From positions 1-48,442 of IMG/VR virus record IMGVR_UViG_3300010413_000055: a stretch of DNA of 48,442 bases. The stretch is one strand, 5' to 3'. How positions within the stretch are numbered: position 1 is the first letter of the stretch; the number at the start of each line of letters is the position of its first letter. Below are positions 1 through 48,442 of the stretch, piece by piece. The position numbers and the translations under genes were made by a program. The stretch is from a virus. The notes beneath the pieces are model-generated. The model searched no databases and had not been told where the DNA came from. It saw only the letters and a program-made list of their open reading frames with translations.

Positions 1-144
1 AAGCACAGATACAGAATGCGATTGCGGTTGCAATTACCCAGGCATTCTCACCGGAGAAAAACGCACAAGTTGTACGAGATGTTGTGCGAGCGCACCTTAA
101 CCACAAAGAAAACTCTTACGATAAGGAAACTTTGCTCAGTAAAT
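1..144. repeat. Left copy of an exact 144-bp direct repeat (identical to 48299..48442); circular-contig overlap or terminal redundancy
   Basis: Read directly: aagcacagatacagaatgcg...tttgctcagtaaat is present at both window ends. Confidence 0.95.
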
Positions 145-341
145 CAGTCGGCAAATTGATAAGAGACATCGCTTTAGACGAAGTAAAGAAACTCATCGCA
201 GAACAGGACTCAAGTATCAGGGCTATCGTTCGTGGGTGTCTCGGTGAATCATTTACCGAATCAATCTTAGACCAGCTAAAGATAAGCCTGTCCAATAAAG
301 TCGTAGCAAGCATTCACGTTACAGCGTCACTTGAGGAATAA
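1..341 (+). CDS. Hypothetical protein, 3' part of a junction-spanning gene (starts at ATG 48271; 122 aa in total)
   Basis: Frame is open from base 3 to the stop at 339-341. The same frame is open from ATG 48271 to the window end. The track's GTG 84 start is an artefact of linearisation. Confidence 0.7.
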   Translation, partial: AQIQNAIAVAITQAFSPEKNAQVVRDVVRAHLNHKENSYDKETLLSKSVGKLIRDIALDEVKKLIAEQDSSIRAIVRGCLGESFTESILDQLKISLSNKVVASIHVTASLEE

Positions 342-355
342 CGGGAGGTTATAAG

Positions 356-544
356 ATGAGTGAGTATGGACGGGAATACACGATGAAAAGAATAAAAGCA
401 TTTGGTGTCGAATTCAAATCAGAGTTCCCCTGCGAACGCCAGTACCTCACAAAGAAAGACGACAGACCTGGAACCTGCTCCGAGATGGACGATAAGATAT
501 GCCCTGTAGAACTGGGTGAAAATTGTATACTGGAGGATAAGTAA
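356..544 (+). CDS. Hypothetical 62-aa protein
   Basis: ORF with GGGAGG RBS 8 nt upstream; no motif recognised. Confidence 0.6.
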   Translation: MSEYGREYTMKRIKAFGVEFKSEFPCERQYLTKKDDRPGTCSEMDDKICPVELGENCILEDK

Positions 545-545
545 A

Positions 546-977
546 ATGGGATTAGATACTACTCATGATTGTTGGCATGGAGCATATTCAGCCTTCACCA
601 GATGGCGAAATAAGTTAGCAGAGGTAGCGGGTTACGAAGTGGTTGAGATTACTTATAAGAATGGAGGATTTTCAATACCTCATGAGATGCCATTAGTAGA
701 CTATATTCATGCTGATGTGGATGGTAACCCAGTAAACGGCGACTGGGTAAATGAACCGAGTGACCCTCTTATGGTATTGATATGTCATTCAGATTGCGAT
801 GGTCACATTAAACCAAAGCAAGCTAGAGCGTTATCACTGCGTCTAAAAGAATTATTGCCATTACTACCAGATGAAGATGCAGGTGGACATATCGGTATGT
901 GGAAAGAAAAGACTCAACAATTTATTGATGGACTTGAACTTGCTGTAAAGAAAAGACAGACCGTAAGATTTCATTAA
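546..977 (+). CDS. Hypothetical protein, His/Cys/Asp-rich (HDCWHG, CHSDCDGH)
   Basis: Start moved to ATG 546, immediately after the previous stop (taaaATG); possible metal-binding residues only. Confidence 0.65.
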   Translation: MGLDTTHDCWHGAYSAFTRWRNKLAEVAGYEVVEITYKNGGFSIPHEMPLVDYIHADVDGNPVNGDWVNEPSDPLMVLICHSDCDGHIKPKQARALSLRLKELLPLLPDEDAGGHIGMWKEKTQQFIDGLELAVKKRQTVRFH

Positions 978-1004
978 TAGTTTAAAGTAACTGGAGGAAG
1001 AATA

Positions 1005-1493
1005 ATGGCGATAAAAAGAATAGGTTTTGTAACGGATCTATCAGAAGTTAAAGGGGCAAAAGGCAAGTACCTGAAAGCCACCATCAAACAGGAAGATGGC
1101 AAAGAAGTAACTCATAACATATTCGATGATACTCTTAAAGAGATAATGGGTACTGCCTATGAGAAATCGCTTGCCATCCAGATGTTCCTTGAGAAAAACG
1201 AAAAGGGTTACTGGGATATAACCCAAGCAGATTTGGTTAAAGATAAATTAGAAGAAGAAAATACCCCACAGCCCAAGCCTCAGAACCCACCTGAGACGCC
1301 ACAGAATCAACGAGAAGCACCCTTAACAGAAGCGGCTGTACGATTGGGTGGTGAGAAGGTAGAATCCTATGATAAAAGGGATAGAAGCATGGCGATTTCC
1401 TATAGTAAAGATTGTTTCTGTGCCGGTAGGATAGAACTTGACCAGTTGGAAGAGATGGCTGACAGGTTCTTGAACTATATCTTGATGAAATAA
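1005..1493 (+). CDS. Hypothetical 162-aa protein with Pro/Gln-rich linker (PQPKPQNPPETPQNQ)
   Basis: GGAGG RBS; two-domain layout; function not recognised. Confidence 0.7.
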   Translation: MAIKRIGFVTDLSEVKGAKGKYLKATIKQEDGKEVTHNIFDDTLKEIMGTAYEKSLAIQMFLEKNEKGYWDITQADLVKDKLEEENTPQPKPQNPPETPQNQREAPLTEAAVRLGGEKVESYDKRDRSMAISYSKDCFCAGRIELDQLEEMADRFLNYILMK

Positions 1494-1507
1494 GAAAGGA
1501 GAAAAAC

Positions 1508-1870
1508 ATGACAGAGAAAAAAGAAGGGATGAGGACGTACCTGATTAAGCAGAGGGGTAATCAAGCAAGGAAGATTACTATACCTGAGTCATGGAAGGTT
1601 ACTTACGGTGCTCTGCATGGTGGTGCTGGTCGTGGTAGTGGTATGGATGGCAACGTGCTGAGAATCTACGAGACAAAAGAAAAACAGCGTGCCATATTCA
1701 CAGAGGTAACATCGTTCCTTGACCTGTCGATTCCCGTTCAGAAACTTGTTTACGATGAGGAAGATGTACGCAAGGTAATGAACGAGAAGGGTGTCAAAAA
1801 GTCAGAAGCCCAGTCGATGGTAACTATGAAGTGGGTAGATGAGACACCATTCGACGATGATGATTTCTAG
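1508..1870 (+). CDS. Hypothetical 120-aa protein
   Basis: AAGGAG RBS; acidic C-terminus DDDDF. Confidence 0.7.
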   Translation: MTEKKEGMRTYLIKQRGNQARKITIPESWKVTYGALHGGAGRGSGMDGNVLRIYETKEKQRAIFTEVTSFLDLSIPVQKLVYDEEDVRKVMNEKGVKKSEAQSMVTMKWVDETPFDDDDF

Positions 1871-1963
1871 AGAAAGGAGGTGATTAATAGACTTCCAGAT
1901 TGCCTTGAGGAAATAAAAACGTAGGGTAAACACTTCGAGGCAATCAAGAAGGAGATTAATGAG

Positions 1964-2083
1964 ATGTTATTCAATATAAACTTTCATTCGTGGTCGTTAC
2001 CATTGCAGGTAGTTTTCTTAAAGTCTTATACAACCGTAGTTGGAATCTCAATATTATGCTTCCACTTTTTATTTGAGTGGTAA
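1964..2083 (+). CDS. 39-aa hydrophobic mini-protein, paralogue-like to 43482..43643
   Basis: AAGGAG RBS; C-terminus ISILCFHFLFEW versus ITIMCFYFQFEMW in the other ORF. Confidence 0.4.
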   Translation: MLFNINFHSWSLPLQVVFLKSYTTVVGISILCFHFLFEW

Positions 2084-2182
2084 GGAGATTAAATGATATT
2101 CTGGACAGTATGGATACTATACTCAATAGTTTTTATTACTGTAGGATGTAAGAGATTTATTGTGGAGTAAAGGAGAAGAAAG

Positions 2183-2320
2183 ATGGTAGCGAAAGTACCG
2201 TTGTATAAATGCCCTGAGTGTGGTAAGAAAGGCTTAACGAAGTCGGCTTTCACTGAAGGTTGGCGCACATATACCTATCATCAATGCAGGTACTGTGGGT
2301 ATCAAAGGATATACGGATGA
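2183..2320 (+). CDS. 45-aa zinc-ribbon mini-protein (CPEC...CRYC)
   Basis: AAGGAG RBS; two CxxC pairs; stop overlaps next start (ATGA). Confidence 0.55.
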   Translation: MVAKVPLYKCPECGKKGLTKSAFTEGWRTYTYHQCRYCGYQRIYG

Positions 2321-2751
2321 AATTCGGTCAACAGAATCCCGATAAGAAAAAGAAACCGTTAAACAAAAGGCGCAAGAAACCATCACCTACTATGGCTCTT
2401 AATGCCGAGATGCTTGATCTCTGGTCTCAGTTGGTTAAGTGGAGGGCTGACTATAAATGCGAATACTGCGGTAGCACGGTAAGATTACATTCGCACCACG
2501 TTATAAGGAGAGGCAAGTATCAGTTAAGGTGGGACTTGGAAAACGGTGTGTGCCTCTGCCAGCGTCACCATATGTACGACTCTGACTTCTCTGCTCATAA
2601 GGATGGTGCTCGCTTCACTCAGTGGATTAAAGATAAGCGCGGTGGTAAATGGTGGACTTACTTACAAGACAGATTGGGAGAGGAAACCAACAGGGAGGAA
2701 CAGTTCGAGAGACTGCGTAACTACTCCGATAAAATAAAGGAGATGAAATGA
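2317..2751 (+). CDS. HNH-type nuclease with basic N-terminus
   Basis: CEYCG...LHSHHVIRRG...LENGVCLCQRHH fits the CxxC/HH..N..CxC..HH beta-beta-alpha-Me pattern. Start set at ATG 2317, coupled to the upstream stop. Confidence 0.6.
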   Translation: MKFGQQNPDKKKKPLNKRRKKPSPTMALNAEMLDLWSQLVKWRADYKCEYCGSTVRLHSHHVIRRGKYQLRWDLENGVCLCQRHHMYDSDFSAHKDGARFTQWIKDKRGGKWWTYLQDRLGEETNREEQFERLRNYSDKIKEMK

Positions 2752-2984
2752 ATATAGAAGTAATCCCTGTTAGTGAAATAGAACCAAGATTCTTCTCCGG
2801 TGGGTATTCTACCATGACGGCTGTGATATCTATCGACACCTCGCTTCCTATGAACTACCAGAAAGAGACTATAATCCATGAGATAATAGAGGTATTCACC
2901 CCAAGCCTACCACACGAAAAGGTAGCGGAACTAACAGGATATATATTAGATGGGTTAAATAGACTGGAGGATATAAATGGGTAA
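2748..2984 (+). CDS. Hypothetical 78-aa protein
   Basis: AAGGAG RBS, ATGA coupling. Confidence 0.6.
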   Translation: MNIEVIPVSEIEPRFFSGGYSTMTAVISIDTSLPMNYQKETIIHEIIEVFTPSLPHEKVAELTGYILDGLNRLEDING

Positions 2985-3795
2985 GAGTAAGGAAAAACCA
3001 TACTACAGGCAAGTTGTACTTAAAGACTTGTCACAATTCTCAAAGATATACCTCGTGCCCTTGAGCGACCTGCACGTTATAAATTCAGTAGAAGATATAG
3101 TACAAGGGTACGTTGACTGGATAGCAGAAAGGGATAACGCCTTTACCATCCTTAACGGTGATTTAATTGATGGAGCTACCAAGACATCAGCCTCGGAGTT
3201 ATATGACAACCTTACCACACCCGACAAATCCTACGAAATAGTACGCGATTTGTTACTACCTATCAAGGATAAAGTCTTAATGATTACCCGGGGGAATCAC
3301 TGCGAGAGTATCTACAAGCAGGTAGGTACTGATTACATGGCAAGGATGGCTTACGATCTCGGCAACATACCCTATCAGCCTGATGGCGGAATCCTCGGTA
3401 TGAGATTAAGCCTGCATGACCACGGTGTTATGTGCTGGGTATATGCCGTACATGGATGGGGTGGGGCAAGAACTATAGGGGCTAAGGTTAAAAAAGTTCA
3501 AGACTTGGCTCTGGTAGCAGACGTAGATATATATTGCTTATCTCACGATCACACTCAAAACGTCAACAGGGGTAATATCATGCGTCCACCACGCTCAAAG
3601 ATAACTTTCGATAGACCTAACTACTGGTCAATCTCAAGGAAGTTATTTGTCAACACAGGAGGATTCATACCGTACACAGGGTATGTAAGACGTAAGGGGT
3701 ACACACCTCAAGACTTGGGTACACCACGTATAAGGATAGAAGTGCAATACAGCCATCAGGAAAGTTACCACCTGGATTTGCATTCAAGTATATAA
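2977..3795 (+). CDS. Calcineurin-like metallophosphoesterase (NinI/protein-phosphatase-like)
   Basis: Ordered motifs SDLHV, NGDLID, RGNHCE, VHGWGG, LSHDHT. Confidence 0.8.
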   Translation: MGKSKEKPYYRQVVLKDLSQFSKIYLVPLSDLHVINSVEDIVQGYVDWIAERDNAFTILNGDLIDGATKTSASELYDNLTTPDKSYEIVRDLLLPIKDKVLMITRGNHCESIYKQVGTDYMARMAYDLGNIPYQPDGGILGMRLSLHDHGVMCWVYAVHGWGGARTIGAKVKKVQDLALVADVDIYCLSHDHTQNVNRGNIMRPPRSKITFDRPNYWSISRKLFVNTGGFIPYTGYVRRKGYTPQDLGTPRIRIEVQYSHQESYHLDLHSSI

Positions 3796-4025
3796 TGGAC
3801 GATAAACCGTTTATATGGATAGATGATGATGACTATAATAAGGCGCGGTGGCAGTATATGTCCAGCGTGCGCAAGTTACTTAAAGACCAGTTCGATATCT
3901 ACGGGCTCGGGGTTTTCATAGATGGCTCAGTAGATGAGATATGGAAGCTAACTGAGGACTGGGGTATGAGGATTCGTGGACTTGATAAGCCAATCTCTAT
4001 AGATTATATCAGGAGGAAGAAATGA
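3795..4025 (+). CDS. Hypothetical 76-aa protein
   Basis: TAATG coupling to upstream gene. Confidence 0.6.
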   Translation: MDDKPFIWIDDDDYNKARWQYMSSVRKLLKDQFDIYGLGVFIDGSVDEIWKLTEDWGMRIRGLDKPISIDYIRRKK

Positions 4026-4180
4026 TAAAATGCCCACGCTGCGGAGGAAATATAGTTAAAGACTACGATGACCTGTTCTGCTTACAATGTTCTTACAGAC
4101 CTAGCCTGCAATTAAAGCGACGGCCAAACTTATCAACCCGACCACAACAGCCCCGCTTACCCATGTCCCTACCTTCCTGA
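4022..4180 (+). CDS. 52-aa zinc-ribbon mini-protein (CPRC...CLQC)
   Basis: ATGA coupling; last 80 nt overlap the convergent gene 4101..4310, so the true 3' extent and reality are uncertain. Confidence 0.4.
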   Translation: MIKCPRCGGNIVKDYDDLFCLQCSYRPSLQLKRRPNLSTRPQQPRLPMSLPS

Positions 4181-4310
4181 ATGTAGTGTTGGTTCTCACC
4201 TGACCATTAAGTTCTTCCAAATGTTTCTCCTGCTTATCGGTCTTCTCTTCGATGTTTTTTGTTCTTTCATCTATCCTGATGAGTAATTCATCTCTCTCTT
4301 GCTGGTTCAT
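4101..4310 (-). CDS. XhlA-like small protein: N-terminal coiled coil plus C-terminal transmembrane helix (possible lysis accessory)
   Basis: ERDELLIRIDERTKNIEEKTDKQEKHLEELNG followed by WVSGAVVVGLISLAVALIAG; last gene of the late block. Confidence 0.45.
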   Translation of the reverse strand: MNQQERDELLIRIDERTKNIEEKTDKQEKHLEELNGQVRTNTTFRKVGTWVSGAVVVGLISLAVALIAG

Positions 4311-4312
4311 AT

Positions 4313-4933
4313 CTACACTCCATCTATTTCGGCTACCGCTACGCCTGTTACCTCATCTACCGCTACACCACAGAATTCACCACCGTAACCGGAACTTGGG
4401 GTGTAGTCTATCGTTAATTTGAACCCATGCGCATTACCTGTATATTCGTACGACCTCAAGAATGGATAACCATTGGCAGGAGAACCATCGTCATCCAAAA
4501 GTACCAATAATGTATCGACTAGTGTATGGTTCGCAATCACCTCTTCTAGCGGAGCTTTCATGTTTATCGTTCCGGTAGTATCGCTCAGCCATCCTGTCGA
4601 AGAATAAGAATCATAGTCAGTGCCTGACGTAGTCCTTGTCCTGCTACCATGATCCGTAGCATCCGAAGGAGCAGCAGGATTGTTAGCTCTCTCAAAGAAA
4701 GCCTTTGTCAGTGCCGCGGCATCAACCGTACCTACATAGACATCCAGAGCGGCAGAGTTTATCGTAGCACCATTAAGGAGTGATATATCGGTATCATAGA
4801 ATAAAGCGAACGCATCCGTAACGGTGACACCGATAGCACCGACAAGGATATACGTCTCGGTATTGTGGAATACAGCACCCTGAGAGTATCCATCACTTGT
4901 TCCGGCACTTACCTGTAGATTAAGTACAGCCAT
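4313..4933 (-). CDS. Virion-module hypothetical protein, 206 aa, Thr/Ser/Asp-rich
   Basis: Start overlaps the upstream stop by 1 nt (coupling to the tailspike gene); no motif recognised. Confidence 0.6.
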   Translation of the reverse strand: MAVLNLQVSAGTSDGYSQGAVFHNTETYILVGAIGVTVTDAFALFYDTDISLLNGATINSAALDVYVGTVDAAALTKAFFERANNPAAPSDATDHGSRTRTTSGTDYDSYSSTGWLSDTTGTINMKAPLEEVIANHTLVDTLLVLLDDDGSPANGYPFLRSYEYTGNAHGFKLTIDYTPSSGYGGEFCGVAVDEVTGVAVAEIDGV

Positions 4934-6621
4934 TAACCTACCTTCACCCAGTTGATATTAGGTACTACCATCATCTCGGTAGATATAGAGCCTCCCCATC
5001 CTACCGCTTTCTGGTATTGTCCCGTAGTTAGTTCGGTCTGAGTTAGTTCACCCGCGCTAGGAGATACGAAGATAGGCTTACCAGGCTCCCAGTTCCATCC
5101 CGTAGAGTTTATGAATCCGTCATGCAGACCCGTTAAAGTAAGTCCGTCGGTAGCAGCCACACAGCATATCCCCGTTAAGGGAGCTATCGTATCCTCTGAA
5201 GTACCAGAGGCAAGGTAACACTCACCATCCGTAGCCATGTAGAACGGCTGACCATAAGCCACATCCACCCCTGCCGTACCTGTGAAAGTAGAACCATAGT
5301 ATAATCCGTTTGACGTCGCGTTATTCAATGGGTATCTTAATTCGGTAGGGTCAACGTAATCAAAGTTATCCCTCACCTTAGTATTGGTACCCGTTCTCGT
5401 AAACTCAGTTCCCGATATGAAATAATTATTGGTAACTATATTCCAATTTGAAGTACCTGTCTCAAAGACACACTCGGAACTACAGTCAAATGTATTACTA
5501 CTTACCTCTATATAGGTTGCATTAAATAGATGAACTCCCCTGCTTGCCGCCAATCTGTTACCGATGATATTAGTACCTGCATCGGTGCTGCCGAGTGCCA
5601 CAGCCCTCGAAGCTATCGTAGAAAAGTAATTATCATTTATAGTGGCATCATACCCACAGGTGTTAATGCCGTAACTCATGTTGTGGATGCGATTGTTTTT
5701 TATTACATTTTTGTAGGTGTAACCTGCATTGGCGAAATTAACTCCATATTCCTGCTGGCTACCTCCGATGATTTCGTTGTCCTCGATTATATTATCTTCA
5801 ATCTTACTTGTACCATCCGAGGTTATCCATACCCCATGAAAATTCCTTGAAGCAAAGGTTGATGGAGTGTTATCAATATAAATATAGTTACCATGAATGA
5901 TGTTACTCCTGCCATCTATCACAATAGCAGAACATACTAGTTTATCTGATATATTAGTTGGATTAACTATATTGAAATAGCACGCCTGAACATTAACTGA
6001 ATCACCGCCATGAATTCTTATTGCGGAAACACCACCAGCCGTAAACTTGCAACTCTGAATCAGGCATCCGTCATATCCATCCGCATTAATCGCATAACAC
6101 AGATAGTTGGTAAACTCACATCCTATGATTCTTATATTCGTTCTCGTTGCTGCTGTAGTTCTTGATATAATGTCGCACCATGTAGCAGGGTCAGCACTTA
6201 TCTGGTCAGTTGTTTGATTAGCCCTGTTGCCATCAAATTTTATACCCTGTATTAGAACATTATCTGTAGTTCCGGATAATGATACCATGACTTTATTAAC
6301 ACTATTATCTAATGTCCATGTGGCATTATGACCTATGTAAGCTATATCTGAATACATCGTTATTGTATTAGAAATAGCAAAGCTACCGTAGAACTCTATT
6401 CTTCCTCCGATACCACCGGTATTGACAGCATTAATAGCCGCCTGTATCTGTACATCATCAGCCGTACCATCGCAGGTTAACACCGGATAACCGGCTTGTG
6501 CTAACTTGGCAGCAAAAGCCTTAATAGCATCTGGGGCATCATTACCTAATACCCAATAGAATGCCCCTAAAGCTCCGAACGCAAAAGCTCTTTTATGGTC
6601 TAATATACTTCCTGTTGTCAT
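4933..6621 (-). CDS. Tailspike / depolymerase with right-handed parallel beta-helix (pectate-lyase-superfamily-like)
   Basis: N-terminal DDVQIQAAINAV...GGRIEFYG and NVLIQGIKFDGN, followed by many repeated I/V-x-N/G-N turns. Confidence 0.65.
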   Translation of the reverse strand: MTTGSILDHKRAFAFGALGAFYWVLGNDAPDAIKAFAAKLAQAGYPVLTCDGTADDVQIQAAINAVNTGGIGGRIEFYGSFAISNTITMYSDIAYIGHNATWTLDNSVNKVMVSLSGTTDNVLIQGIKFDGNRANQTTDQISADPATWCDIISRTTAATRTNIRIIGCEFTNYLCYAINADGYDGCLIQSCKFTAGGVSAIRIHGGDSVNVQACYFNIVNPTNISDKLVCSAIVIDGRSNIIHGNYIYIDNTPSTFASRNFHGVWITSDGTSKIEDNIIEDNEIIGGSQQEYGVNFANAGYTYKNVIKNNRIHNMSYGINTCGYDATINDNYFSTIASRAVALGSTDAGTNIIGNRLAASRGVHLFNATYIEVSSNTFDCSSECVFETGTSNWNIVTNNYFISGTEFTRTGTNTKVRDNFDYVDPTELRYPLNNATSNGLYYGSTFTGTAGVDVAYGQPFYMATDGECYLASGTSEDTIAPLTGICCVAATDGLTLTGLHDGFINSTGWNWEPGKPIFVSPSAGELTQTELTTGQYQKAVGWGGSISTEMMVVPNINWVKVG

Positions 6622-6630
6622 TTAATACTC

Positions 6631-8031
6631 CTATTGCTCTATCCAGTTGGTGCCATCATTGATAAGCATTATGGATTCCTCCGTAGATTTAAGATGCCTC
6701 TTTGTATCTGATTGGTGACCTCCTATGTGTATGTCCATCGTTTCTATGGAGTTATTGGCTCCGGTTATTATCTTGACTACGAAGCCTTCTGATAAGTCAC
6801 CAGCCACATCCAAATCAAGATTATCACGCTTGTAAGCTATATATTCACTCAGTGCTGTATTCTGCTCTGTACCATGATCGGTATTCATATTGGCTATCTG
6901 TGTTCCTCCAGGTACGAACGCTGCGGCTGAATAAGTCCAGTCTCCTGTACTGTGATGGAATAATATTATATTAAAATCAGAATCGTTAGCACCGGCTCTC
7001 CCTACACACTCAAAGTCTGTCAAATGATAGTGCCTGTTACCGAAGTCTTCATACTTAGCCCAACCGTAATTAAAGTCAGCCGAACACGTAGAAGCTCCGG
7101 CTGGAGTTAAGGTGTAAGTAACTGTACCGAGCCACTTCTTACTGGTCTCATAATATTCATCTGCCGACATATTTGTTATATCAGTCACAATGGTTTCCGA
7201 GTCGGCTGTGGTTCTGGTAGCTCCATCATTTATGGATGTACCGGAAACCACTATCGAAGCTGTACCAGCATCTACCGTACCCGCTCCACCTGCTACTAGA
7301 AAGGCATGGGCAGCATAGGCGACATTAGCAGTACCGTAGGTCTGGGTTAAAGACCCTTCATTGAGATTGGCATCAGCAGCAGGGGCTTCATAATACCCAG
7401 CCTTGTAATAAGTTCCCGAACCTCCACCCGGAGAACTGAAGTTGTATGACTTGAATGTATCGTAATGTTTCAAGTATATATTTCCGGTACTGTCATTTAC
7501 GTAGACTGCCCTTGCAGAGTTTGCTGGTTGCAGGAACAGAACATCTCCAGCCTGCCCGCCATTTATAGTAAGAAGGTCATCTGATGACGTGTCACTTTCC
7601 GTATCAACAGTATGGTATGACTGCGTAATTGTTATCGCTCCCGAGTTTATGGTCAACTCTGTCGGGTCTGTGAAATTAAGGCTATTTATATCATCTAAGG
7701 TTTGTACTCCCTCTAATCCGGTAGCAGTAAACCTTGCGTAATTACCTGAGACTATTGCTGCATCATCTATCTTGAGATAGTCACCGTTGGATATACCTAT
7801 ATTTGACTCAAGCATATATCCGGTATGAGGGTCAGCAGCAGCCACATGATCGTAAGCCCAGTTGGAAGATATCGGTATATCTATCGCATTATCCACAGGA
7901 GTGTTATCCACCTCTGTAGTAGCCACCGCTTCGGGCTGTGAGTTTGCAAGCTGCACTATACCTTCCAGTGGGAGGTCTGTAGCCTGACCGCTTGCCTGTT
8001 TTCTTTTAGGTATGAAGTTCCTTAGCGTCAA
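6631..8031 (-). CDS. Tail fibre / receptor-binding-type structural protein, 466 aa
   Basis: Position between tail genes and tailspike; Gly/Thr/Ser/Ala-rich composition. Confidence 0.5.
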   Translation of the reverse strand: MTLRNFIPKRKQASGQATDLPLEGIVQLANSQPEAVATTEVDNTPVDNAIDIPISSNWAYDHVAAADPHTGYMLESNIGISNGDYLKIDDAAIVSGNYARFTATGLEGVQTLDDINSLNFTDPTELTINSGAITITQSYHTVDTESDTSSDDLLTINGGQAGDVLFLQPANSARAVYVNDSTGNIYLKHYDTFKSYNFSSPGGGSGTYYKAGYYEAPAADANLNEGSLTQTYGTANVAYAAHAFLVAGGAGTVDAGTASIVVSGTSINDGATRTTADSETIVTDITNMSADEYYETSKKWLGTVTYTLTPAGASTCSADFNYGWAKYEDFGNRHYHLTDFECVGRAGANDSDFNIILFHHSTGDWTYSAAAFVPGGTQIANMNTDHGTEQNTALSEYIAYKRDNLDLDVAGDLSEGFVVKIITGANNSIETMDIHIGGHQSDTKRHLKSTEESIMLINDGTNWIEQ

Positions 8032-10337
8032 CTAAAGTTCACCTCTCTCAATACCAGTTTGACACCCATCTCTGTAGTGCCGTTCCTGTTAGTTAATATC
8101 CTCTGCTCCAAGGGATACCCTGGCTCTACTACACAGTTATAATAATCAGTACCGGCAGTACCGGATACCTTCTGACCGAATCCTATATCCGCAAACCTTA
8201 CCAGTGAAGTAGAACTACCTGAATCCCTCAGTAGGTTTCTTAGTGTCTTGGCTTGGTTAGTCTTCCCATCGTAGGCTTTCAGCACCATCTCATGTGTTCT
8301 GACTACCGTAGGTTTCTCTATCCCCTTAGCCTGAAAGTACGTCACAACAGGAGTAGCACTGGAAGTATCCGAAGCAAGATGTAATTCATACTGTATCCTG
8401 TTATCGTTTATCGCACTGCCGAATACAGTCTCCGTAAGACCTCCGGTATTGAACGCTGATATCAACTGTGTCGAAGAGGTGTCAGTGTCATCTCTGTATC
8501 TAACCTCAACCGTCTCACCTGAACCTGATATAGTCACCGCACCGGAAGCGTTTCTGTGTTGTTCTAACACCGCCGACTGCCACAGTTTATCGTAGTTAGG
8601 ATTAGAACCGTAGTCATATGACATCCTTGCGTACCCATCCGCTGCGAACTGCGCATTGGAATCAGCCAATGGATTATCTGTAAGGATGACATACCCCGTA
8701 CCTATGCCGCTTGAACCATAAAGCGCATCATCAGCAGACGCAGTAAGTAGAAACGCAGTAGTTGTACCACGTGTCGCCACATTACCGGTAGCTGGATTGT
8801 AATAGTGTCCCGAACCACCCGTATCGGAGAACGAGATAGCTGTTCCGGTAGATGAATACCACCCTATCAAATCCCCTGTTCTTACCTCCAAGTTGGCAAG
8901 GAATGTATTAGAACCGGTGGTACTTACAACAAACGATACAGCGTCCCTGCACTTGTATGTAGTTCCACTCACATTATAAAATGTACCCACATTAACAGCG
9001 TCACCCGTAGTAGTCTCAAACCATCCACTTACCAGTAATAGGTTACCATCTTTATTGGCGGGATTATCAAGTAATAATCTGGTGAAGTTACCACCTATAC
9101 TGCCACCCTTGCTGGCTACAGTAGTACCTACATCTATCGAAGCATCACCATGAGCAAACCACAGCCTTTTATCCGTAGATGAGTGCTGGCATATCTCCAT
9201 AGCTGCACTGCTGGCTTCCTCTAATGATACCCACGGACACCACTCCCAGCGTCTTACTCCATCCCTTACTACTTCCTTGCCCTTGTAGATATGAGTGTCG
9301 GTTCCTTCATCCACCATGACATAGAGATAGTCACCACCGGATGCTATCCCTACCACTGTGCCAGACTTGCCTATATCTCCTATGACATCCTGACCTACCT
9401 TCCACAGCGGCCCCATAGGTTCATAGGTATTGGTAGAATATATCTCACCCATACCATCCGACTCCGAATGATAGGTAGCTGAACTCCACCGTGCAGTGTA
9501 CTTGAAGTTATTGGTAGAACGGTTTACTTTCAAGTCACCCCTTAACTGGTGGATACCTCCATTGGCATCTATCTGCCACAGACCATCAGTCTTACCTACC
9601 ATGAGAAGGTCGTTGTGCAAGAAGATATTGGTTATATTGGTTGTAGTATCTCCTATGTAGGTAGGACTGGCCCATGCGGTACCTCCGGCTACACCGTTGG
9701 TTGTATTGGTAATCTCGTTAGGCCACATGGCTTTCCACAGTACGTCCTGAGTACCAGCAGGGTTGGGAGCCACCACGAAGTAATGAGCCTTGTCATCGGC
9801 AAGGTCTGTAGTCACCCAGGTATCATCATCGGTAGAGGTAAAGTACGCCGTATTCAATCCCCTGGCGGCATACATAACTCCGTTATATTCAACTATATCA
9901 GTCACGCCCGACACATCGGTAGTGGCAGCATCCCAGTCATTCGATGCATCAAGGAAATATATCTTGTTAGTAGTCCAGCACAGCCACTCTGAATTAGCGT
10001 CACTCCATGCGAATCCTAAAACATTGGAGTCTAACGCTGTCTGGTCATTCTCCCCGGCAAGGTGTATCTTCGGCCCGAGGAATAATGAACCCTTGATCGT
10101 GGTGTCGATGTTCTTACCATCGAAGAACATATCATTTTCAGGTACATCTTTTCTGTCGTATTGTCCATGACCACCAAGCCATGAATTATACGTGTAGGTA
10201 AGCGGGTCTCTCCTGTCAAGCTCCATAGTCTCAACCTTGTACATGGGAAACCCATTCTCATCAGACATCAAACGGAACCTTTCAGTGGTACCGTTTATCT
10301 GTAGTTCTATATCATATCCACCATGCTTGCTTACCAT
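8028..10337 (-). CDS. Large tail structural protein, 769 aa (tail-tubular-B/nozzle-size)
   Basis: Size, position and ATGA-type coupling within the tail module; no catalytic motif recognised. Confidence 0.5.
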   Translation of the reverse strand: MVSKHGGYDIELQINGTTERFRLMSDENGFPMYKVETMELDRRDPLTYTYNSWLGGHGQYDRKDVPENDMFFDGKNIDTTIKGSLFLGPKIHLAGENDQTALDSNVLGFAWSDANSEWLCWTTNKIYFLDASNDWDAATTDVSGVTDIVEYNGVMYAARGLNTAYFTSTDDDTWVTTDLADDKAHYFVVAPNPAGTQDVLWKAMWPNEITNTTNGVAGGTAWASPTYIGDTTTNITNIFLHNDLLMVGKTDGLWQIDANGGIHQLRGDLKVNRSTNNFKYTARWSSATYHSESDGMGEIYSTNTYEPMGPLWKVGQDVIGDIGKSGTVVGIASGGDYLYVMVDEGTDTHIYKGKEVVRDGVRRWEWCPWVSLEEASSAAMEICQHSSTDKRLWFAHGDASIDVGTTVASKGGSIGGNFTRLLLDNPANKDGNLLLVSGWFETTTGDAVNVGTFYNVSGTTYKCRDAVSFVVSTTGSNTFLANLEVRTGDLIGWYSSTGTAISFSDTGGSGHYYNPATGNVATRGTTTAFLLTASADDALYGSSGIGTGYVILTDNPLADSNAQFAADGYARMSYDYGSNPNYDKLWQSAVLEQHRNASGAVTISGSGETVEVRYRDDTDTSSTQLISAFNTGGLTETVFGSAINDNRIQYELHLASDTSSATPVVTYFQAKGIEKPTVVRTHEMVLKAYDGKTNQAKTLRNLLRDSGSSTSLVRFADIGFGQKVSGTAGTDYYNCVVEPGYPLEQRILTNRNGTTEMGVKLVLREVNFS

Positions 10338-11644
10338 CTGATACTCACCGGAAGATGATTCATGGCGTACTTTCTTATTCTTTCTCTCAGGCGGTCACGC
10401 CACATCAAAGCCGCCCTCTGGAACTGCTCTACCATGCCTGCATCGAAGTTAGGTACCGACACCGTTTCATATAAGTAGACAGCAGCATCGGCTACCAGTA
10501 TATCCAACTGGGGCTGGTTAAGATTTATCGTAGCCTCCCAACCCGTAGACGCATCACCACTTGCATCAAGGAAATTAAGAACCTTATTACCTTTAATTCT
10601 CATGCGCCTGTCAGCAGGTATCTCAGAACCTATATGTAAATAGCCACCTTCGTAGTCCACCTCGTAATCACTGAACTTAACCCACGGCTCATCATTAGAA
10701 TAATAGTTTGGTTCATACTCCATCTCTATTGGATTGTTCTGCTCAAGCCCTAATTGACCAACGTACTGCCTTGGACTGCCACCAGCAAGTATCCTCGCAT
10801 CGTCAATGTAAGTTGTAGCCGAGGTTGAGTCGTAGTGTATTTTGAAGTTTACCTGAGTAGCGTTCTCATCTATGTTGTGCTGAACGTACAGGTTATCGTT
10901 ACGTGGGTTCCTCTCACTCCATGCCGAACCTCCCGGATGATATCCTGAGTATGACTCCGTGTTCACACCATCGGCTACCGACAGCCTTAACGCACTTGAA
11001 GCACTAGACCACCCCTGTATAGTAAATGTCACACTCTTACCCTGAAGGTATTTGAGGTCATCGTTATTAGCTATCGTCTGAACTAACTGTCCCGTATCAC
11101 TGCTCAACTGAGCCGAGTACGAACCATGCTTGTAGTACGGTGAGCTTGATATCTGAGCCAGAGTCGGCCCCGAAGCAGTCCAGTAGGTAAGGGCATCGGT
11201 AGCACTCCAGTCCTCGAACGAACCATCTCTCAGCCAGTTCTTAGTCACGTAGGTTTCATCCCATATCCTGTCATAGAGGGTAGGATAGATGTGCCTCGCA
11301 GCATAAACCAAAGCCTTACGTTTATCACTGGGTGAGAACTGCCTGTGTATCTCGTAACCTATCGCAGCTTCCACCGTGGTAGCGAAATTATTACCAAGAG
11401 TTACCAGACCACTTGATGCGGTGAAGTCACTGATGTACCTCTCCTGATACTGGTTTGAACCTGATGTGGTTATGAAAGCATATGATATTGTCTCGGTATT
11501 TATCCAGTCATCAGAATAAGCCTTGAGTGAAGTGTCATAGAAAGTACCACCACTTGCGTCCCCCTTCGTTGTGACAGTACCAGTCACATCGTCACCAAGC
11601 TGATGGCTTAGTTCCTGTTGAGCAGCTAAAAGGGTAGTGCTCAT
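10331..11644 (-). CDS. Tail structural protein, 437 aa
   Basis: Position; overlaps the downstream tail gene by 7 nt. Confidence 0.5.
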   Translation of the reverse strand: MSTTLLAAQQELSHQLGDDVTGTVTTKGDASGGTFYDTSLKAYSDDWINTETISYAFITTSGSNQYQERYISDFTASSGLVTLGNNFATTVEAAIGYEIHRQFSPSDKRKALVYAARHIYPTLYDRIWDETYVTKNWLRDGSFEDWSATDALTYWTASGPTLAQISSSPYYKHGSYSAQLSSDTGQLVQTIANNDDLKYLQGKSVTFTIQGWSSASSALRLSVADGVNTESYSGYHPGGSAWSERNPRNDNLYVQHNIDENATQVNFKIHYDSTSATTYIDDARILAGGSPRQYVGQLGLEQNNPIEMEYEPNYYSNDEPWVKFSDYEVDYEGGYLHIGSEIPADRRMRIKGNKVLNFLDASGDASTGWEATINLNQPQLDILVADAAVYLYETVSVPNFDAGMVEQFQRAALMWRDRLRERIRKYAMNHLPVSIRW

Positions 11645-11653
11645 GTTGCCCTC

Positions 11654-12193
11654 CTATAAAACAGTAGTCTTCGGATTGCGAGGACGGTCTGCACTGTATG
11701 CGTAGTAACCTGCTTCCTCTATCTCCTTGTTTACCTCATTCAAAGCTGTCTGTGCCTGTTCCATCTGAGACTTGATTTCCTTGTATTCCTCATCACTTAC
11801 ATCTACACTAGCCTTGGCAGATTCTATATTACTCAGGAGTCTGGCGAACAACTCATCGGTATACTTGTCTACTACTACCTGAGCCATCTTCTCGTTTTCC
11901 TCTGCCTCATCAACCTTGGCTTCCGCAGCTTTGATCCTGTTATCAGCATCCTCTACCACGCTCTGTAGATTACCCTGAGCAGTTTCAACATCTCCATGCC
12001 TTGCTGATAGCGTCTTCAGTGCGGAATCGTAGTCATTCTTATTGGCTTCGTAGACTTCCTTGGCTTCACCAACAGACTTGTTAGCTTCTTTCGTAATGTT
12101 CTGCTGTGCTTCAAGTTTCGCCTTGAACTCCTTAATCTGTTCCTGAAGTTGAAGAGAACTCTTTATCTTCTTTAATACTTTGTCTGATGTCAT
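11654..12193 (-). CDS. Coiled-coil structural/assembly protein, 179 aa
   Basis: Continuous heptad-like Glu/Lys/Ala-rich sequence. Confidence 0.55.
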   Translation of the reverse strand: MTSDKVLKKIKSSLQLQEQIKEFKAKLEAQQNITKEANKSVGEAKEVYEANKNDYDSALKTLSARHGDVETAQGNLQSVVEDADNRIKAAEAKVDEAEENEKMAQVVVDKYTDELFARLLSNIESAKASVDVSDEEYKEIKSQMEQAQTALNEVNKEIEEAGYYAYSADRPRNPKTTVL

Positions 12194-12202
12194 CGTTATC
12201 TC

Positions 12203-12505
12203 CTAGTCGAAATAGGTAATTCTCAGGGTTGCGTTAGCGGTGGCTATGAACTCTATCTGGTCTAACAACTGTCTGTAATTAGCACCTGTAAGCGACAGAG
12301 AATCAGCAGCCGCCAGTAAGTGACCAGCCGTTGCGGTAGGTGCTGTACCATCAGCCCTCCATGCTACGGGATGGTCTTCACAGGTAATGAATATCCTCTT
12401 GGCTTGCCTCGGTACAGTTGGACTCGCATCGGTCAAAAGGTCAACCGCGGTAGTCCCTACCGTAAGTACGGCATAATCAACCACATTTACAACTTCTGCT
12501 CCCAT
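12203..12505 (-). CDS. Small virion-module protein, 100 aa
   Basis: GGAG RBS; position. Confidence 0.55.
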   Translation of the reverse strand: MGAEVVNVVDYAVLTVGTTAVDLLTDASPTVPRQAKRIFITCEDHPVAWRADGTAPTATAGHLLAAADSLSLTGANYRQLLDQIEFIATANATLRITYFD

Positions 12506-12508
12506 GTT

Positions 12509-13117
12509 TTACTCCTTATGTGATTTCTTGTGTCCCGCTAATCCTATGGCATTTTTACATTCCTTGCCACAGATATCACAGGTATATCCCCCACTCTGTT
12601 CCCCCTGAGATTCCAGGAACTTTACAAGTACGGCTTTCAATGCCTGGTCGGTGAGTTTGGTATCTTCCTTTTCCTTGTCCTGTCTCATCGACTCAACGGC
12701 TTCCCACTCCGACTTGTGCCTCTTTTGTGCGTGTCGCCTTGCCTGATACTCTGATGCCAGATTATCCTTTGGGCATACCGCAAATCCCATCCTGTCATAC
12801 AGTTCCCTGCTAGGGTCATCTTGATGCAGGAAGCATTTGTAAGTTCCCTGTACAGGTTTAACTGTCTGCCTTGTGCTAAACACCGGTGTGCCATCAGGTC
12901 TTTTCTTTTGAAGTACCTGACTCAAATTCTGGTCGTGAAATCCCCTGAATACATTACTCGGTACTCCTGTCTTCGTGTCATAGACCACAGCATACTTTAC
13001 TGGCTCACCGCCAACTGTTGCCGTTACTGTAGCCTCGTCTGGCTTAGGTGCTGGAACTATCTCCTCATCAGATACATAACTTCCAGCCGCAGTTTCTATT
13101 CTAGTTTCTTGAACCAT
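12509..13117 (-). CDS. Hypothetical protein ending in a classical C2H2 zinc finger
   Basis: C-terminus YTCDICGKECKNAIGLAGHKKSHKE = Cx2Cx12Hx3H; an earlier degenerate HAQKRH segment. Confidence 0.6.
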   Translation of the reverse strand: MVQETRIETAAGSYVSDEEIVPAPKPDEATVTATVGGEPVKYAVVYDTKTGVPSNVFRGFHDQNLSQVLQKKRPDGTPVFSTRQTVKPVQGTYKCFLHQDDPSRELYDRMGFAVCPKDNLASEYQARRHAQKRHKSEWEAVESMRQDKEKEDTKLTDQALKAVLVKFLESQGEQSGGYTCDICGKECKNAIGLAGHKKSHKE

Positions 13118-13127
13118 TGTGTCCTCC

Positions 13128-13451
13128 TTACACTAAGTAGTTCCCGTTACCAGTTCTTATTCTGTTTACCCCTACCATATCCAGTTTGTCATATGGTCTG
13201 AGCTTTAACTTTGCACATATCTCTCTTGCTTCTCCAACGGTGTGCTCGTTGTAACACGGTATCCTTATACCGTCATCCTTGGTAGGCTTGCCCAAATCCA
13301 GTCTATATGTATACATACGGTCGCTTCTTACAACCCGTATAACCTCGTACCTTCTCTGGACACCAACCACATCAGGCTCATTAACCTCCTTGTAGAACCA
13401 GCACTTTTCATCCGGGCTAACGTGGTCTGTTACTAATTCCAGTTCGTTCAT
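13128..13451 (-). CDS. Hypothetical 107-aa protein
   Basis: AAGGAGG RBS; coupled to upstream ORF. Confidence 0.55.
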   Translation of the reverse strand: MNELELVTDHVSPDEKCWFYKEVNEPDVVGVQRRYEVIRVVRSDRMYTYRLDLGKPTKDDGIRIPCYNEHTVGEAREICAKLKLRPYDKLDMVGVNRIRTGNGNYLV

Positions 13452-13678
13452 AATTGTTTGGTCTTCGTGAATGCCGTCAGTCTATCAGCAGGCACTCCGG
13501 ATTTCTTTATATTTTCCTTGAGTCTAAGGTAATACTTTATGCACCCGTCGCAAAGATATCCTTCATCATAAGTATTATCTTTTCCCATAACTTCTTCAGC
13601 TTTGTGTAGAGGTGCTTTATCCAATCGTACATCTTGCTTCCTCCCGCATCGGTCACATACTAAAGCTACTATTATCAT
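13448..13678 (-). CDS. 76-aa zinc-ribbon protein (CDRC...CDGC)
   Basis: AAGGGGGAAAG RBS; two CxxC pairs. Confidence 0.55.
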   Translation of the reverse strand: MIIVALVCDRCGRKQDVRLDKAPLHKAEEVMGKDNTYDEGYLCDGCIKYYLRLKENIKKSGVPADRLTAFTKTKQL

Positions 13679-13752
13679 CTTTCCCCCTTATTAATGGCGG
13701 TCTGTTCAAAGTACAGTCGCCTTAAACTTTAAAGGGGGATACCCTGCGCAGG

Positions 13753-14799
13753 CTAACAAATCACTCCGTAACCAAGAGCGCATAACCGGCATTCTTCCCT
13801 GTCCTTAATATTCTTGCGAAAGTCCCAGCTTTCCTTTGATCGCCACGCTTTCTGTATATCATCCGTATAAGCATTCCCCCAACTAAAAGGTTCGCTCATC
13901 CTCGTTTCCCCCAACATAGAGAACGGTTGCGGTTCTGAGAAAAACACACACGGCATCATCTCTCCATTAGGGTCTATGTATAACGTAGAAGCTAAACCGC
14001 ATCCAACCCTCTCTATCTTTGTGGGTCGTCTTTTAATCCATATCTTGTACTCCCTGCACTTACGCCATGCTTCTATCTGCATGGCATCTATCTCAGGAAC
14101 TCCATCGTAAGAGTACAGGCACTCATCCATGTGCTCGGGTCTGTAGGTATTTATACCGGAGTATTTCAAAGACCATATCCCCAGCTCATGGCACATATCC
14201 GGCATTTTGGTTATCTCATGTTTGTTTTTTTTCTGCATCACCTGGATAGTCCTCACCCTGCCACCCTTGGCTATGAACTCCTTGACGTGCTTTATTATCA
14301 AGTCGAAGTTAGAACCAACCCTTATAGCTTCATGCGTCTCCTTGGTTACTCCATCGAGTGATACACATATGTTAGAAATACCTCTCTTCAGGAGTTCATT
14401 CTGGGTCTTGTCATTCAACAGCATCCCATTGGTTATTATCGTAGGCCATATCCTCGGGTTGTAACTTCTCACCAAGTCCACCATCTTGAAGAAATCTTTA
14501 TGGAAGAACGGTTCAGCAGAACACAGATTCAATACATTACAGGTGTTCCAGAAAGGCTGAAGCCTCTCAGCTAACTTGGCGAACTGCTCAAACGGTATGA
14601 ACCACTTGTCCATCTTCGTGTTGGTTATCCGACACGTAGGACACTGTATGTTGCACCGAGTCATGGTCTCTATTACGATTGTCGTCGGGTAAGGTGCAGC
14701 ATAACACGTAGGCTCAGTAATTTCGTAAGTACACTGGTCTTCCAAGTCCACCACCTCCCCATGTATTTTACCTTGAGTTCCTTGTGCTGTCGCTTCCAT
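13753..14799 (-). CDS. Radical SAM enzyme with C-terminal SPASM/twitch-like Cys cluster
   Basis: CNIQCPTC (CxxxCxxC) near the N-terminus. C-terminal GCGLAS..MPCVFF..ECRLCALGYGVIC. The start is ambiguous: ATG 14799 overlaps the upstream gene by 127 nt, whereas ATG 14664 lies 8 nt after its stop. Confidence 0.8.
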   Translation of the reverse strand: MEATAQGTQGKIHGEVVDLEDQCTYEITEPTCYAAPYPTTIVIETMTRCNIQCPTCRITNTKMDKWFIPFEQFAKLAERLQPFWNTCNVLNLCSAEPFFHKDFFKMVDLVRSYNPRIWPTIITNGMLLNDKTQNELLKRGISNICVSLDGVTKETHEAIRVGSNFDLIIKHVKEFIAKGGRVRTIQVMQKKNKHEITKMPDMCHELGIWSLKYSGINTYRPEHMDECLYSYDGVPEIDAMQIEAWRKCREYKIWIKRRPTKIERVGCGLASTLYIDPNGEMMPCVFFSEPQPFSMLGETRMSEPFSWGNAYTDDIQKAWRSKESWDFRKNIKDREECRLCALGYGVIC

Positions 14800-16295
14800 T
14801 CGGGTGGGTCTACCAGACTGGTAGAATGTTCGTAGATAGGATGCTTATAAACATTGACCGGCAACATACCCACTGTGGCTTTGTCTATCGCCCTGAGTGC
14901 GAACTCCTGGTCTGGTATCCTTGTCGTGGCATCCAGTAAACCAACCTTGGCGAATATGCTTCTCCTGTAAAGAAACCCATTACCGCATGAGCCGTAGTAG
15001 AAAACATCCTCGAACTTCTTACCGTAATCTTTGGGTAGACGTACCTGCCATTCACCCTTACCGCTTATCTTGTGTCCAAGGCATACCAGCAAGTCTATCT
15101 GAGGATTTGCTTCCATGTAACTAACAGCCTGGTCTATTCCATTAGGTATAACGATATCATCATCACAACACTGGAATACATACTTGGCTGTTGACATCAT
15201 CACACCCTTATTGAATGCGTGTGCGGGGCCTGCATCAGGTTCACTCACCACCTTGGTTATTATCTTACCGAAGTTATTGATGACTTCTTTAGTCTTGTCT
15301 GTCGAGCCACCATCAACTACGATAAGTTCATCGTGCTCAGTAACTACGGTCTTTAGATTCTCGAATGCGTTTTGCAGATAGTTCCACCTGTTCTTTGTCC
15401 CAAGTACGAATGATACTCTCTTGGGTAAGTAATCCTGTTCATCTGCCCTGCCGTAAAGTACGAGCTTGTCATATAAAGCCAATGCACCATCCGGTAAGTT
15501 CTTGACTACCTCCATACTCTTGAGTAAGTTCTGTAGGTATTTCCATGCGAAGTCAGGTAGCCATATCTCTTTAGTAAACTCATGGTCGCATCGGTACCTC
15601 ACGCTTCCGTCAGCGAACTGGTCTATCGCTACCCCGTGAGCTTCTGCCTCCTCTACGGTTACAGCCATCATAGCCCTCGTAAGGTGCGCATTGTAGCAAT
15701 CGGTACGGGAACCTTTCTTTGGTAGCAACTGCATCAGCATCATCCTCTCTGAAAGATAGAGAAGAACAGAACCCTCGGTGTGCGGCAATCCATAGAGTTG
15801 ACCGTCCTTGGTTCTACAGAGATGCGATCCTTCCGATATAATCACCTCTGCTCCGTATTCCTTGGCTATACCTATCCAGTATTCTATACCGGCTTTCTCA
15901 AGGAAGTAGGGATACCCAAATGGAGCATCTGCACCATACAGCCTTATCTTCTTAACCCCTAAATGAAGAGCTAAAGCAATCTGGTAACATACGGTGTTGG
16001 TAAAGTACGTTTCCTCCTTACCGAAGGAAGTGAAGTGTTTTTGAACCTCCTCTAAAGGATATTTGATATCTGCGTAGTCGTGAAAGGATACGATAGGGAT
16101 TCCCGGTAGCCTCTCACGATATTTAGGGAGACGTGGCTCGAAGTCGAATATGTAGTCCATTCTCTTTCCTGCACATTCCGGATACGAGCCAACGTCCTTA
16201 ACTCCCCATACTTCCGCATCATGCGGACAATCCCGTTTACTTTCCCCCTTGGCGAGAATTATTATCTCGTCAGGTGCCTTGTTAAAGATTTCCAT
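14673..16295 (-). CDS. Two-domain glycosyltransferase: N-terminal sialyltransferase (GT42)/Maf-DUF115-like domain fused to a C-terminal GT2 (GT-A) domain
   Basis: The C-terminal half has RVSFVLGTKNRWNYL, LIVVDGGSTDKT and CCDDD. The N-terminal half has IIILAKGESK and TNTVCYQIALALHLGVKKIRLYGADA, which resembles the CstII-type SGVYMCAVAIALGYKEIYLSGIDF segment (recalled from memory). Confidence 0.65.
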   Translation of the reverse strand: MEIFNKAPDEIIILAKGESKRDCPHDAEVWGVKDVGSYPECAGKRMDYIFDFEPRLPKYRERLPGIPIVSFHDYADIKYPLEEVQKHFTSFGKEETYFTNTVCYQIALALHLGVKKIRLYGADAPFGYPYFLEKAGIEYWIGIAKEYGAEVIISEGSHLCRTKDGQLYGLPHTEGSVLLYLSERMMLMQLLPKKGSRTDCYNAHLTRAMMAVTVEEAEAHGVAIDQFADGSVRYRCDHEFTKEIWLPDFAWKYLQNLLKSMEVVKNLPDGALALYDKLVLYGRADEQDYLPKRVSFVLGTKNRWNYLQNAFENLKTVVTEHDELIVVDGGSTDKTKEVINNFGKIITKVVSEPDAGPAHAFNKGVMMSTAKYVFQCCDDDIVIPNGIDQAVSYMEANPQIDLLVCLGHKISGKGEWQVRLPKDYGKKFEDVFYYGSCGNGFLYRRSIFAKVGLLDATTRIPDQEFALRAIDKATVGMLPVNVYKHPIYEHSTSLVDPPEWKRQHKELKVKYMGRWWTWKTSVLTKLLSLRVMLHLTRRQS

Positions 16296-16314
16296 TTATC
16301 CCCCTTAATTTTGT

Positions 16315-17025
16315 TTATGTAGCCCACGTACCGGCTAAACTCTGGATGTACCATGCGTTAGAACCAGCACCAAGGATATCTACATAGTCGCCTGCTCTGT
16401 GGGTGGCATCAGTATTGGTGAGCGTAAGATTGCTTGTGGTAGTGCTCAGGCCGCATCCAACAATGGTATCACCTGAATTACAGTGTATGATTACCTCACT
16501 GGTAGAGTCGGCACCAACAGATACGATTTTGTACCTGTACCCGAGAACACTTGCAGGTAGCGTCAGTGAAATATTGTCACCACTCACCTGAACCACCTTG
16601 CCGCTTTCCGATACGGTCAGTGTCGTGTTAGCTGTGATACCTACTGCCGAAGCGTTACCGTGGATAAGCTGGTCGTAATACGATATCTTGCCAGCTACAC
16701 CCAATGCAGATGCACCAGAGATATTACCAGCTACATTGAGAATACCACCAGCAGACACTCCACCCGTAAGTTGTGACGTACCGGATACGGTGAGTGTTCC
16801 TGTGACGGCAGTATTACCATTGACCGTGGTATTACCACCAAGTGTAGATGTACCGGATACCGTCATGTTACCAGCGACAGTCCACGTACCTGAAATACTT
16901 GAGTTTCCGTAGAACGTAGTACCCGTTGCATCAATCTCTAATCGTGGAGTTCCATTGTAGAGTGCTTGCAGGTCATTACTGACAGTATCGTTGTACCAGC
17001 CTCGATGTCTTGAGCTTTTTGCCAT
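16315..17025 (-). CDS. Ser/Thr/Gly/Asn-rich repeat protein, 236 aa (fibre- or head-decoration-like)
   Basis: Tandem degenerate G-T/S-x-T-V-x-G-N repeats; 10 of 17 Asn lie in N-x-S/T; sits between the capsid genes and the glycosyltransferase. Confidence 0.65.
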   Translation of the reverse strand: MAKSSRHRGWYNDTVSNDLQALYNGTPRLEIDATGTTFYGNSSISGTWTVAGNMTVSGTSTLGGNTTVNGNTAVTGTLTVSGTSQLTGGVSAGGILNVAGNISGASALGVAGKISYYDQLIHGNASAVGITANTTLTVSESGKVVQVSGDNISLTLPASVLGYRYKIVSVGADSTSEVIIHCNSGDTIVGCGLSTTTSNLTLTNTDATHRAGDYVDILGAGSNAWYIQSLAGTWAT

Positions 17026-17053
17026 TTGTCCTCCTTGCTGAAAGTCAGCACTT

Positions 17054-17086
17054 GAAAAGAGTGGGTGAGTTTAAGCCCCCACCCAC
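17054..17086 (-). terminator. Rho-independent terminator after the 241-aa gene
   Basis: Minus-strand GTGGGTG-12 nt loop-CACCCAC followed by TCTTTTC. Confidence 0.6.
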
Positions 17087-17096
17087 GGCTTAGTGT

Positions 17097-17822
17097 TTAA
17101 GTAGCTTGCCAGTCTCTTCCGCCCTTAGCCCATCCGTAGTCCACTTCAAAAACCTGCGGGATTCCGTTAAGACGATTCTCTACGCCCATACAGGCATAGA
17201 ACAGGTCTGATGTTACAGTGAGGGTAGAATTAGCATCCATGACAACCCTACCATTAAGGTAAGATGTAACACGTCCGCTAGGGCCTATCTCAACCCTGAT
17301 AACATCCCACTCGTCGGATACTGGGGCTTCATTACCATCGACGGCAGTCACGTTTACCGCACCACCATCTCCGCATACAGCCATCCAGTCAGCAGTAGCC
17401 ATGTCAACATCATAGGCGAGTCCTACCATACCACCCGAACCATTATAGGTAACGGTAGAAGTAGAAATCTCGGCAGGCATCACAGGAGTAGCCGCATTAA
17501 GAGTTTCAGAGAAACCCACAAAGCAGGCTGCGCCAGTGATAGTTGTCATCTTGAGACGTGTTTCCATGTAGGCCCCACCATCAGCGGGTTTGAACGGGCC
17601 GGTGAAGAAGAAGAAGTTGTCTGCGTCAGCGGTGTCGTTAGTAATTGCCTTGATACCACCGGGTTCATCTACGGTATTGTCGATAGAACCCTCGTTTACC
17701 GAGCAGTAGTTCCAACCACCTGTACCTATAGGTGAAGCAACAGTGCCAACAGAAGAGGTGTCAAAGGCAAAGAAATCATCAAATATTTCGATAGTTCCCT
17801 GTGAACCTTGTTCGTAACCCAT
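17097..17822 (-). CDS. Head-associated protein, 241 aa (possible decoration/jelly-roll-type)
   Basis: Immediately downstream of the capsid gene with GGAGGAATAATG RBS; function inferred only from position. Confidence 0.5.
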   Translation of the reverse strand: MGYEQGSQGTIEIFDDFFAFDTSSVGTVASPIGTGGWNYCSVNEGSIDNTVDEPGGIKAITNDTADADNFFFFTGPFKPADGGAYMETRLKMTTITGAACFVGFSETLNAATPVMPAEISTSTVTYNGSGGMVGLAYDVDMATADWMAVCGDGGAVNVTAVDGNEAPVSDEWDVIRVEIGPSGRVTSYLNGRVVMDANSTLTVTSDLFYACMGVENRLNGIPQVFEVDYGWAKGGRDWQAT

Positions 17823-17831
17823 TATTCCTCC

Positions 17832-18704
17832 TTAACTTGTCGGCGCGGTGGCATCACTGAAGATTTCGATACCCCATGTATCAAGTCGTTCGCCATACGC
17901 ATATTCGTCGTAGTGGTAGACGGACGTACCACCGCCGCCTACGTTTTCTTTTCTTACAGCAACCGCCCTCGGTGCTCGACCCTGTACCAGCACAAGAGCC
18001 TCCTGTGCGAATACAGCACCTTTAGCCTGGTTGCCTGAAATTGATATGTTGCCATCCTCATAAAGTTGTACGTTGTTTATCATACCTCGATAACCTTCTT
18101 TAAGGACTCTGGCAGATAAACCTTCAGGTATATTATAAGTTCCAATACCAGCTCTCAGGTCATCCTCGATGTCCTTTAACTGGTAGCCGTGCAGTACACC
18201 TCTATAAGGTGGCTTACCGGGTTCAGTAGCATTACCGGTTATGATACCAACGGCTGCATTAATGTGACCGATCGAGAGAGTTGAAGAACCTGAACCTGGT
18301 ATTGTGTTCGAGAATGAGTCGAACATCGTGATACCGTCTTCGTCTTTCTTTCTCTGGATTGCGTGTTGTGCAAGTGAACCGGTCTGGGCAAATGCAACCT
18401 TGGCGATTCTAGCAGCAACCCTGTCAGTGATAAATGTTTCTATACCTATCACAGTAGGAGTTACTGAGAAGAGTGAGTCCGAAAGCAGTTGCGGGTTATC
18501 CAGTACGGTAGTTTCTGTGATTTCCTGAGCGTTCAGTTTATCAAACTTGACCTCATTCCATGTCAGACCCAGACCCTTACCGAGTGTCTGGTTCTCTACC
18601 AACTGGGGTACAACACCTTCCTGCTCCCTGACCTGCCTTGCGTTCATTATCCAAGTAGGAAGTGAATCAGCAAGGGCATCAGTTGTGGTATTCCCAGCCG
18701 CCAT
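17832..18704 (-). CDS. Major capsid protein (HK97-fold size class)
   Basis: 290 aa directly after a scaffold-like acidic coiled-coil gene; AAGGAG RBS; bracketed by terminators, consistent with high expression. Confidence 0.65.
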   Translation of the reverse strand: MAAGNTTTDALADSLPTWIMNARQVREQEGVVPQLVENQTLGKGLGLTWNEVKFDKLNAQEITETTVLDNPQLLSDSLFSVTPTVIGIETFITDRVAARIAKVAFAQTGSLAQHAIQRKKDEDGITMFDSFSNTIPGSGSSTLSIGHINAAVGIITGNATEPGKPPYRGVLHGYQLKDIEDDLRAGIGTYNIPEGLSARVLKEGYRGMINNVQLYEDGNISISGNQAKGAVFAQEALVLVQGRAPRAVAVRKENVGGGGTSVYHYDEYAYGERLDTWGIEIFSDATAPTS

Positions 18705-18714
18705 TTATTTCTCC

Positions 18715-19470
18715 TTATAGCATTCCTTGAATTTTATTAAGCCTTTCAATATTGGCTTCCGTGAGTGGTAAGCTGCCATCAGTCATAGCTTCTACAAAAG
18801 CTGCATCCGATGTATTGCCACCTCCACCCTGTTCCGTGTTCACAGACTCAAGACCTGCGTCTATCCTGACTTTCCTGACACTATTTTCAATTTCGGCTTT
18901 AATCTCTTCTCTCAGTTTACTTACTTCTTTGGAGCTATCTTCTTTAACTATCTTGGTTATCGAAGCCGAGAACTTGTTTAAACCAGCTACAAGGTCATCA
19001 CCTTGATCCCCCCAGTTTATCCTCGGGTCATCTCTGGTTAGTCCAGCATTTGCTATCATGCTGTCCTGAAGTTCCTTTACGCTCTCAAAGTATTTCTCCT
19101 GAGCTTGCCTCTGAGATTCCTGCTGTGCAGCAGTCTGTGTCAGTTGGTCTTTCGCTCTGTAGGTGTTTAGTTCTATCCTCTCCCTGTCTTCTTCAGGAAG
19201 AGTGTTCAAACTTGTCTTGTAAGCAGCCGCCTCCGCTTCTGCTCTCTCCCTCGCTAATCTTTCGTTACGATTTCTTTCCTGTTGAGCCTGGAGTTCTCTA
19301 CGCCCAGTCTCCTTTGCCTGCTCTACGGCTGACTTCAGCATCTCCTGAATCTTTGCCTCCTGGTCTGCCGTAAATGCTGGTTGCGCCACCTCTTCTTTCG
19401 GTGTTTCAACCGGAACAGTCTCTTGGGTTTGTTCCTGAGTCTGCTCTTCGTTAGCCTGTTCTAACGTCAT
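18715..19470 (-). CDS. Scaffolding protein (acidic, Glu/Gln/Ala-rich coiled coil)
   Basis: Start set at ATG 19470 (MTLEQANEE) behind a strong AAAAGGAGGGGG RBS. The longer track ORF would read through the terminator. Confidence 0.6.
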   Translation of the reverse strand: MTLEQANEEQTQEQTQETVPVETPKEEVAQPAFTADQEAKIQEMLKSAVEQAKETGRRELQAQQERNRNERLARERAEAEAAAYKTSLNTLPEEDRERIELNTYRAKDQLTQTAAQQESQRQAQEKYFESVKELQDSMIANAGLTRDDPRINWGDQGDDLVAGLNKFSASITKIVKEDSSKEVSKLREEIKAEIENSVRKVRIDAGLESVNTEQGGGGNTSDAAFVEAMTDGSLPLTEANIERLNKIQGML

Positions 19471-19491
19471 CGTCCCCCTCCTTTTACAAAA

Positions 19492-19533
19492 TAAAAAAAA
19501 ACCGCATCCGGTCACTATGGACTCAAATGCGGT
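19492..19533 (-). terminator. Rho-independent terminator-like hairpin just upstream of the scaffold RBS
   Basis: Minus-strand ACCGCAT-19 nt-ATGCGGT followed by T9. Confidence 0.55.
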
Positions 19534-19576
19534 CACTGATACGGACACTGTATTCGATTGTAAAGGTTCTAAATAT

Positions 19577-19723
19577 TTAAGATATCACAACTTCCTTGGG
19601 TATGTCAATATATACTACGTTCTGAGCCTTACATCTTGGGCAGGTGAACTCCACCACGCATTTGCCTAACTGCACAGAAACCAACCACTTATTACATTTC
19701 TTGCATCTTACTTCTACAGACAT
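19577..19723 (-). CDS. Mu Com-like zinc-ribbon protein, 48 aa
   Basis: MSVEVRCKKCNKWLV...VEFTCPRCKAQN parallels Mu Com IRCKNCNKLL...IEIRCPRCK (from memory); start overlaps the NeuA-like stop by 10 nt. Confidence 0.55.
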   Translation of the reverse strand: MSVEVRCKKCNKWLVSVQLGKCVVEFTCPRCKAQNVVYIDIPKEVVIS

Positions 19724-20373
19724 TTATCAGCTATCCATTCGGCTAACACCCAGTCCAACTCATCGTTGATATCGAATCCCTCGTATCCATAGGTAAAGAA
19801 CGGTACTATCTTTAACCCACAGATAGAATTGGATTCTAATACTTGCGTCTTAGCCATCTCCAAACTTGCGTTCTGGACATACACCTCCGGTAGTGTCTGA
19901 TAAGGTTGAGAATGAAGCTTGTTTCCAGTATAGGGTATGATATATTCCCCAACCACAGTCCACATCTTTTCAGGATGTTGCTTGCACTTCTCCACAGCCC
20001 TGATAGAATCGCACTCTGTAGAATTAAATAAGTCATATCCACGTTGTATCGTCTCTGCTGTTCTAAACGGAGAAGTTGGTCTGAGTATAGAAAACGAATC
20101 TTCATTTATCTTCTCCATGATGTGTTTTACCCACTCCACATCTTTAGAGGTATCCTTGGCTATCTCAGGCGGTCTCATCACTACTTCAGCATCATATCTA
20201 TCTGCTATATCCTTGTACTCAATGGAGTCTGTAGATACTATAACCCTTGAGAATACACCACTCTTTATAGCTTCAGTGATTGTATAGGACATCAATGGCT
20301 TACCTTTCAATCGCCTGATGTTCTTATCCTTTATCCTCTGAGAACCTGAACGAGCAGGTATAAGTCCTACCAT
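19714..20373 (-). CDS. Acylneuraminate (nonulosonic acid) cytidylyltransferase family protein (NeuA/PseF/LegF/KdsB-like)
   Basis: N-terminal GLIPARSGSQRIKDKNIRRLKGKPL signature; 219 aa. Confidence 0.8.
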   Translation of the reverse strand: MVGLIPARSGSQRIKDKNIRRLKGKPLMSYTITEAIKSGVFSRVIVSTDSIEYKDIADRYDAEVVMRPPEIAKDTSKDVEWVKHIMEKINEDSFSILRPTSPFRTAETIQRGYDLFNSTECDSIRAVEKCKQHPEKMWTVVGEYIIPYTGNKLHSQPYQTLPEVYVQNASLEMAKTQVLESNSICGLKIVPFFTYGYEGFDINDELDWVLAEWIADKCL

Positions 20374-20588
20374 TCTCCCAAGTCTACTCCTATTTCTTCA
20401 AGAGCGTTTATTATCTCCATAGCCTTTTTACATCTCCGTGTTCCCTGGAATTCGTAGTATCCACATCGTACACCATACGGCCCGCACCATCTCCCTGGTT
20501 CTGTGTACTTAACCTTATGGGTACACAATTTAAGAGCTAACTTATTGTAGATATCGCTCTTAGAAACACTCATCTTCTTTGATATCAC
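20367..20588 (-). CDS. Hypothetical Cys-containing protein of up to 73 aa between the NeuB-like and NeuA-like genes
   Basis: ORF only; start uncertain (ATG 20573 reduces the overlap with the upstream gene). Confidence 0.4.
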   Translation of the reverse strand: MISKKMSVSKSDIYNKLALKLCTHKVKYTEPGRWCGPYGVRCGYYEFQGTRRCKKAMEIINALEEIGVDLGEW

Positions 20589-21549
20589 TCTCTAAAACAG
20601 ACCCTATCAGTTTCGTTATATCGTATGGTTGTATACCACCACCGGGAGATTTAATCGCTATATCATTAATAGTTACATACTCACCTGATTTCATATCCCT
20701 TGAAGCCACCAGACTCTTGCCCATCTTGTATAGTGGTTTTTCCTCTGATGGCAACGGTTTCTTTTCCCTGTCTCCCAATGCTGTCTGTATCCTTGAAAGA
20801 TCTCGTACCATCTTCCTCATACCTTCAGGCTGTAGTGAGAAAGCATTGTCAGTTCCCTTCCATGTATGGTCTAAGGTAAAGTGCTTCTCGAATACCCTTG
20901 CCCCAAGCATATAGGCTATGACTGACATCTCAATACCGTTCTGGTGGTCTGATAATCCTATGGTAGCTTCCTGAAAGATGTTCTTGTAGGTTAATATTAC
21001 ATTGAGGTTCATCTCTTCTACCTTGGTAGGATATGAGGCTGTACATTGAAGTAATGTCACATCGCATCCATGTGCAGCACGATAGGCTCTTGATACATCA
21101 TCTATCGTACCACCACCCGTAGAGATTATGATTGGTTTCCTGAACCTTGCTATATACTCTATGAGGGGGGTGTTGGTTAAATCACCAGATGCTATCTTAA
21201 ACCTTGACACACCTATATCATCAAGGAAGTCTACACTATTGAAGTCGAAAGCTGTTGCGAATAAGTCTATAGATAGGGATCGTGCATATCCCAGTAACGA
21301 CTCATACTCTTCCCAACCGAACTCAAGAAATTCCCTATGCTCGCCATAAGTCTTCCCAAATGAGTTCTCGTTTTCGTAAGGCGAATCGTATAGTTCCCTT
21401 GTATATAGGTTTTTGTTATCCCTTTTTTGTAGCTTAACCGCATCAGCACCACACTCCTTTGCAGCGTAGATTAGGTCTTTAGCTTTCTGTAAATCTCCCC
21501 CGTGGTTTGAACCAATCTCAGCGATTACCTCAAAATCCTTATCCCCCAT
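20560..21549 (-). CDS. Nonulosonic acid synthase family protein (NeuB/PseI/LegI/SpsE-like) with C-terminal SAF domain
   Basis: EIGSNHGGDLQKAKDLIYAAKECGADAVKLQ at the N-terminus; SGEYVTINDIAIKSPGGGI near the C-terminus. Confidence 0.85.
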   Translation of the reverse strand: MGDKDFEVIAEIGSNHGGDLQKAKDLIYAAKECGADAVKLQKRDNKNLYTRELYDSPYENENSFGKTYGEHREFLEFGWEEYESLLGYARSLSIDLFATAFDFNSVDFLDDIGVSRFKIASGDLTNTPLIEYIARFRKPIIISTGGGTIDDVSRAYRAAHGCDVTLLQCTASYPTKVEEMNLNVILTYKNIFQEATIGLSDHQNGIEMSVIAYMLGARVFEKHFTLDHTWKGTDNAFSLQPEGMRKMVRDLSRIQTALGDREKKPLPSEEKPLYKMGKSLVASRDMKSGEYVTINDIAIKSPGGGIQPYDITKLIGSVLESDIKEDECF

Positions 21550-21557
21550 GCTACCAC

Positions 21558-21692
21558 CTACTTGTGTTTTCTTTTCTTGCCAGCTTTATCCATCGCTATC
21601 GCAATAGCCTGCTTCTGCGGTTTGCCTGCGTGCATCTCAGTTCTGATATTTTCCGAGATGACTTTCTTGGATTTACCTTTCTTTAATGGCAT
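21558..21692 (-). CDS. 44-aa basic mini-protein ([16 protein letters not shown]...[22 protein letters not shown])
   Basis: GGAGGAGAGT RBS; not in the track because it is under 60 aa; resembles a small conserved phage/bacterial protein type. Confidence 0.5.
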
Positions 21693-21701
21693 ACTCTCCT
21701 C

Positions 21702-24700
21702 CTAATATGAATAGTATTTCTTTAAGTACATAGCAATCTCCGGGTTTTTCATCTTGGTACGTTTCTTTTCTATCGCTACCATCTTACGAGCCATCATTAT
21801 CAACTTACCAAACTGACTCCTGAATAAAGCCCTCTTACCTTCGATGGGATTCTGTTGCTCAAGTATGGCTATCCTGTCAGATTCCTGCTTAACCATCGGT
21901 GGATACTGCGCCCACACATCAGACTCAGCTTTCCAGTAAGGTTTAAGTGCATCCCTAGCCATAGCCAAGTCCTGAAGCTCTGGTGTATCCTGCCACTTCA
22001 ATCCCATGAAATCCTCAACGTAGTCCAATGCAGCCTGACCATACTGCCTTACAAACTGTTCTTTCCTTTGAGCAGCCAAATCAAACTGATACTCACCGTA
22101 CTGGTCGTAAAGGTCAGGAGCATACATCATCTCGTTATAAGCCATCCTTGCTACATCCAAAGGATTCATCTTCGATAGTTCGGCAGGTGTTAAATCACCT
22201 ACCAGCGTATCTTCGATATCCTTGAACTGCGGGTCGAGTTTCATCTCCTTGTACATGGCTCTCTGGTTAGACATTATCTCATTTACTTTTTCCCTGAACT
22301 CAGTACCGTTACCGTCAGCTTTCATCTTCGCACTGGCTAACAGTAGTTCATCCTGTGTAAACTCTTTGATATGCGTGGACTTTCTCCTGTATTCACGCCA
22401 TGCGTCACCACGTCCTAACAGTGTATCCTCAGAAGTAATCCAGTTCTTCTGCAAATCAGGATACTGTTGTTCCAGCGTTCTCTGTGCAGCACTGCCCATT
22501 TCCATACCGAGAGAGTTCCAGTCCATACCGTAAGTTTCCTGAGCAACCTTATCTCTTAACTGACGTATATCTTTCTCTTCACTTCCGTATGAAGTTACCG
22601 TAGCACCAAGTACACCCGGCAAAGCCAGGAACCCACCGAATAGACCCTGTTCATCTACAGCATCCCAGATATCCTGAGCAAACATGGGAACCAACCTATT
22701 CCTTGCCTGCTGCAAGATACTCTCTCTGGTAGTAGAAAGTTCCTCACCGATAAAAGTCTCTCCTACTATGATGTCATTCAACAGACCAGCCAATGGAGAT
22801 TCCTTGGAACGTATGAACCTTGTAATCAAATCCTCTCGTTCGATAGGATAGATATTACCAGTAGCAGACTTTCTTTCACCTGATATTAACTGGGATACAA
22901 ACCTTGCATAAGGCTGAAAGCCACCCCAGAAGTCAAGACGTGTATTGCCTATCTTAATCTTACCGAAGTCAGTTGATCGTGGGTCTGTCTCTACTTCACC
23001 ACCAGCCAATGAAGCTAATGAAAGTATACCAAGTCCAGCACCAACGAATGATGCTATCTCTCTGGCGGCGGTCTTCCTGATTAGTGGATTACCGGTAAAA
23101 AGCAGCATCGGTGTCTGAGCGCGTGATGCTACGAAACCGGGAGAAAAGAAACCGGCGTTTAGCACGGTACGCATCTCTGATAACGCGCCCAAATCGCCAC
23201 GACCAGACAGGATATTAATCATACGTGCTAATTGCTTCTCATCTTCAGCAGTTGCCTTTACACCATTCTTAGCCCAGTTGTTGATGTAATACTCGAACGT
23301 ATCCATCCTCATCTTATTGAGGAATGTAATATACGCTCGCTCAGACATGGCAACTCCGGGTATTTTCTCAGCAAGACCGGACATGAACGCCTCTTCACGT
23401 TCAGCCAGCTTGCCTACAAGTTGCTTATAAGGGGCTATATATAATTTAGCCTCTGCTGCTCTTGGGTATATAGCTCTCTTCAAAAGCTGGTCTTCCATTT
23501 TAACGGCAGTCTTCTCCGAAGCAAACGCCTTAATCATATTACCAATATTTTTTAGACCAGACTTGGGGTGTGCAGCTACGAGAACAGCACCCTGCCTCAA
23601 TGGTGCAGACATATCATAACTTGATAGGATGGCTTTGGGTAGACCGGTAGCGTCCAGTAAGGCACGTAAAGCCTGCTCACTTCTAGGTCTGTGAGTCCTT
23701 AGAGCATCACCAATCTCCTTACCTAATACCTTACTTACTAAGTCTACTTCACGTTTGGTAGGAATCCTCATACCGGTACCGAAGTCCATCAAAGCATCAG
23801 CAGCATCAAGTCTATCGAAAAGTCTTGCTGGTGATGTATTTATCCTGTCGAATATACCGCCGACCTCTTCTTCGGTGAATTGCTTGAATACTGCCTCAAA
23901 GTCAGGTATATCGTACTTACCAGCCAACGCACCCTTAGCAGACTGGAACGCTTCATATCCAGTCTTCCCCTCAAGTATACTTTCAGCAGTAGCAGTTCTC
24001 TTGGCTAACTCGGCAGACTTTTCAACATTGTATTGTGCTCTCTTTGGTTTGACTGCCCTGATAGCCTCAACCAGCTTCTTCATTACAGGGTCTTCTATCT
24101 TCGCCACGTTCGCAGCAGCACGACCGGTCAGGGGAGCAGCGGCCTTACCTGCTAACTTACCTACCTGACCCAATCCTTTTTCTGTAAGTCCCCAGGGTGA
24201 AAATTCTAATGCGGTACCGGCAACTCTACCGATGCTGCCTAGTTTACCAATTTTACCAGCAAAACCAGTCCCCTTGCCAACCGAACCAACACCCGGTATG
24301 GCAAGCCATGGTAAGTTCTGTATTACACCTTTAATATCTACTCTTGCTTGCTCCCCTGAGAATGGTGAAATCCACGGTAGATTGATTCCTGGGGTTTGCC
24401 AAGCGTTGAACTCGGCACGTTCCCTTTCAAACCAACCCATATCTTCAGTACCCTGAGTTGACGGAGTTGCACCCGAAAGCAACATGGCTAAAGCAGGGTC
24501 TATAACATTCTCCTGAACAAAGCTGAATGGAGCACCTATAACTTCAAGTGGAGTTTGCCACCACTGCTTCTGTTGTGGTTGAGATGGCTGTAAGTCAGCA
24601 CCGAAGATATCAGCGTATTCCTGTGAGGAAACCAACTGAGAGTACGAAGGGTCTCCAGCCTGAGCTTTAGCCCTTGCCTGAGTCTTGAAGAGTTCGAGAT

Positions 24701-24740
24701 TTTCCGGTGATAGTGATTCTATCCGTGATCGTAGGGTCAT
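21702..24740 (-). CDS. Large virion-module protein, 1012 aa (possible minor head / internal ejection protein)
   Basis: Longest ORF; Gly-rich segment GVGSVGKGTGFAGKIGKLGSIG; function not recognised. Confidence 0.6.
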   Translation of the reverse strand: MTLRSRIESLSPENLELFKTQARAKAQAGDPSYSQLVSSQEYADIFGADLQPSQPQQKQWWQTPLEVIGAPFSFVQENVIDPALAMLLSGATPSTQGTEDMGWFERERAEFNAWQTPGINLPWISPFSGEQARVDIKGVIQNLPWLAIPGVGSVGKGTGFAGKIGKLGSIGRVAGTALEFSPWGLTEKGLGQVGKLAGKAAAPLTGRAAANVAKIEDPVMKKLVEAIRAVKPKRAQYNVEKSAELAKRTATAESILEGKTGYEAFQSAKGALAGKYDIPDFEAVFKQFTEEEVGGIFDRINTSPARLFDRLDAADALMDFGTGMRIPTKREVDLVSKVLGKEIGDALRTHRPRSEQALRALLDATGLPKAILSSYDMSAPLRQGAVLVAAHPKSGLKNIGNMIKAFASEKTAVKMEDQLLKRAIYPRAAEAKLYIAPYKQLVGKLAEREEAFMSGLAEKIPGVAMSERAYITFLNKMRMDTFEYYINNWAKNGVKATAEDEKQLARMINILSGRGDLGALSEMRTVLNAGFFSPGFVASRAQTPMLLFTGNPLIRKTAAREIASFVGAGLGILSLASLAGGEVETDPRSTDFGKIKIGNTRLDFWGGFQPYARFVSQLISGERKSATGNIYPIEREDLITRFIRSKESPLAGLLNDIIVGETFIGEELSTTRESILQQARNRLVPMFAQDIWDAVDEQGLFGGFLALPGVLGATVTSYGSEEKDIRQLRDKVAQETYGMDWNSLGMEMGSAAQRTLEQQYPDLQKNWITSEDTLLGRGDAWREYRRKSTHIKEFTQDELLLASAKMKADGNGTEFREKVNEIMSNQRAMYKEMKLDPQFKDIEDTLVGDLTPAELSKMNPLDVARMAYNEMMYAPDLYDQYGEYQFDLAAQRKEQFVRQYGQAALDYVEDFMGLKWQDTPELQDLAMARDALKPYWKAESDVWAQYPPMVKQESDRIAILEQQNPIEGKRALFRSQFGKLIMMARKMVAIEKKRTKMKNPEIAMYLKKYYSY

Positions 24741-25276
24741 TCATCCACCTCATACAGTTCGGCTCTTTCTATTAGAAGATAACTTTTATCATCCTCTAAA
24801 GCCTTCTTATAAGTTTCAAAAATCCCCCTCGGAGAATCGAAGCGTATCACCTCTATATTATTTAACCACATCTTGTAAACACCTGTATAGTCAGATGTGT
24901 GCTGTATACCACCGTCTAACGGTGTCTTTGAACCTACAGAAGTTCTTATTATAACCTTTGGTCTGAAGTCTGATAACTCACATATCTTATCAAGGTGATT
25001 TACCATCTGGTTTGTAGCCAGTATGAGGAAATCAAATCTCGGGTAAATAGTAATAGGTATGAATCCTTCAAGAGAAAGACCTGTACTCATACCCATCTGC
25101 ATATCTTCCGCTATGCCTATCTCTATTCTTTTGTCCATAGGCACGTAACTCAATGTACCGTACATGGCAGAACCTTCATATGCAACAGTCTGCCCCAGAA
25201 AGATAGTCCTTTCATCAAGACCAAGATATGTCATTGACCTAATTATCTCTTCTTTATAGTTCAAAAGTTCACCCAT
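24737..25276 (-). CDS. TPP-enzyme beta-like subunit (transketolase pyrimidine-binding / E1-beta-like), shortened
   Basis: LGLDERTIFLGQTV..EGSAMYG..RIEIGIAEDMQMGMSTGLSLEG pattern; start moved to ATG 25276. Confidence 0.55.
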   Translation of the reverse strand: MGELLNYKEEIIRSMTYLGLDERTIFLGQTVAYEGSAMYGTLSYVPMDKRIEIGIAEDMQMGMSTGLSLEGFIPITIYPRFDFLILATNQMVNHLDKICELSDFRPKVIIRTSVGSKTPLDGGIQHTSDYTGVYKMWLNNIEVIRFDSPRGIFETYKKALEDDKSYLLIERAELYEVDE

Positions 25277-25815
25277 GTTCCAGTGCCATGATGAGGAAAT
25301 GTTCTCTCGTAAGTATACCTCCACACCCTATCCGTAGGTGTGTAACATCCGATACCATTGTCTTCTACTACGAATGTTATTTGTAAATCTTCGCCCTTAG
25401 CATACTTGTTACACTCATGGAAAATACCCATTTCAGAAGCCATGTCTCCAACGAATACCCATACATGACTCCTGCCGTTCTTTAATCTGTTCCCAAGTGC
25501 TACCCCCAATGCAATAGGCAGGACACCTCCAACGATTGAAGATGTTATGAATCTGTGCTCTGGTGAATTGATGTGCATACTCTTGTTCTTTAGTATCTCG
25601 TTCTTCAACCATTCTCTATCTACTCCTTTTAGAAGCGCATGGTAGTGATTCCTGTGGGTTGAGAATACCCAGTCTTCTTCCTTGATATGAGAGAATAAAT
25701 ATATAAGCTCATCCTCGTTTCCACCCGAAAGATGTACGGGAGAATGAATCTTACCAGCCTCATATAACTCGACTATCTCTGTCTCGAACATTATCAATGA
25801 TTCTGCATTCAACAA
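25261..25815 (-). CDS. TPP-binding E1-alpha-like subunit, shortened (184 aa)
   Basis: GDMASEMGIFHECNKYAKGEDLQITFVVEDNGIG aligns by eye with the GDGA..G...E..N.A....P.IF..ENN.YG TPP-binding motif. Confidence 0.65.
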   Translation of the reverse strand: MLNAESLIMFETEIVELYEAGKIHSPVHLSGGNEDELIYLFSHIKEEDWVFSTHRNHYHALLKGVDREWLKNEILKNKSMHINSPEHRFITSSIVGGVLPIALGVALGNRLKNGRSHVWVFVGDMASEMGIFHECNKYAKGEDLQITFVVEDNGIGCYTPTDRVWRYTYERTFPHHGTGTWVNF

Positions 25816-25945
25816 AATATATCTTCTTCCTTTGCTGCCTTGTTACCCTACCGCACTTCTTGCATCTGTGTACATAGTAAAAGAATTCACCGTCATCTTC
25901 TTCCCATGATTCATCTTCACCACCACATTTAGTTGCGTGATTCAT
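25760..25945 (-). CDS. Possible 61-aa zinc-ribbon ORF overlapping both neighbours
   Basis: HATKCGG...CKKCG; overlaps the kinase end by 17 nt and the E1-alpha-like start by 56 nt, so doubtful. Confidence 0.3.
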   Translation of the reverse strand: MNHATKCGGEDESWEEDDGEFFYYVHRCKKCGRVTRQQRKKIYFVECRIIDNVRDRDSRVI

Positions 25946-26738
25946 ATATTATTTTACTACCTTCCTTATCAAACCTGAAGTCTATCACACTTAGTCTTAG
26001 AGCATCAGATACCTTTGTCCTATCATCTGGATTTACCACGAATACCATGAACCCACCGCCTCCACCACCTAACAGCTTACCACCTAAAGCACCAGCCTCC
26101 AAGGCTATTCTGTAATACTCATCAACCTTATTAGTAGATACATCATCAGACAAGTTTCTTTTTAATCTCCATGCTGTATGAAGAGCATTACCGAAATCTA
26201 CGGGATCGTCGTAATCCTGAAGAGCTAAATCCTTGAGTTCATGTAACGTCTTCAGATTCCTGTCCATCCTGTCTAACTGATGCCGTATTATCACACCACC
26301 CTGACGATAGATACCGGTATCAACCAACATGAGATATGGTTCAAGCCAGTCATAGTCAAGTTCCTCTTCCACCACACCACTACCATAGAACCTTAATCTC
26401 TTGAATCCCCCCACAGCACAGATATACTGGTCTTGATAACCACAGGCACCACCACGTTCTTTCAACTCTAACCCTGTGGCTAACGCAGCAGTTTCTTTAC
26501 CACCCATTCTATGAGAAGCAGTGAATAACCCAACGGCAAAAGCACTAGAAGTACCCATACCACTGCCAGAAGGTAACTCATCATGTGACCATACCTCCCC
26601 GCTACGGCTTATACCTACATAGCAGTATTTATCTATGGCGGTAGTTATGACGCAACCACCATACCTTGAGAAATAGTCTTCGTAGTCTGACCCTCCACCA
26701 AGTAAAGATATCCGGTACGGTGTCCTTGTAACCAGCAT
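25929..26738 (-). CDS. GHMP sugar kinase (HddA-like heptose-phosphate kinase type)
   Basis: MLVTRTPYRISLLGGGSD N-terminus; PSGSGMGTSSA (motif II); LLGGGGGGFM (motif III). Confidence 0.8.
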   Translation of the reverse strand: MLVTRTPYRISLLGGGSDYEDYFSRYGGCVITTAIDKYCYVGISRSGEVWSHDELPSGSGMGTSSAFAVGLFTASHRMGGKETAALATGLELKERGGACGYQDQYICAVGGFKRLRFYGSGVVEEELDYDWLEPYLMLVDTGIYRQGGVIIRHQLDRMDRNLKTLHELKDLALQDYDDPVDFGNALHTAWRLKRNLSDDVSTNKVDEYYRIALEAGALGGKLLGGGGGGFMVFVVNPDDRTKVSDALRLSVIDFRFDKEGSKIIYESRN

Positions 26739-27072
26739 GACTTTTACTTAACCTCACTACATCTTCTTCTGAATGCGGTGTCGATACCTCTATTATAACC
26801 GAATCCGCAAATCCGTAAATCGAATGCTTCTCCCCAGGCATGATAGTCTTCGGTGATGCCATCTGATGCAAATCATATTTCTTATCCTCAACTATAAGTA
26901 ATACTTCACCTTCTATGCACCAGAATGTTTCCTTCTTTTCCTTATGATAGTGATAACTTCCCTGCGCACCTTCGGCTATCTCCAATAACTTGCAACAGTA
27001 ACTTTCATTGTTTACAAGCCATATCTCCTGCCCCCATACCTTAGGGACTATCTTAATCTTTTCTTTTATCAC
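26629..27072 (-). CDS. Cupin-domain protein (sugar isomerase/epimerase-like)
   Basis: KVWGQEIWL...GSYHYHKEKKETFWCIEGEVLL...PGEKHSI. The last ~35 aa overlap the kinase gene in another frame and look non-native. Confidence 0.6.
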   Translation of the reverse strand: MIKEKIKIVPKVWGQEIWLVNNESYCCKLLEIAEGAQGSYHYHKEKKETFWCIEGEVLLIVEDKKYDLHQMASPKTIMPGEKHSIYGFADSVIIEVSTPHSEEDVVRLSKSHAGYKDTVPDIFTWWRVRLRRLFLKVWWLRHNYRHR

Positions 27073-27589
27073 CTGCGTACTCTTTTACAAATGCGTCTCG
27101 TTCACTCAACAGGTAATTATCTACTGGAATGTATAGGTTGAAATCCTCCATGTTGAAAGTTCTCTGGTCAGGATTGCTATTGTTGAAGTATTGGTCTTGT
27201 AAGTAATGGAAGATGGCGTAATCTGACAGGACAAGAAACCCACTCCCGTAGCGTGGATGTTTGTATATCTGCCATCGGTTTCTGTCGTTAAGCGGAAAAC
27301 TCTCCCACTTTCCAAATTCCTCATCCTCCTCATCACAGTTTACTACGTAGTATATCATCGAACCATAGAGACATTGATTCAGTTTCCAGCAGTGAGGTGA
27401 GTAATGTATACCCCTGAATACGTTTTTAATCGACGTTGAGATGTCATGCTCTACAGGATGGAAGTCAGGGAAGTGAGCGTTGAACTCTCTTTCGTTGTAC
27501 GTCATCACGTACTCACCACGCCAGTCGTGATTTATCTCAGGCTTGATTATATAGACATCTTTTAAGGTTGTGCTTTGTACCATTCCCAT
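27053..27589 (-). CDS. RmlC-like NDP-4-keto-6-deoxy-sugar 3,5-epimerase
   Basis: DWRGEYV, NVFRGIHYS, KLNQCLYGSMIYYVV, YGSGFLVLSDYAIFHY. Confidence 0.75.
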   Translation of the reverse strand: MGMVQSTTLKDVYIIKPEINHDWRGEYVMTYNEREFNAHFPDFHPVEHDISTSIKNVFRGIHYSPHCWKLNQCLYGSMIYYVVNCDEEDEEFGKWESFPLNDRNRWQIYKHPRYGSGFLVLSDYAIFHYLQDQYFNNSNPDQRTFNMEDFNLYIPVDNYLLSERDAFVKEYAGDKRKD

Positions 27590-28359
27590 GTTTTCTTTAT
27601 CCCCTCTTCTAGTGGTGTATAATCGAATGAAACTGGTTTATCAGATAAGCGTCCAGTTGATAATTCGCGTTTATTTAATTCAATAGTAAAATCTGATAAT
27701 TTTTTCATAATATTGGCTACGTCTAAAGTTGACATCAAGCTAGCTCCAATATTAAAATTACCTTTCCAACTACGCATCAAATCTACGCATATATTAGCCA
27801 CATCTTCACTATAAGTAAAATCTCTAATATCTCCACCAGTTCCTATATTTATCTTTTTATCACCACGTTTAACTTTAGCCATCAGAGCAGGTATGAACAT
27901 ACCGTCATCGGGATCAAAGTTATCATACTCTCCGTAGACTGAGTTTGGTCTTATCACTACCCAGTTATCAAATCCATATTGTATCTTGTATGCTTCAAGT
28001 TGTTTCTCTCCAGCCTCCTTGGCAAAACCTGGATATTTGTCATGTAATACCGCGGTGGAACTTACATAGAGAATCTTCTTAACACCATTCAATCGTGCTG
28101 CCTCAAGTATGTTTGTATTCATCTGTAGCATCGGTACGAAGAAATCAGCGGGTCGCTCTCTTGTCATCTTACCTGAACCCTTGACTCCTGCTACGTGATA
28201 GAGTTGGTCTACTCCTTTAGTGAATTCCTTACACAGATTGAAGTCTGTTAAGTCCTGCCCTGTTTTCTTATCGGCTTTGATTAACTCGCACGTTCCTTCA
28301 AGTAAGTCACATACCTTGTGACCTATCATACCTTCCGAACCAGTTACTAAAACTTTCAT
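27562..28359 (-). CDS. NAD(P)-dependent epimerase/reductase (extended SDR; 4-keto reductase candidate)
   Basis: MKVLVTGSEGMIGHK Rossmann motif; 265 aa; adjacent to the epimerase and dehydratase. Confidence 0.7.
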   Translation of the reverse strand: MKVLVTGSEGMIGHKVCDLLEGTCELIKADKKTGQDLTDFNLCKEFTKGVDQLYHVAGVKGSGKMTRERPADFFVPMLQMNTNILEAARLNGVKKILYVSSTAVLHDKYPGFAKEAGEKQLEAYKIQYGFDNWVVIRPNSVYGEYDNFDPDDGMFIPALMAKVKRGDKKINIGTGGDIRDFTYSEDVANICVDLMRSWKGNFNIGASLMSTLDVANIMKKLSDFTIELNKRELSTGRLSDKPVSFDYTPLEEGIKKTWEWYKAQP

Positions 28360-28577
28360 AAAACAGTTTCCTCATAAATTGATGCTAAAAATATTGATGG
28401 GATAAAGAATATTGATAATGGAATTATAATAAAAAGAAGGTAATAGGTATTGTTATTACACATAGTTACTATCAGATAGGCTGTTGTATATATATATATT
28501 AGTAACATAGCGAGATACCATATGTTGATTTTATTTCGTTTCTTTATCCCCATAAATGTATCTGGAAATACTTTCAT
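28356..28577 (-). CDS. 73-aa two-helix membrane mini-protein, very AT-rich gene
   Basis: IWYLAMLLIYIYTTAYLIV and YYLLFIIIPLSIFFIPSIFLASI; ATGA coupling on both sides. Confidence 0.5.
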   Translation of the reverse strand: MKVFPDTFMGIKKRNKINIWYLAMLLIYIYTTAYLIVTMCNNNTYYLLFIIIPLSIFFIPSIFLASIYEETVL

Positions 28578-29515
28578 ACTCTCCCCCTCCAGTAATTGAG
28601 TGTATCCTCAAGTGTCTGCGAGAATGGTATCTCTGGTTTCCACCCAGTCTGCTTTGTGAACTTGTCTATACATGGTATCTGCATCGTTACATCAGTTGGT
28701 CGAAGCCTATCAGTATTCATTTCACAGTTAAATACGTGCGTTGAAAGTGAACATAGTTTATCAAGCATCTCGCATATAGTCATTGACTCAACACCACCTA
28801 TGTTATAAACTTCACCAGCAGGACAATCCCATAACTTGTGGTACGCCCTAACAGCATCTTTAACGTCGAGCCATGTTCTCACTGAATCGAGATTGCCATG
28901 CTCTAAGACTTCACGTTTACCTTTTTCTATCTCCGCTATCTGCTTTGCAAAGTTAGACATGACGAATACTTCACCCCTGCGCGGGCCGGTATGAGTGAAC
29001 ATCCTTGTGACAATAGTTCTCATCCCATAGTTCTCGTAGTAGAGCCTGCCAAGCATATCCTCCCCAACCTTACTCACAGCATAAGGACTTACGGGATTCA
29101 ACGGACACTCTTCTGTTATCGGTATATCCTCGGGACGTACTTTTCCGTATACCTCACTCGATGAGCAGATGTGTATGATTGGGTCGAGTTCCAGCCATCT
29201 TACAGACTCCAGTAGATTAGATGTTCCTATGATATTATTATCGTAAGTTACATTAGGTGCTGTTGTGGAGAATGGTACGTAAGACTGTGCAGCTAGATGG
29301 TGTATCACATCAGGTTTATGTTTCTTTAGAATATAGTCAAGTGAACTCCTGTCAAGCAAATCACCATACTCAAGATTCAGGTCTTTCTCTATGTGTGCGA
29401 TGTTTTCTCTATTAGACCTGACACGCACTATACCTACGATATCTGCTTTATCCAACAGATACTCGGCTAACCATGAGCCTACGAACCCCGTGATACCAGT
29501 GATAAGAACCTTCAC
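28574..29515 (-). CDS. NDP-sugar 4,6-dehydratase (GDP-mannose/GDP-heptose 4,6-dehydratase-like SDR)
   Basis: TGITGFVGSWL, SSSEVYG, YAVSKVGED (YxxxK), FTHTGPRRGEVFV, GNLDSVRTWLDVKD. Confidence 0.8.
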   Translation of the reverse strand: MKVLITGITGFVGSWLAEYLLDKADIVGIVRVRSNRENIAHIEKDLNLEYGDLLDRSSLDYILKKHKPDVIHHLAAQSYVPFSTTAPNVTYDNNIIGTSNLLESVRWLELDPIIHICSSSEVYGKVRPEDIPITEECPLNPVSPYAVSKVGEDMLGRLYYENYGMRTIVTRMFTHTGPRRGEVFVMSNFAKQIAEIEKGKREVLEHGNLDSVRTWLDVKDAVRAYHKLWDCPAGEVYNIGGVESMTICEMLDKLCSLSTHVFNCEMNTDRLRPTDVTMQIPCIDKFTKQTGWKPEIPFSQTLEDTLNYWRGRV

Positions 29516-30738
29516 ATTACCCCCTTTATCACATTGATTACATTCTCTACTGCATCCCCGTTAGGTCTGATATACCTCTTTACCCACGCCCGCCTTGCTT
29601 CTATATTGTCATCCTGCCCACGCACCAGCTTGACTATCTCATTCAGACATTCCTCCGGTTTATGGACGAGTATCATACCATCCATCATACTCCTGTAGTG
29701 CATGGTATCTAACTGAGTCCTTTTACTGCCAAGCATCACTGGTGAAATAACAGCCTTGTCATTTATCATGGCATCTATCATAGCAGAGTTATTCAAACCA
29801 ATCACGCCAACTGAGTGGTATAAGGTATCATAGAATAACTGAATAGACTCTTTACTGCCAGGAGTTTTCCCGAACGACTTGTAGACATTGGGCGCATCAT
29901 AGATAGTGTATATCTTCCTGTTAGCCTGATGAGGTCTTAAAAGTATGTTTATATCGAGACTCTTCGCTATCCCATTCAAGATATAGGTTTCGTCCTTTCT
30001 GATATTGGACGACGATCCCAGATAAACAATGTATGGCTTATCCTCCATACCCATGCCTTCAAGGAACTCTTTTCTGTCTGTTGGTTTATTATGTCCCCAT
30101 ATCTCGAACCTTGCAGCACCAGTGAGTTCTATCCTGTCTTTAGGTACGCCGTGAATATTCATCAATATATCAATCTGCTCTTCATTCCATGCGCATACTT
30201 TATCAGGCATGATATGAAACGTACCCTTCGTTGTTAGGTTATCCCAGCTTAACACTATCGCTACCGTGGGACACTTCGCAGCTTTTAAGTATTCCTGCTC
30301 CTCTGAATATCTCAACGTGTTTCCACTAACTACGAGTACGTCAGGATTCTTTTCTTTCAACCAGTCTTTAACCTTTTTGTCCTGAGGTACTATCTTCTCA
30401 AATAGTTTTATGGAAGTCCTGAGCAAATCACTCTTGAATATCTTGTCACCTATCTCCATGTCGATAAGTTTCCTCTGGAATGGTGTGAGGTATTTATACC
30501 ACCTGTTAGTGTAATAGTCAGACTGCTCTTTCATCCTAAGATAGTTCGAGTAGTTATATAGCTCCCTTGCTTTGAAAATAGAGTCTCGCCACTTATCGTT
30601 ACGCCTTGGGAAATACTCGATACCGTCTATCTCATTGTCTCGACTCCAGCCGATATCGTAGTAGACATCTCCCGGGAACCTGTCTATGAGTGGTTGCATT
30701 ATAAATCTATGGTTTGTCGTTCGTAGCAGATAAATCAC
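29512..30738 (-). CDS. Putative GT-B-like glycosyl/phosphoglycosyl transferase, family unresolved
   Basis: Two-lobe layout (DVLVVSGNT... / PYIVYLGSSSNI...ILLRPHQ) within the sugar block; weak recognition only. Confidence 0.4.
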   Translation of the reverse strand: MIYLLRTTNHRFIMQPLIDRFPGDVYYDIGWSRDNEIDGIEYFPRRNDKWRDSIFKARELYNYSNYLRMKEQSDYYTNRWYKYLTPFQRKLIDMEIGDKIFKSDLLRTSIKLFEKIVPQDKKVKDWLKEKNPDVLVVSGNTLRYSEEQEYLKAAKCPTVAIVLSWDNLTTKGTFHIMPDKVCAWNEEQIDILMNIHGVPKDRIELTGAARFEIWGHNKPTDRKEFLEGMGMEDKPYIVYLGSSSNIRKDETYILNGIAKSLDINILLRPHQANRKIYTIYDAPNVYKSFGKTPGSKESIQLFYDTLYHSVGVIGLNNSAMIDAMINDKAVISPVMLGSKRTQLDTMHYRSMMDGMILVHKPEECLNEIVKLVRGQDDNIEARRAWVKRYIRPNGDAVENVINVIKGVM

Positions 30739-30985
30739 TTTCTTTATTCCTATAGATGTATGGGTCTTTTAGAAAATACGTTGATTCATGCAGATTATAC
30801 TTATCCCTGAGTTCTGCCCAGAATACAGCCAGGTCAGTCTTGACAGACGGGAATCCTTCGTGAATCTCCCTGTCCATCAACTGATAGTATTTCTCCCTTT
30901 CATCTCTGGAGAATTTCTTTACTTTCTTACCATCCACTATTTGATACCCTCGATATTCAACGCTATAAATGTACCATTCTTCCAC
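30707..30985 (-). CDS. Hypothetical 92-aa protein in the sugar block
   Basis: ORF only; overlaps both neighbours (49 and 32 nt). Confidence 0.4.
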   Translation of the reverse strand: MEEWYIYSVEYRGYQIVDGKKVKKFSRDEREKYYQLMDREIHEGFPSVKTDLAVFWAELRDKYNLHESTYFLKDPYIYRNKESDLSATNDKP

Positions 30986-31479
30986 TCATCATCAGGCAGT
31001 TCGTTTCCATCTGAATCGTGATATGGCACATAGTTGATACTCCAGTCTCTGATAGGGTGGTCTGTCCATCTTTTGATATCTGTGAATCCTATCTCTTCCA
31101 GTTCTCTCTTGAGAGTATCGTAGTCCCAGCACCAGTAGTGGAAGTTCCAGTCAGAATCCTGACCGGCATATAAGGCAGGATACAGGCTCTTCAAATCCTT
31201 AGTTGACACATAATACTCACATACACTTGCGAAATCCGGTACGGATAATTTTAACTTTCCCCCTTTATCCAAAATATCATACCACCTCTGAAGAGCCTGC
31301 TTATACCTGTACCTGCCTAAATGCTCAAGGATGTTACACGCATATATTTCTTCCACATCACCTATAATCGAACCAAGAACAACCACATCATCAAAGATAT
31401 CAGCTTTGGAATCTATATCAGAATCTATATTAAGATATCCCTGTATGTAGTTTTGTCCGCAACCTAGATGCAGTTTCAT
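30937..31479 (-). CDS. Class I SAM-dependent methyltransferase
   Basis: MKLHLGCGQNYIQGYLNID (motif I) and YACNILEHL. Confidence 0.7.
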   Translation of the reverse strand: MKLHLGCGQNYIQGYLNIDSDIDSKADIFDDVVVLGSIIGDVEEIYACNILEHLGRYRYKQALQRWYDILDKGGKLKLSVPDFASVCEYYVSTKDLKSLYPALYAGQDSDWNFHYWCWDYDTLKRELEEIGFTDIKRWTDHPIRDWSINYVPYHDSDGNELPDDEWKNGTFIALNIEGIK

Positions 31480-32540
31480 AGAAACTCCTCAACTGCTATC
31501 AGCCATTCGTTGTACTCGATAAAGAATTTTCCTATAAGTCCGCAATCCATACTGTCAGGAAGACACTTCTCTACAAGTTCCCTCATAGCTCCATAGTAAG
31601 TTTTCTCTGTTAGTTCTGTGTTCCTTACCAATTCTACAAAGTCATCGGTGAGCTCATCTACCGGAAGTTCCAACTTAAGGTCATCCCACAGATTATGATT
31701 GTTGCGTATCTGGGTAACTAACGGAGCACCGAATGTTATCAGGTCTCCGAAATGTTCCGCCAGTTTATTATAGAGATATGAAGTCCAGATATCAGAGTTG
31801 CGTGTAGCACATCGTGGTCGGTAGTAAAGCGGTATCATCTCTCTTGACAGACAGGTATTCTGGAAGTTGAACGGAGACCATGTTTTAAATAACCCGAAGT
31901 GACCAAGCTGACCGTACTTATTCCTCAAAGCATTGGTAGGTTGAGCAAGCCTCTGTATAGCGTCTATATCAGAATCACCGAGAACAAGACCCTGATTGAT
32001 GATAGTTCTCTTGGTACCCATACTAGCAACAAAATCACCACTACCATTCACTCTCTTACTCCATGGATATCCCCTTGGATAGAACTCAATATCGTTTTCC
32101 TCCTGAAGCATAGAGTGTACATTGAACCATCCCAAATCATTCCTGAAAAACGTTCTGTATTCAAAAGAACCAGCCCATTCATGCGAACCTATGAAGTCGT
32201 CCTCTGTAGGGAAGTTATCATCGTCAAGTGCGATAACTCTGTCTGCTCCATTCTGGTAAGCGAACATACATCCGAGTATCACTCTATCCGGTGTATTGAA
32301 CGGGAAGAATTCCGACAGTTTATCCTGGAATATCTTTGGTTGAATCTCTGTATCGAAGTAAGATATTGTTACATCATACTTCTCGTAAAGGTACTTGATT
32401 AACTTTCCGATTTCCTTGTCCGGTGATTTCTTATCACCGATTACATACACCTGTGCCTCTCGCTTATGTTTGACCATGTTTTTACACAAGTCTTCAAGCA
32501 CGTAAGGCACGTGTATAGTCGTGATGGTTACTACGTTCAT
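31476..32540 (-). CDS. GT75 / reversibly-glycosylated-polypeptide (UDP-arabinopyranose mutase)-like protein
   Basis: VIALDDDNFP, FYPRGYPW, NQGLVLGDSDIDA and RNSDIW parallel DDDCF, RGYPF, HGLWLNIPDYDA and RYDDMW of plant RGPs (recalled from memory). Confidence 0.5.
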   Translation of the reverse strand: MNVVTITTIHVPYVLEDLCKNMVKHKREAQVYVIGDKKSPDKEIGKLIKYLYEKYDVTISYFDTEIQPKIFQDKLSEFFPFNTPDRVILGCMFAYQNGADRVIALDDDNFPTEDDFIGSHEWAGSFEYRTFFRNDLGWFNVHSMLQEENDIEFYPRGYPWSKRVNGSGDFVASMGTKRTIINQGLVLGDSDIDAIQRLAQPTNALRNKYGQLGHFGLFKTWSPFNFQNTCLSREMIPLYYRPRCATRNSDIWTSYLYNKLAEHFGDLITFGAPLVTQIRNNHNLWDDLKLELPVDELTDDFVELVRNTELTEKTYYGAMRELVEKCLPDSMDCGLIGKFFIEYNEWLIAVEEFL

Positions 32541-32560
32541 CCTATCCCCCTTAAATAAAC

Positions 32561-33466
32561 TTATCTAGCCCATCTTAATTGAGGCGAAGTTCCAGTTGGT
32601 GCCGCCCTTGACTGTAACCTGAACATACTTTCTTCAGGTCTCGAACCAGTCCTTGCCTGTTCATATCCTAACCACTGCTGTTGAGCGGTATCACCCATCC
32701 TTGCGAAGTATTGCATAGAAGGAGTAGTCAATTGTGGAAGCGAACCCATAGGAGTTCCACCTCCACCCTGCTGTTGATATCCAGGTAATGATTCACCTAA
32801 ACTGGCATAGTCACTCATGCCCAGCGGTAACATCCACGGTTGTACTGATGGAGTTCCTCCACCACCATACGAAGGATTATAAAGTCTCGGGTCAAGCCAA
32901 CTCATAGGCTGGGTTAAAAGCTGTGCGTAGGTAGCTTCTCTCTGAGCCTGAGCCTGCATTTCAGCCTGTTGGCGATACCAGTCAATCATCATCTGCTGCA
33001 TAGCCATCTGTTGCTCATATTGTCTCTGAGCCTGCTGTTCTTCCCACGCCCTCTGGTCAGCTTCATCATCCTTGGTAGCCATCGAAGGGTCATAACCAAC
33101 TATATTATCACCCATAACAGGGTCGCCTACATGATGATATCCCTGAGCATCCCAGTAATCCCACGCACCTGTATCAGCACCAGATGTAGTAGTATCTACG
33201 GTATCATCACCCTTACCCATACCAAGTTCGCCTAAATCCTTGAGTATGTCTTCATATCCACCTTGAGGGCTTAACTGTGCTCTGCCAGTTCCCCTGTTTA
33301 TCGGAACCTGGGAAAACCCGGGAGATATCCAGCTAAACGGATTCATGGCTGTCTGGTCAGCACTATATGGTGTGGTTGTAATCCTTGGGCTATACCACAT
33401 ATTGGGAAACCTGTCCATATTAACCGGTGTTATTCTATCATCATCTCTTCTTTTTTCAGTTGTCAT
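32561..33466 (-). CDS. Gln/Met/Gly/Pro-rich low-complexity head-module protein, 301 aa
   Basis: QRQYEQQMAMQQMMIDWYRQQAEMQAQAQ; two GGGGTP motifs. Confidence 0.6.
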   Translation of the reverse strand: MTTEKRRDDDRITPVNMDRFPNMWYSPRITTTPYSADQTAMNPFSWISPGFSQVPINRGTGRAQLSPQGGYEDILKDLGELGMGKGDDTVDTTTSGADTGAWDYWDAQGYHHVGDPVMGDNIVGYDPSMATKDDEADQRAWEEQQAQRQYEQQMAMQQMMIDWYRQQAEMQAQAQREATYAQLLTQPMSWLDPRLYNPSYGGGGTPSVQPWMLPLGMSDYASLGESLPGYQQQGGGGTPMGSLPQLTTPSMQYFARMGDTAQQQWLGYEQARTGSRPEESMFRLQSRAAPTGTSPQLRWAR

Positions 33467-33666
33467 ACTTCATCCTTCTCCATTTCAAGGAGTTCTTCGT
33501 ATTGTTTGTTGAAAGCCTCTCTTTCTTTCTTTGCCTGACGTTTTATCAAAGGTGTGACTATCCAGTCCATGAGATATACTGCTATATCTTTCGCCACAGC
33601 ATCCACTTCCTCAAACACCTCTATGAGCATCGGGTTAGGTTCCATATAAAGTATTACCTCCACCAC
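33463..33666 (-). CDS. Hypothetical 67-aa protein
   Basis: ORF coupled to both neighbours; start lies inside the portal 3' end. Confidence 0.4.
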   Translation of the reverse strand: MVEVILYMEPNPMLIEVFEEVDAVAKDIAVYLMDWIVTPLIKRQAKKEREAFNKQYEELLEMEKDEV

Positions 33667-35425
33667 CGTTACCTTGACCCATAGAACCCATAGGACTCAT
33701 TGGTTGCGCAGGAGTGTTTGGCTGTCCTCTTCCCTGTACACTCGCACCAGGCTGTCCGGGTGCCTGCCCCATAGTAGCCATAGGATTATTCGGGTCTATC
33801 ATGGCAGGCATGCCTTCATTAGCCAAGGCTTGATGTATCGCAGGTAAGACGTGCTGCATCACCATCTGTAGGAATACCGGATTATACAGTACAGCTTCCA
33901 CCATATCACGTTTCTCCATAGAGTCTGCATCCATATCCCCACGTCTGTCTCTAGCCCACCGTTTATTACCCAGCCCTATCTCTAATGCTCTGTAATCGTC
34001 TTCATGCCGTCTATATTCGTCTTCCTCTGATATAGGTGCGAATTCCACAGAGATGTTAAAAGGTTCTCTGAGTTTTTCCTTTTTAATCATCACATCGAAT
34101 TCATCCTCTGGGGTACGTGACCATACCTCAAAATCACCTGGTATCTTATTCTTGACTAACATGGCACACTTGGTTAAAATCTGTGCCCACCCATTCTGAA
34201 ACGCAGGTGCAGCATATTCATAGATAGCCGAAGCCTCTGCTGTAATCAATCGTCTGTCGGCACCACTGCGTACACCCTGCTCCGCAAGTCCCCTCGCACT
34301 CCTTGGAGCAGCATGAGCAGAGATATAATCATGTGTAGTTGCTAACTGTCTCCATGAAGATTCCGGTGTTACCTTGTTTTCCCATTCATGTATTACAACA
34401 CCCTCCGGCATTTGTTCGTATTCACCATATTTGAAAGACCAATCAGGAATAGCAACACGATTTGGATTTTCTATCCAACCACCCTTCATAGTTTCTTTTT
34501 TCATAAGGATATCGTTTAGAGTGTAATTCGTAGACTCTGAAACAAGCAAATCCTTAATCTTCCTGATAAGACCAACATATCTATTCTCGGGTGTATTGTC
34601 TTTGTCTACATATCCAAGACCCGATTCTATTAGAGTATACGGGTTGAATCCGTAACCATGTTCTATCACACCAAGAACCATCTCATCATCCACGAATTCG
34701 GCACGATACCTGTCAGTCCAGTAAGAGAATGTCTCTACTTCCTCACTCGGGTCGATTTCTCTTTTCGGTTTGAATTTCGGCCATATCCTCTTAACATCGT
34801 AGAGTTTTCTCTTATGCCACTCGATAACGTAGTAATCACCACCGGTATAGGGATCGGGCATTATATGATATGGGTTCACTGCCTGTATTGCTATGGGTAG
34901 GGACAGGTGCTGACCTGAACGCCACTCATCCAACCGCCCTGCGTAATCGCTTTCGCTTTCACCGTCTTTTTGTTCCGGCTTATCTACCCACCTGTCCACA
35001 TCCCATATCGTCTTAAAGACAGCCAATCCATGTAACCAGTAATGTTTAGCCCCCAAGTGAGAAGGTGCAATCCTTGATTCTACATTGATACCGTGTATGA
35101 CACCACGACCTAACTTCCTGAGCATGGATGCGGCGTCAACATCTACTTTCTTATCACTCTTGGGGACAGTCTTAACTCTTGCGTTGAATATGTTAGTGTG
35201 GTTTACACCCGTATCTACCACATCTCTTGCGGTAGGCAGGATTACGATATCTTTCTTGAATTGATTTGGTACGTTGAGTTTGTCTTTGAAGTTAAGTTCG
35301 TAGAATGCTTCGTCTTCTTCATACTCTGTCTGTAAAGCACCATACTTTTCCTTGCAGAGTTGGAACTGCTCCATGATAGCTTCTTTATCAGGCTTATCGT
35401 TGCGCTTCGGCATAATTCCTTTCAC
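33635..35425 (-). CDS. Portal protein
   Basis: 596 aa immediately downstream of, and overlapping, the large terminase gene; low-complexity C-terminal tail. Confidence 0.7.
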   Translation of the reverse strand: MKGIMPKRNDKPDKEAIMEQFQLCKEKYGALQTEYEEDEAFYELNFKDKLNVPNQFKKDIVILPTARDVVDTGVNHTNIFNARVKTVPKSDKKVDVDAASMLRKLGRGVIHGINVESRIAPSHLGAKHYWLHGLAVFKTIWDVDRWVDKPEQKDGESESDYAGRLDEWRSGQHLSLPIAIQAVNPYHIMPDPYTGGDYYVIEWHKRKLYDVKRIWPKFKPKREIDPSEEVETFSYWTDRYRAEFVDDEMVLGVIEHGYGFNPYTLIESGLGYVDKDNTPENRYVGLIRKIKDLLVSESTNYTLNDILMKKETMKGGWIENPNRVAIPDWSFKYGEYEQMPEGVVIHEWENKVTPESSWRQLATTHDYISAHAAPRSARGLAEQGVRSGADRRLITAEASAIYEYAAPAFQNGWAQILTKCAMLVKNKIPGDFEVWSRTPEDEFDVMIKKEKLREPFNISVEFAPISEEDEYRRHEDDYRALEIGLGNKRWARDRRGDMDADSMEKRDMVEAVLYNPVFLQMVMQHVLPAIHQALANEGMPAMIDPNNPMATMGQAPGQPGASVQGRGQPNTPAQPMSPMGSMGQGNGGGGNTLYGT

Positions 35426-37019
35426 TCCAATGCCTCAAGACCTCAGGTACGTCTCCCTTACTGAAGTCAAGGGTTTTAACAGGATTCATATTCATTTCTA
35501 CCGCATCCCGCCTCTTCAAGTTCGCTATCCCTACAGCTATTACATAGTCATCGTGTGTACCACTCTGTGCTTCTATTCTACCACCTAATTTATCTTTATC
35601 ATAGTTCCTGATTAAGTTAAAGAAGTGGTCTAAACCTTTTTTGTTGTATATCCTTATAGTAGTATCATTTATCGCAGAAATCAAGTTCCCGAACAAATCC
35701 GCTCTGGAACTTTCATTTGTAGTGAATCCAACTTTTCTTATCTCATTAGTATCATCAAGTCTGCTGAAACTCACTTCACCCCTGTGGCCCAGTTTTCTGT
35801 AACCAAGCTCAACTGCTTTGTGGATGACAGACCTGCCACCACCTGCTGTATTATTTTCTATCCACCACCATGGATTCCTGAAATGTTTTAAAAGATTTAT
35901 CGACATCTCAGCGAAATCATCCGGGTTGTGCGTATTGGTCATCACATCGGCTACTACATCACCGTGGTCATCCATAACGACGGTCACAGAGTAGTCACCA
36001 CCTAAACCCCATCCCACATCTGAAGCAGCAACATATTTACCGCCAAGATGAAAATCCTTATAAATCTTAACAGGTGGTTTGAGTTCCCAACCCTCGTTTA
36101 TATGACCTTTAACATCTTCCAGCATTAATTTTAACACACCGTGGTCGAATACTGCTACACTCTGAGACATAGAGAGTGCTTCCTTGATAGAGTGAGGGTA
36201 GTTCTTAGCCATGTAAAGTTCCGGTGAAAGTTTAGCCAATTCTCTATCAGGGATACTTCTCTTCGTCCTCTCGTACCACTCCTGAGTTCGGTTAGGCACT
36301 ACATCCCATGAGAAAAACAACGGGTAAAATCCATTCTTATCTTCAAGAGCGTCCTGAAACAATGCGGTAGCAAGGTTATCGTTACCAAACGGGTCGGCAG
36401 TGAAGATTGATATAACCTGACCGCCACCGTCGATAGTAGGTTTGGCGTGTGTGTAGTTCTGGTCAGCGTAGTCATGCTTGGCGTGTTCATCCCACACAAG
36501 TATTGAAGCAGTTTCACCGATACCGGCAGAAGGGGTAGACGGGAACGCCTTGATAACACTCTTGGTCATAGGCCATCCTATAGATTCAGTAGAATCTGGG
36601 TCGAGTTTCCACTTATAGAAATTCGGAAGCTGGTCAAATACATTCCTGCATTTCTTTAAAAGAGCCTTGGCTTCATCCTGACCTTGTGAGAATAGAAGTA
36701 TGTTGGCAGCTACATGATTCAAGGCATACCACGTAACGTACACAGCTACGATAGTCGATAGCCCTATCTGGCGAGCCTTGAGGATGGTTATGAGTTTCTC
36801 CCTGAGGAATGTAGCCATCGTTTCCTTGGTATGTTCCCACATCTCGATAGGTACGATACTCTCTGATGGTTCACCAGGTTTGGGAGGGCTGACGATCCTT
36901 ACCCATTTCATGAAGTGCATGAAAGACCTTGCACATAGAGCCCTCTCCTTTAACCAGAGTTGAGTTTCCTCTTCGGTTAATTCCTCTGGTTCTTTATAAG
37001 CACAGTCTTCTATAGTCAA
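35394..37019 (-). CDS. terL: Terminase large subunit
   Basis: Walker A-type KARQIGLST; Walker B ILVWDEHA; C-terminal nuclease-size half; apparent TTG start. Confidence 0.85.
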   Translation of the reverse strand: MTIEDCAYKEPEELTEEETQLWLKERALCARSFMHFMKWVRIVSPPKPGEPSESIVPIEMWEHTKETMATFLREKLITILKARQIGLSTIVAVYVTWYALNHVAANILLFSQGQDEAKALLKKCRNVFDQLPNFYKWKLDPDSTESIGWPMTKSVIKAFPSTPSAGIGETASILVWDEHAKHDYADQNYTHAKPTIDGGGQVISIFTADPFGNDNLATALFQDALEDKNGFYPLFFSWDVVPNRTQEWYERTKRSIPDRELAKLSPELYMAKNYPHSIKEALSMSQSVAVFDHGVLKLMLEDVKGHINEGWELKPPVKIYKDFHLGGKYVAASDVGWGLGGDYSVTVVMDDHGDVVADVMTNTHNPDDFAEMSINLLKHFRNPWWWIENNTAGGGRSVIHKAVELGYRKLGHRGEVSFSRLDDTNEIRKVGFTTNESSRADLFGNLISAINDTTIRIYNKKGLDHFFNLIRNYDKDKLGGRIEAQSGTHDDYVIAVGIANLKRRDAVEMNMNPVKTLDFSKGDVPEVLRHWSERNYAEAQR

Positions 37020-37045
37020 TTACTAATCCCAATATGCGTATTTTT

Positions 37046-37363
37046 TTAAAACCAACAATGTTTTATCCCGGGTAGCTTTATACCAAACTCATTCCTGGTA
37101 TCATATCCACGTCCTTCATTTTCAAAGTATGCGGTATGTTCACCAAGATATCTGCCTAAAGTAACTTCACCGGGTTTACTTAAATAACCAACGTAGGAAA
37201 ATTCCTCATTATATATCTTGGGGAATCCACCTTCATTACGTGATACATATGATTGCGATAAATCCTGGTCTATATATGGGATTAGTCTGTCTATACCTGT
37301 AGTTTTCATATCAACGTAATAATTACCTTTTTCCCTTTCCGTATGCTCAATAAATACCGTCAT
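37046..37363 (-). CDS. Hypothetical 105-aa protein
   Basis: ORF with GGGGGTG RBS. Confidence 0.55.
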   Translation of the reverse strand: MTVFIEHTEREKGNYYVDMKTTGIDRLIPYIDQDLSQSYVSRNEGGFPKIYNEEFSYVGYLSKPGEVTLGRYLGEHTAYFENEGRGYDTRNEFGIKLPGIKHCWF

Positions 37364-37374
37364 TTTACACCCCC

Positions 37375-37572
37375 TTAATTAAACCTCACCATATCAAGCC
37401 ACCTCGAAGCAAGGTAAGAAGTTATATACATCTCAAAGTCACCGCTACCTTCTGAATCCCACATCTCTACAGCCTCATTAACAATCTTCTCGTTAATCTG
37501 CTTCATGTTATCAAATAGAATCAAAGATGCCTGATAATCATCCAGTTTAATCATAAGACTATTATACACCAC
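37375..37572 (-). CDS. Hypothetical 65-aa protein
   Basis: ORF only. Confidence 0.45.
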   Translation of the reverse strand: MVYNSLMIKLDDYQASLILFDNMKQINEKIVNEAVEMWDSEGSGDFEMYITSYLASRWLDMVRFN

Positions 37573-37753
37573 GCAGCCTTCTTACTAAAAGATAAACCAG
37601 ATAAACTACAATCACGAAAGACAATATACTTTCACCGACAGCGATTAATAGATTGGGTTCATATAAAAACCCTCCTGTAGAAAATAAGATGAACGTAAGA
37701 AACCAGCATATCGCACAAGCTAATCCTAAAGTTGTACCTATATACTCTTTCAT
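37562..37753 (-). CDS. 63-aa two-helix membrane protein
   Basis: LGLACAICWFLTFILF and ILSFVIVVYLVYLLV. Confidence 0.5.
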   Translation of the reverse strand: MKEYIGTTLGLACAICWFLTFILFSTGGFLYEPNLLIAVGESILSFVIVVYLVYLLVRRLRGV

Positions 37754-38052
37754 TTCTTCCTCCTCGGTTCATCTTCGAAAGCAGTAAGTAATTCCGCTAC
37801 CTTACTGAAAGGAACTCCACCATGACCAGGAACCCCAACATATAACTCATTGAACATCCACGGCTTTAAACTCTTACATATTGTCCTCAACCTCAACCTC
37901 TTACTTTCTTCAGCTAACATATGGATTATCGGATGAACATCGGGTGTAACATCAGGGTGTAACATTTCCTCTTTCTTTGTTACACCCGTCCGCATCTTCC
38001 GCATCCTTTCCTTCGATTTCTCTTTCGCTGTCTCTTTGTCTTTGTAAGGCAT
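37750..38052 (-). CDS. Basic protein with N-terminal MPYKDKE motif (paralogous N-terminus to 38259..38681)
   Basis: AAGGAGCAAGTG then ATG 38052; TGATG coupling. Confidence 0.55.
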   Translation of the reverse strand: MPYKDKETAKEKSKERMRKMRTGVTKKEEMLHPDVTPDVHPIIHMLAEESKRLRLRTICKSLKPWMFNELYVGVPGHGGVPFSKVAELLTAFEDEPRRKK

Positions 38053-38249
38053 CACTTGCTCCTTATAAGCATAATATCGTCTTTCTTAGCTTTAATCTCA
38101 GCAACTACGGGAAAGTTTAATCTGCACCTGAAACAATAGTAAAGCTCACTAACAGGCTCTGGAATCCTCCACTTTCCTATCTTCTGATACTGGCTCTTCA
38201 CGAACCTCGCCCTCTTTCCGCATTCCGGACAATCTACTCTGTTCCGCAC
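38052..38249 (-). CDS. 65-aa zinc-ribbon protein (CPEC...CFRC)
   Basis: Two CxxC pairs; GAGGAGGAGA RBS. Confidence 0.55.
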   Translation of the reverse strand: MRNRVDCPECGKRARFVKSQYQKIGKWRIPEPVSELYYCFRCRLNFPVVAEIKAKKDDIMLIRSK

Positions 38250-38258
38250 GTCTCCTCC

Positions 38259-38681
38259 TCATAGGTCATATTCCATATTATATTCCTTAGTTTCAAGTAA
38301 TACTAACCGATTTTCCAATAGGACTTCTTGAAAAAAGTGCGAGTCACCTAAACTTTCAAACCCGACAGCTTCTTTTGCTTCTATATATTTATCCTGACTA
38401 ACAGATCTACCGTAATCCCACGGATTTTTCTGTATGGGAACATTGAGGTATTCTGCTATTTTCAACATACCGTTATCGTGATGCTCAGAAGAACGCCTGA
38501 CAGCCTCCAACCACCATAAATGAAACTGCCCTTCATCTATTTTCGTGGTAGATCCCATAAGGAAATCCACATAGTAATCAGAATACGCACCACTCGTAAA
38601 CAAATAATAATATTTCAATCTCACCCTCCTCATATAGTCTCTCATGTATTCTCTATAAACTTCTTTATCTTTATACGGCAT
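38259..38681 (-). CDS. Hypothetical protein with N-terminal MPYKDKE motif
   Basis: GGGAGAAAGTG then ATG 38681. Confidence 0.55.
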   Translation of the reverse strand: MPYKDKEVYREYMRDYMRRVRLKYYYLFTSGAYSDYYVDFLMGSTTKIDEGQFHLWWLEAVRRSSEHHDNGMLKIAEYLNVPIQKNPWDYGRSVSQDKYIEAKEAVGFESLGDSHFFQEVLLENRLVLLETKEYNMEYDL

Positions 38682-38696
38682 CACTTTCTCCCATGA

Positions 38697-38921
38697 CTAC
38701 CACCAGCTAGACCTTTTTTCGTGAAAAACCCTACCACACTTTAGACATTTTTGAATATCATACATTCCTGTTATTTGTTCGCCCCAGAGAAACCCCTCAA
38801 ATTTCTCTTTTTGTACTATCACGGGAACACAATCACCACCTTCCCTACAACCATGATACTCTAAATCGCTCAACTTCTTCACCCCTGCTCTCATTATATC
38901 AGGTTTACTAAGGTTTAACAA
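38697..38921 (-). CDS. Small Cys-rich protein (CLKCGRVF); start uncertain (TTG 38921 or ATG 38894)
   Basis: ORF only. Confidence 0.4.
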   Translation of the reverse strand: MLNLSKPDIMRAGVKKLSDLEYHGCREGGDCVPVIVQKEKFEGFLWGEQITGMYDIQKCLKCGRVFHEKRSSWW

Positions 38922-39115
38922 TACCTAAATTTTATTAAAATATTCTGAGGGTGATTAAGGAATAACGTTAACCACATCCCGATGCCAGTCCCACTTCCGA
39001 TCGGGGTTCGCACTATATATCTTATGGTTAGTTATTGAGACTGAACTGATTGACTGATCGTAATAGAATAAGGGTGTAACCAATACCAAAGTACTTGTGG
39101 ATAGATAAGAGGGGC

Positions 39116-39625
39116 TTATTGTGGATTCCAGGGCTTCTCAGGGGTATCTGTGAGCTGATGTCTGGGGTATTGTTCCAGTAGTTCAGTATCAGGATTGGAT
39201 TCGAGTGCTATCTGCTTCAATAGTGCCTGATAGCTTTGGGGATCACCATTTATATTGACATTTATAGATTTATCAGCTACTTTACCATCCAATCGTTCCC
39301 AGATTGAGTTGATTGCGGGGATTTGTCCCCGTGTACCCTTTGTAACGGCTGTTTCGTAGACTGTTTGTGCGAGTATATTTACCCTTTCAGTATCCGATTC
39401 CAAGAAGTTATGTAATGCCTGAGTGAGAGACAAACGTCTGCCGTGGTAGTTATTCTTATCGAACTTACCTGTATCATCTCTGCCTGAGTTGATCATGTTA
39501 CCTAGGCGTTCTACATCTTCTCTGATGGTCATACAATAGATATACCATACTTCCAGCACCGAAGGCAAATCAGCATTCAATCGCTCACCCAGACCATGAA
39601 TCCTGCTATAAAAACATTTCGGCAT
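39116..39625 (-). CDS. Hypothetical protein, first gene of the late block (small-terminase candidate by position only)
   Basis: ORF; no clear RBS at either ATG (39625 or 39532). Confidence 0.4.
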   Translation of the reverse strand: MPKCFYSRIHGLGERLNADLPSVLEVWYIYCMTIREDVERLGNMINSGRDDTGKFDKNNYHGRRLSLTQALHNFLESDTERVNILAQTVYETAVTKGTRGQIPAINSIWERLDGKVADKSINVNINGDPQSYQALLKQIALESNPDTELLEQYPRHQLTDTPEKPWNPQ

Positions 39626-39646
39626 TTAGGAGTTATCCGATGAAAA

Positions 39647-39662
39647 TACGCTGATCAGCGTA
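39647..39662. promoter_or_regulatory. Perfect 16-bp palindrome TACGCTGATCAGCGTA in a divergent intergenic region (operator candidate)
   Basis: Read directly. Confidence 0.35.
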
Positions 39663-39704
39663 AAAATAATTAATACCCAAGTGTAACTATTTTATTAACA
39701 GGTA

Positions 39705-39733
39705 TTGACAATTAGTAACAAAGGGTTTAACAT
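39705..39733 (+). promoter_or_regulatory. Sigma70-like promoter for the plus-strand mini-gene block
   Basis: TTGACA - 17 nt - TAACAT, about 30 nt upstream of the first RBS. Confidence 0.5.
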
Positions 39734-39762
39734 AGTGGTAAATAAACACTGGAGGATATGAA

Positions 39763-39933
39763 ATGATATCAGTCAAACACACAACTAGATTAAACGGACT
39801 TGGTAAACCTGTTAAAGGCTGGTATGTTACGGATTACGGTATACCATTAGGGCCACCTCACAAGAATAAAAGCGAAGCGATAAAGTCAAGTAATATGTAC
39901 GCAAGGGATAAAGCACAATGCATAAAGGTATAG
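39763..39933 (+). CDS. 56-aa hypothetical protein
   Basis: GGAGG RBS 7 nt upstream; under 60 aa so absent from the track. Confidence 0.5.
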   Translation: MISVKHTTRLNGLGKPVKGWYVTDYGIPLGPPHKNKSEAIKSSNMYARDKAQCIKV

Positions 39934-40100
39934 AAAAGATAAACGGGATATATGTCAACTGGGATAAATCAAAGGTTATAAAACACGGGCCAGCCAGAGG
40001 TAAACACTACGCAACATACTATGATCGTGAATGTACAAAGTTTCACTTCTGGCTAAAACGACAAGAGGTATTAAGTAGTAAATACATAAAGGAGTTATGA
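39918..40100 (+). CDS. 60-aa hypothetical protein
   Basis: Track ORF; overlaps upstream ORF by 16 nt. Confidence 0.5.
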   Translation: MHKGIEKINGIYVNWDKSKVIKHGPARGKHYATYYDRECTKFHFWLKRQEVLSSKYIKEL

Positions 40101-40102
40101 AA

Positions 40103-40249
40103 ATGAAAATATCAATCGGCAAACTGAATTATACACGATGCCCTAAGTGTCATAAAAGGCGAATGGTTATCCGTAAAAATTCTAGGCGATGCGATGCTTG
40201 CCACTTCACTATAAATAATGACGGAACTAGAGAATACACAACAAAATAG
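40103..40249 (+). CDS. 48-aa zinc-ribbon mini-protein (CPKC...CDAC)
   Basis: AAGGAG RBS; translated by hand. Confidence 0.55.
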   Translation: MKISIGKLNYTRCPKCHKRRMVIRKNSRRCDACHFTINNDGTREYTTK

Positions 40250-40283
40250 TTAGTTAATCGAATAAAGGGAGGGATTAAAGGAA

Positions 40284-40529
40284 ATGGAGTATCAGATAAT
40301 TGCAGTAACTAAATCAGGCCTTGTCAATCATGCGGGAGTGCATAAACTTGGTAAAATAAGCCATAAGACTATAGTTAAACTTGAGAGAAAATGGCAGGCG
40401 TGGCGAAAAAACTATGTTGACAATCATCCCGGGAATTACCCACTTAAAGAGAATAAGAATATATCATCAAGGGTTATCATCTATCCGGTAGACCGGCCTG
40501 ATAACAAGCGAGTATTTAACCTATCTTAA
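40284..40529 (+). CDS. 81-aa hypothetical protein
   Basis: GGGAGGG RBS. Confidence 0.6.
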   Translation: MEYQIIAVTKSGLVNHAGVHKLGKISHKTIVKLERKWQAWRKNYVDNHPGNYPLKENKNISSRVIIYPVDRPDNKRVFNLS

Positions 40530-40611
40530 CACCTATACAGTACAGGTTACTCTGGTAGCCTGTATTCTATAGACTGTTAAGGTCTAAATTAAATATGGAG
40601 GATTTTATACA

Positions 40612-40734
40612 ATGAAGTGGTATGAATACACAGCCTATTACAAAAACTACTCAGTAGCATTCACAGCGGAAAACATCAAAATCGCCCGGGAGAAACACCC
40701 CGAAGCAAAAGTAGTAAGGTTTAAAGAGTCTTAA
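40612..40734 (+). CDS. 40-aa hypothetical protein
   Basis: GGAGG RBS at 40596-40600. Confidence 0.45.
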   Translation: MKWYEYTAYYKNYSVAFTAENIKIAREKHPEAKVVRFKES

Positions 40735-40756
40735 TAAATAAAGAGGAGTAAATACT

Positions 40757-40918
40757 ATGGTAAGAAAATATGACATAGACGAAACACCTATAAAAATCAA
40801 CCTCAAAGTATCCGATAATTGCCCAAACTGCGGAAGTAAACACTTATTCATATTACACATAGCAGCCTTAAAATGCCGAGCTTGTGGCGGCACGTTTAAC
40901 CGATACGTTAAATCTTAA
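40757..40918 (+). CDS. 53-aa zinc-ribbon mini-protein (CPNC...CRAC)
   Basis: AAGAGGAG RBS; replaces the antisense track ORF 40651..40893. Confidence 0.55.
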   Translation: MVRKYDIDETPIKINLKVSDNCPNCGSKHLFILHIAALKCRACGGTFNRYVKS

Positions 40919-40960
40919 GAGACTATCACTAAATAAAATATTAAGGGGAGTATAGGAATT

Positions 40961-41281
40961 ATGAACACAAAGTTTATGGACACACCACTAGAGAAAACGG
41001 AGGTTAGTTTCAGGAATTACGGTGACTACTCTTCAAGTAATTACGGAGCGCATAGCCTGGAATTCAACATCGGAAACATCAGTTTGTATTTCAGTTATAA
41101 AACCGTGATTGCGTTTCACACTCCGGCCACTGGCTTGAAAGTATGCGAAAATATCTGGGGCAACACTACAGGAAAACATCTTAACTGGATAGACGGAGGA
41201 AATAAAAAGGATCGTTTATCTCATAGCGAGTTTTCCGCACAACTTAATGAAGCATTAGAAAAATACAATCTCAATACTTAA
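40961..41281 (+). CDS. 106-aa hypothetical protein
   Basis: AAGGGGAG RBS. Confidence 0.65.
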   Translation: MNTKFMDTPLEKTEVSFRNYGDYSSSNYGAHSLEFNIGNISLYFSYKTVIAFHTPATGLKVCENIWGNTTGKHLNWIDGGNKKDRLSHSEFSAQLNEALEKYNLNT

Positions 41282-41340
41282 CCATCAATCAATACAGGGG
41301 AAGCACTACATCTTACCTGTATTAGTGGAGGGTTAAAAGA

Positions 41341-41697
41341 ATGAAAGAATTAGAATATTATTTAGCTTACCTACTCTACAAAGCAGATAATCAGGATGAT
41401 TTCTACTGGCGAAGCGCTGCGGTACATTACGCAAGACACGCCGATGCTAAAACATTAATCAGTATCGTGCTTGAATTTGCGATGCCAGAAGTAATCAAAT
41501 GGTTAAATCCATATCTCTATTATCACGCTACACCAGAAGAGATAGAACAAGCAGAAGATCATCAAGAATTTACAAAACTATGTATCGGTAGAATATACGA
41601 CTCCAACGGAACTACGGAATGGACAATCACGGAAGAGGATTCCGGTGACTATTTAGCCGATGCACCCTGGTTCACTAAGGAAGGTTATCAGGATTAA
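41341..41697 (+). CDS. 118-aa hypothetical acidic protein
   Basis: GGAGGG RBS. Confidence 0.65.
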   Translation: MKELEYYLAYLLYKADNQDDFYWRSAAVHYARHADAKTLISIVLEFAMPEVIKWLNPYLYYHATPEEIEQAEDHQEFTKLCIGRIYDSNGTTEWTITEEDSGDYLADAPWFTKEGYQD

Positions 41698-41718
41698 ATA
41701 AAGGAGGATTGAAACACA

Positions 41719-41844
41719 ATGGAATATGAATATCAATGCTTGAATTGCGGATTTATCTATACGGCTACCGAACCAGAACATATTTGTCCACATTGTAACT
41801 TACCAGCTATACAATTCCCGATTAATGAACCTTCGGAGGCTTAA
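41719..41844 (+). CDS. 41-aa rubredoxin-like zinc-ribbon mini-protein (CLNC...CPHC)
   Basis: AAGGAGG RBS. Confidence 0.55.
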   Translation: MEYEYQCLNCGFIYTATEPEHICPHCNLPAIQFPINEPSEA

Positions 41845-41875
41845 ACCTCTAATAAATAAAAGGGGAGAAGGAATA

Positions 41876-42055
41876 ATGGCTGATATTGGTAGTATGTGGA
41901 AAATAGGATACGAACCGTCTTACTGCTGTATATGCGGTGAATTCGCTGGATATAAACCAACTAATTTGAAATTTCCGGTGATATGTAGTTTCTTATGCGC
42001 TGATAAATTCAGCTACTTAAACCCAACATGGCACTCTATAGTCCTGAATAAATAA
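41876..42055 (+). CDS. 59-aa Cys-rich mini-protein (CCICGEF...CSFLC)
   Basis: Start moved to ATG 41876 behind a GGGGAGAAGG RBS. Confidence 0.5.
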   Translation: MADIGSMWKIGYEPSYCCICGEFAGYKPTNLKFPVICSFLCADKFSYLNPTWHSIVLNK

Positions 42056-42086
42056 CCGACTATCATTAAAGGAGGAAAGAATAAGG

Positions 42087-42251
42087 ATGATTTGTCCAAA
42101 TTGTAAGCAAAGGTGGGCTGATTTCCCTGAATCAGATTTCTATGAGGATGATAACGGGGTTCACCCCAAGAACGAAGAAGCGGAAGAACGCAGGGTTAAG
42201 GCTTTTGACAGCAACGAAATAAAATACTGTGGCTGCATGGAGACAGAATAA
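42087..42251 (+). CDS. 54-aa Cys-containing mini-protein (CPNC...CGC)
   Basis: AAAGGAGG RBS. Confidence 0.5.
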   Translation: MICPNCKQRWADFPESDFYEDDNGVHPKNEEAEERRVKAFDSNEIKYCGCMETE

Positions 42252-42583
42252 TGACAGAGTATACAAGATGGACGGATTACTGTGGTGAAAATAACTGGTA
42301 CTTGATGGACGAAAATAATATGCCGTTCGCCAAGATATTAGAACCTGATGCAGAACAACGAACCAAACTCATAGTAACCGCCGTTAATGCGTGTAAATCA
42401 ATCAACCCACAAAAACCGGAACTTGTCGCTAATGAGATCGAGAATATGCACAAAGCCCTTGAACAAATGGCGAGATTCTTTGGTAAATACCCTGAGTTCG
42501 TTCCCAACTGGACAGAATATTCCGAACAGATTAATCACGCTGTCAAAATAACAGTAGATACATTATCCAGAATGGAGGGATAA
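42251..42583 (+). CDS. 110-aa hypothetical protein
   Basis: TAATG coupling. Confidence 0.65.
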   Translation: MTEYTRWTDYCGENNWYLMDENNMPFAKILEPDAEQRTKLIVTAVNACKSINPQKPELVANEIENMHKALEQMARFFGKYPEFVPNWTEYSEQINHAVKITVDTLSRMEG

Positions 42584-42585
42584 GC

Positions 42586-42753
42586 ATGGATGAGCTTTTA
42601 TTGCTGGCAAGCATCACTCTCATCTTGATTGGTATTATCGGGCTAATCTATCTCATGCCAAGAGAGAGAAGCGGAGTAACCAAGATGGTATTCAGTAAAG
42701 TATTCCGTATAGGTAAATACTGGTTCATGTTCGCTATTAATAAGGAGGGATAA
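42586..42753 (+). CDS. 55-aa single-pass membrane mini-protein
   Basis: GGAGGG RBS; LLLLASITLILIGIIGLIYL. Confidence 0.5.
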   Translation: MDELLLLASITLILIGIIGLIYLMPRERSGVTKMVFSKVFRIGKYWFMFAINKEG

Positions 42754-42755
42754 GA

Positions 42756-42929
42756 GTGAGAAATCCATTTAAGAATCCATATAAAGGCACACTGCATCTA
42801 TATTGCGACTGTGGTAATGAGGTAAATATAAAAGTAGATACCCGAAAGCTCGTAACGCTCACTAACGTATGTCCTAAATGTAGTCAACCTAAACTCAGAG
42901 TAAGGAGGAATAACCATGACAGTAGATGA
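42756..42929 (+). CDS. 57-aa zinc-ribbon mini-protein (CDCG...CPKC), GTG start
   Basis: AAGGAGGG RBS 6 nt upstream of the GTG. Confidence 0.45.
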   Translation: MRNPFKNPYKGTLHLYCDCGNEVNIKVDTRKLVTLTNVCPKCSQPKLRVRRNNHDSR

Positions 42930-43071
42930 AGAAATTAAATGGTGGTTCGACCAAGCTGATAGATTGAAGAAACTTGTAAATGCAATCGAAGCTCGCAAAC
43001 AAAAGTATAAACTATACGAATTCCACCTGAATGATTATATCGAGGAGTTGAGAGATGACAGACTTTACTAA
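42916..43071 (+). CDS. 51-aa helical mini-protein
   Basis: AAGGAGG RBS; replaces the antisense track ORF 42798..42998. Confidence 0.5.
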   Translation: MTVDEEIKWWFDQADRLKKLVNAIEARKQKYKLYEFHLNDYIEELRDDRLY

Positions 43072-43357
43072 AGGGGAATGGGGTATTATTAAGGATGGGA
43101 TCAAAACTTACTGGGTTATTGCCAAAACAAAGCCTTTACCTACCATTGTCAGCATGATTGTAAGGCTCAAAGAAGAAGAGGAAGAAGCTAATGCACACCT
43201 TATCTCGGCGTCGCCTGATATGTATGAGGCACTTGAGCTACTACTAAAATACGCTATGATACACACAGTAACAGGAGTTATTTATCCAGAAGGTACTCAC
43301 GAAGAAGGAATACGAAATGCCATTAACGCACTTAAGAAAGCAAGAGGTGAACTATGA
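43055..43357 (+). CDS. 100-aa hypothetical protein
   Basis: GAGGAG RBS. Confidence 0.65.
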   Translation: MTDFTKGEWGIIKDGIKTYWVIAKTKPLPTIVSMIVRLKEEEEEANAHLISASPDMYEALELLLKYAMIHTVTGVIYPEGTHEEGIRNAINALKKARGEL

Positions 43358-43479
43358 AATGTCAACGATGTAAACAGGAAGCGACTATCATAACTCCCTA
43401 TCCATCCAAACCCAAGAAGAGACAAACCAGGATAGTTGTCTGTCAGTCTTGTTATAAGGAAATGAAGGAGAGAGAATAA
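43354..43479 (+). CDS. 41-aa zinc-ribbon mini-protein (CQRC...CQSC)
   Basis: ATGA coupling. Confidence 0.5.
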   Translation: MKCQRCKQEATIITPYPSKPKKRQTRIVVCQSCYKEMKERE

Positions 43480-43481
43480 CA

Positions 43482-43643
43482 ATGAGTAATAAAAAGTTTT
43501 ATATTTGGTGCGACAAAAACTCTTGGGCAATAATACCAACAATTGAGATACACTTTCCCACCTATCAATATTCAGCACTGTCAGTATGGATAACCATAAT
43601 GTGCTTCTACTTTCAATTCGAGATGTGGGTTAAGGAGAAATAG
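43482..43643 (+). CDS. 53-aa hydrophobic mini-protein, paralogue-like to 1964..2083
   Basis: AAGGAGAGAG RBS. Confidence 0.45.
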   Translation: MSNKKFYIWCDKNSWAIIPTIEIHFPTYQYSALSVWITIMCFYFQFEMWVKEK

Positions 43644-43814
43644 ATGGATAATGAATACTTAACCGCTGATGAGGTTAAAAAACTACTGAGATGCCACTAT
43701 AACACGGTGATTAATATGAGGAAACGCGGCGATCTAACTTACATCAAACCCGGGAAACAATACCTCTACCCATCAAGTCAGTTTATTCCTAAAAGAGAGA
43801 AACAGGAGGATTAA
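43644..43814 (+). CDS. 56-aa excisionase/MerR-type helix-turn-helix DNA-binding protein
   Basis: LTADEVKKLLRCHYNTVINMRKRGDLTYIKPGKQYLY fits the Xis-family HTH pattern. Confidence 0.5.
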   Translation: MDNEYLTADEVKKLLRCHYNTVINMRKRGDLTYIKPGKQYLYPSSQFIPKREKQED

Positions 43815-43948
43815 TGATGAACGGTAGGCAGAGTAAAAAGATGAGACGTGAAGCTAGTAGATTATTTGCCAAGTGGAAATCAGAACTCAATAAGTTGCCA
43901 TTCAGAGAAAGATTAAAACTAGCATGGTTTATAGTTACCAAGACCTAA
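43814..43948 (+). CDS. 44-aa basic mini-protein
   Basis: GGAGGA RBS; last gene before the terminator. Confidence 0.4.
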   Translation: MMNGRQSKKMRREASRLFAKWKSELNKLPFRERLKLAWFIVTKT

Positions 43949-43954
43949 AAGAGA

Positions 43955-43977
43955 GCCGGGATTAATCTCCCGGCTTT
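43955..43977. terminator. Hairpin terminator between convergent blocks
   Basis: GCCGGGA-TTAATC-TCCCGGC followed by TTT; overlaps the stop of the minus-strand gene 43962..44225. Confidence 0.6.
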
Positions 43978-44225
43978 ACCTCTTCATCAGGTATTATAAC
44001 TACCCAAACTTTACCATTACCCTTTGCAGGTATTTGAAGCGTGTCACCGTCCTTAAATTCAATTAATCTACCTTCCTTCTTAAACAACTCCATAATCTTC
44101 TGCGATGCTGCGCAATATGGACACTCAGTATCTATTGGGTCGCGAAAGTAATCACATAGTATATCCGCAATCTTATCCGTGATATCAGTATTCATTCCTT
44201 CACCTCTTCTAATAGTGATTGCCAC
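43962..44225 (-). CDS. 87-aa hypothetical protein
   Basis: ORF only. Confidence 0.55.
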   Translation of the reverse strand: MAITIRRGEGMNTDITDKIADILCDYFRDPIDTECPYCAASQKIMELFKKEGRLIEFKDGDTLQIPAKGNGKVWVVIIPDEEVKPGD

Positions 44226-44461
44226 AAATCCTCATCAATACATATGACTACAGGCGTTTTACCATGCTGCGGAATATGCTGAGGTTCAGCGAACGCCTCT
44301 TTACCAAGTAACTCAACCACTTTCTTTAATTGAGCACGGACTATATTCCTAAACCAGTCATCCTCAGCACCACAATCACAGCATTCCCATATATGACCCT
44401 CTTTCCAGTATAATAAATTTGCAGCATTACATATTTCTTCGTCAGTTAATAGAATACCCAT
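44192..44461 (-). CDS. 89-aa hypothetical protein
   Basis: ORF with GGAGGTAATG-type RBS. Confidence 0.6.
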   Translation of the reverse strand: MGILLTDEEICNAANLLYWKEGHIWECCDCGAEDDWFRNIVRAQLKKVVELLGKEAFAEPQHIPQHGKTPVVICIDEDLWQSLLEEVKE

Positions 44462-44492
44462 TTATACATTACCTCCATTACTTATCTACATA

Positions 44493-45380
44493 CTAATCGG
44501 CATCCATGATGTTTACGTAGTTCACACCACCTACCAGTGAGTATGTCCACTCTTTTCCTTTAGGGCTAACAGTCACACCATCAGCCCAGTTCTTCCCAAC
44601 AACCAGTTTAGCTGAGTTAGATTCCAATGCCACCGCTATCCTAGCTTTCTCCAACATACCTTCACCACCTCGGGGATAATCAATACCAAAACTTTTCTGA
44701 CAAGCTATGAATGCTACTCCATTCTCTAATTTATCATATATCTTGCGAATCAATCCCACACCTTGATAGTATTCGCTGTCAGTTCCGCCAAGCTCTAAGA
44801 AATCAATGAGATTTAAACCGTTAGGGTCAATAACTTCATCAAAATCATACGACCTTTCATAAGCCTCAATAGCCCACTCATCTAAGGCAATACCCTTGAC
44901 CTTAGACAACCTTTCAGCAAGCTCGGCATCTACCATCTCACTAGAAAAGTAAAGAGTCCTATGCTTCCTCATGTTCATCCTGGCAATATTGATAAGAAAA
45001 GCACTCTTGCCAGCATCCTTCGTCCCCATCACAATACCGATATTCTTTCTATGAAGATAACAATACTTGTGAATACCGAAAGGCAACTCTAACTCAAACC
45101 TGCTTCTATCAGCATTGAGGAAATTTATCCGGGTAAGACTATCATCAATGAATTTGAAACCCTTGCCGTTTCTTACTACACGATCCCTCTTCTTGTTTAC
45201 CGTAGTCCAGTTATAAAGTACATCATTTATCGCTTTCCTAAAGGAAGCGTGGTTCGACATCGTAGGACTGACATTACACATCTTGTATATCTCATCCCGA
45301 GTCAATGTCTCGCCCTTAACCATCGGAAGTATCTCCAATAGTTTATCGGAAGCTCTGTCGTATAATCCTTTCTCAGGCAT
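44493..45380 (-). CDS. RecA-fold P-loop replication protein (DnaB-C/RepA-like helicase or initiator)
   Basis: Walker A GTKDAGKS; Walker B-like LNLIDFLE; directly downstream of the iteron array. Confidence 0.55.
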   Translation of the reverse strand: MPEKGLYDRASDKLLEILPMVKGETLTRDEIYKMCNVSPTMSNHASFRKAINDVLYNWTTVNKKRDRVVRNGKGFKFIDDSLTRINFLNADRSRFELELPFGIHKYCYLHRKNIGIVMGTKDAGKSAFLINIARMNMRKHRTLYFSSEMVDAELAERLSKVKGIALDEWAIEAYERSYDFDEVIDPNGLNLIDFLELGGTDSEYYQGVGLIRKIYDKLENGVAFIACQKSFGIDYPRGGEGMLEKARIAVALESNSAKLVVGKNWADGVTVSPKGKEWTYSLVGGVNYVNIMDAD

Positions 45381-45381
45381 A

Positions 45382-45493
45382 AATACTAAGAATTTTCAGC
45401 AAAATACTAAGAATCGACTAAGACTTATAAGAATACTAAGTTTACTAAGAATACTAAGACCCATGACTAGATGTACTAAGATTACTAAGTATT
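45382..45493 (+). repeat. Iteron array: 8 exact ACTAAG cores (4 as AATACTAAG), all in the same orientation
   Basis: Cores at 45385, 45406, 45417, 45435, 45444, 45453, 45475 and 45484, counted by hand. Confidence 0.85.
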
Positions 45494-45516
45494 GTGCCTA
45501 CCGTTCCTTTACCTCC

Positions 45517-45565
45517 TTTATGAAATCTTTATGAATTATTTATGAAATCTTTATAACTTTATGTC
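45517..45565 (+). repeat. AT-rich TTTATGAA repeats with 11-bp phasing (DNA-unwinding/bending element candidate)
   Basis: Copies at 45517, 45528 and 45539, degenerate at 45550 and 45558. Confidence 0.7.
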
Positions 45566-45574
45566 TTACAAGTG

Positions 45575-45605
45575 TTGATTTATTCTTGGAGGTGTATGCT
45601 ATAAT
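45575..45605 (+). promoter_or_regulatory. Possible extended -10 promoter (TTGATT - 19 nt - TGCTATAAT) pointing antisense into 45666..45974
   Basis: Read directly; the spacer is long, so it would rely on the TGn element. Confidence 0.3.
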
Positions 45606-45665
45606 TAACTTAGTTATTTCGTACCTCTCAGTAAAGAAATAAATAAAGAGAGGGTATTTTGTGCC

Positions 45666-45974
45666 TTAAAACGGCACATCAAAATTACCCTTCATAGACT
45701 TAATCTTTTTATCTACGTAGGCTATTAATTCTCTCCTAAGATTCCCTAACTCTTTTCCTTGAAGAGTAATGATTTTCTCTGTTACATGGATTTCTTCGAC
45801 AGGTGAGGAACTTTCAGCACTCATGGAAACGTTTTCCATTAACGCATTAGTCAATCCTTCGATTTGATAAGCAGGATTCTTCAATGCTCGATAATGCCAC
45901 TTCTCTAATTCAGCGTGTGTGCTGGACATCGCTTCTATCCTCGCATCATATGCTTCAAGCTCTTTATCATCCAT
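45666..45974 (-). CDS. 102-aa coiled-coil hypothetical protein
   Basis: ORF only. Confidence 0.6.
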   Translation of the reverse strand: MDDKELEAYDARIEAMSSTHAELEKWHYRALKNPAYQIEGLTNALMENVSMSAESSSPVEEIHVTEKIITLQGKELGNLRRELIAYVDKKIKSMKGNFDVPF

Positions 45975-46080
45975 GATTTTCCTCCAGGCGTTCTACCTGC
46001 ATCCTGAGAGTCGTAATCCTTTCTTCGGGTGATAGGATGTCTATCTCCACAGAAACCTCCTCATTACCGAGTTTTCTCAT
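45967..46080 (-). CDS. 37-aa mini-protein
   Basis: ATGGATGA coupling to the downstream gene; weak RBS. Confidence 0.35.
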   Translation of the reverse strand: MRKLGNEEVSVEIDILSPEERITTLRMQVERLEENHG

Positions 46081-46088
46081 GGGTTATC

Positions 46089-46241
46089 CTATTTCTTGTT
46101 GTTTCTGCCGTTGATAGCATACCAGACAGTTGTAATCGAACAGTCGAACTTCTCAGCTAGTTCCTTGAGTGTCCAGCCCGGCATACTCTCGTAGGTCGCC
46201 TTGATTCTCTGGTTACGCCATTTGACTTTTACTCTCTTCAT
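46089..46241 (-). CDS. 50-aa helix-turn-helix regulator, probably translated from a leaderless mRNA
   Basis: WTLKELAEKFDCSITTVWYAING HTH. ATG 46241 lies 7 nt downstream of a TAGAAT -10 box. The longer track ORF (to 46289) would contain its own promoter. Confidence 0.55.
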   Translation of the reverse strand: MKRVKVKWRNQRIKATYESMPGWTLKELAEKFDCSITTVWYAINGRNNKK

Positions 46242-46248
46242 GGTTATT

Positions 46249-46277
46249 ATTCTAGAACATCCGAGATTATTTGTCAA
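46249..46277 (-). promoter_or_regulatory. Near-consensus sigma70 promoter, leftward (TTGACA - 17 nt - TAGAAT)
   Basis: Reverse complement of 46272-46277 and 46249-46254. Confidence 0.65.
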
Positions 46278-46319
46278 TATTTTTTTCACTTATCTTTCCA
46301 TTCAAGGCTAAAATAACTA

Positions 46320-46347
46320 TTGACTTTTCACAATATAGGCGTATAAT
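46320..46347 (+). promoter_or_regulatory. Near-consensus sigma70 promoter, rightward (TTGACT - 16 nt - TATAAT)
   Basis: Read directly; back-to-back with the leftward promoter, 42 nt between the -35 boxes. Confidence 0.7.
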
Positions 46348-46353
46348 AGAGGT

Positions 46354-46816
46354 ATACCTTAACAATAGAATATCGGCTGGTGTTGACTGAGTTTGTACAA
46401 AGGTTGATGTGTAGCGATGAAAGGCTGCAACGATTGGCTAGACCGGCGGAAAGGAGCCATGACCATTTGATTCTGTCGGCCACGGGTTAGAATCCCGTAC
46501 ACCAGCTAAATACCGGATGCCGAAGTTTAGTGCGAGTAAGTCCCGGGCTCCGGGCATACCACTGGCTACCATCCGGTATAGGGAAGTGGGGTGAAACTAA
46601 TACTACACTACTGGTATCGTAATGCGGTTTATCGGGAGTAGCCCCACTTCCTGAGAACATTAATAATTGAGTGAGGACGGTGGCGGAATAGACGGATAAA
46701 GTAGACGCTATGAGGCGGTAAGTGGTAGCAAGCCTCAGTGTGGATACCAGCACATCTAGGGTGACAACCGGAAATCCCTAGACGTCCTCCCTGAGTTATT
46801 AATACTGGAGGTTAGA
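46354..46816 (+). ncRNA. Candidate large structured RNA or structured 5' leader (~460 nt), class unknown
   Basis: No plus-strand ORF of 60 aa or more. Visibly higher G+C than its flanks. At least six helices of 6-10 bp: 46376-83/46499-506, 46482-86/46494-98, 46510-19/46570-79, 46582-91/46642-51, 46711-16/46732-37 and 46755-61/46776-82. A possible long-range pair joins 46611-18 and 46743-50. Confidence 0.5.
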
Positions 46817-47062
46817 ATGATTGAGGAAGAAATCGCACAGATAATATATCAAAGTAGCGGTACAAGCCTTGAGTGGATTCAGGTTAAGGATCATTACACA
46901 AATACCACCAAATCAATAGTTGACATCATAAGAGCTAAGATAGCAGAGGTAGAGAATCCATATAGTGGTGCGAGTGAAACTTTTAGCCCACGTCAAGATG
47001 CTTATGAAAGGTGCCGCCAAACCTTACTCGCTCTATTCGATACCGATAAGGAGGTAAAGTAA
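46817..47062 (+). CDS. 81-aa hypothetical protein
   Basis: GGAGG RBS. Confidence 0.65.
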   Translation: MIEEEIAQIIYQSSGTSLEWIQVKDHYTNTTKSIVDIIRAKIAEVENPYSGASETFSPRQDAYERCRQTLLALFDTDKEVK

Positions 47063-47063
47063 A

Positions 47064-47279
47064 ATGATTTGTCCGTTAAAGATTGATTACACTAGATGCC
47101 ACACAGATGAAGTGCCCGATACTACGGAATATGTTTATCAAAAGTGCGTAGGTAGCGAATGCCCCCTATGGGTGAAAGGCAAGAGAGCGACATCCACATT
47201 TCAAGGAGATACGCCCATGATGACTGTTGAGCCTTTCGGTGAATGTGCCATCAAGACTATAGCGGAGAGGTTGAAATGA
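47064..47279 (+). CDS. 71-aa Cys-containing hypothetical protein
   Basis: AAGGAGG RBS. Confidence 0.6.
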   Translation: MICPLKIDYTRCHTDEVPDTTEYVYQKCVGSECPLWVKGKRATSTFQGDTPMMTVEPFGECAIKTIAERLK

Positions 47280-47656
47280 ATAGACCAATAAAGTTTCGCT
47301 ATAGATACGAGCAAACAAACAAATTAACCGGAGAGAAAATAATAGTTACTCGTATTTATGATATGAGCCAAATAGAAGATGGTATAGCTAAGGTATATTT
47401 CGACTGCGAAAAACTAATATCACGAGACGAGTTTACCGGACTCCATGATAAGAACGGAAAGGAAATATTTGAAGGGGATATCCTATGTACACCTGATGAG
47501 GAAAATGAATATTATTACAGCAAGGTTATCTGGGGTGACGAGATAGCAGGTTGGGCTACGAGTACAAATAATTTCATCGAACCACTTAGCGAACTCATAG
47601 AAGAACAGCCAGAAATAATCGGCGATATCTTCACCACACCCGAACTACTGGATTAA
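47276..47656 (+). CDS. YopX-family protein
   Basis: MNRPIKFRYRY...FTGLHDKNGKEIFEGDIL...VIWGDEIAGWA; start moved to ATG 47276 (ATGA coupling, GGAGAGG RBS). Confidence 0.65.
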   Translation: MNRPIKFRYRYEQTNKLTGEKIIVTRIYDMSQIEDGIAKVYFDCEKLISRDEFTGLHDKNGKEIFEGDILCTPDEENEYYYSKVIWGDEIAGWATSTNNFIEPLSELIEEQPEIIGDIFTTPELLD

Positions 47657-47678
47657 GCTATTAAAAAGGTGATGAAAG

Positions 47679-47798
47679 ATGAAAATTGACTGTAGAATCC
47701 GCATACCTCAATGTGAATCAAAAGACTGTAAGACCTGTATGAGATTGTTGAGTAAGCGAAGTAAGAAAGTAAAGCATACAGAGAATAGGGTGGTATGA
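47679..47798 (+). CDS. 39-aa Cys-rich basic mini-protein (C..C..C..C)
   Basis: AAGGTGA RBS; replaces the antisense track ORF 47653..47859. Confidence 0.4.
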   Translation: MKIDCRIRIPQCESKDCKTCMRLLSKRSKKVKHTENRVV

Positions 47799-48043
47799 TG
47801 TTAATGGATTTAAATAAAATAAAACTTGGCGTAGCTGCACTAAGCGGGGAGATATACATTTATCGGCATGGCAAGAATGAAGAAATAGTACTAGATAAAA
47901 GAAATGTCACCGGGGAAGTGATGAAGGTGGTTACTGAATATATACTTGAAGGAATGCCTACCGGAGCTACTTTGAATTACAACATCGGTGACAAAACATA
48001 CGAAATGACTGTCAAACCAGTAGATGATTCAAAAGCTGAGTAA
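47795..48043 (+). CDS. 82-aa hypothetical protein
   Basis: ATGA coupling. Confidence 0.6.
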   Translation: MMLMDLNKIKLGVAALSGEIYIYRHGKNEEIVLDKRNVTGEVMKVVTEYILEGMPTGATLNYNIGDKTYEMTVKPVDDSKAE

Positions 48044-48073
48044 ATCTAAGAAGCATGAAAGTAATAAGGTGGT

Positions 48074-48295
48074 GTGATGGAGAGTTACCTTTTCCTTAAA
48101 GAACGTGAATCGCAAAATTGGTTCTTCAGTCATATATTGCCGAGAGATAGATTTAAGGATGGTCGCAAGGTAAAGTACCTAGTACAAACTTATATTTACC
48201 CAAAGCCAGAAAATGTGTCACCGTTCATCGAAGCACATAAAATAATAAAAGCAGAATCGGAGGAAGAAGCATGGCAGAACTTAAATTTGAAATAG
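48074..48295 (+). CDS. 73-aa hypothetical protein
   Basis: AAGGTGG RBS. Confidence 0.6.
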
Positions 48296-48442
48296 GGGAA
48301 GCACAGATACAGAATGCGATTGCGGTTGCAATTACCCAGGCATTCTCACCGGAGAAAAACGCACAAGTTGTACGAGATGTTGTGCGAGCGCACCTTAACC
48401 ACAAAGAAAACTCTTACGATAAGGAAACTTTGCTCAGTAAAT
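48271..48442 (+). CDS. 5' part of the junction-spanning gene (continues at base 1, stop at 341)
   Basis: ATG 48271 ([23 protein letters not shown]...) with GGAGGAAGAAGC upstream; frame open to the window end. Confidence 0.65.
48299..48442. repeat. Right copy of the 144-bp exact direct repeat
   Basis: Identical to 1..144. Confidence 0.95.

Follow-up and report, generated by a model that had tools for sequence, protein, structure and literature searches.

Sugar-enzyme blocks at three sites in the late operon of a phage: a candidate system for glycosylating a head-associated virion protein

In mycobacteriophages, phage-encoded glycosyltransferases glycosylate capsid and tail-tube proteins (Freeman 2023, as cited in PMC12619734), and DNA is another known substrate of phage glycosyltransferases (Pyle 2024, as cited in the same article). 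The phage analysed here carries sugar enzymes in its late operon. The best-supported reading, which we hold with moderate confidence from sequence comparison, is that they form a late-expressed glycosylation system that would act on a head-associated virion protein.

The window (the whole 48,442-nucleotide stretch analysed, IMG/VR record IMGVR_UViG_3300010413_000055) holds a phage genome that is complete at 48,298 bp, 25% of which is taken up by sugar-related blocks. Every gene from 4101 to 39625 lies on the minus strand, as do all features described below, and this late operon makes up 73% of the genome. Pfam and NCBIfam profile searches supported 14 enzymes of sugar or radical-SAM families, which fall into three blocks of one orientation: block 1 (24737-32540) and block 2 (19714-21549) are inserted among head genes, and block 3 (13753-16295) between head and tail genes. 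The three-site layout of glycan-enzyme blocks described in an earlier note was thus confirmed by the searches and the strand map. Its tally of 17 of roughly 55 late-block genes was replaced on recounting by 18 block ORFs among about 46 on the late strand, with an enzyme family supported for 14 of the 18.

The head module is anchored upstream by the terminase large subunit (35394-37019; Pfam Terminase_6N, PHROG phrog_2 at 1e-19). The next gene (33635-35425) is a portal candidate by position and conservation; copies in relatives are 47–63% identical and hold the same position, and no profile, PDB or phage-database match was found. A conserved head-module protein (32561-33466) borders block 1 upstream. 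A 1012-aa protein (21702-24740) has homologues in 21 relatives, 31–40% identical and in the same position, and no family or PDB match. The scaffold candidate directly before the capsid gene (18715-19470, start codon from the Logan gene call) is 34–41% identical in 18 relatives. The major capsid protein (17832-18704) was identified by tblastn, which aligned 98% of its length at 25% identity with capsid proteins annotated in Pelagibacter phages HTVC111P, 112P and 026P.

The blocks were compared with 84 loci (L001-L084) that have the capsid gene in common with the window (the capsid-gene search counted 81). Nine head and tail anchor genes hold the same order across these relatives, none of which (0/84) carries the block sugar genes in the sequence compared, and when 137 clusters of non-shared ORFs from these relatives were scanned against Pfam, no glycosyltransferase, NeuB or SDR turned up. 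Genes that flank the block sites are adjacent or nearly so in relatives; for example, homologues of 32561-33466 and 21702-24740 are consecutive (L022 4683/4715, L014 5141/5153). Because relatives without the sugar genes have the flanking head genes next or nearly next to each other, this comparison confirms the blocks as lineage-specific insertions.

Block 1 begins with a gene (31476-32540) that the earlier note called GT75-like; its product is better read as a sugar mutase than as a transferase, being homologous to MtdL, an NDP-pyranose-to-furanose mutase (PDB 7xpr/7yua, E = 2e-37). It keeps the DDD-N motif, Arg156, Asp191, Gln227, Arg247, Asp250, Arg279 and His282 of MtdL, whereas the Mn ligand His287 (residues as in PMC9937993) is Gln in the phage protein. 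The following gene (30937-31479) has no Pfam match of its own but probably encodes a SAM methyltransferase, as suggested by an N-terminal LHLGCG motif and by a 54%-identical gene in phage L093 that weakly matches Methyltransf_11/12/23. A GT-B-like protein of an uncharacterised family (29512-30738) is a possible glycosyltransferase. It matched the NCBIfam BFO_1060 glycosyltransferase domain at 2e-8, far under the model cut-off, and has 2813 homologues; the 36 examined gave weak matches to Glyco_transf_4, Epimerase_2 and Glyphos_transf, and some are fused to GT2, methyltransferase or HAD domains.

An NDP-hexose 4,6-dehydratase (28574-29515; Pfam GDP_Man_Dehyd 2e-78) scored alike with the gmd, dTDP-glucose dehydratase and LegB models, leaving its nucleotide ambiguous, and is 52% identical to an SDR that adjoins a half-size E1 pair in the cellular locus L090. 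It is followed by a GDP-fucose-synthase-like SDR (27562-28359; Pfam Epimerase 2e-32; NCBIfam Fcl 2e-28, below cut-off), probably a 4-ketoreductase, and an RmlC-like 3,5-epimerase (27053-27589; dTDP_sugar_isom 4e-31). Next come a small cupin (26629-27072; Cupin_2 4e-7) and a GHMP kinase closest to HddA (25929-26738; GHMP_kinases_N and _C; NCBIfam HddA 4e-34, below cut-off); these are 51% and 57% identical, respectively, to the neighbouring cupin and kinase that adjoin the E1 pair in phage L086. The "split TPP enzyme" of the earlier note is one of the half-size E1 alpha/beta pairs of glycan clusters, which form a large family. Its TPP-binding alpha-like subunit (25261-25815; E1_dh 5e-20) has 3816 homologues (176–240 aa among the 120 listed), and its pyrimidine-binding beta-like subunit (24737-25324; Transket_pyr 3e-5, weak and below cut-off) is 53–64% identical to partner ORFs in L086, L089, L090 and L091. 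Homologues of the alpha-like subunit occur in phage late operons, in a sugar cluster of cyanophage S-SM2 and in cellular surface-glycan clusters; in these last the pair stands alongside a Wzx-type flippase, PMT_2 and GT4 and is accompanied by rSAM-SPASM genes.

Block 2 holds a nonulosonic-acid synthase of the NeuB family (20560-21549; Pfam NeuB 1e-77 plus SAF), which scored 300 bits with NeuB and 247 with PseI, both under the equivalog cut-offs. With it is a CMP-nonulosonic-acid synthetase (19714-20373; CTP_transf_3 1e-26), whose best NCBIfam match, PseF, was below cut-off; phage L094 has a 59%-identical copy at the same site.

In block 3, the protein described earlier as a dual-domain transferase (14673-16295) does have two domains, one of them GT2 (residues 295-451, Pfam 2e-18), but the other has a sialyltransferase/Maf-like (DUF115) fold. 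AlphaFold models place this fold at about residues 1-200, before a helical linker, and Foldseek matched it to Cst-I/Cst-II, the P. multocida sialyltransferase, MptE and Maf, as well as MptE-like/DUF115 viral proteins. In a PDB profile search Cst-II was the sole match and was not significant (E 0.6), and no residue was found to correspond to the catalytic histidine of Cst-II. The DUF115 fold includes pyrophosphokinases too. Eight full-length homologues were among the matches listed from 5.8 billion proteins. The neighbouring radical SAM/SPASM enzyme (13753-14799; radical SAM 1e-15, SPASM 2e-9) has a CNIQCPTC motif and is 46% and 49% identical to the gene after the transferase homologue in L093 and L094, respectively. 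Just downstream lies a 76-aa ORF (13448-13678) with a CxxC...CxxC pattern, unique to this phage among the relatives compared.

Translational coupling, as previously claimed, holds for most junctions, which are 4-base overlaps (among them the one where block 1 ends and the 1012-aa gene begins), but block 2 is less tightly joined, with flanking gaps of 152 and 243 bp. The claim of no separate promoter agrees with a count of promoter-like sites no higher than chance (36 against 40 expected), but for that very reason the lack of a consensus says little. Codon usage in the blocks is near that of core genes (RSCU r = 0.83; GC3 0.41 versus 0.43). While the enzymes, layout and insertions behind the proposal of virion glycosylation all stood, its positional reasoning proved weak: because the late operon is so large a part of the genome, three random insertions would all land there about one time in four (0.64 cubed, ~0.26, with the genome counted without cargo).

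A stronger argument than position is a cassette found beside the capsid gene in unrelated, HK97-type phages. In L093 the capsid gene is followed by genes for two small proteins, glycosyltransferase, rSAM-SPASM, GT75, FkbM methyltransferase, methyltransferase and head-tail connector genes, with 41% and 48% identity to the window for the transferase and GT75; the order recurs in L103, L105, L106, L107 and L109. In L092, L093, L095/L110, L096, L103, L104, L106 and L114, two small proteins separate the transferase homologue from the capsid gene upstream. NeuA and NeuB are absent from this cassette within the sequence compared; in a third phage type, L115, the N-terminal domain of the transferase adjoins NeuA, NeuB and NeuC-like genes. 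From these gene orders, blocks 1 and 3 appear to work together, and the capsid-adjacent cassette does point to a head-associated target, the position being that of two independent lineages only, plus L115 for the N-terminal domain.

Which protein would be the acceptor? The capsid gives no signal, because its C-terminus, SDATAPTS, is identical in relatives with and without sugar genes. A capsid-adjacent decoration candidate (17097-17822) has no family match; in 44 relatives a homologue comes after the capsid gene, and the L094 counterpart is tandemly duplicated. After it lies a terminator-like hairpin (17061-17086; 9-bp stem, 6 GC pairs, then a T-run; consensus match only). The next protein (16315-17025) is a fibre-like repeat protein, 26% Ser/Thr, with 10 N-x-S/T sites against 4.4 expected and weak matches to PHROG baseplate-wedge repeat proteins. 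Its homologues are confined to L094 and L111, of the window's own lineage, where the next gene downstream encodes the transferase or its N-terminal domain alone; the pairing occurs in none of L001-L084 and likewise points to a head-associated target. The fibre-like protein is thus a candidate acceptor or partner of the transferase. The HK97-type small proteins have no detectable homology to it (hhalign probability 3%).

We propose the following route, each step of which, from gene to target, is inferred. The blocks carry genes for two activated sugars: a CMP-nonulosonic acid, from the synthase and cytidylyltransferase, and an NDP-6-deoxyhexose, from the dehydratase, epimerase, SDR reductase and mutase homologue, with the methyltransferase, E1 pair, kinase, cupin and rSAM-SPASM enzyme as accessories. 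Both pathways are without early steps, as neither an NDP-sugar nucleotidyltransferase nor precursor enzymes of the NeuC, Pse or Leg type were found; the NDP-hexose, and the hexose from which the nonulosonic acid is made, would be supplied by the host. The mutase may convert the deoxy-sugar to a furanose form, and the E1 pair, by the reaction proposed for AviB1/AviB2, might put a two-carbon branch on the 4-keto intermediate. Transfer would then take place in the cytoplasm, where the soluble two-domain enzyme, perhaps assisted by the GT-B-like protein, would glycosylate Ser/Thr residues of a protein associated with the capsid. The NDP-sugar would be the donor for the GT2 half of the enzyme, and the CMP-sugar that for the sialyltransferase/Maf-like half. 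The acceptor, most likely the fibre-like protein or the decoration candidate, would be modified before or during head assembly.

A serious rival, possible if rather unlikely, is host-surface remodelling, in which the enzymes feed new sugars into the lipid-linked route by which the cell builds its LPS, capsule or S-layer glycan, as proposed for cyanophage LPS-type clusters and serotype-converting phages; superinfection would be blocked, or progeny kept from sticking to debris. Soluble GT2 and GT-B enzymes can also use lipid-linked acceptors, and Cst-type sialyltransferases work on lipo-oligosaccharide (PDB descriptions). The E1 pair, dehydratase and cupin have counterparts in the flippase-bearing cellular clusters, and a beta-helix tailspike (4933-6621; Beta_helix 5e-12) makes host polysaccharide the likely receptor. 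Against this, none of the enzymes has a membrane segment, and no flippase, polymerase, initiating transferase, O-acetyltransferase or Gtr-type protein was found. Lysogenic serotype conversion is unlikely because there is no integrase among ORFs of at least 150 aa and no prophage relative in 185,579 reference genomes. A place in the late operon would also leave little time for rebuilding the surface, and the post-capsid place of the cassette in unrelated phages would go unexplained.

It is improbable that there are several targets or that function is mixed, with block 3, the mutase and the methyltransferase acting on a virion protein and the nonulosonic-acid, kinase, cupin and E1 genes being separately acquired metabolic cargo. 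Such cargo, with another or no fixed role, would simply have been accepted at junctions where a long operon permits insertion. The modules do travel apart: the kinase-cupin-E1 set lies at another late-operon site in L086, with rSAMs, LamG and a short GT2, and after the capsid gene in L089. The HK97-type cassette has neither NeuA nor NeuB within the sequence compared, and three insertions into this operon are not significant. However, L094 has a NeuA-like gene and the transferase/rSAM pair, both where the window has them, the Cst/Maf-like domain adjoins NeuA/NeuB in L115, and ameliorated codon usage with tight junctions argues for retained function.

More doubtful is that block 3 matures a protein or peptide, as in sactipeptide or glycocin maturation, the rSAM-SPASM enzyme cross-linking or modifying a peptide or virion protein and the transferase glycosylating the product. 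The nearest NCBIfam models are indeed maturases (tungsten-enzyme maturase, AlbA, WgkB), all far under cut-offs, and the 76-aa ORF offers a Cys-containing candidate substrate; yet in HK97-type phages a sugar mutase and methyltransferases follow the rSAM gene, with no conserved small peptide, and in cells rSAM-SPASM genes keep company with the E1 pair. That the sugars modify genome bases for restriction evasion, as the glycosylation of DNA by other phages might suggest, is scarcely credible, given no thymidylate-synthase-type hydroxymethylase, DNA polymerase or base-modifying enzyme among ORFs of at least 150 aa (the early genes in that scan were HNH, metallophosphoesterase, a weak DnaB-like protein and YopX) and sugar genes in the head module, apart from replication genes.

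For virion-protein glycosylation, comparison with other phages suggests that sugars coat a head-associated protein of the particle. In cyanomyophage S-SM2 the fused mini-E1 belongs to a cluster of heptose/NDP-sugar/capsule type that is not among the structural genes, a setting that favours surface remodelling. In the unrelated HK97-type family, transferase, rSAM-SPASM, mutase and methyltransferase form one cassette, whereas in the window the same four genes are split over blocks 1 and 3.

Bases 1-144 of the window were identical to bases 48299-48442, and the same genome was seen as a permuted contig of 48,328 nt in a public run, so the window covers one whole genome, which was assembled as a circle and is 48,298 bp long. 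The sample is SRR14699974, and related contigs derive from 0.1-µm fractions of Hainich groundwater. About 46 ORFs ran in an unbroken series on one strand, from 39625 down to 4101, in the order small genes, terminase large subunit, a portal-sized conserved protein, head genes and tail genes, the last including a beta-helix tailspike. The capsid protein (17832-18704) was 25% identical over its full length to annotated capsid proteins of Pelagibacter podophages. The protein at 33635-35425 is a candidate portal, called from its position only, and neither it nor the 1012-aa protein (21702-24740) had a match in Pfam, PHROG, NCBIfam, the PDB or the phage database. When ten structural or unknown proteins were searched against PHROGs, the terminase was recognised, the protein at 16315-17025 gave weak repeat matches, and nothing else was found. 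Megablast of 24.5 kb of the window against 50,697 deposited phage records gave no match, and there is thus no nucleotide-level relative among them. The opposite strand carried short genes of early type (HNH, metallophosphoesterase, a weak DnaB-like protein and YopX), and no tRNA genes were found in the window. Three near-consensus sigma-70 promoter matches (10-11 of 12), in both directions, lay between divergent small ORFs at 46222-46347; this is likely to be an early control region, and it argues for a bacterial host. Two small late-strand ORFs (37750-38055 and 38259-38684) share the N-terminus VMPYKDKE and look like paralogues.

The earlier note had described three blocks of sugar genes inside this late operon, and its enzyme assignments were upheld almost gene for gene by Pfam and NCBIfam searches. 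Block 3 (13753-16295) comprises a radical-SAM/SPASM enzyme and a 540-aa protein with a GT2 domain as its C-terminal half. In block 2 (19714-21549) a NeuB-family synthase that also has a SAF domain is accompanied by a 73-aa ORF and by a CTP_transf_3 cytidylyltransferase whose nearest model is PseF. Block 1 (24737-32540) holds a pair of half-size E1-beta-like and E1-alpha-like proteins, a GHMP kinase (nearest to HddA) and a cupin, together with an RmlC-like epimerase, an SDR whose closest match is GDP-fucose synthase, and an NDP-hexose 4,6-dehydratase. It also encodes a probable methyltransferase and two further proteins, of 408 and 354 aa. The 408-aa protein (29512-30738) belongs to a family of 2813 whose members weakly match GT-B families and are frequently fused to GT2, methyltransferase or HAD domains. 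Predicted membrane segments were absent from the block enzymes; the sole membrane-type ORF of the blocks is a 73-aa ORF (28356-28577, 25.7% GC, two predicted segments) between the dehydratase and the reductase of block 1. The cupin ORF (26629-27072) shares 110 bases (26629-26738) with the start of the GHMP kinase gene and may be over-long or frameshifted; homology to the cupin of a related locus, L086, stops near residue 119.

Together the blocks occupy 12.2 kb, or 25% of the genome. Genes mostly overlap by 4 bases where they meet, and the 1012-aa head-module gene has its start overlapped by the stop codon that closes block 1. Block 2 is set off on its two sides by gaps of 152 and 243 bp, the second containing a sigma-70-like match, and promoter-like matches across the window were no commoner than in shuffled sequence. 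A strong terminator-like hairpin lies 3' of 17097-17822. Codon usage of the block genes was near that of the core genes (GC3 0.41 and 0.43, respectively; RSCU r = 0.83, compared to 0.92 for splits of the core genes), so that a compositional sign of recent transfer is weak.

The NeuB-family synthase matched PF03102 (1e-77) and PF08666 (SAF, 7e-7), and scored below both the NeuB and the PseI equivalog cut-offs, so its sugar product is not fixed by profile. The cytidylyltransferase matched PF02348 (1e-26), and its best model, PseF, reached 120 bits against a cut-off of 206. The 354-aa protein (31476-32540) matched the solved GT75 enzyme MtdL with E = 2e-37. Functional features of MtdL include a DXD motif, the nucleophilic Arg159, Asp195, Gln229, Arg257, Asp260, Arg289 and His292 (PMC9937993). 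The window protein and five phage homologues retain all of these features, and with them the DDD motif of MtdL, its nucleophilic Arg, its catalytic aspartates and its Arg/His phosphate ligands. Two other positions differ in all six phage sequences: His287 is replaced by Gln, which is Gln277 in the window protein, and Ser228 by Phe or Tyr. His287 coordinates Mn in MtdL and is lost in the inactive AtRGP5 (PMC9937993). From their sequences, the dehydratase, epimerase, reductase and GT75 homologue read as a route that would convert a host NDP-hexose to a 6-deoxy-L-hexose and then to its furanose form. A nucleotidyltransferase for the NDP-sugar is missing from the window, as are NeuC, Pse and Leg precursor enzymes; the two sugar pathways therefore depend on host intermediates.

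The E1-like pair, which we call mini-E1, matched E1_dh (5e-20) and Transket_pyr (24 bits, just under the 27-bit cut-off). Its subunits are 184 and 195 aa, about half the size of canonical E1 subunits, and the match covered only positions 8-173 of the 300-position alpha profile. There were 3816 homologues of the alpha subunit, and the 120 listed were all 176-240 aa. On cellular contigs the pair lies in surface-glycan clusters with a Wzx-type flippase, PMT_2, GT4, nucleotidyltransferases, SDRs, NUDIX, cupin and many radical-SAM enzymes, including rSAM-SPASM; at one such locus identity to the window was 62% and 53% for the pair, 35% for the cupin and 52% for the dehydratase. In the cyanomyophages S-SM2 and P-TIM68 the homologue is annotated as a single transketolase-type protein. 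That of S-SM2 (NC_015279.1, 149421-150629; 402 aa, 'transketolase central region-containing protein') appears to be an alpha-beta fusion; it is embedded in a cluster of heptose and NDP-sugar genes. The E1-like pairs AviB1/AviB2 and Pau11/Pau12 have been proposed to use pyruvate to build an acetyl branch at C-4 of deoxy-sugars (PMC4753412), and by analogy with AviB1/AviB2 mini-E1 may catalyse C-branching of the 4-keto-6-deoxy intermediate.

The rSAM-SPASM enzyme (13753-14799) carries its CX3CX2C motif as CNIQCPTC at residues 49-56 and matched PF04055 (1e-15) and PF13186 (2e-9). Its substrate could be a sugar or a protein. Just downstream, a 76-aa ORF (13448-13678) with a CxxC...CxxC pattern had no homologue in any relative; its product could be a zinc-ribbon protein or an rSAM substrate.

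Full-length homologues of the 540-aa transferase (14673-16295) were rare, with eight listed from a collection of 5.8 billion proteins. The 50,697 deposited phage records contained none, and a scan of 185,579 reference genomes with an alignment of the transferase gave no match. Single-sequence scans of viral contigs likewise gave no match, and an alignment-based scan of them found homologues. A capsid alignment scan of the same reference genomes also gave no match, hence no prophage relative, and with neither gene matched there no host can be assigned. The full-length homologues lay in phage head modules. In HK97-type phages, recognised by a PF04860 portal, Mu F, an S78 protease and a PF05065 capsid protein, the capsid gene was followed by genes for two small proteins, the first about 160 aa long and the second 146-177 aa and rich in Ser, Thr, Gly and Ala, and then by those for the transferase homologue (41-45% identity), rSAM-SPASM (46%), a GT75 homologue (48%), one or two methyltransferases, a 216-aa protein and head-tail connector genes. 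One of the methyltransferases was 54% identical to that at 30937-31479. Thus, genes of blocks 1 and 3, which 15 kb separate in the window, form a single cassette in an unrelated lineage, where the cassette adjoins the capsid gene. Two relatives of the window phage showed related arrangements. In its closest relative, L094 (capsid protein 79% identical), the order was a NeuA-like gene, scaffold, capsid, two homologues of 17097, a homologue of 16315, the transferase and rSAM. In L111 (capsid 64%), the capsid gene was followed by homologues of 17097 and 16315 and then by the N-terminal domain of the transferase, encoded on its own. The two L094 copies of the capsid-adjacent gene 17097-17822 form a tandem duplicate at 3028-4530.

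The C-terminal half of the transferase is a GT2 domain (2e-18) with GT-A fold matches. As Foldseek with an AlphaFold model of the full-length protein gave the GT2 half alone, a second model was made of residues 1-286 (pLDDT 76). This N-terminal region had no DUF115/MAF or other Pfam match, even at E values up to 10, and a profile search of the PDB with it matched Campylobacter Cst-II alone, at a non-significant level (E 0.6-2.3), through the motif YF..T..YM.A.AI..G...I.L.G.D around the nucleotide-sugar site. Foldseek with the second model returned Cst-I, Cst-II, the Pasteurella (P. multocida) sialyltransferase, archaeal MptE, thiamin pyrophosphokinases and Maf. Foldseek probabilities were 0.97-1.0 for Cst-I/II, the P. 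multocida enzyme and MptE and 0.82 for Maf, with E values of 4e-3 to 6e-2 and TM scores of 0.3-0.46. Among viral models it matched uncharacterised phage proteins (best E 8e-10) and, besides these, several MptE-like/DUF115 proteins. No counterpart of the Cst-II catalytic histidine was identified in the domain.

In a third type of phage (L115, 684-10779), a stand-alone domain of this kind lies between the third and fourth genes of the series NeuA-like, NeuB, 2-hydroxyacid dehydrogenase, methyltransferase, NeuC-like epimerase, which is directly upstream of the small terminase, a large terminase with a Hint/intein insertion, and the portal. The domain is therefore linked to CMP-nonulosonic-acid genes in the window (NeuB and NeuA), in L094 (NeuA-like) and in L115 (NeuA, NeuB and NeuC-like); NeuA and NeuB were not seen in the available DNA of the HK97-type phages that carry the transferase. 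Given the fold matches and the NeuA/NeuB neighbourhood in L115, the N-terminal domain is, somewhat more likely than not, a nonulosonic-acid transferase of the Maf/GT42 fold class.

Whether the blocks are insertions was addressed by comparison with relatives. A capsid-protein scan of viral contigs gave 80 loci with identities of 51-69%; four more came from the portal candidate. Every late-strand protein of the window was compared with these loci by tblastn. The order terminase, portal, 32561, 21702, scaffold, capsid, 17097, 13128, 12509, 10331, 8028 (genes named by their starts in the window) was kept, and no gene of the three blocks had a match in any of the 84 loci. Homologues of 32561 and 21702, which flank block 1, abut in relatives (for example, 4683/4715 in L022 and 5141/5153 in L014), and the 21702 homologue is about 0.3-0.5 kb from the scaffold gene in several relatives and 1.6 kb from it in L020 and L021. 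A Pfam census of the 137 clusters of relatives' ORFs that have no window counterpart found no glycosyltransferase, NeuB or SDR; it did contain one B12-radical-SAM protein, one FkbM methyltransferase, two LamG proteins and homing endonucleases. Therefore, the three blocks are lineage-specific insertions, at three different junctions. The homing endonuclease genes among these non-shared ORFs, in the structural regions of the relatives, are of LAGLIDADG and HNH types.

The inference from position, by which the earlier note took dispersal within the late operon as a sign of action on virion proteins, carries limited weight. The late operon makes up 73% of the genome (64% without the cargo), and three independent insertions would all fall inside it by chance about 1 time in 4. 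The sugar-type cargo of other relatives differs and sits elsewhere in the late operon. L086, taken to lie on the same 66,101-nt contig as L020, has at 1-11100, upstream of its homologue of the tail gene 6631, genes for GT2, HNH, B12-rSAM, LamG, two further rSAMs, a GHMP kinase (57% identical to that of the window), a cupin (51%) and a mini-E1 pair (65% and 61%). Provided that L020 and L086 are one circular contig, this module would lie between the homologues of tail genes 8028 and 6631. In L089, a 44.5-kb phage with a distant capsid protein, similar cargo directly follows the capsid gene. Sugar-type cargo thus recurs at several late-operon sites in this phage group.

The comparative pattern supplies concrete acceptor candidates. 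The fibre-like protein at 16315-17025 is repeat-rich, with 26% Ser/Thr. A homologue search with it returned itself alone and the phage database gave no match; in the comparison of loci its homologues were present only where the transferase or its N-terminal domain occurs (the window, L094 and L111), and were absent from the 84 loci. Judged by this co-occurrence, it is an alternative candidate acceptor. The small protein before the transferase in HK97-type phages was considered as a homologue of it, and this was rejected on comparison. N-x-S/T sequons were enriched in 16315-17025 alone (10 compared to 4.4 expected), a count confounded by GN(T/S)T repeats, and an N-glycosylation signal was set aside for that reason. 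The capsid C-terminus, SDATAPTS, was conserved with minor variants in relatives with or without sugar genes, and was rejected as an acceptor specific to sugar-carrying phages. In L003 and L005 the capsid ORF is 372 aa, and a non-homologous C-terminal extension replaces this conserved end.

What do the sugars modify? A head-associated virion protein, the reading we hold with middling confidence, is suggested by the conserved place of the cassette beside the capsid gene in two unrelated lineages, by the co-occurrence of the transferase with the fibre-like protein, by tight coupling to head genes, by block codon usage near that of the core genes, and by the precedent of mycobacteriophage virion glycosylation. 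It is also suggested by enzymes that are all soluble, with flippase, polymerase and initiating transferase absent from the window. Counted against it are the capsid C-terminus, which looks the same with or without sugar genes, and the proteins preceding the transferase in the two lineages, which do not appear homologous. Soluble glycosyltransferases can serve lipid-linked acceptors too, and the cellular relatives of the pathway make surface glycans. All this leaves remodelling of the host surface as a real, if less likely, rival. Serotype conversion of the Gtr, Oac or Wzy type would bring its own Pfam families, none of which was found; there was also no predicted membrane segment in any enzyme, no integrase among the larger ORFs and no prophage relative in the 185,579 reference genomes. 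Glycosylation of the phage DNA is unlikely, as Pfam found no hydroxymethylase, polymerase or base-modifying enzyme among ORFs of at least 150 aa outside the late operon.

If a head-associated protein is the target, a fuller proposal, possible rather than probable as a whole, is a self-contained glycosylation machine of small environmental phages. It would place a sialic-acid-like sugar and a branched, methylated deoxy-furanose on a capsid fibre or decoration protein. An undescribed family of Maf/sialyltransferase-like-GT2 fusions would work with the radical-SAM enzyme, the GT75 mutase and the methyltransferase, and the cassette would move between unrelated lineages, always settling beside the capsid gene.

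Most known examples of sugar pathways encoded by viruses come from giant viruses and large cyanophages, and to our knowledge glycosylated phage particles have been shown so far in a few actinobacteriophages only; both are already known in kind. New here are two activated-sugar routes in a small genome, with their genes distributed among those of the head, a NeuB in this phage (homologues occur in 3 of the 50,697 deposited phage records), an undescribed fusion transferase, and a four-gene cassette common to unrelated uncultured phages. With the virion as target, uncultured phages would possess a capsid-glycosylation cassette that is portable. Such a cassette would be relevant to evasion of adsorption traps or grazing, to sticking to or avoiding surfaces and to particle recognition. 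It would also bring new enzymes, namely a sialyl-type transferase that is Maf-like and acts on protein, TPP enzymes of half the usual size, and GT75 mutases whose metal site is altered.

Virion glycosylation in mycobacteriophages was reportedly described by Freeman et al. in Cell Host Microbe in 2023. As far as we know, these phages encode transferases only, drawing on host sugar nucleotides. For them as for the window phage, the proposal is that soluble transferases of the phage act in the cytoplasm on structural proteins of the virion; in contrast, the window phage encodes about a dozen sugar-nucleotide enzymes. In mycobacteriophages, glycans were reportedly detected at the C-termini of capsid and tail-tube subunits (Freeman et al. 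2023, as cited in PMC12619734), whereas the capsid C-terminus of the window phage is not specific to sugar-carrying phages.

A second comparison is with the flagellin islands of Campylobacter, Helicobacter and Magnetospirillum. In Maf flagellin islands a NeuB-type synthase and a CMP-synthetase are accompanied by a soluble DUF115-fold transferase that puts nonulosonic acids on Ser/Thr of a structural protein before it self-assembles. A model of the N-terminal domain of the window transferase matched the Maf fold (PDB 5mu5) with modest E values and TM scores, although that domain is about 200 aa, is fused to GT2 and has no Pfam DUF115/MAF match, and the window lacks PseB/C/H/G and LegB/C/H/G precursor genes. 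Of the fold matches in the PDB, those to Campylobacter jejuni Cst-I and Cst-II (GT42) rank with the best, and the sole PDB sequence-profile matches are to Cst-II, but E values are weak (0.6 for sequence, 4e-3 for fold), TM is about 0.35-0.4, a counterpart of the catalytic histidine was not found in the domain, and the Cst enzymes act on lipo-oligosaccharide.

The bacterial GT75 GDP-L-fucose/galactose pyranose-furanose mutases MtdL and Hyg20 (PMC9937993) are homologous to the window protein and share its catalytic residues; unlike MtdL, it has Gln for the Mn ligand His287 and sits in a phage head module, whereas MtdL belongs to an antibiotic cluster. As in the window, AviB1/AviB2 and Pau11/Pau12 (PMC4753412) are TPP-type E1 homologues of two subunits whose genes lie next to those for an NDP-hexose 4,6-dehydratase, an epimerase and a ketoreductase. 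Unlike AviB1/AviB2, the window subunits are about 180-195 aa, and the mini family also accompanies heptose genes in S-SM2. Giant viruses (chloroviruses, mimiviruses) encode glycosylation machinery. Like them and T4-like cyanophages (S-SM2, P-TIM68), the window phage encodes whole sugar-nucleotide pathways, and it shares mini-E1 with S-SM2. Those viruses, however, have genomes of 190 kb to more than 1 Mb with clusters outside the structural operon, whereas in the 48 kb of the window the sugar genes are split among the head genes.

Follow-up and report, generated by a model that had tools for sequence, protein, structure and literature searches.

A predicted bifunctional glycosyltransferase with a minimal GT42-like domain, encoded in the head module of a novel tailed phage

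The window analysed here, the whole 48,442 nucleotides of IMG/VR virus record IMGVR_UViG_3300010413_000055, encodes on its minus strand (14673..16295) a 540-aa protein which consists of a GT42-like N-terminal domain (N-domain), a middle domain and a GT2 C-terminal domain. We give about an even chance to the explanation that this protein is a soluble bifunctional transferase which builds a nonulosonic-acid-capped O-glycan on the surface proteins of the virion. The enzyme would act in the cytoplasm, and its gene lies in the head-morphogenesis operon of a novel, uncultivated tailed phage. The GT2 domain probably transfers a hexose-type sugar from an NDP-sugar donor, and the N-domain would then cap this product with a nonulosonic (sialic-acid-like) sugar, which the phage NeuB would make and the phage CMP-synthetase would activate. 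The acceptors are most likely Ser/Thr residues of virion surface proteins from the same operon, either directly or through a sugar that they already carry, with the fibre protein encoded 19 nt upstream (p236), the 241-aa protein p241 and the capsid protein as candidates. The location of the enzyme among head genes, beside a spike-like fibre and sugar-synthesis genes, suggests that the phage decorates its own virion with sugars of this kind.

The GT2 (GT-A fold) domain is formed by residues 293-540 (14673..15419, minus strand) and ends in a basic amphipathic tail. Residues 295-451 matched PF00535 in Pfam with an E-value of 1.7e-18 (67.5 bits vs the gathering cut-off of 23.3), which bore out the GT2 half that an earlier note on this DNA had claimed. 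The DDD (DxD) motif of the domain is located in 'QCCDDDIV'. NCBIfam returned generic GT2 matches alone, all of them sub-threshold, and the sequence matches in the PDB were generic GT-A enzymes, including GalT1 (5hea), TarP (6h1j) and GmaR. In addition to CCDDD, the ORF contains LIVVDGGSTDKT and, at residues 99-124, TNTVCYQIALALHLGVKKIRLYGADA. The middle region (residues 173-292; 15420..15779, minus strand) had no match in the Pfam and PDB searches, and it is conserved among the fusion proteins, being kept in the related contigs L009 (fusion 55% identical over the full length) and L011 (tblastn E 8e-19). The equivalent domain architecture was found in P0040 (532 aa), P0163 (538 aa) and P0069 (618 aa). 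The protein is predicted to be soluble, with no hydrophobic segment of transmembrane grade (maximum 19-aa Kyte-Doolittle value 0.94).

Profile homology and the predicted fold identify the N-terminal half as GT42/CstII-like. This domain (residues 1-172; 15780..16295, minus strand) is a minimal single-Rossmann domain and a putative CMP-nonulosonic-acid transferase. Its family contains 5,095 clusters at 50% identity and is invisible to Pfam models, including that of CST-I, and the single sequence found nothing in Pfam or the PDB. A profile of 24 family members matched GT42 chains exclusively in the PDB, and a profile of 149 members matched CstII (E 6.4e-8), Cst-I (1.8e-5) and 9c08 (0.018), with nothing else below E 0.4. 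Alignment of residues 8-132 with CstII 1-164 by hhalign gave a probability of 94% and an E-value of 1.1e-7. The AF2 model of residues 1-172 (pLDDT 87.3, pTM 0.86) was matched best in the PDB by CstII (1ro8/1ro7, E 6.7e-5) and then by Cst-I in Foldseek, with TMq of 0.59-0.61. The earlier note had likened this half to both GT42 sialyltransferases and DUF115 Maf proteins and had proposed a fold comparison with CstII, Maf and MptE. The GT42 likeness held, with CstII and Cst-I at the top of that comparison and Maf and MptE lower. The Maf likeness was weaker: Maf 5mu5 ranked 32nd (E 0.035, TMq 0.54), and PF01973 (MptE-like, Maf/DUF115) had no match to the query at E <= 10. By the model, the core fold would be common to Maf/DUF115 and MptE, and the kinship to them more distant than that to GT42.

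Residues G121, D123 and Y130 of the N-domain align with G152, D154 and the phosphate-binding Y162 of CstII. Among the 149 members, G121 is invariant (149/149), position 130 is Tyr in 127, and position 123 is Asp in 84 and Asn in 35, while the counterpart of CstII Tyr156 is a non-conserved position. The alignment ends at CstII residue 164, so that the CstII lid (approximately 155-188) and the catalytic His188 have no alignable counterpart, and the corresponding segment of the family holds no conserved His. Conserved in place of His188 are a family-specific H/D/E at position 53, K/R134 and E138, which together with E28, T-N-T at 99-101, D/N123 and Y130 make up the strongly conserved polar residues of the family. 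In the wider reading tentatively proposed below, the catalytic arrangement of the N-domain would differ from the His188 mechanism of CstII. The query itself departs from the consensus of its family (N33K, H53E, E129P), and these departures, like the missing lid and His188, are points against that explanation.

The missing lid and His188 would also fit an N-domain that is not a glycosyltransferase at all but a divergent Rossmann domain of the MptE, thiamine-pyrophosphokinase or SteA kind with another nucleotide-dependent activity, or a non-catalytic binding module which targets the GT2 domain. Foldseek also gave thiamine pyrophosphokinases, SteA and MptE-type HPPK at E-values of 6e-4 to 3e-3 (MptE-HPPK 8sd5 at 2.9e-3), one of 24 family members reached the Pfam MptE-like model PF01973 (E 0.039), and sialic-acid-type genes are absent near many members. 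Nevertheless, the significant profile matches were GT42 chains alone, with no kinase among them, and CstII/Cst-I had the highest TM-scores (0.59-0.61 vs 0.41-0.50). The strong conservation of polar residues in 149 members would argue for catalysis, and the domain occurs repeatedly beside NeuB and CMP-synthetase genes. We therefore consider a non-transferase N-domain distinctly improbable.

One member of the N-domain family is fused to an N6/N4 DNA methylase, and the sole isolate-phage homologue, from a Microcystis phage, adjoins the terminase gene; both are points against the preferred explanation, and they favour a transferase that hypermodifies phage DNA with sugars against restriction. To our knowledge, no nonulosonic acid occurs on DNA. 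The window ORFs that were scanned gave no thymidylate-synthase-like hydroxymethylase and no further gene for base modification, and the transferase gene lies in the head module, not in the replication module. DNA modification is thus very improbable here, even though DNA is a common substrate of phage glycosyltransferases (Pyle et al. 2024, as cited in PMC12619734).

For a soluble transferase acting on the virion, the donor may come from the same late operon. The NeuA and NeuB genes named in the earlier note were recovered by Pfam as a CMP-nonulosonic acid synthetase (cytidylyltransferase; 19714..20373, minus strand; PF02348 E 1.3e-26) and a NeuB-family nonulosonic acid synthase with an SAF domain (20560..21549, minus strand; PF03102 E 1.3e-77, full-length profile), both in the same strand block as the transferase gene. 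The best NCBIfam matches, PseF for the synthetase (120 bits) and NeuB_NnaB (300 bits) and PseI (247 bits) for NeuB, were below cut-off, and neither protein matched a PHROG family. This neighbourhood, in the window and in several related loci, makes CMP-nonulosonic acid the putative donor of the N-domain. A nucleotide-sugar module (24737..29515, minus strand) is a possible source of the GT2 donor; it encodes a split TPP enzyme, an HddA-like kinase, an RmlC-like epimerase, an Fcl-like reductase and a GDP-mannose-4,6-dehydratase-like enzyme, all identified by Pfam and NCBIfam below equivalog cut-offs. A 408-aa protein (29512..30738, minus strand), which partially matches the BFO_1060 family (NCBIfam NF046086, E 1.6e-8, 34 bits vs a cut-off of 200), is a further candidate for a nonulosonic-acid transferase, and the presence of this second candidate in the window is a point against the preferred explanation. 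A radical SAM/SPASM enzyme (13753..14799, minus strand; PF04055 and PF13186), whose gene directly follows and overlaps the transferase gene, may have a role in sugar or protein modification.

Homologues of the N-domain, stand-alone or fused, adjoin NeuB, CMP-synthetase or a full Pse/Leg-type pathway in L001, L002/L003, L009, L011, L012, L015, L018, L023 and L055. In the wider set, NeuB or CMP-synthetase lies within 10 kb in only about 10 of 80 IMG/VR loci, and the majority of the family must therefore obtain its donor in some other way, which also counts against the preferred explanation. In the contexts examined in detail, five metagenome contigs (L001, L002, L004, L005, L006) and two fusion contigs (L009, L011), the transferase gene lies 1-4 genes past the capsid gene and ahead of the adaptor/tail genes, and about 31 of 80 IMG/VR loci have a recognisable capsid gene 1-3 kb upstream of the N-domain homologue.

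This location bears on whether the enzyme instead remodels host envelope glycans (LPS/LOS core, capsule or lipid-linked intermediates), in the manner of CstII on lipooligosaccharide, with a block of superinfection or the keeping of progeny off cell debris as possible purposes. The GT42 enzymes of known function act on lipooligosaccharide, judging by PDB entry names, and many GT2 relatives use lipid-linked or polysaccharide acceptors. The basic, amphipathic C-terminal tail of the 540-aa protein would suit such a role, and the phage encodes a beta-helix tailspike, a type common in polysaccharide-recognising phages. In contrast, the transferase gene sits inside the late head operon, in the capsid-to-tail interval, in unrelated phage lineages; seroconversion cassettes are not usually found there. 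In addition, the ORFs scanned contained no transmembrane segment, flippase, GtrA/B-like partner or integrase. Host-glycan remodelling is an unlikely explanation on these grounds, though one to be taken seriously.

If the virion is the target, the candidate acceptors are encoded just ahead of the transferase. Having no Pfam or PHROG match, the probable major capsid protein (290 aa; 17832..18704, minus strand) was assigned from the place of its gene and from its homologues, the post-scaffold proteins in related contigs (79% identity to L009_294; 29%, E 4e-27, to L001_286). Directly after the capsid gene comes p241 (241 aa; 17097..17822, minus strand), a conserved protein which is probably a capsid accessory or decoration protein and an alternative acceptor. 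L009 carries two paralogues of p241 (42-45% identity), the genes that follow the capsid gene in L002 and L005 are weakly similar to it, and Pfam, PHROG and the PDB gave no match. The second gene after the capsid gene encodes p236 (236 aa; 16315..17025, minus strand), a capsid-spike/head-fibre-like protein by AF2/Foldseek and family alignment. The earlier note had placed this gene downstream of the transferase gene; it lies immediately upstream (5'), 19 nt away, because both genes are on the minus strand.

The p236 protein consists of an N-terminal beta module of about 38 aa, 14 hexad repeats (35-118) and a C-terminal beta domain (127-236). In its AF2 model (pLDDT 83.8), the best PDB match by Foldseek was the capsid spike of phage Pa223 (9ny6_C, E 6.8e-6), with tail-fibre-like proteins also among the fold matches, and the C-terminal domain is common to P0173 and P0174, whose N-termini are Phage_cement_2 / phrog_122 head decoration. 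The fold match and the cement-protein C-domain agree with the earlier description of p236 as a surface fibre or decoration protein. From the model, p236 appears to be built like a trimeric capsid spike, and it would accordingly form trimers and bind the capsid. The Pa223 spike gp52 (PDB 9ny6; bioRxiv 10.1101/2025.06.11.659172) likewise has three parts, with a short attachment module at the N-terminus, a fibre shaft made of repeats and a beta knob at the C-terminus. The two proteins share no sequence similarity, and their TM-score is low (0.34), which is due to the use of a monomer model for a trimeric fibre. Glycosylation of gp52 is unreported, as 'glycos' is absent from the main text of the Pa223 paper.

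Sequons are abundant in p236, and the counts given earlier were reproduced exactly: 10 of its 17 Asn lie in N-x-S/T (positions 12, 24, 41, 53, 65, 101, 124, 133, 151 and 199), and Ser+Thr amount to 26.3%. Composition-preserving shuffles gave 4.4 +/- 1.7 sequons (P = 0.003), and the 11 other window proteins tested had no enrichment. The six sequons outside the repeat also exceeded the expectation of 2.3 (P = 0.012). Such numbers would favour N-glycosylation of p236 at these sites, as the earlier note had allowed. However, four of the sequons fall at positions 1-3 of the 6/12-residue repeat [N/T]-x-[T/S]-[V/L]-x-G (residues 35-118) and are by-products of this hexad. The orthologue in a related contig (41-47% identity) has 8 Asn and 2 sequons, and N124 is the only one of the ten that it keeps; the enrichment is specific to this one p236. 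In the window ORFs that were scanned, Pfam and NCBIfam detected no enzyme of the STT3/PglB or HMW1C/NGT type, and we know of no Asn-transferase in GT2 or GT42. Since phages assemble in the cytoplasm and PglB-type transfer takes place in the periplasm, N-glycosylation of p236 is to be counted as hardly probable at all, and O-linkage on p236, p241 or the capsid protein would be the preferred form.

The order p241 - p236 - fusion - radical SAM is kept in L009 (radical SAM enzyme 54% identical), the one close relative in which transferase and p236 are adjacent. A p236 homologue follows the capsid gene in L010 with no transferase nearby, and no p236 homologue occurs near most transferase homologues; both are points against the preferred explanation. 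In the wider family, the transferase gene comes after the major capsid gene and non-homologous small proteins, so that what is conserved beside it is the capsid gene rather than a homologue of p236. The pairing of this enzyme with p236 as its substrate, suggested in the earlier note, is a candidate one. We tentatively propose, as something possible but short of probable, that this previously unrecognised minimal GT42-like family, with at least 5,000 clusters at 50% identity and no Pfam model that detects it, comprises widespread, dedicated virion-glycosylating enzymes in the head modules of uncultivated tailed phages, and that the member described here 'sialylates' capsid spikes with phage-made CMP-nonulosonic acid. 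If so, no phage before this one would have been known to encode a pathway for covering its particle with sialic-acid-like sugars.

Among known systems, Tanf_01245 / BFO_1060 of Tannerella forsythia cap a protein O-glycan with a CMP-activated Pse/Leg derivative as its terminal sugar (PMC5420450). BFO_1060 belongs to a GT-B/TagB-like family unrelated to the GT42-like domain, and the 408-aa ORF of the window is its partial match. Mycobacteriophages offer a precedent, in that their capsid and tail-tube subunits are glycosylated by phage-encoded glycosyltransferases (Freeman et al. 2023, Cell Host Microbe, summarised in PMC12619734). According to that summary, their glycosyltransferase genes likewise lie near structural genes and the capsid/tail glycans modify the virion surface; it mentions no nonulosonic acid or GT42-like enzyme. 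Unlike them, as far as that summary goes, the phage described here also encodes the sugar biosynthesis genes NeuB and CMP-synthetase.

The Maf flagellin Pse/Leg transferases (DUF115/MptE-like, PDB 5mu5) appear to resemble the N-domain in the core fold and in the mechanism proposed for it, in which a CMP-nonulosonic acid would be transferred in the cytoplasm to Ser/Thr of a surface filament protein before assembly. Maf proteins are about 600 aa long with extra flanking domains, which the phage N-domain does not have, and the structural match is much weaker than that of CstII (E 0.035), with no significant PF01973 match. The closest likeness is to CstII / Cst-I, the GT42 enzymes of Campylobacter jejuni (PDB 1ro7, 1ro8, 2p2v), which also consist of a single Rossmann-like nucleotide-sugar domain and are also tied to CMP-sialic-acid-type donor genes. 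The N-terminal strand-loop 'vIIxGxGxS ... P-x-D-x-[DE]-V-[FW]' and the helix-strand motif 'YMxAxAxxxGYxxIxLxGxD...Y' align between them and the N-domain. The N-domain, with about 170 aa vs about 260 aa in CstII, is about 90 residues shorter. Its family, unlike CstII, is phage-borne and located in the head module, and here it is fused to a GT2 domain. The acceptor of CstII is lipooligosaccharide, whereas that of the phage enzyme is probably protein.

The similarity of the N-terminal domain of the 540-aa transferase to GT42 sialyltransferases was visible only through family profiles, since the single sequence matched nothing in Pfam, PHROGs, NCBIfam, or the PDB. A word-indexed search with residues 1 to ~172 found 23 homologues, all of them stand-alone proteins of 160-306 aa without a Pfam domain, and an exhaustive profile search gave a family of 5,095 clusters (50% identity) at E <= 1e-3 and 4,258 at E <= 1e-10. 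When a 24-sequence profile was compared with the PDB, nine chains were matched at E <= 10, all of which were GT42 sialyltransferases. A 149-sequence profile matched CstII (E 6.4e-8) and Cst-I (1.8e-5) of Campylobacter jejuni, as well as a lipooligosaccharide alpha-2,3-sialyltransferase (9c08, 0.018), with nothing else below E 0.4. In hhalign, for which the CstII sequence was checked against the PDB, residues 8-132 were aligned to CstII 1-164 with 94% probability (E 1.1e-7). Among PDB structures, the AlphaFold model of the domain (pLDDT 87.3, pTM 0.86) was most similar to CstII and Cst-I (E 6.7e-5, TMq 0.59-0.61); thiamine pyrophosphokinases, SteA, and MptE-type HPPK came next, and the flagellin nonulosonic-acid transferase Maf stood further down (E 0.035). 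The profile, hhalign, and structural matches showed that the earlier note, which had called this half GT42- or Maf-like from a motif and proposed comparison with the CstII, Maf, and MptE folds, guessed correctly, and the family is closer to GT42 than to Maf/DUF115. We regard the domain as GT42-like in both homology and fold with high confidence.

Compared with CstII, the domain is about 90 residues shorter, and the alignment ends ahead of the lid and the catalytic His188 of CstII. Residues G152, D154, and Y162 of CstII correspond to G121, D123, and Y130 of the N-domain. In addition to these, the family conserves P24, E28, W30, N33, F50, H/D/E53, the T-N-T loop at 99-101, K/R134, E138, W140, S157, and Y168-G169. 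Nearly all of the family-conserved residues are present in the query and its fusion-type relatives, which carry K33, E53, and P129 in place of the N, H, and E of most members. The residue H/D/E53 aligns beside N51 in the acceptor site of CstII and, judged from the alignment, may serve as the catalytic base, with E138 as an alternative candidate. The lack of an alignable His188, together with a fold shared with pyrophosphokinases, suggested that the N-domain might have a role other than glycosyl transfer, but its sequence matches are exclusively to GT42 enzymes and its polar residues are conserved. That the 540-aa protein is an active CMP-sugar transferase is, in our view, reasonably likely.

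The C-terminal half is a GT2 domain, as the earlier note had recognized: residues 295-451 matched Pfam GT2 with an E of 1.7e-18 and contained the DDD motif. The NCBIfam matches of this half were generic GT2 models at sub-threshold scores only, and its sequence neighbours in the PDB were ordinary GT-A enzymes. The same arrangement of N-domain, middle region, and GT2 domain recurs in the homologues P0040 (532 aa), P0163 (538 aa), and P0069 (618 aa). No transmembrane-grade hydrophobic stretch was found in the 540-aa protein, so that it is predicted to be soluble and cytoplasmic, and a membrane-embedded enzyme was rejected.

Searching the GenBank phages with the N-domain by tblastn gave no match, while the family consensus found one homologue in an isolate, Microcystis phage Mvi-Yong1342-1 (PP496355.1; locus L008, 11908-12711), where the gene adjoins the small terminase gene and not the capsid gene. 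The annotation of this homologue as a type 11 methyltransferase was regarded as unsupported. In another family member, P0129 (501 aa), the fusion partner is an N6/N4 DNA methylase domain. The methylase fusion and the terminase-adjacent homologue weakly suggested that the transferase glycosylates DNA, but this was rejected because no base-hydroxymethylase was found among the window ORFs scanned and the gene lies in the head module.

The window is a complete metagenomic contig from a tailed phage, and its 48,442 bp equal the longest contig in the cluster of the 236-aa protein. All genes between ~4.3 and 40 kb of the window are on the minus strand. Transcription order begins with the terminase large subunit (35394-37019), followed by a block of sugar genes (24.7-32.5 kb), a 1,012-aa portal-like protein (21702-24740), NeuB (20560-21549), a CMP-sugar synthetase (19714-20373), a scaffold-like protein, a 290-aa capsid-like protein, the 241-aa protein p241 (17097-17822), the 236-aa protein p236 (16315-17025), the 540-aa transferase (14673-16295), and a radical SAM/SPASM enzyme (13753-14799), with the tail genes, including a beta-helix tailspike, in the last position. 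The open reading frames, motifs, and residue counts of the earlier note were all reproduced, except that the p236 gene, which had been placed downstream of the transferase, lies 19 nt upstream of it, both genes being on the minus strand. Megablast of the region against GenBank phages gave no match, and no close relative was found among them. The proteins labelled capsid, scaffold, and portal had no PHROG or Pfam match, so these labels were assigned from gene order and from homologues in related contigs.

Several features of this region were also observed. The 1,012-aa portal-like protein matched no family and shared 33% identity with a 1,068-aa protein of the related contig L001; a 596-aa ORF directly after the terminase (33635-35425, minus strand), also without a family match, could be the true portal instead. 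A 562-aa protein (4933-6621, minus strand) with right-handed beta-helix/NosD repeats and a weak tailspike PHROG match is probably a polysaccharide-recognising or -degrading tailspike. A 202-aa protein of the head-tail region (12509-13117, minus strand) had a weak C-terminal match to a C2H2-type zinc finger (E 0.005). Between the p241 and p236 genes lies a terminator-like hairpin (17061-17086, minus strand) with a 9-bp stem (6 GC pairs) and a T-rich tail, which might lower the expression of the spike-like protein and the enzymes relative to the capsid genes; terminator-like sites in the scanned region were no commoner than in shuffled sequences. The radical SAM/SPASM gene, whose product may modify a sugar or a protein, shares at least 72 nt with the 3' end of the transferase gene, and its alternative GTG starts at 14751/14754 have a GGAGG-like site ahead. 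This gene is kept downstream of the fusion in L009, the closest relative, and two radical SAM genes adjoin NeuB in L002.

Comparison with related loci showed how the family is placed. In L001, whose portal and capsid proteins are 33% and 29% identical to those of the window, two N-domain paralogues (10001-10735 and 18844-19470) flank a complete Pse/Leg-type pathway consisting of an acetyltransferase, a dehydratase/epimerase, NeuB, a cytidylyltransferase, a GFO/IDH oxidoreductase, and a DegT aminotransferase. In L002 and L003, the homologue is followed by NeuB, a cytidylyltransferase-methyltransferase fusion, and two radical SAM enzymes. In L009 (capsid 79% and fusion protein 55% identical), the gene order is kept: the cytidylyltransferase is followed by the scaffold, the capsid, two p241 paralogues, the p236 orthologue, the fusion, and the radical SAM enzyme. 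In the HK97-type phage L011, the capsid gene is followed by three small proteins and then the fusion, with a cytidylyltransferase ahead of the terminase. The P22-like L004, L005, and L006 have no NeuB nearby, and their transferase gene lies 1-4 genes past the capsid gene, before the adaptor/tail genes. Of 80 IMG/VR loci, 5 had NeuB and ~8 a cytidylyltransferase within 10 kb, and ~31 had a recognisable capsid gene 1-3 kb upstream. Since NeuB accompanies few loci and the capsid gene is near also where NeuB is missing, the link of the family to nonulosonic-acid genes is real but lineage-specific, and the link to the capsid gene is the general one.

The protein encoded directly before the transferase, p236, contains a beta module of ~38 residues at its N-terminus, fourteen copies of the hexad [N/T]-x-[T/S]-[V/L]-x-G at residues 35-118, with repeat periods of 6 and 12 residues, and a C-terminal beta domain at residues 127-236. 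The first homologue search returned p236 alone, and a two-sequence profile was needed. With this, the C-terminal domain was found in proteins with N-terminal Pfam Phage_cement_2 or PHROG 'head decoration' domains, and in short proteins encoded right after the capsid gene with no transferase nearby (L010). In the PDB, the AlphaFold model (pLDDT 83.8) came closest to a capsid spike, that of Pseudomonas phage Pa223 (E 6.8e-6), followed by T4 gp9/gp10-type and tailspike N-terminal modules, while the BFVD matches were tail-fibre and Mtd-type proteins. The Pa223 spike, gp52, is a trimer anchored at the capsid three-fold axes, and its three-part plan is common to p236. From the cement-protein context, the post-capsid genes, and the Pa223 match with its shared plan, a capsid spike or head fibre is the best reading of p236, with a tail fibre as the alternative. 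The neighbouring p241 matched nothing in Pfam, PHROG, or PDB sequences; it is duplicated in tandem in L009 (3028-4530), shows weak similarity to post-capsid proteins of L002 and L005, and is probably a capsid accessory protein.

The suggestion of the earlier note that p236 is a surface fibre or decoration protein agreed with the capsid-spike reading, but N-glycosylation at the sequons, one of the two kinds of glycosylation it had allowed for, was not supported. Of the 17 Asn residues in p236, 10 lie in N-x-S/T, against 4.4 +/- 1.7 sequons in shuffled sequences (P = 0.003), and none of 11 other window proteins tested showed such enrichment. The L009 orthologue (41-47% identical), however, has 8 Asn and 2 sequons, with only N124 kept, and 4 of the 10 sequons in p236 are by-products of the hexad repeat; we conclude from these comparisons that the excess is not under conserved selection. 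N-glycosylation at these sites was rejected because the sequons are not conserved and the corresponding transferase was not found in the ORFs scanned, and Asn-linked glycosylation is highly improbable. The Ser/Thr richness of p236 (26.3%) was kept in the orthologue (22%).

The window NeuB and cytidylyltransferase matched no PHROG family, and its NeuB/LegI-like, PseI, and PseF-like cytidylyltransferase scores all fell short of the equivalog cut-offs. The window has a second glycan module, located between the terminase and the portal-like protein (24737-32540, minus strand), with a split TPP enzyme (E1/transketolase-like), an HddA-like heptose-7-phosphate kinase, an RmlC-like 3,5-epimerase, an Fcl-like reductase, a GDP-mannose-4,6-dehydratase-like enzyme, and a weak STELLO-like glycosyltransferase; these matches, all below equivalog cut-offs, suggest a GDP-6-deoxyheptose or deoxyhexose pathway. 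Within the module, a 408-aa ORF (29512-30738, minus strand) partially matched the 'BFO_1060 family glycosyltransferase' model of NCBIfam, with an E of 1.6e-8 and 34 bits where the cut-off is 200; this family comprises the pseudaminic/legionaminic-acid transferases of Tannerella forsythia (PMC5420450). With such a pathway and such a relative, the glycan may be larger than a GT2 sugar and its cap, and the 408-aa ORF is a second candidate nonulosonic-acid transferase of the phage, a candidate competitor of the GT42-like domain for the capping role.

Phage heads assemble in the cytoplasm, so any glycosylation of the virion would have to proceed stepwise by soluble nucleotide-sugar transferases, as Maf modifies flagellins. 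By the same route, mycobacteriophage transferases modify capsid and tail-tube subunits (Freeman et al. 2023, summary in PMC12619734). The soluble fusion of GT2 and GT42-like domains would fit this route: co-transcribed with the Ser/Thr-rich, capsid-spike-like p236 in a phage predicted to make its own CMP-nonulosonic acid, it could add a sugar through the GT2 domain and cap that sugar with nonulosonic acid through the GT42-like domain. Remodelling of the host envelope by the transferase is possible, given that known GT42 enzymes act on lipooligosaccharide, but the gene keeps its place in the head module and no membrane partners were found among the ORFs scanned, both of which speak against this reading. 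We give a virion protein an even chance of being the acceptor; p236 specifically, paired with the enzyme as the earlier note proposed, is a doubtful choice.

If these results are confirmed, a very large family of hypothetical phage proteins would gain a function, and a compact sialyltransferase-like scaffold (~170 aa) that is interesting for glycoengineering would be defined. The results would also imply that phages can cloak their capsids with sialic-acid-like sugars, with a bearing on adsorption, particle stability, animal immune and lectin recognition, and therapeutic phage design. To our knowledge, the documented cases of phage-encoded virion glycosylation come chiefly from mycobacteriophages, and no precedent was found in the literature searched for a phage making nonulosonic acid and attaching it to its own virion. 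The components, namely GT2, the GT42-like fold, the capsid spike, NeuB, and the CMP-sugar synthetase, are known in kind. What is new is that phages carry a very large family of minimal GT42-like domains that is unannotated and lacks the canonical catalytic histidine. Also new are the systematic position of this family behind the capsid gene and, in the lineage of the window, its combination with phage-encoded nonulosonic-acid synthesis.

Follow-up and report, generated by a model that had tools for sequence, protein, structure and literature searches.

A helix-rich, ORF-free region behind an early promoter of a metagenomic tailed phage: a candidate mosaic untranslated leader with a probable zinc-ribbon gene relic

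The window analysed here, which is the whole 48,442-nt stretch of IMG/VR record IMGVR_UViG_3300010413_000055, is a circularly assembled metagenomic tailed-phage genome of ~48.3 kb with a terminal repeat of 144 nt. Logan run SRR14699974 contains the same contig. No close relative of the phage was found among GenBank phages by blastn and megablast. A long late operon lies on the minus strand (terminase large subunit at 35394-37019), and two divergent early units meet at 46.25-46.35 kb. The leftward unit contains an HTH protein (46089-46289), two small ORFs and a DnaB-like helicase, and the rightward unit consists, in this order, of an ORF-free region (46354-46816), an 81-aa orphan, a 71-aa Cys-rich protein, YopX, an HNH endonuclease, an exonuclease and others. 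The 81-aa protein is called an orphan because no homologues of it were found, and searches with the 71-aa and HTH proteins returned nothing useful. Among the scanned proteins (the early regions and a few late genes), no reverse transcriptase, Ro60, IscB/TnpB or integrase was detected. TGA ends 11 of the 50 genes of this phage and is therefore an ordinary stop. The features of the ORF-free region and its borders are as follows.

46249..46277, minus strand: divergent promoter TTGACA-17-TAGAAT from a promoter scan, driving the minus-strand operon (HTH gene, then helicase)
46320..46347, plus strand: sigma-70-type early promoter TTGACT-16-TATAAT, 11/12 consensus positions
46356..46372, plus strand: conserved 17-mer ACCTTAACAATAGAATA, from cross-contig comparison
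46375..46507, plus strand: domain D1 of the predicted fold (z −2.2), a 9-bp outer helix (46375-83/46499-507) around the putative gene relic, with three hairpins, one of them T-arm-like
46396..46509, plus strand: probable relic of a small zinc-ribbon gene (pseudogene), from nucleotide Smith-Waterman alignment with L013:6118-6264
46510..46579, plus strand: hairpin module D2 (70 nt, z −2.7), a perfect 10-bp stem ATACCGGATG/CATCCGGTAT (46510-19/46570-79) enclosing 50 nt
46582..46651, plus strand: hairpin module D3 (70 nt, z −2.9), a perfect 10-bp stem GGAAGTGGGG/CCCCACTTCC (46582-91/46642-51) enclosing 50 nt
46659..46803, plus strand: module D4 (145 nt, z −4.4), a 21-bp closing helix (46659-79/46783-803) around a multi-hairpin junction
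46808-12 and 46817-47062, plus strand: Shine-Dalgarno (SD) sequence GGAGG and the first intact gene of the operon (81-aa orphan), from the ORF list and protein searches

The near-consensus promoter on which the original prediction was built is present at 46320-46347, and transcription would start near 46354, judging from the sequence. No terminator was found between this promoter and the SD and ATG at 46817. The absence of a credible plus-strand ORF before 46817 was also borne out, as the longest ORFs upstream of this ATG have 25-39 aa and no SD sequence, each plus frame contains 10-18 stops of all three kinds, and no Pfam domain was detected in the six frames of the region, with stops masked too. 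An alternative genetic code was rejected because all three stop kinds occur in each plus frame and TGA is a normal stop. Likewise rejected as a real gene was an 88-aa ORF on the minus strand, which belongs to no family and gave only low-complexity matches among 1.84 billion representatives. One plus frame at 46579-46728 (part of D3-D4) shows coding-like codon usage (0.29, compared with an in-frame mean of 0.33), and no relatives of it were detectable. An 11-mer of the region, ACAATAGAATA, encodes DNRI of the HNH motif in contig L007. Beyond this short motif, a pseudogene of an HNH endonuclease was rejected, with no significant similarity to eight HNH genes and no Pfam match.

The minimum free energy (MFE) of the plus strand is −160.6 kcal/mol, compared with −140.0 ± 6.3 for dinucleotide shuffles (z about −3.3), and that of the minus strand is −133.1 kcal/mol. 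Among 104 non-overlapping 463-nt windows per strand of this genome (208 in total), the region has the lowest MFE (the next is −153.2), ranks about fourth by z, and is second for the well-definedness of the ensemble (ensemble diversity and positional entropy). Values of z between −3 and −7 are also found in windows of this genome that lie in coding sequence. The fold of the region is better than chance and statistically unusual. The claimed enrichment in G+C holds against the flanks and the genome (0.49 in the region, ~0.38 and 0.43, respectively), but it is equalled by structural and late-gene windows, which reach 0.48-0.50.

All the complementary segments listed in the original prediction occur in the region. 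The whole genome has only nine perfect, non-palindromic inverted repeats of 10 nt or more within 130 nt, two of which adjoin each other here (P about 0.004 for this clustering by our own Poisson estimate). By our own count, chance alone would yield about 1.6 perfect 8-bp pairs in 460 nt, so the 8-bp pair proposed as a pseudoknot, which is present (46611-18/46743-50), and the perfect 8-bp pair within the D1 outer helix (46376-83 with 46499-506) are individually unremarkable. Long-range "pseudoknot" pairs were accordingly rejected, as 8-mer complements are at chance level.

In the predicted fold, four helix-closed modules (D1 to D4) follow one another in series across the region. D2-D4 together (46508-46806) have z of −3.9 on the plus strand and −2.5 on the minus strand. 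The perfect 10-bp stems without wobble fit DNA-level inverted repeats equally well as RNA helices. The closing helix of D4 is made of 18 Watson-Crick pairs, one G-U pair and two mismatches, and ends 4 nt before the SD sequence at 46808 and 13 nt before the ATG. Its length of 21 bp is that needed by double-strand-specific RNases. Its 3' arm contains an anti-SD sequence, CCUCC, at 46787-46791, which is 16 nt upstream of GGAGG. In folds extended into the ORF start, the ribosome-binding site (RBS) and AUG are predicted to be paired to 46357-46374 at the leader's 5' end (probability 0.5-0.8). An irregular ~20-bp helix is thus predicted beside the RBS in an early transcript, which is the structure of an RNase III-type processing hairpin. 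No other copies of any module were found in the genome or the collections searched, and a search of the genome for antisense targets of the region gave chance matches only.

At the 5' end, directly behind the expected start site, the 17-mer ACCTTAACAATAGAATA is a copy of a 20-21-nt element, (T)AGCACCTTAACAATAGAATA, with the first four bases altered, and is identical in the divergent-promoter gap of contigs L013/L014, on the opposite strand. A 16-mer scan of IMG/VR returned 36 loci, which is roughly the chance number by a rough estimate; the extended element is common to seven distinct, otherwise unrelated viral contigs, for which ~0.14 are expected by chance (estimate). The element is sharply delimited, present in a single copy per contig, often 3' of a hairpin, and usually located 40-110 nt ahead of the ORF that opens an operon. 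Behind a second, degenerate copy in the window at 19551-19570 (minus strand) come a hairpin with a U9 terminator and the SD and ATG of a late gene, in this order. The element is probably a promoter or regulatory site of a loose group of phages, to judge from this distribution.

The segment behind the element resembles a protein gene. Frame 46396+3n reads YKG*CVAMKGCNDWLDRRKGAMTI*FCRPRVRIPYTS*, with stops at 46405-07 (TGA), 46468-70 (TGA) and 46507-09 (TAA). Its partner is an intact, uncalled ORF of 49 codons in the groundwater phage contig L013 (L013:6118-6264, MKLLQTLTYKGYKCRRCGHQWRPRRKVQPTICPKCKTKLWNTRKKAKKE), which carries a CxxC...CPxC zinc ribbon, has a paralogue elsewhere in L013 (58% identity, E 1e-10) and gave weak matches to PHROG zinc-ribbon families, including the FmdB-like family. 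The Smith-Waterman score of the region against the L013 divergent-promoter gap is 38 (23.3 ± 2.7 in shuffles, 0/300 reaching the score), and that of D1 against the ORF is also 38 (17.4 ± 2.8, maximum 32, 0/2000 reaching the score). Nucleotide homology of 46396-46500 to the L013/L014 zinc-ribbon ORF thus has z of 5.4 to 7.4 (0/2300 shuffles), compared with z ≤ 2.6 in all 28 control comparisons against other loci. The frame is shared with the L013 ORF over ~37 codons, with the anchors Y-K-G, C, C, W, R-R-K, T-I and C aligned; the TGA at 46405-07 substitutes a codon and that at 46468-70 stands opposite a Cys codon of L013. The window copy lacks an ATG and an SD, its two CxxC knuckles are lost (the spacings are 5 and 1 residues), and its 3' end is frameshifted relative to the L013 ORF. 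Because the similarity at the protein level is marginal by itself (reached by 57/1000 shuffles, p about 0.06) and nhmmer over all loci gave E=1.8, the homology rests on the nucleotide alignment together with the positional prior. With this basis, homology of the segment to the L013 ORF appears quite probable, and 46396-46509 combines significant nucleotide similarity to an intact gene with a broken frame, as a pseudogene does.

The T-arm-like hairpin (ACGGG-UUAGAAU-CCCGU, 46481-46498) lies inside this putative relic and aligns with KLWNTR codons of L013. For the outer helix, the long hairpin and the T-arm of D1, L013 offers no complementary counterparts. Given the homology to the L013 ORF and the absence of these helices there, D1 is best read as a pseudogene whose cloverleaf or T-arm look is incidental. 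The decayed gene would then account for the first ~115-130 nt, about a quarter of the region.

To compare the region with known RNAs, Rfam 15 (4227 models) was searched, and no match at gathering score was obtained in the whole window. At E ≤ 10, searches of 46200-46900 and of each domain returned only noise (E 0.16-8.5, far under the gathering scores), so none of the classes that the original prediction had proposed to check, namely ROOL, GOLLD, tmRNA, RNase P, introns and riboswitches, was matched even at this threshold. The models for T-box elements, group I/II introns, 6S RNA and known phage RNAs likewise gave no match. The tRNA model matched the T-arm-like hairpin locally (46478-46498, 12.5 bits compared with a gathering score of 29, E 4.8). 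With ARAGORN, the 48.4-kb genome yielded neither a tRNA nor a tmRNA; under relaxed settings only poor sub-threshold models appeared. A tRNA, a tmRNA and an intron-bearing tRNA were rejected, as neither the default nor the relaxed ARAGORN run produced a credible model. An attP site or host tRNA fragment was set aside as well: the T-loop carries A at the position of C56 in tRNAs, the 5' strand is present too, and no integrase was detected.

Homologues of the region were sought in several collections. None was found in GenBank phages (blastn, megablast), in IMG/VR (exact 20-mers and translated-frame multi-seed scans with 12 seeds), in JGI metagenomes or GTDB genomes (translated-frame multi-seed scans, 12 seeds each), or among 5.8 billion predicted proteins with a six-frame pseudo-protein as the query; these are exact-seed, blastn or protein-word searches with seeds of ~24 nt, which distant members may escape. 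The search of viral metagenomes suggested in the original prediction was thus negative in IMG/VR and JGI for this type of search. As no homologue was found, no covariation test is possible, and for D2-D4 there is hence no sign of selection on pairing in the collections searched. The helicase has about 60 homologues (50-67% identity), and in about fifteen related contigs obtained from them (loci L002-L021) the region is absent by nhmmer. In these relatives the slot behind the early promoters is short or filled by other insertions, with an HNH endonuclease gene in L004 and an uncalled copy in L003, which suggests that this slot is a recombination hot spot. A 472-nt ORF-free gap in L011 (1182-1653; MFE −163.5, z −2.9) begins with this same 11-mer, ACAATAGAATA, and contains several shared 8-mers. 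It was rejected as a divergent homologue (Smith-Waterman z 0.3 against 300 dinucleotide shuffles).

Taken together, the evidence most likely favours a mosaic untranslated leader over a ROOL/GOLLD-like or categorically new RNA. Specifically, we put at about even probability the reading of the region as a long untranslated 5' leader that opens the rightward early operon and is a mosaic, not one dedicated RNA gene. Its promoter-proximal part would be a copy of the 17-21-nt element that several unrelated phages carry at operon starts, followed by the dead zinc-ribbon gene, in which chance or secondary pairings would give the cloverleaf and T-arm look, and then by three inverted-repeat hairpin modules (70, 70 and 145 nt). 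The region would be transcribed as the operon leader, with the hairpins acting at the RNA level. The 21-bp stem of D4 upstream of the RBS may act in processing or stability as an element of the double-strand-specific (RNase III-type) kind, and this stem and the pairing of the 5' end with the RBS may tune the processing, stability or translation of the first gene, a mode of control exemplified by the lambda N leader and the early processing sites of T7. The original prediction had offered a large structured ncRNA or a regulatory leader, and the leader part agrees with the position of the region, which extends from the promoter to the first SD and ATG with no terminator and has an anti-SD in the last hairpin, while the ornate ncRNA part is not supported.

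Other explanations of the region were considered. It is possible, though we think it rather doubtful, that the region has no RNA-level function and consists of remnants left by gene decay and recombination at a hot spot behind the early promoter, the hairpins being DNA-level inverted repeats (MITE-like or scars) and the fold incidental. D1, read as a dead gene, fits such debris, as do the relatives, where the region is missing and the slot is taken by other insertions, and the failure to find homologues in any collection searched. A perfect or near-perfect inverted repeat moreover delimits each module, the minus strand has structure as well (z −2.5), and one plus frame at 46579-46728 has coding-like codon usage. 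However, phage genomes seldom retain 460 nt of junk where a strong promoter leads directly into the first gene, chance alone hardly explains an MFE that is the lowest and a well-definedness that is second-best among 208 windows, with an excess on the plus strand, and the lack of a further module copy in the genome or collections is unlike a mobile MITE. Quite unlikely, in our judgement, is a new orphan structured ncRNA, comprising the whole region or a 300-nt D2-D4 core and working in trans or regulating in cis by sensing a ligand or protein. In its narrower form, equally unlikely, D2-D4 (46508-46806) would be a new singleton class of phage RNA, a sensor or a processed stable RNA whose last stem couples to the RBS, built beside the decayed gene or by its exaptation. 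The thermodynamics and well-definedness of the outlier, its clustered helices, its place behind a near-consensus promoter and the anti-SD in the D4 closing helix, which permits alternative pairing with the SD, all speak for such an RNA. Nevertheless, no homologue and hence no covariation was found, all related phages examined lack the region, a quarter of it reads as a pseudogene whose helices lack conservation, no terminator marks a 3' end, and no partner enzyme was seen in the scanned proteins (early regions and a few late genes). The suggestion of a ROOL/GOLLD-class or new ornate RNA is therefore unsupported, given the absence of Rfam matches and homologues, the relatives without the region and the decayed gene in its first part.

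Two further explanations are very improbable. According to one, the region serves replication, as the origin of the phage or as a primer transcript of the ColE1 RNA II or R-loop type; it is located ~0.8 kb from the replication module, with the minimum of the cumulative GC skew at 46200-46400. An iteron-bearing, AT-rich origin is found elsewhere, however, directly upstream of the helicase gene (45381-45560, GC 0.30), where ACTAAG occurs about ten times at 9-nt spacing and TTTATGAAAT four times at 11-nt spacing. The region itself has no iterons or direct-repeat families and is transcribed away from 45381-45560, the skew switch coincides with the switch of gene orientation, and a single 8/9 match to the DnaA box occurs in it, with no clustering. 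An origin or primer RNA was rejected on account of these iterons and the unclustered DnaA boxes. The other explanation, hidden coding, with the zinc-ribbon frame expressed by UGA recoding (selenocysteine or read-through) and the downstream hairpins as recoding signals, has the frame kept over ~37 codons and the TGA opposite a Cys codon of the intact relative in its favour, and we give it hardly any credence. It is opposed by the lack of a start codon and SD, by three in-frame TGAs (counting that at 46384), by the destroyed CxxC knuckles and the 3' frameshift relative to L013, by the use of TGA as an ordinary stop in 11/50 genes, and by the absence of a Pfam match.

The case is mainly a caution, in that a promoter-driven, ORF-free, G+C-enriched and best-folding stretch with a near-canonical T-arm resembled a new ornate RNA, and the caution rests on the reading of the first quarter of the region as a dead protein gene. 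If the hairpins control processing or translation of the early operon, the mosaic leader would be one more example of leader control, from an uncultured phage lineage, and not a new principle. The 20-21-nt element is the more reusable by-product and may flag a promoter or regulator site in a phage group not yet studied.

Comparison with known systems places the region as follows. ROOL and GOLLD are phage or prophage RNAs, "often near tRNA islands", and GOLLD exceeds 800 nt in many members (PMC12286853). Like them, the region is phage-encoded, ORF-free, several hundred nt long and helix-rich. It differs from both in having no covariance-model match even at E ≤ 10 and no tRNA island, in being in part a probable pseudogene, and in lacking detected homologues or covariation, and with 463 nt it is shorter than the >800 nt of GOLLD. 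Among small phage zinc-ribbon proteins (CxxC...CPxC), the intact member at L013:6118-6264 aligns in frame with 46396-46509, whereas the window copy appears inactivated by stops, lost knuckles and the missing start codon. The P4 CI RNA and the P1/P7 C4 immunity RNAs are processed from early leaders. The region resembles these in being a structured untranslated leader behind a constitutive phage promoter, and its tRNA-like feature may invite RNase P processing; unlike them, it has no Rfam match and no significant antisense target in the genome, and the tRNA-like feature is apparently derived from coding sequence. In the lambda N leader and in T7 early transcripts, RNase III processing takes place. 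With these hairpins the region shares a long untranslated stretch directly behind an early promoter and a predicted irregular ~20-bp stem just upstream of the first RBS, which would be partly occluded. It has no sequence relationship to them, and its 463-nt leader has about double their length and contains three stacked hairpin modules and a putative gene relic.

A sharply bounded element of 20-21 nt, (T)AGCACCTTAACAATAGAATA, was found to be common to seven viral contigs that are otherwise unrelated. It occurs in one copy per contig, and its sites are as follows.

Window 46356-46372, near the start of the leader
L013:5783-5802, minus strand, in a contig carrying a helicase homologue
L024:8033-8052, in a viral contig
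L025, L038, L043, L046, L049 and L057, further viral contigs

The first ORF of an operon usually lies 40-110 nt downstream of the element, a hairpin often precedes it, and GGGCGGGTAGGRRAGG is found about 25 nt downstream of it in L013, L024 and L057. The element is likely to be a promoter or regulator site of a phage group so far unstudied.

An exact direct repeat of 144 nt occupies the window termini (1-144 and 48299-48442) and shows the contig assembly to be circular or terminally redundant; because of this repeat, the rightward early operon runs past 48442 into 1-3795. On the plus strand, 390 nt at 1870-2260 are without any ORF of at least 100 aa, and contain several mini-ORFs with upstream SD sequences and a 13-bp hairpin (GATTGCCTTGAGG...CTTCGAGGCAATC). 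The 200-nt window 1754-1953 has a folding z of -6.1.

The slot 3' of the early promoter is a hot spot for insertions. In the relative L003, an uncalled HNH endonuclease gene (9700-10171, plus strand) lies inside a 600-nt "gap" 3' of the divergent early promoters, and its counterpart in the near-identical L004 is called (5225-5629). Two features of L013 represent a small-protein family overlooked by the gene caller.

L013:6118-6264, plus strand, uncalled zinc-ribbon ORF of 49 codons (CRRCGHQW...CPKCKT)
L013:3062-3157, minus strand, paralogue of this ORF

L011, a related contig, has an ORF-free, G-rich and strongly folded stretch of 472 nt (1182-1653, plus strand; MFE -163.5, z -2.9), flanked by a Cys-rich 81-aa gene and by the next SD and ATG. 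No significant similarity was detected between this stretch and the window region (z 0.3). At its 5' end, an in-frame GDNRIE resembles part of an HNH motif.

The 286-nt gap immediately 5' of the helicase gene probably holds the phage replication origin (window 45381-45560), where GC content is about 0.30.

Window 44493-45380, minus strand, DnaB-like helicase gene
Window 45381-45498, about 10 ACTAAG units spaced 9 nt apart
Window 45517-45559, four TTTATGAAAT units spaced 11 nt apart

Analogous ATTCTTCGG iterons directly follow the helicase gene of L011 (L011:600-720). Among GenBank phages, matches to the window helicase are confined to archaeal viruses, namely Methanosarcina virus MetMV (42% identity) and a Methanomicrobiales virus. 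The nearest metagenomic relatives (50-67% identity) are mostly contigs without annotation, those with labels coming from marine sediment and viral metagenomes, and one more remote hit, at 42% identity, carries the label of a Brocadiales (Planctomycetota) MAG. That the promoters are sigma-70-like speaks in favour of a bacterial host.

Near a late gene, the window has a second, degenerate copy of the 20-21-nt element.

Window 19551-19570, minus strand, AGAACCTTTACAATCGAATA

On this strand, a hairpin with a U9 intrinsic terminator comes next after AGAACCTTTACAATCGAATA, and beyond it lie an SD and the start codon ATG (19469) of a late gene rich in Glu and Gln. This ATG, not the GTG, is probably the true start of the listed 277-aa GTG ORF (18715-19548). 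The strongest folding z genome-wide (-6 to -7) belongs to the 463-nt window around 19469-19570. The order of element copy, terminator hairpin and gene start resembles the antitermination set-up of lambda PR'-tR' (6S RNA).
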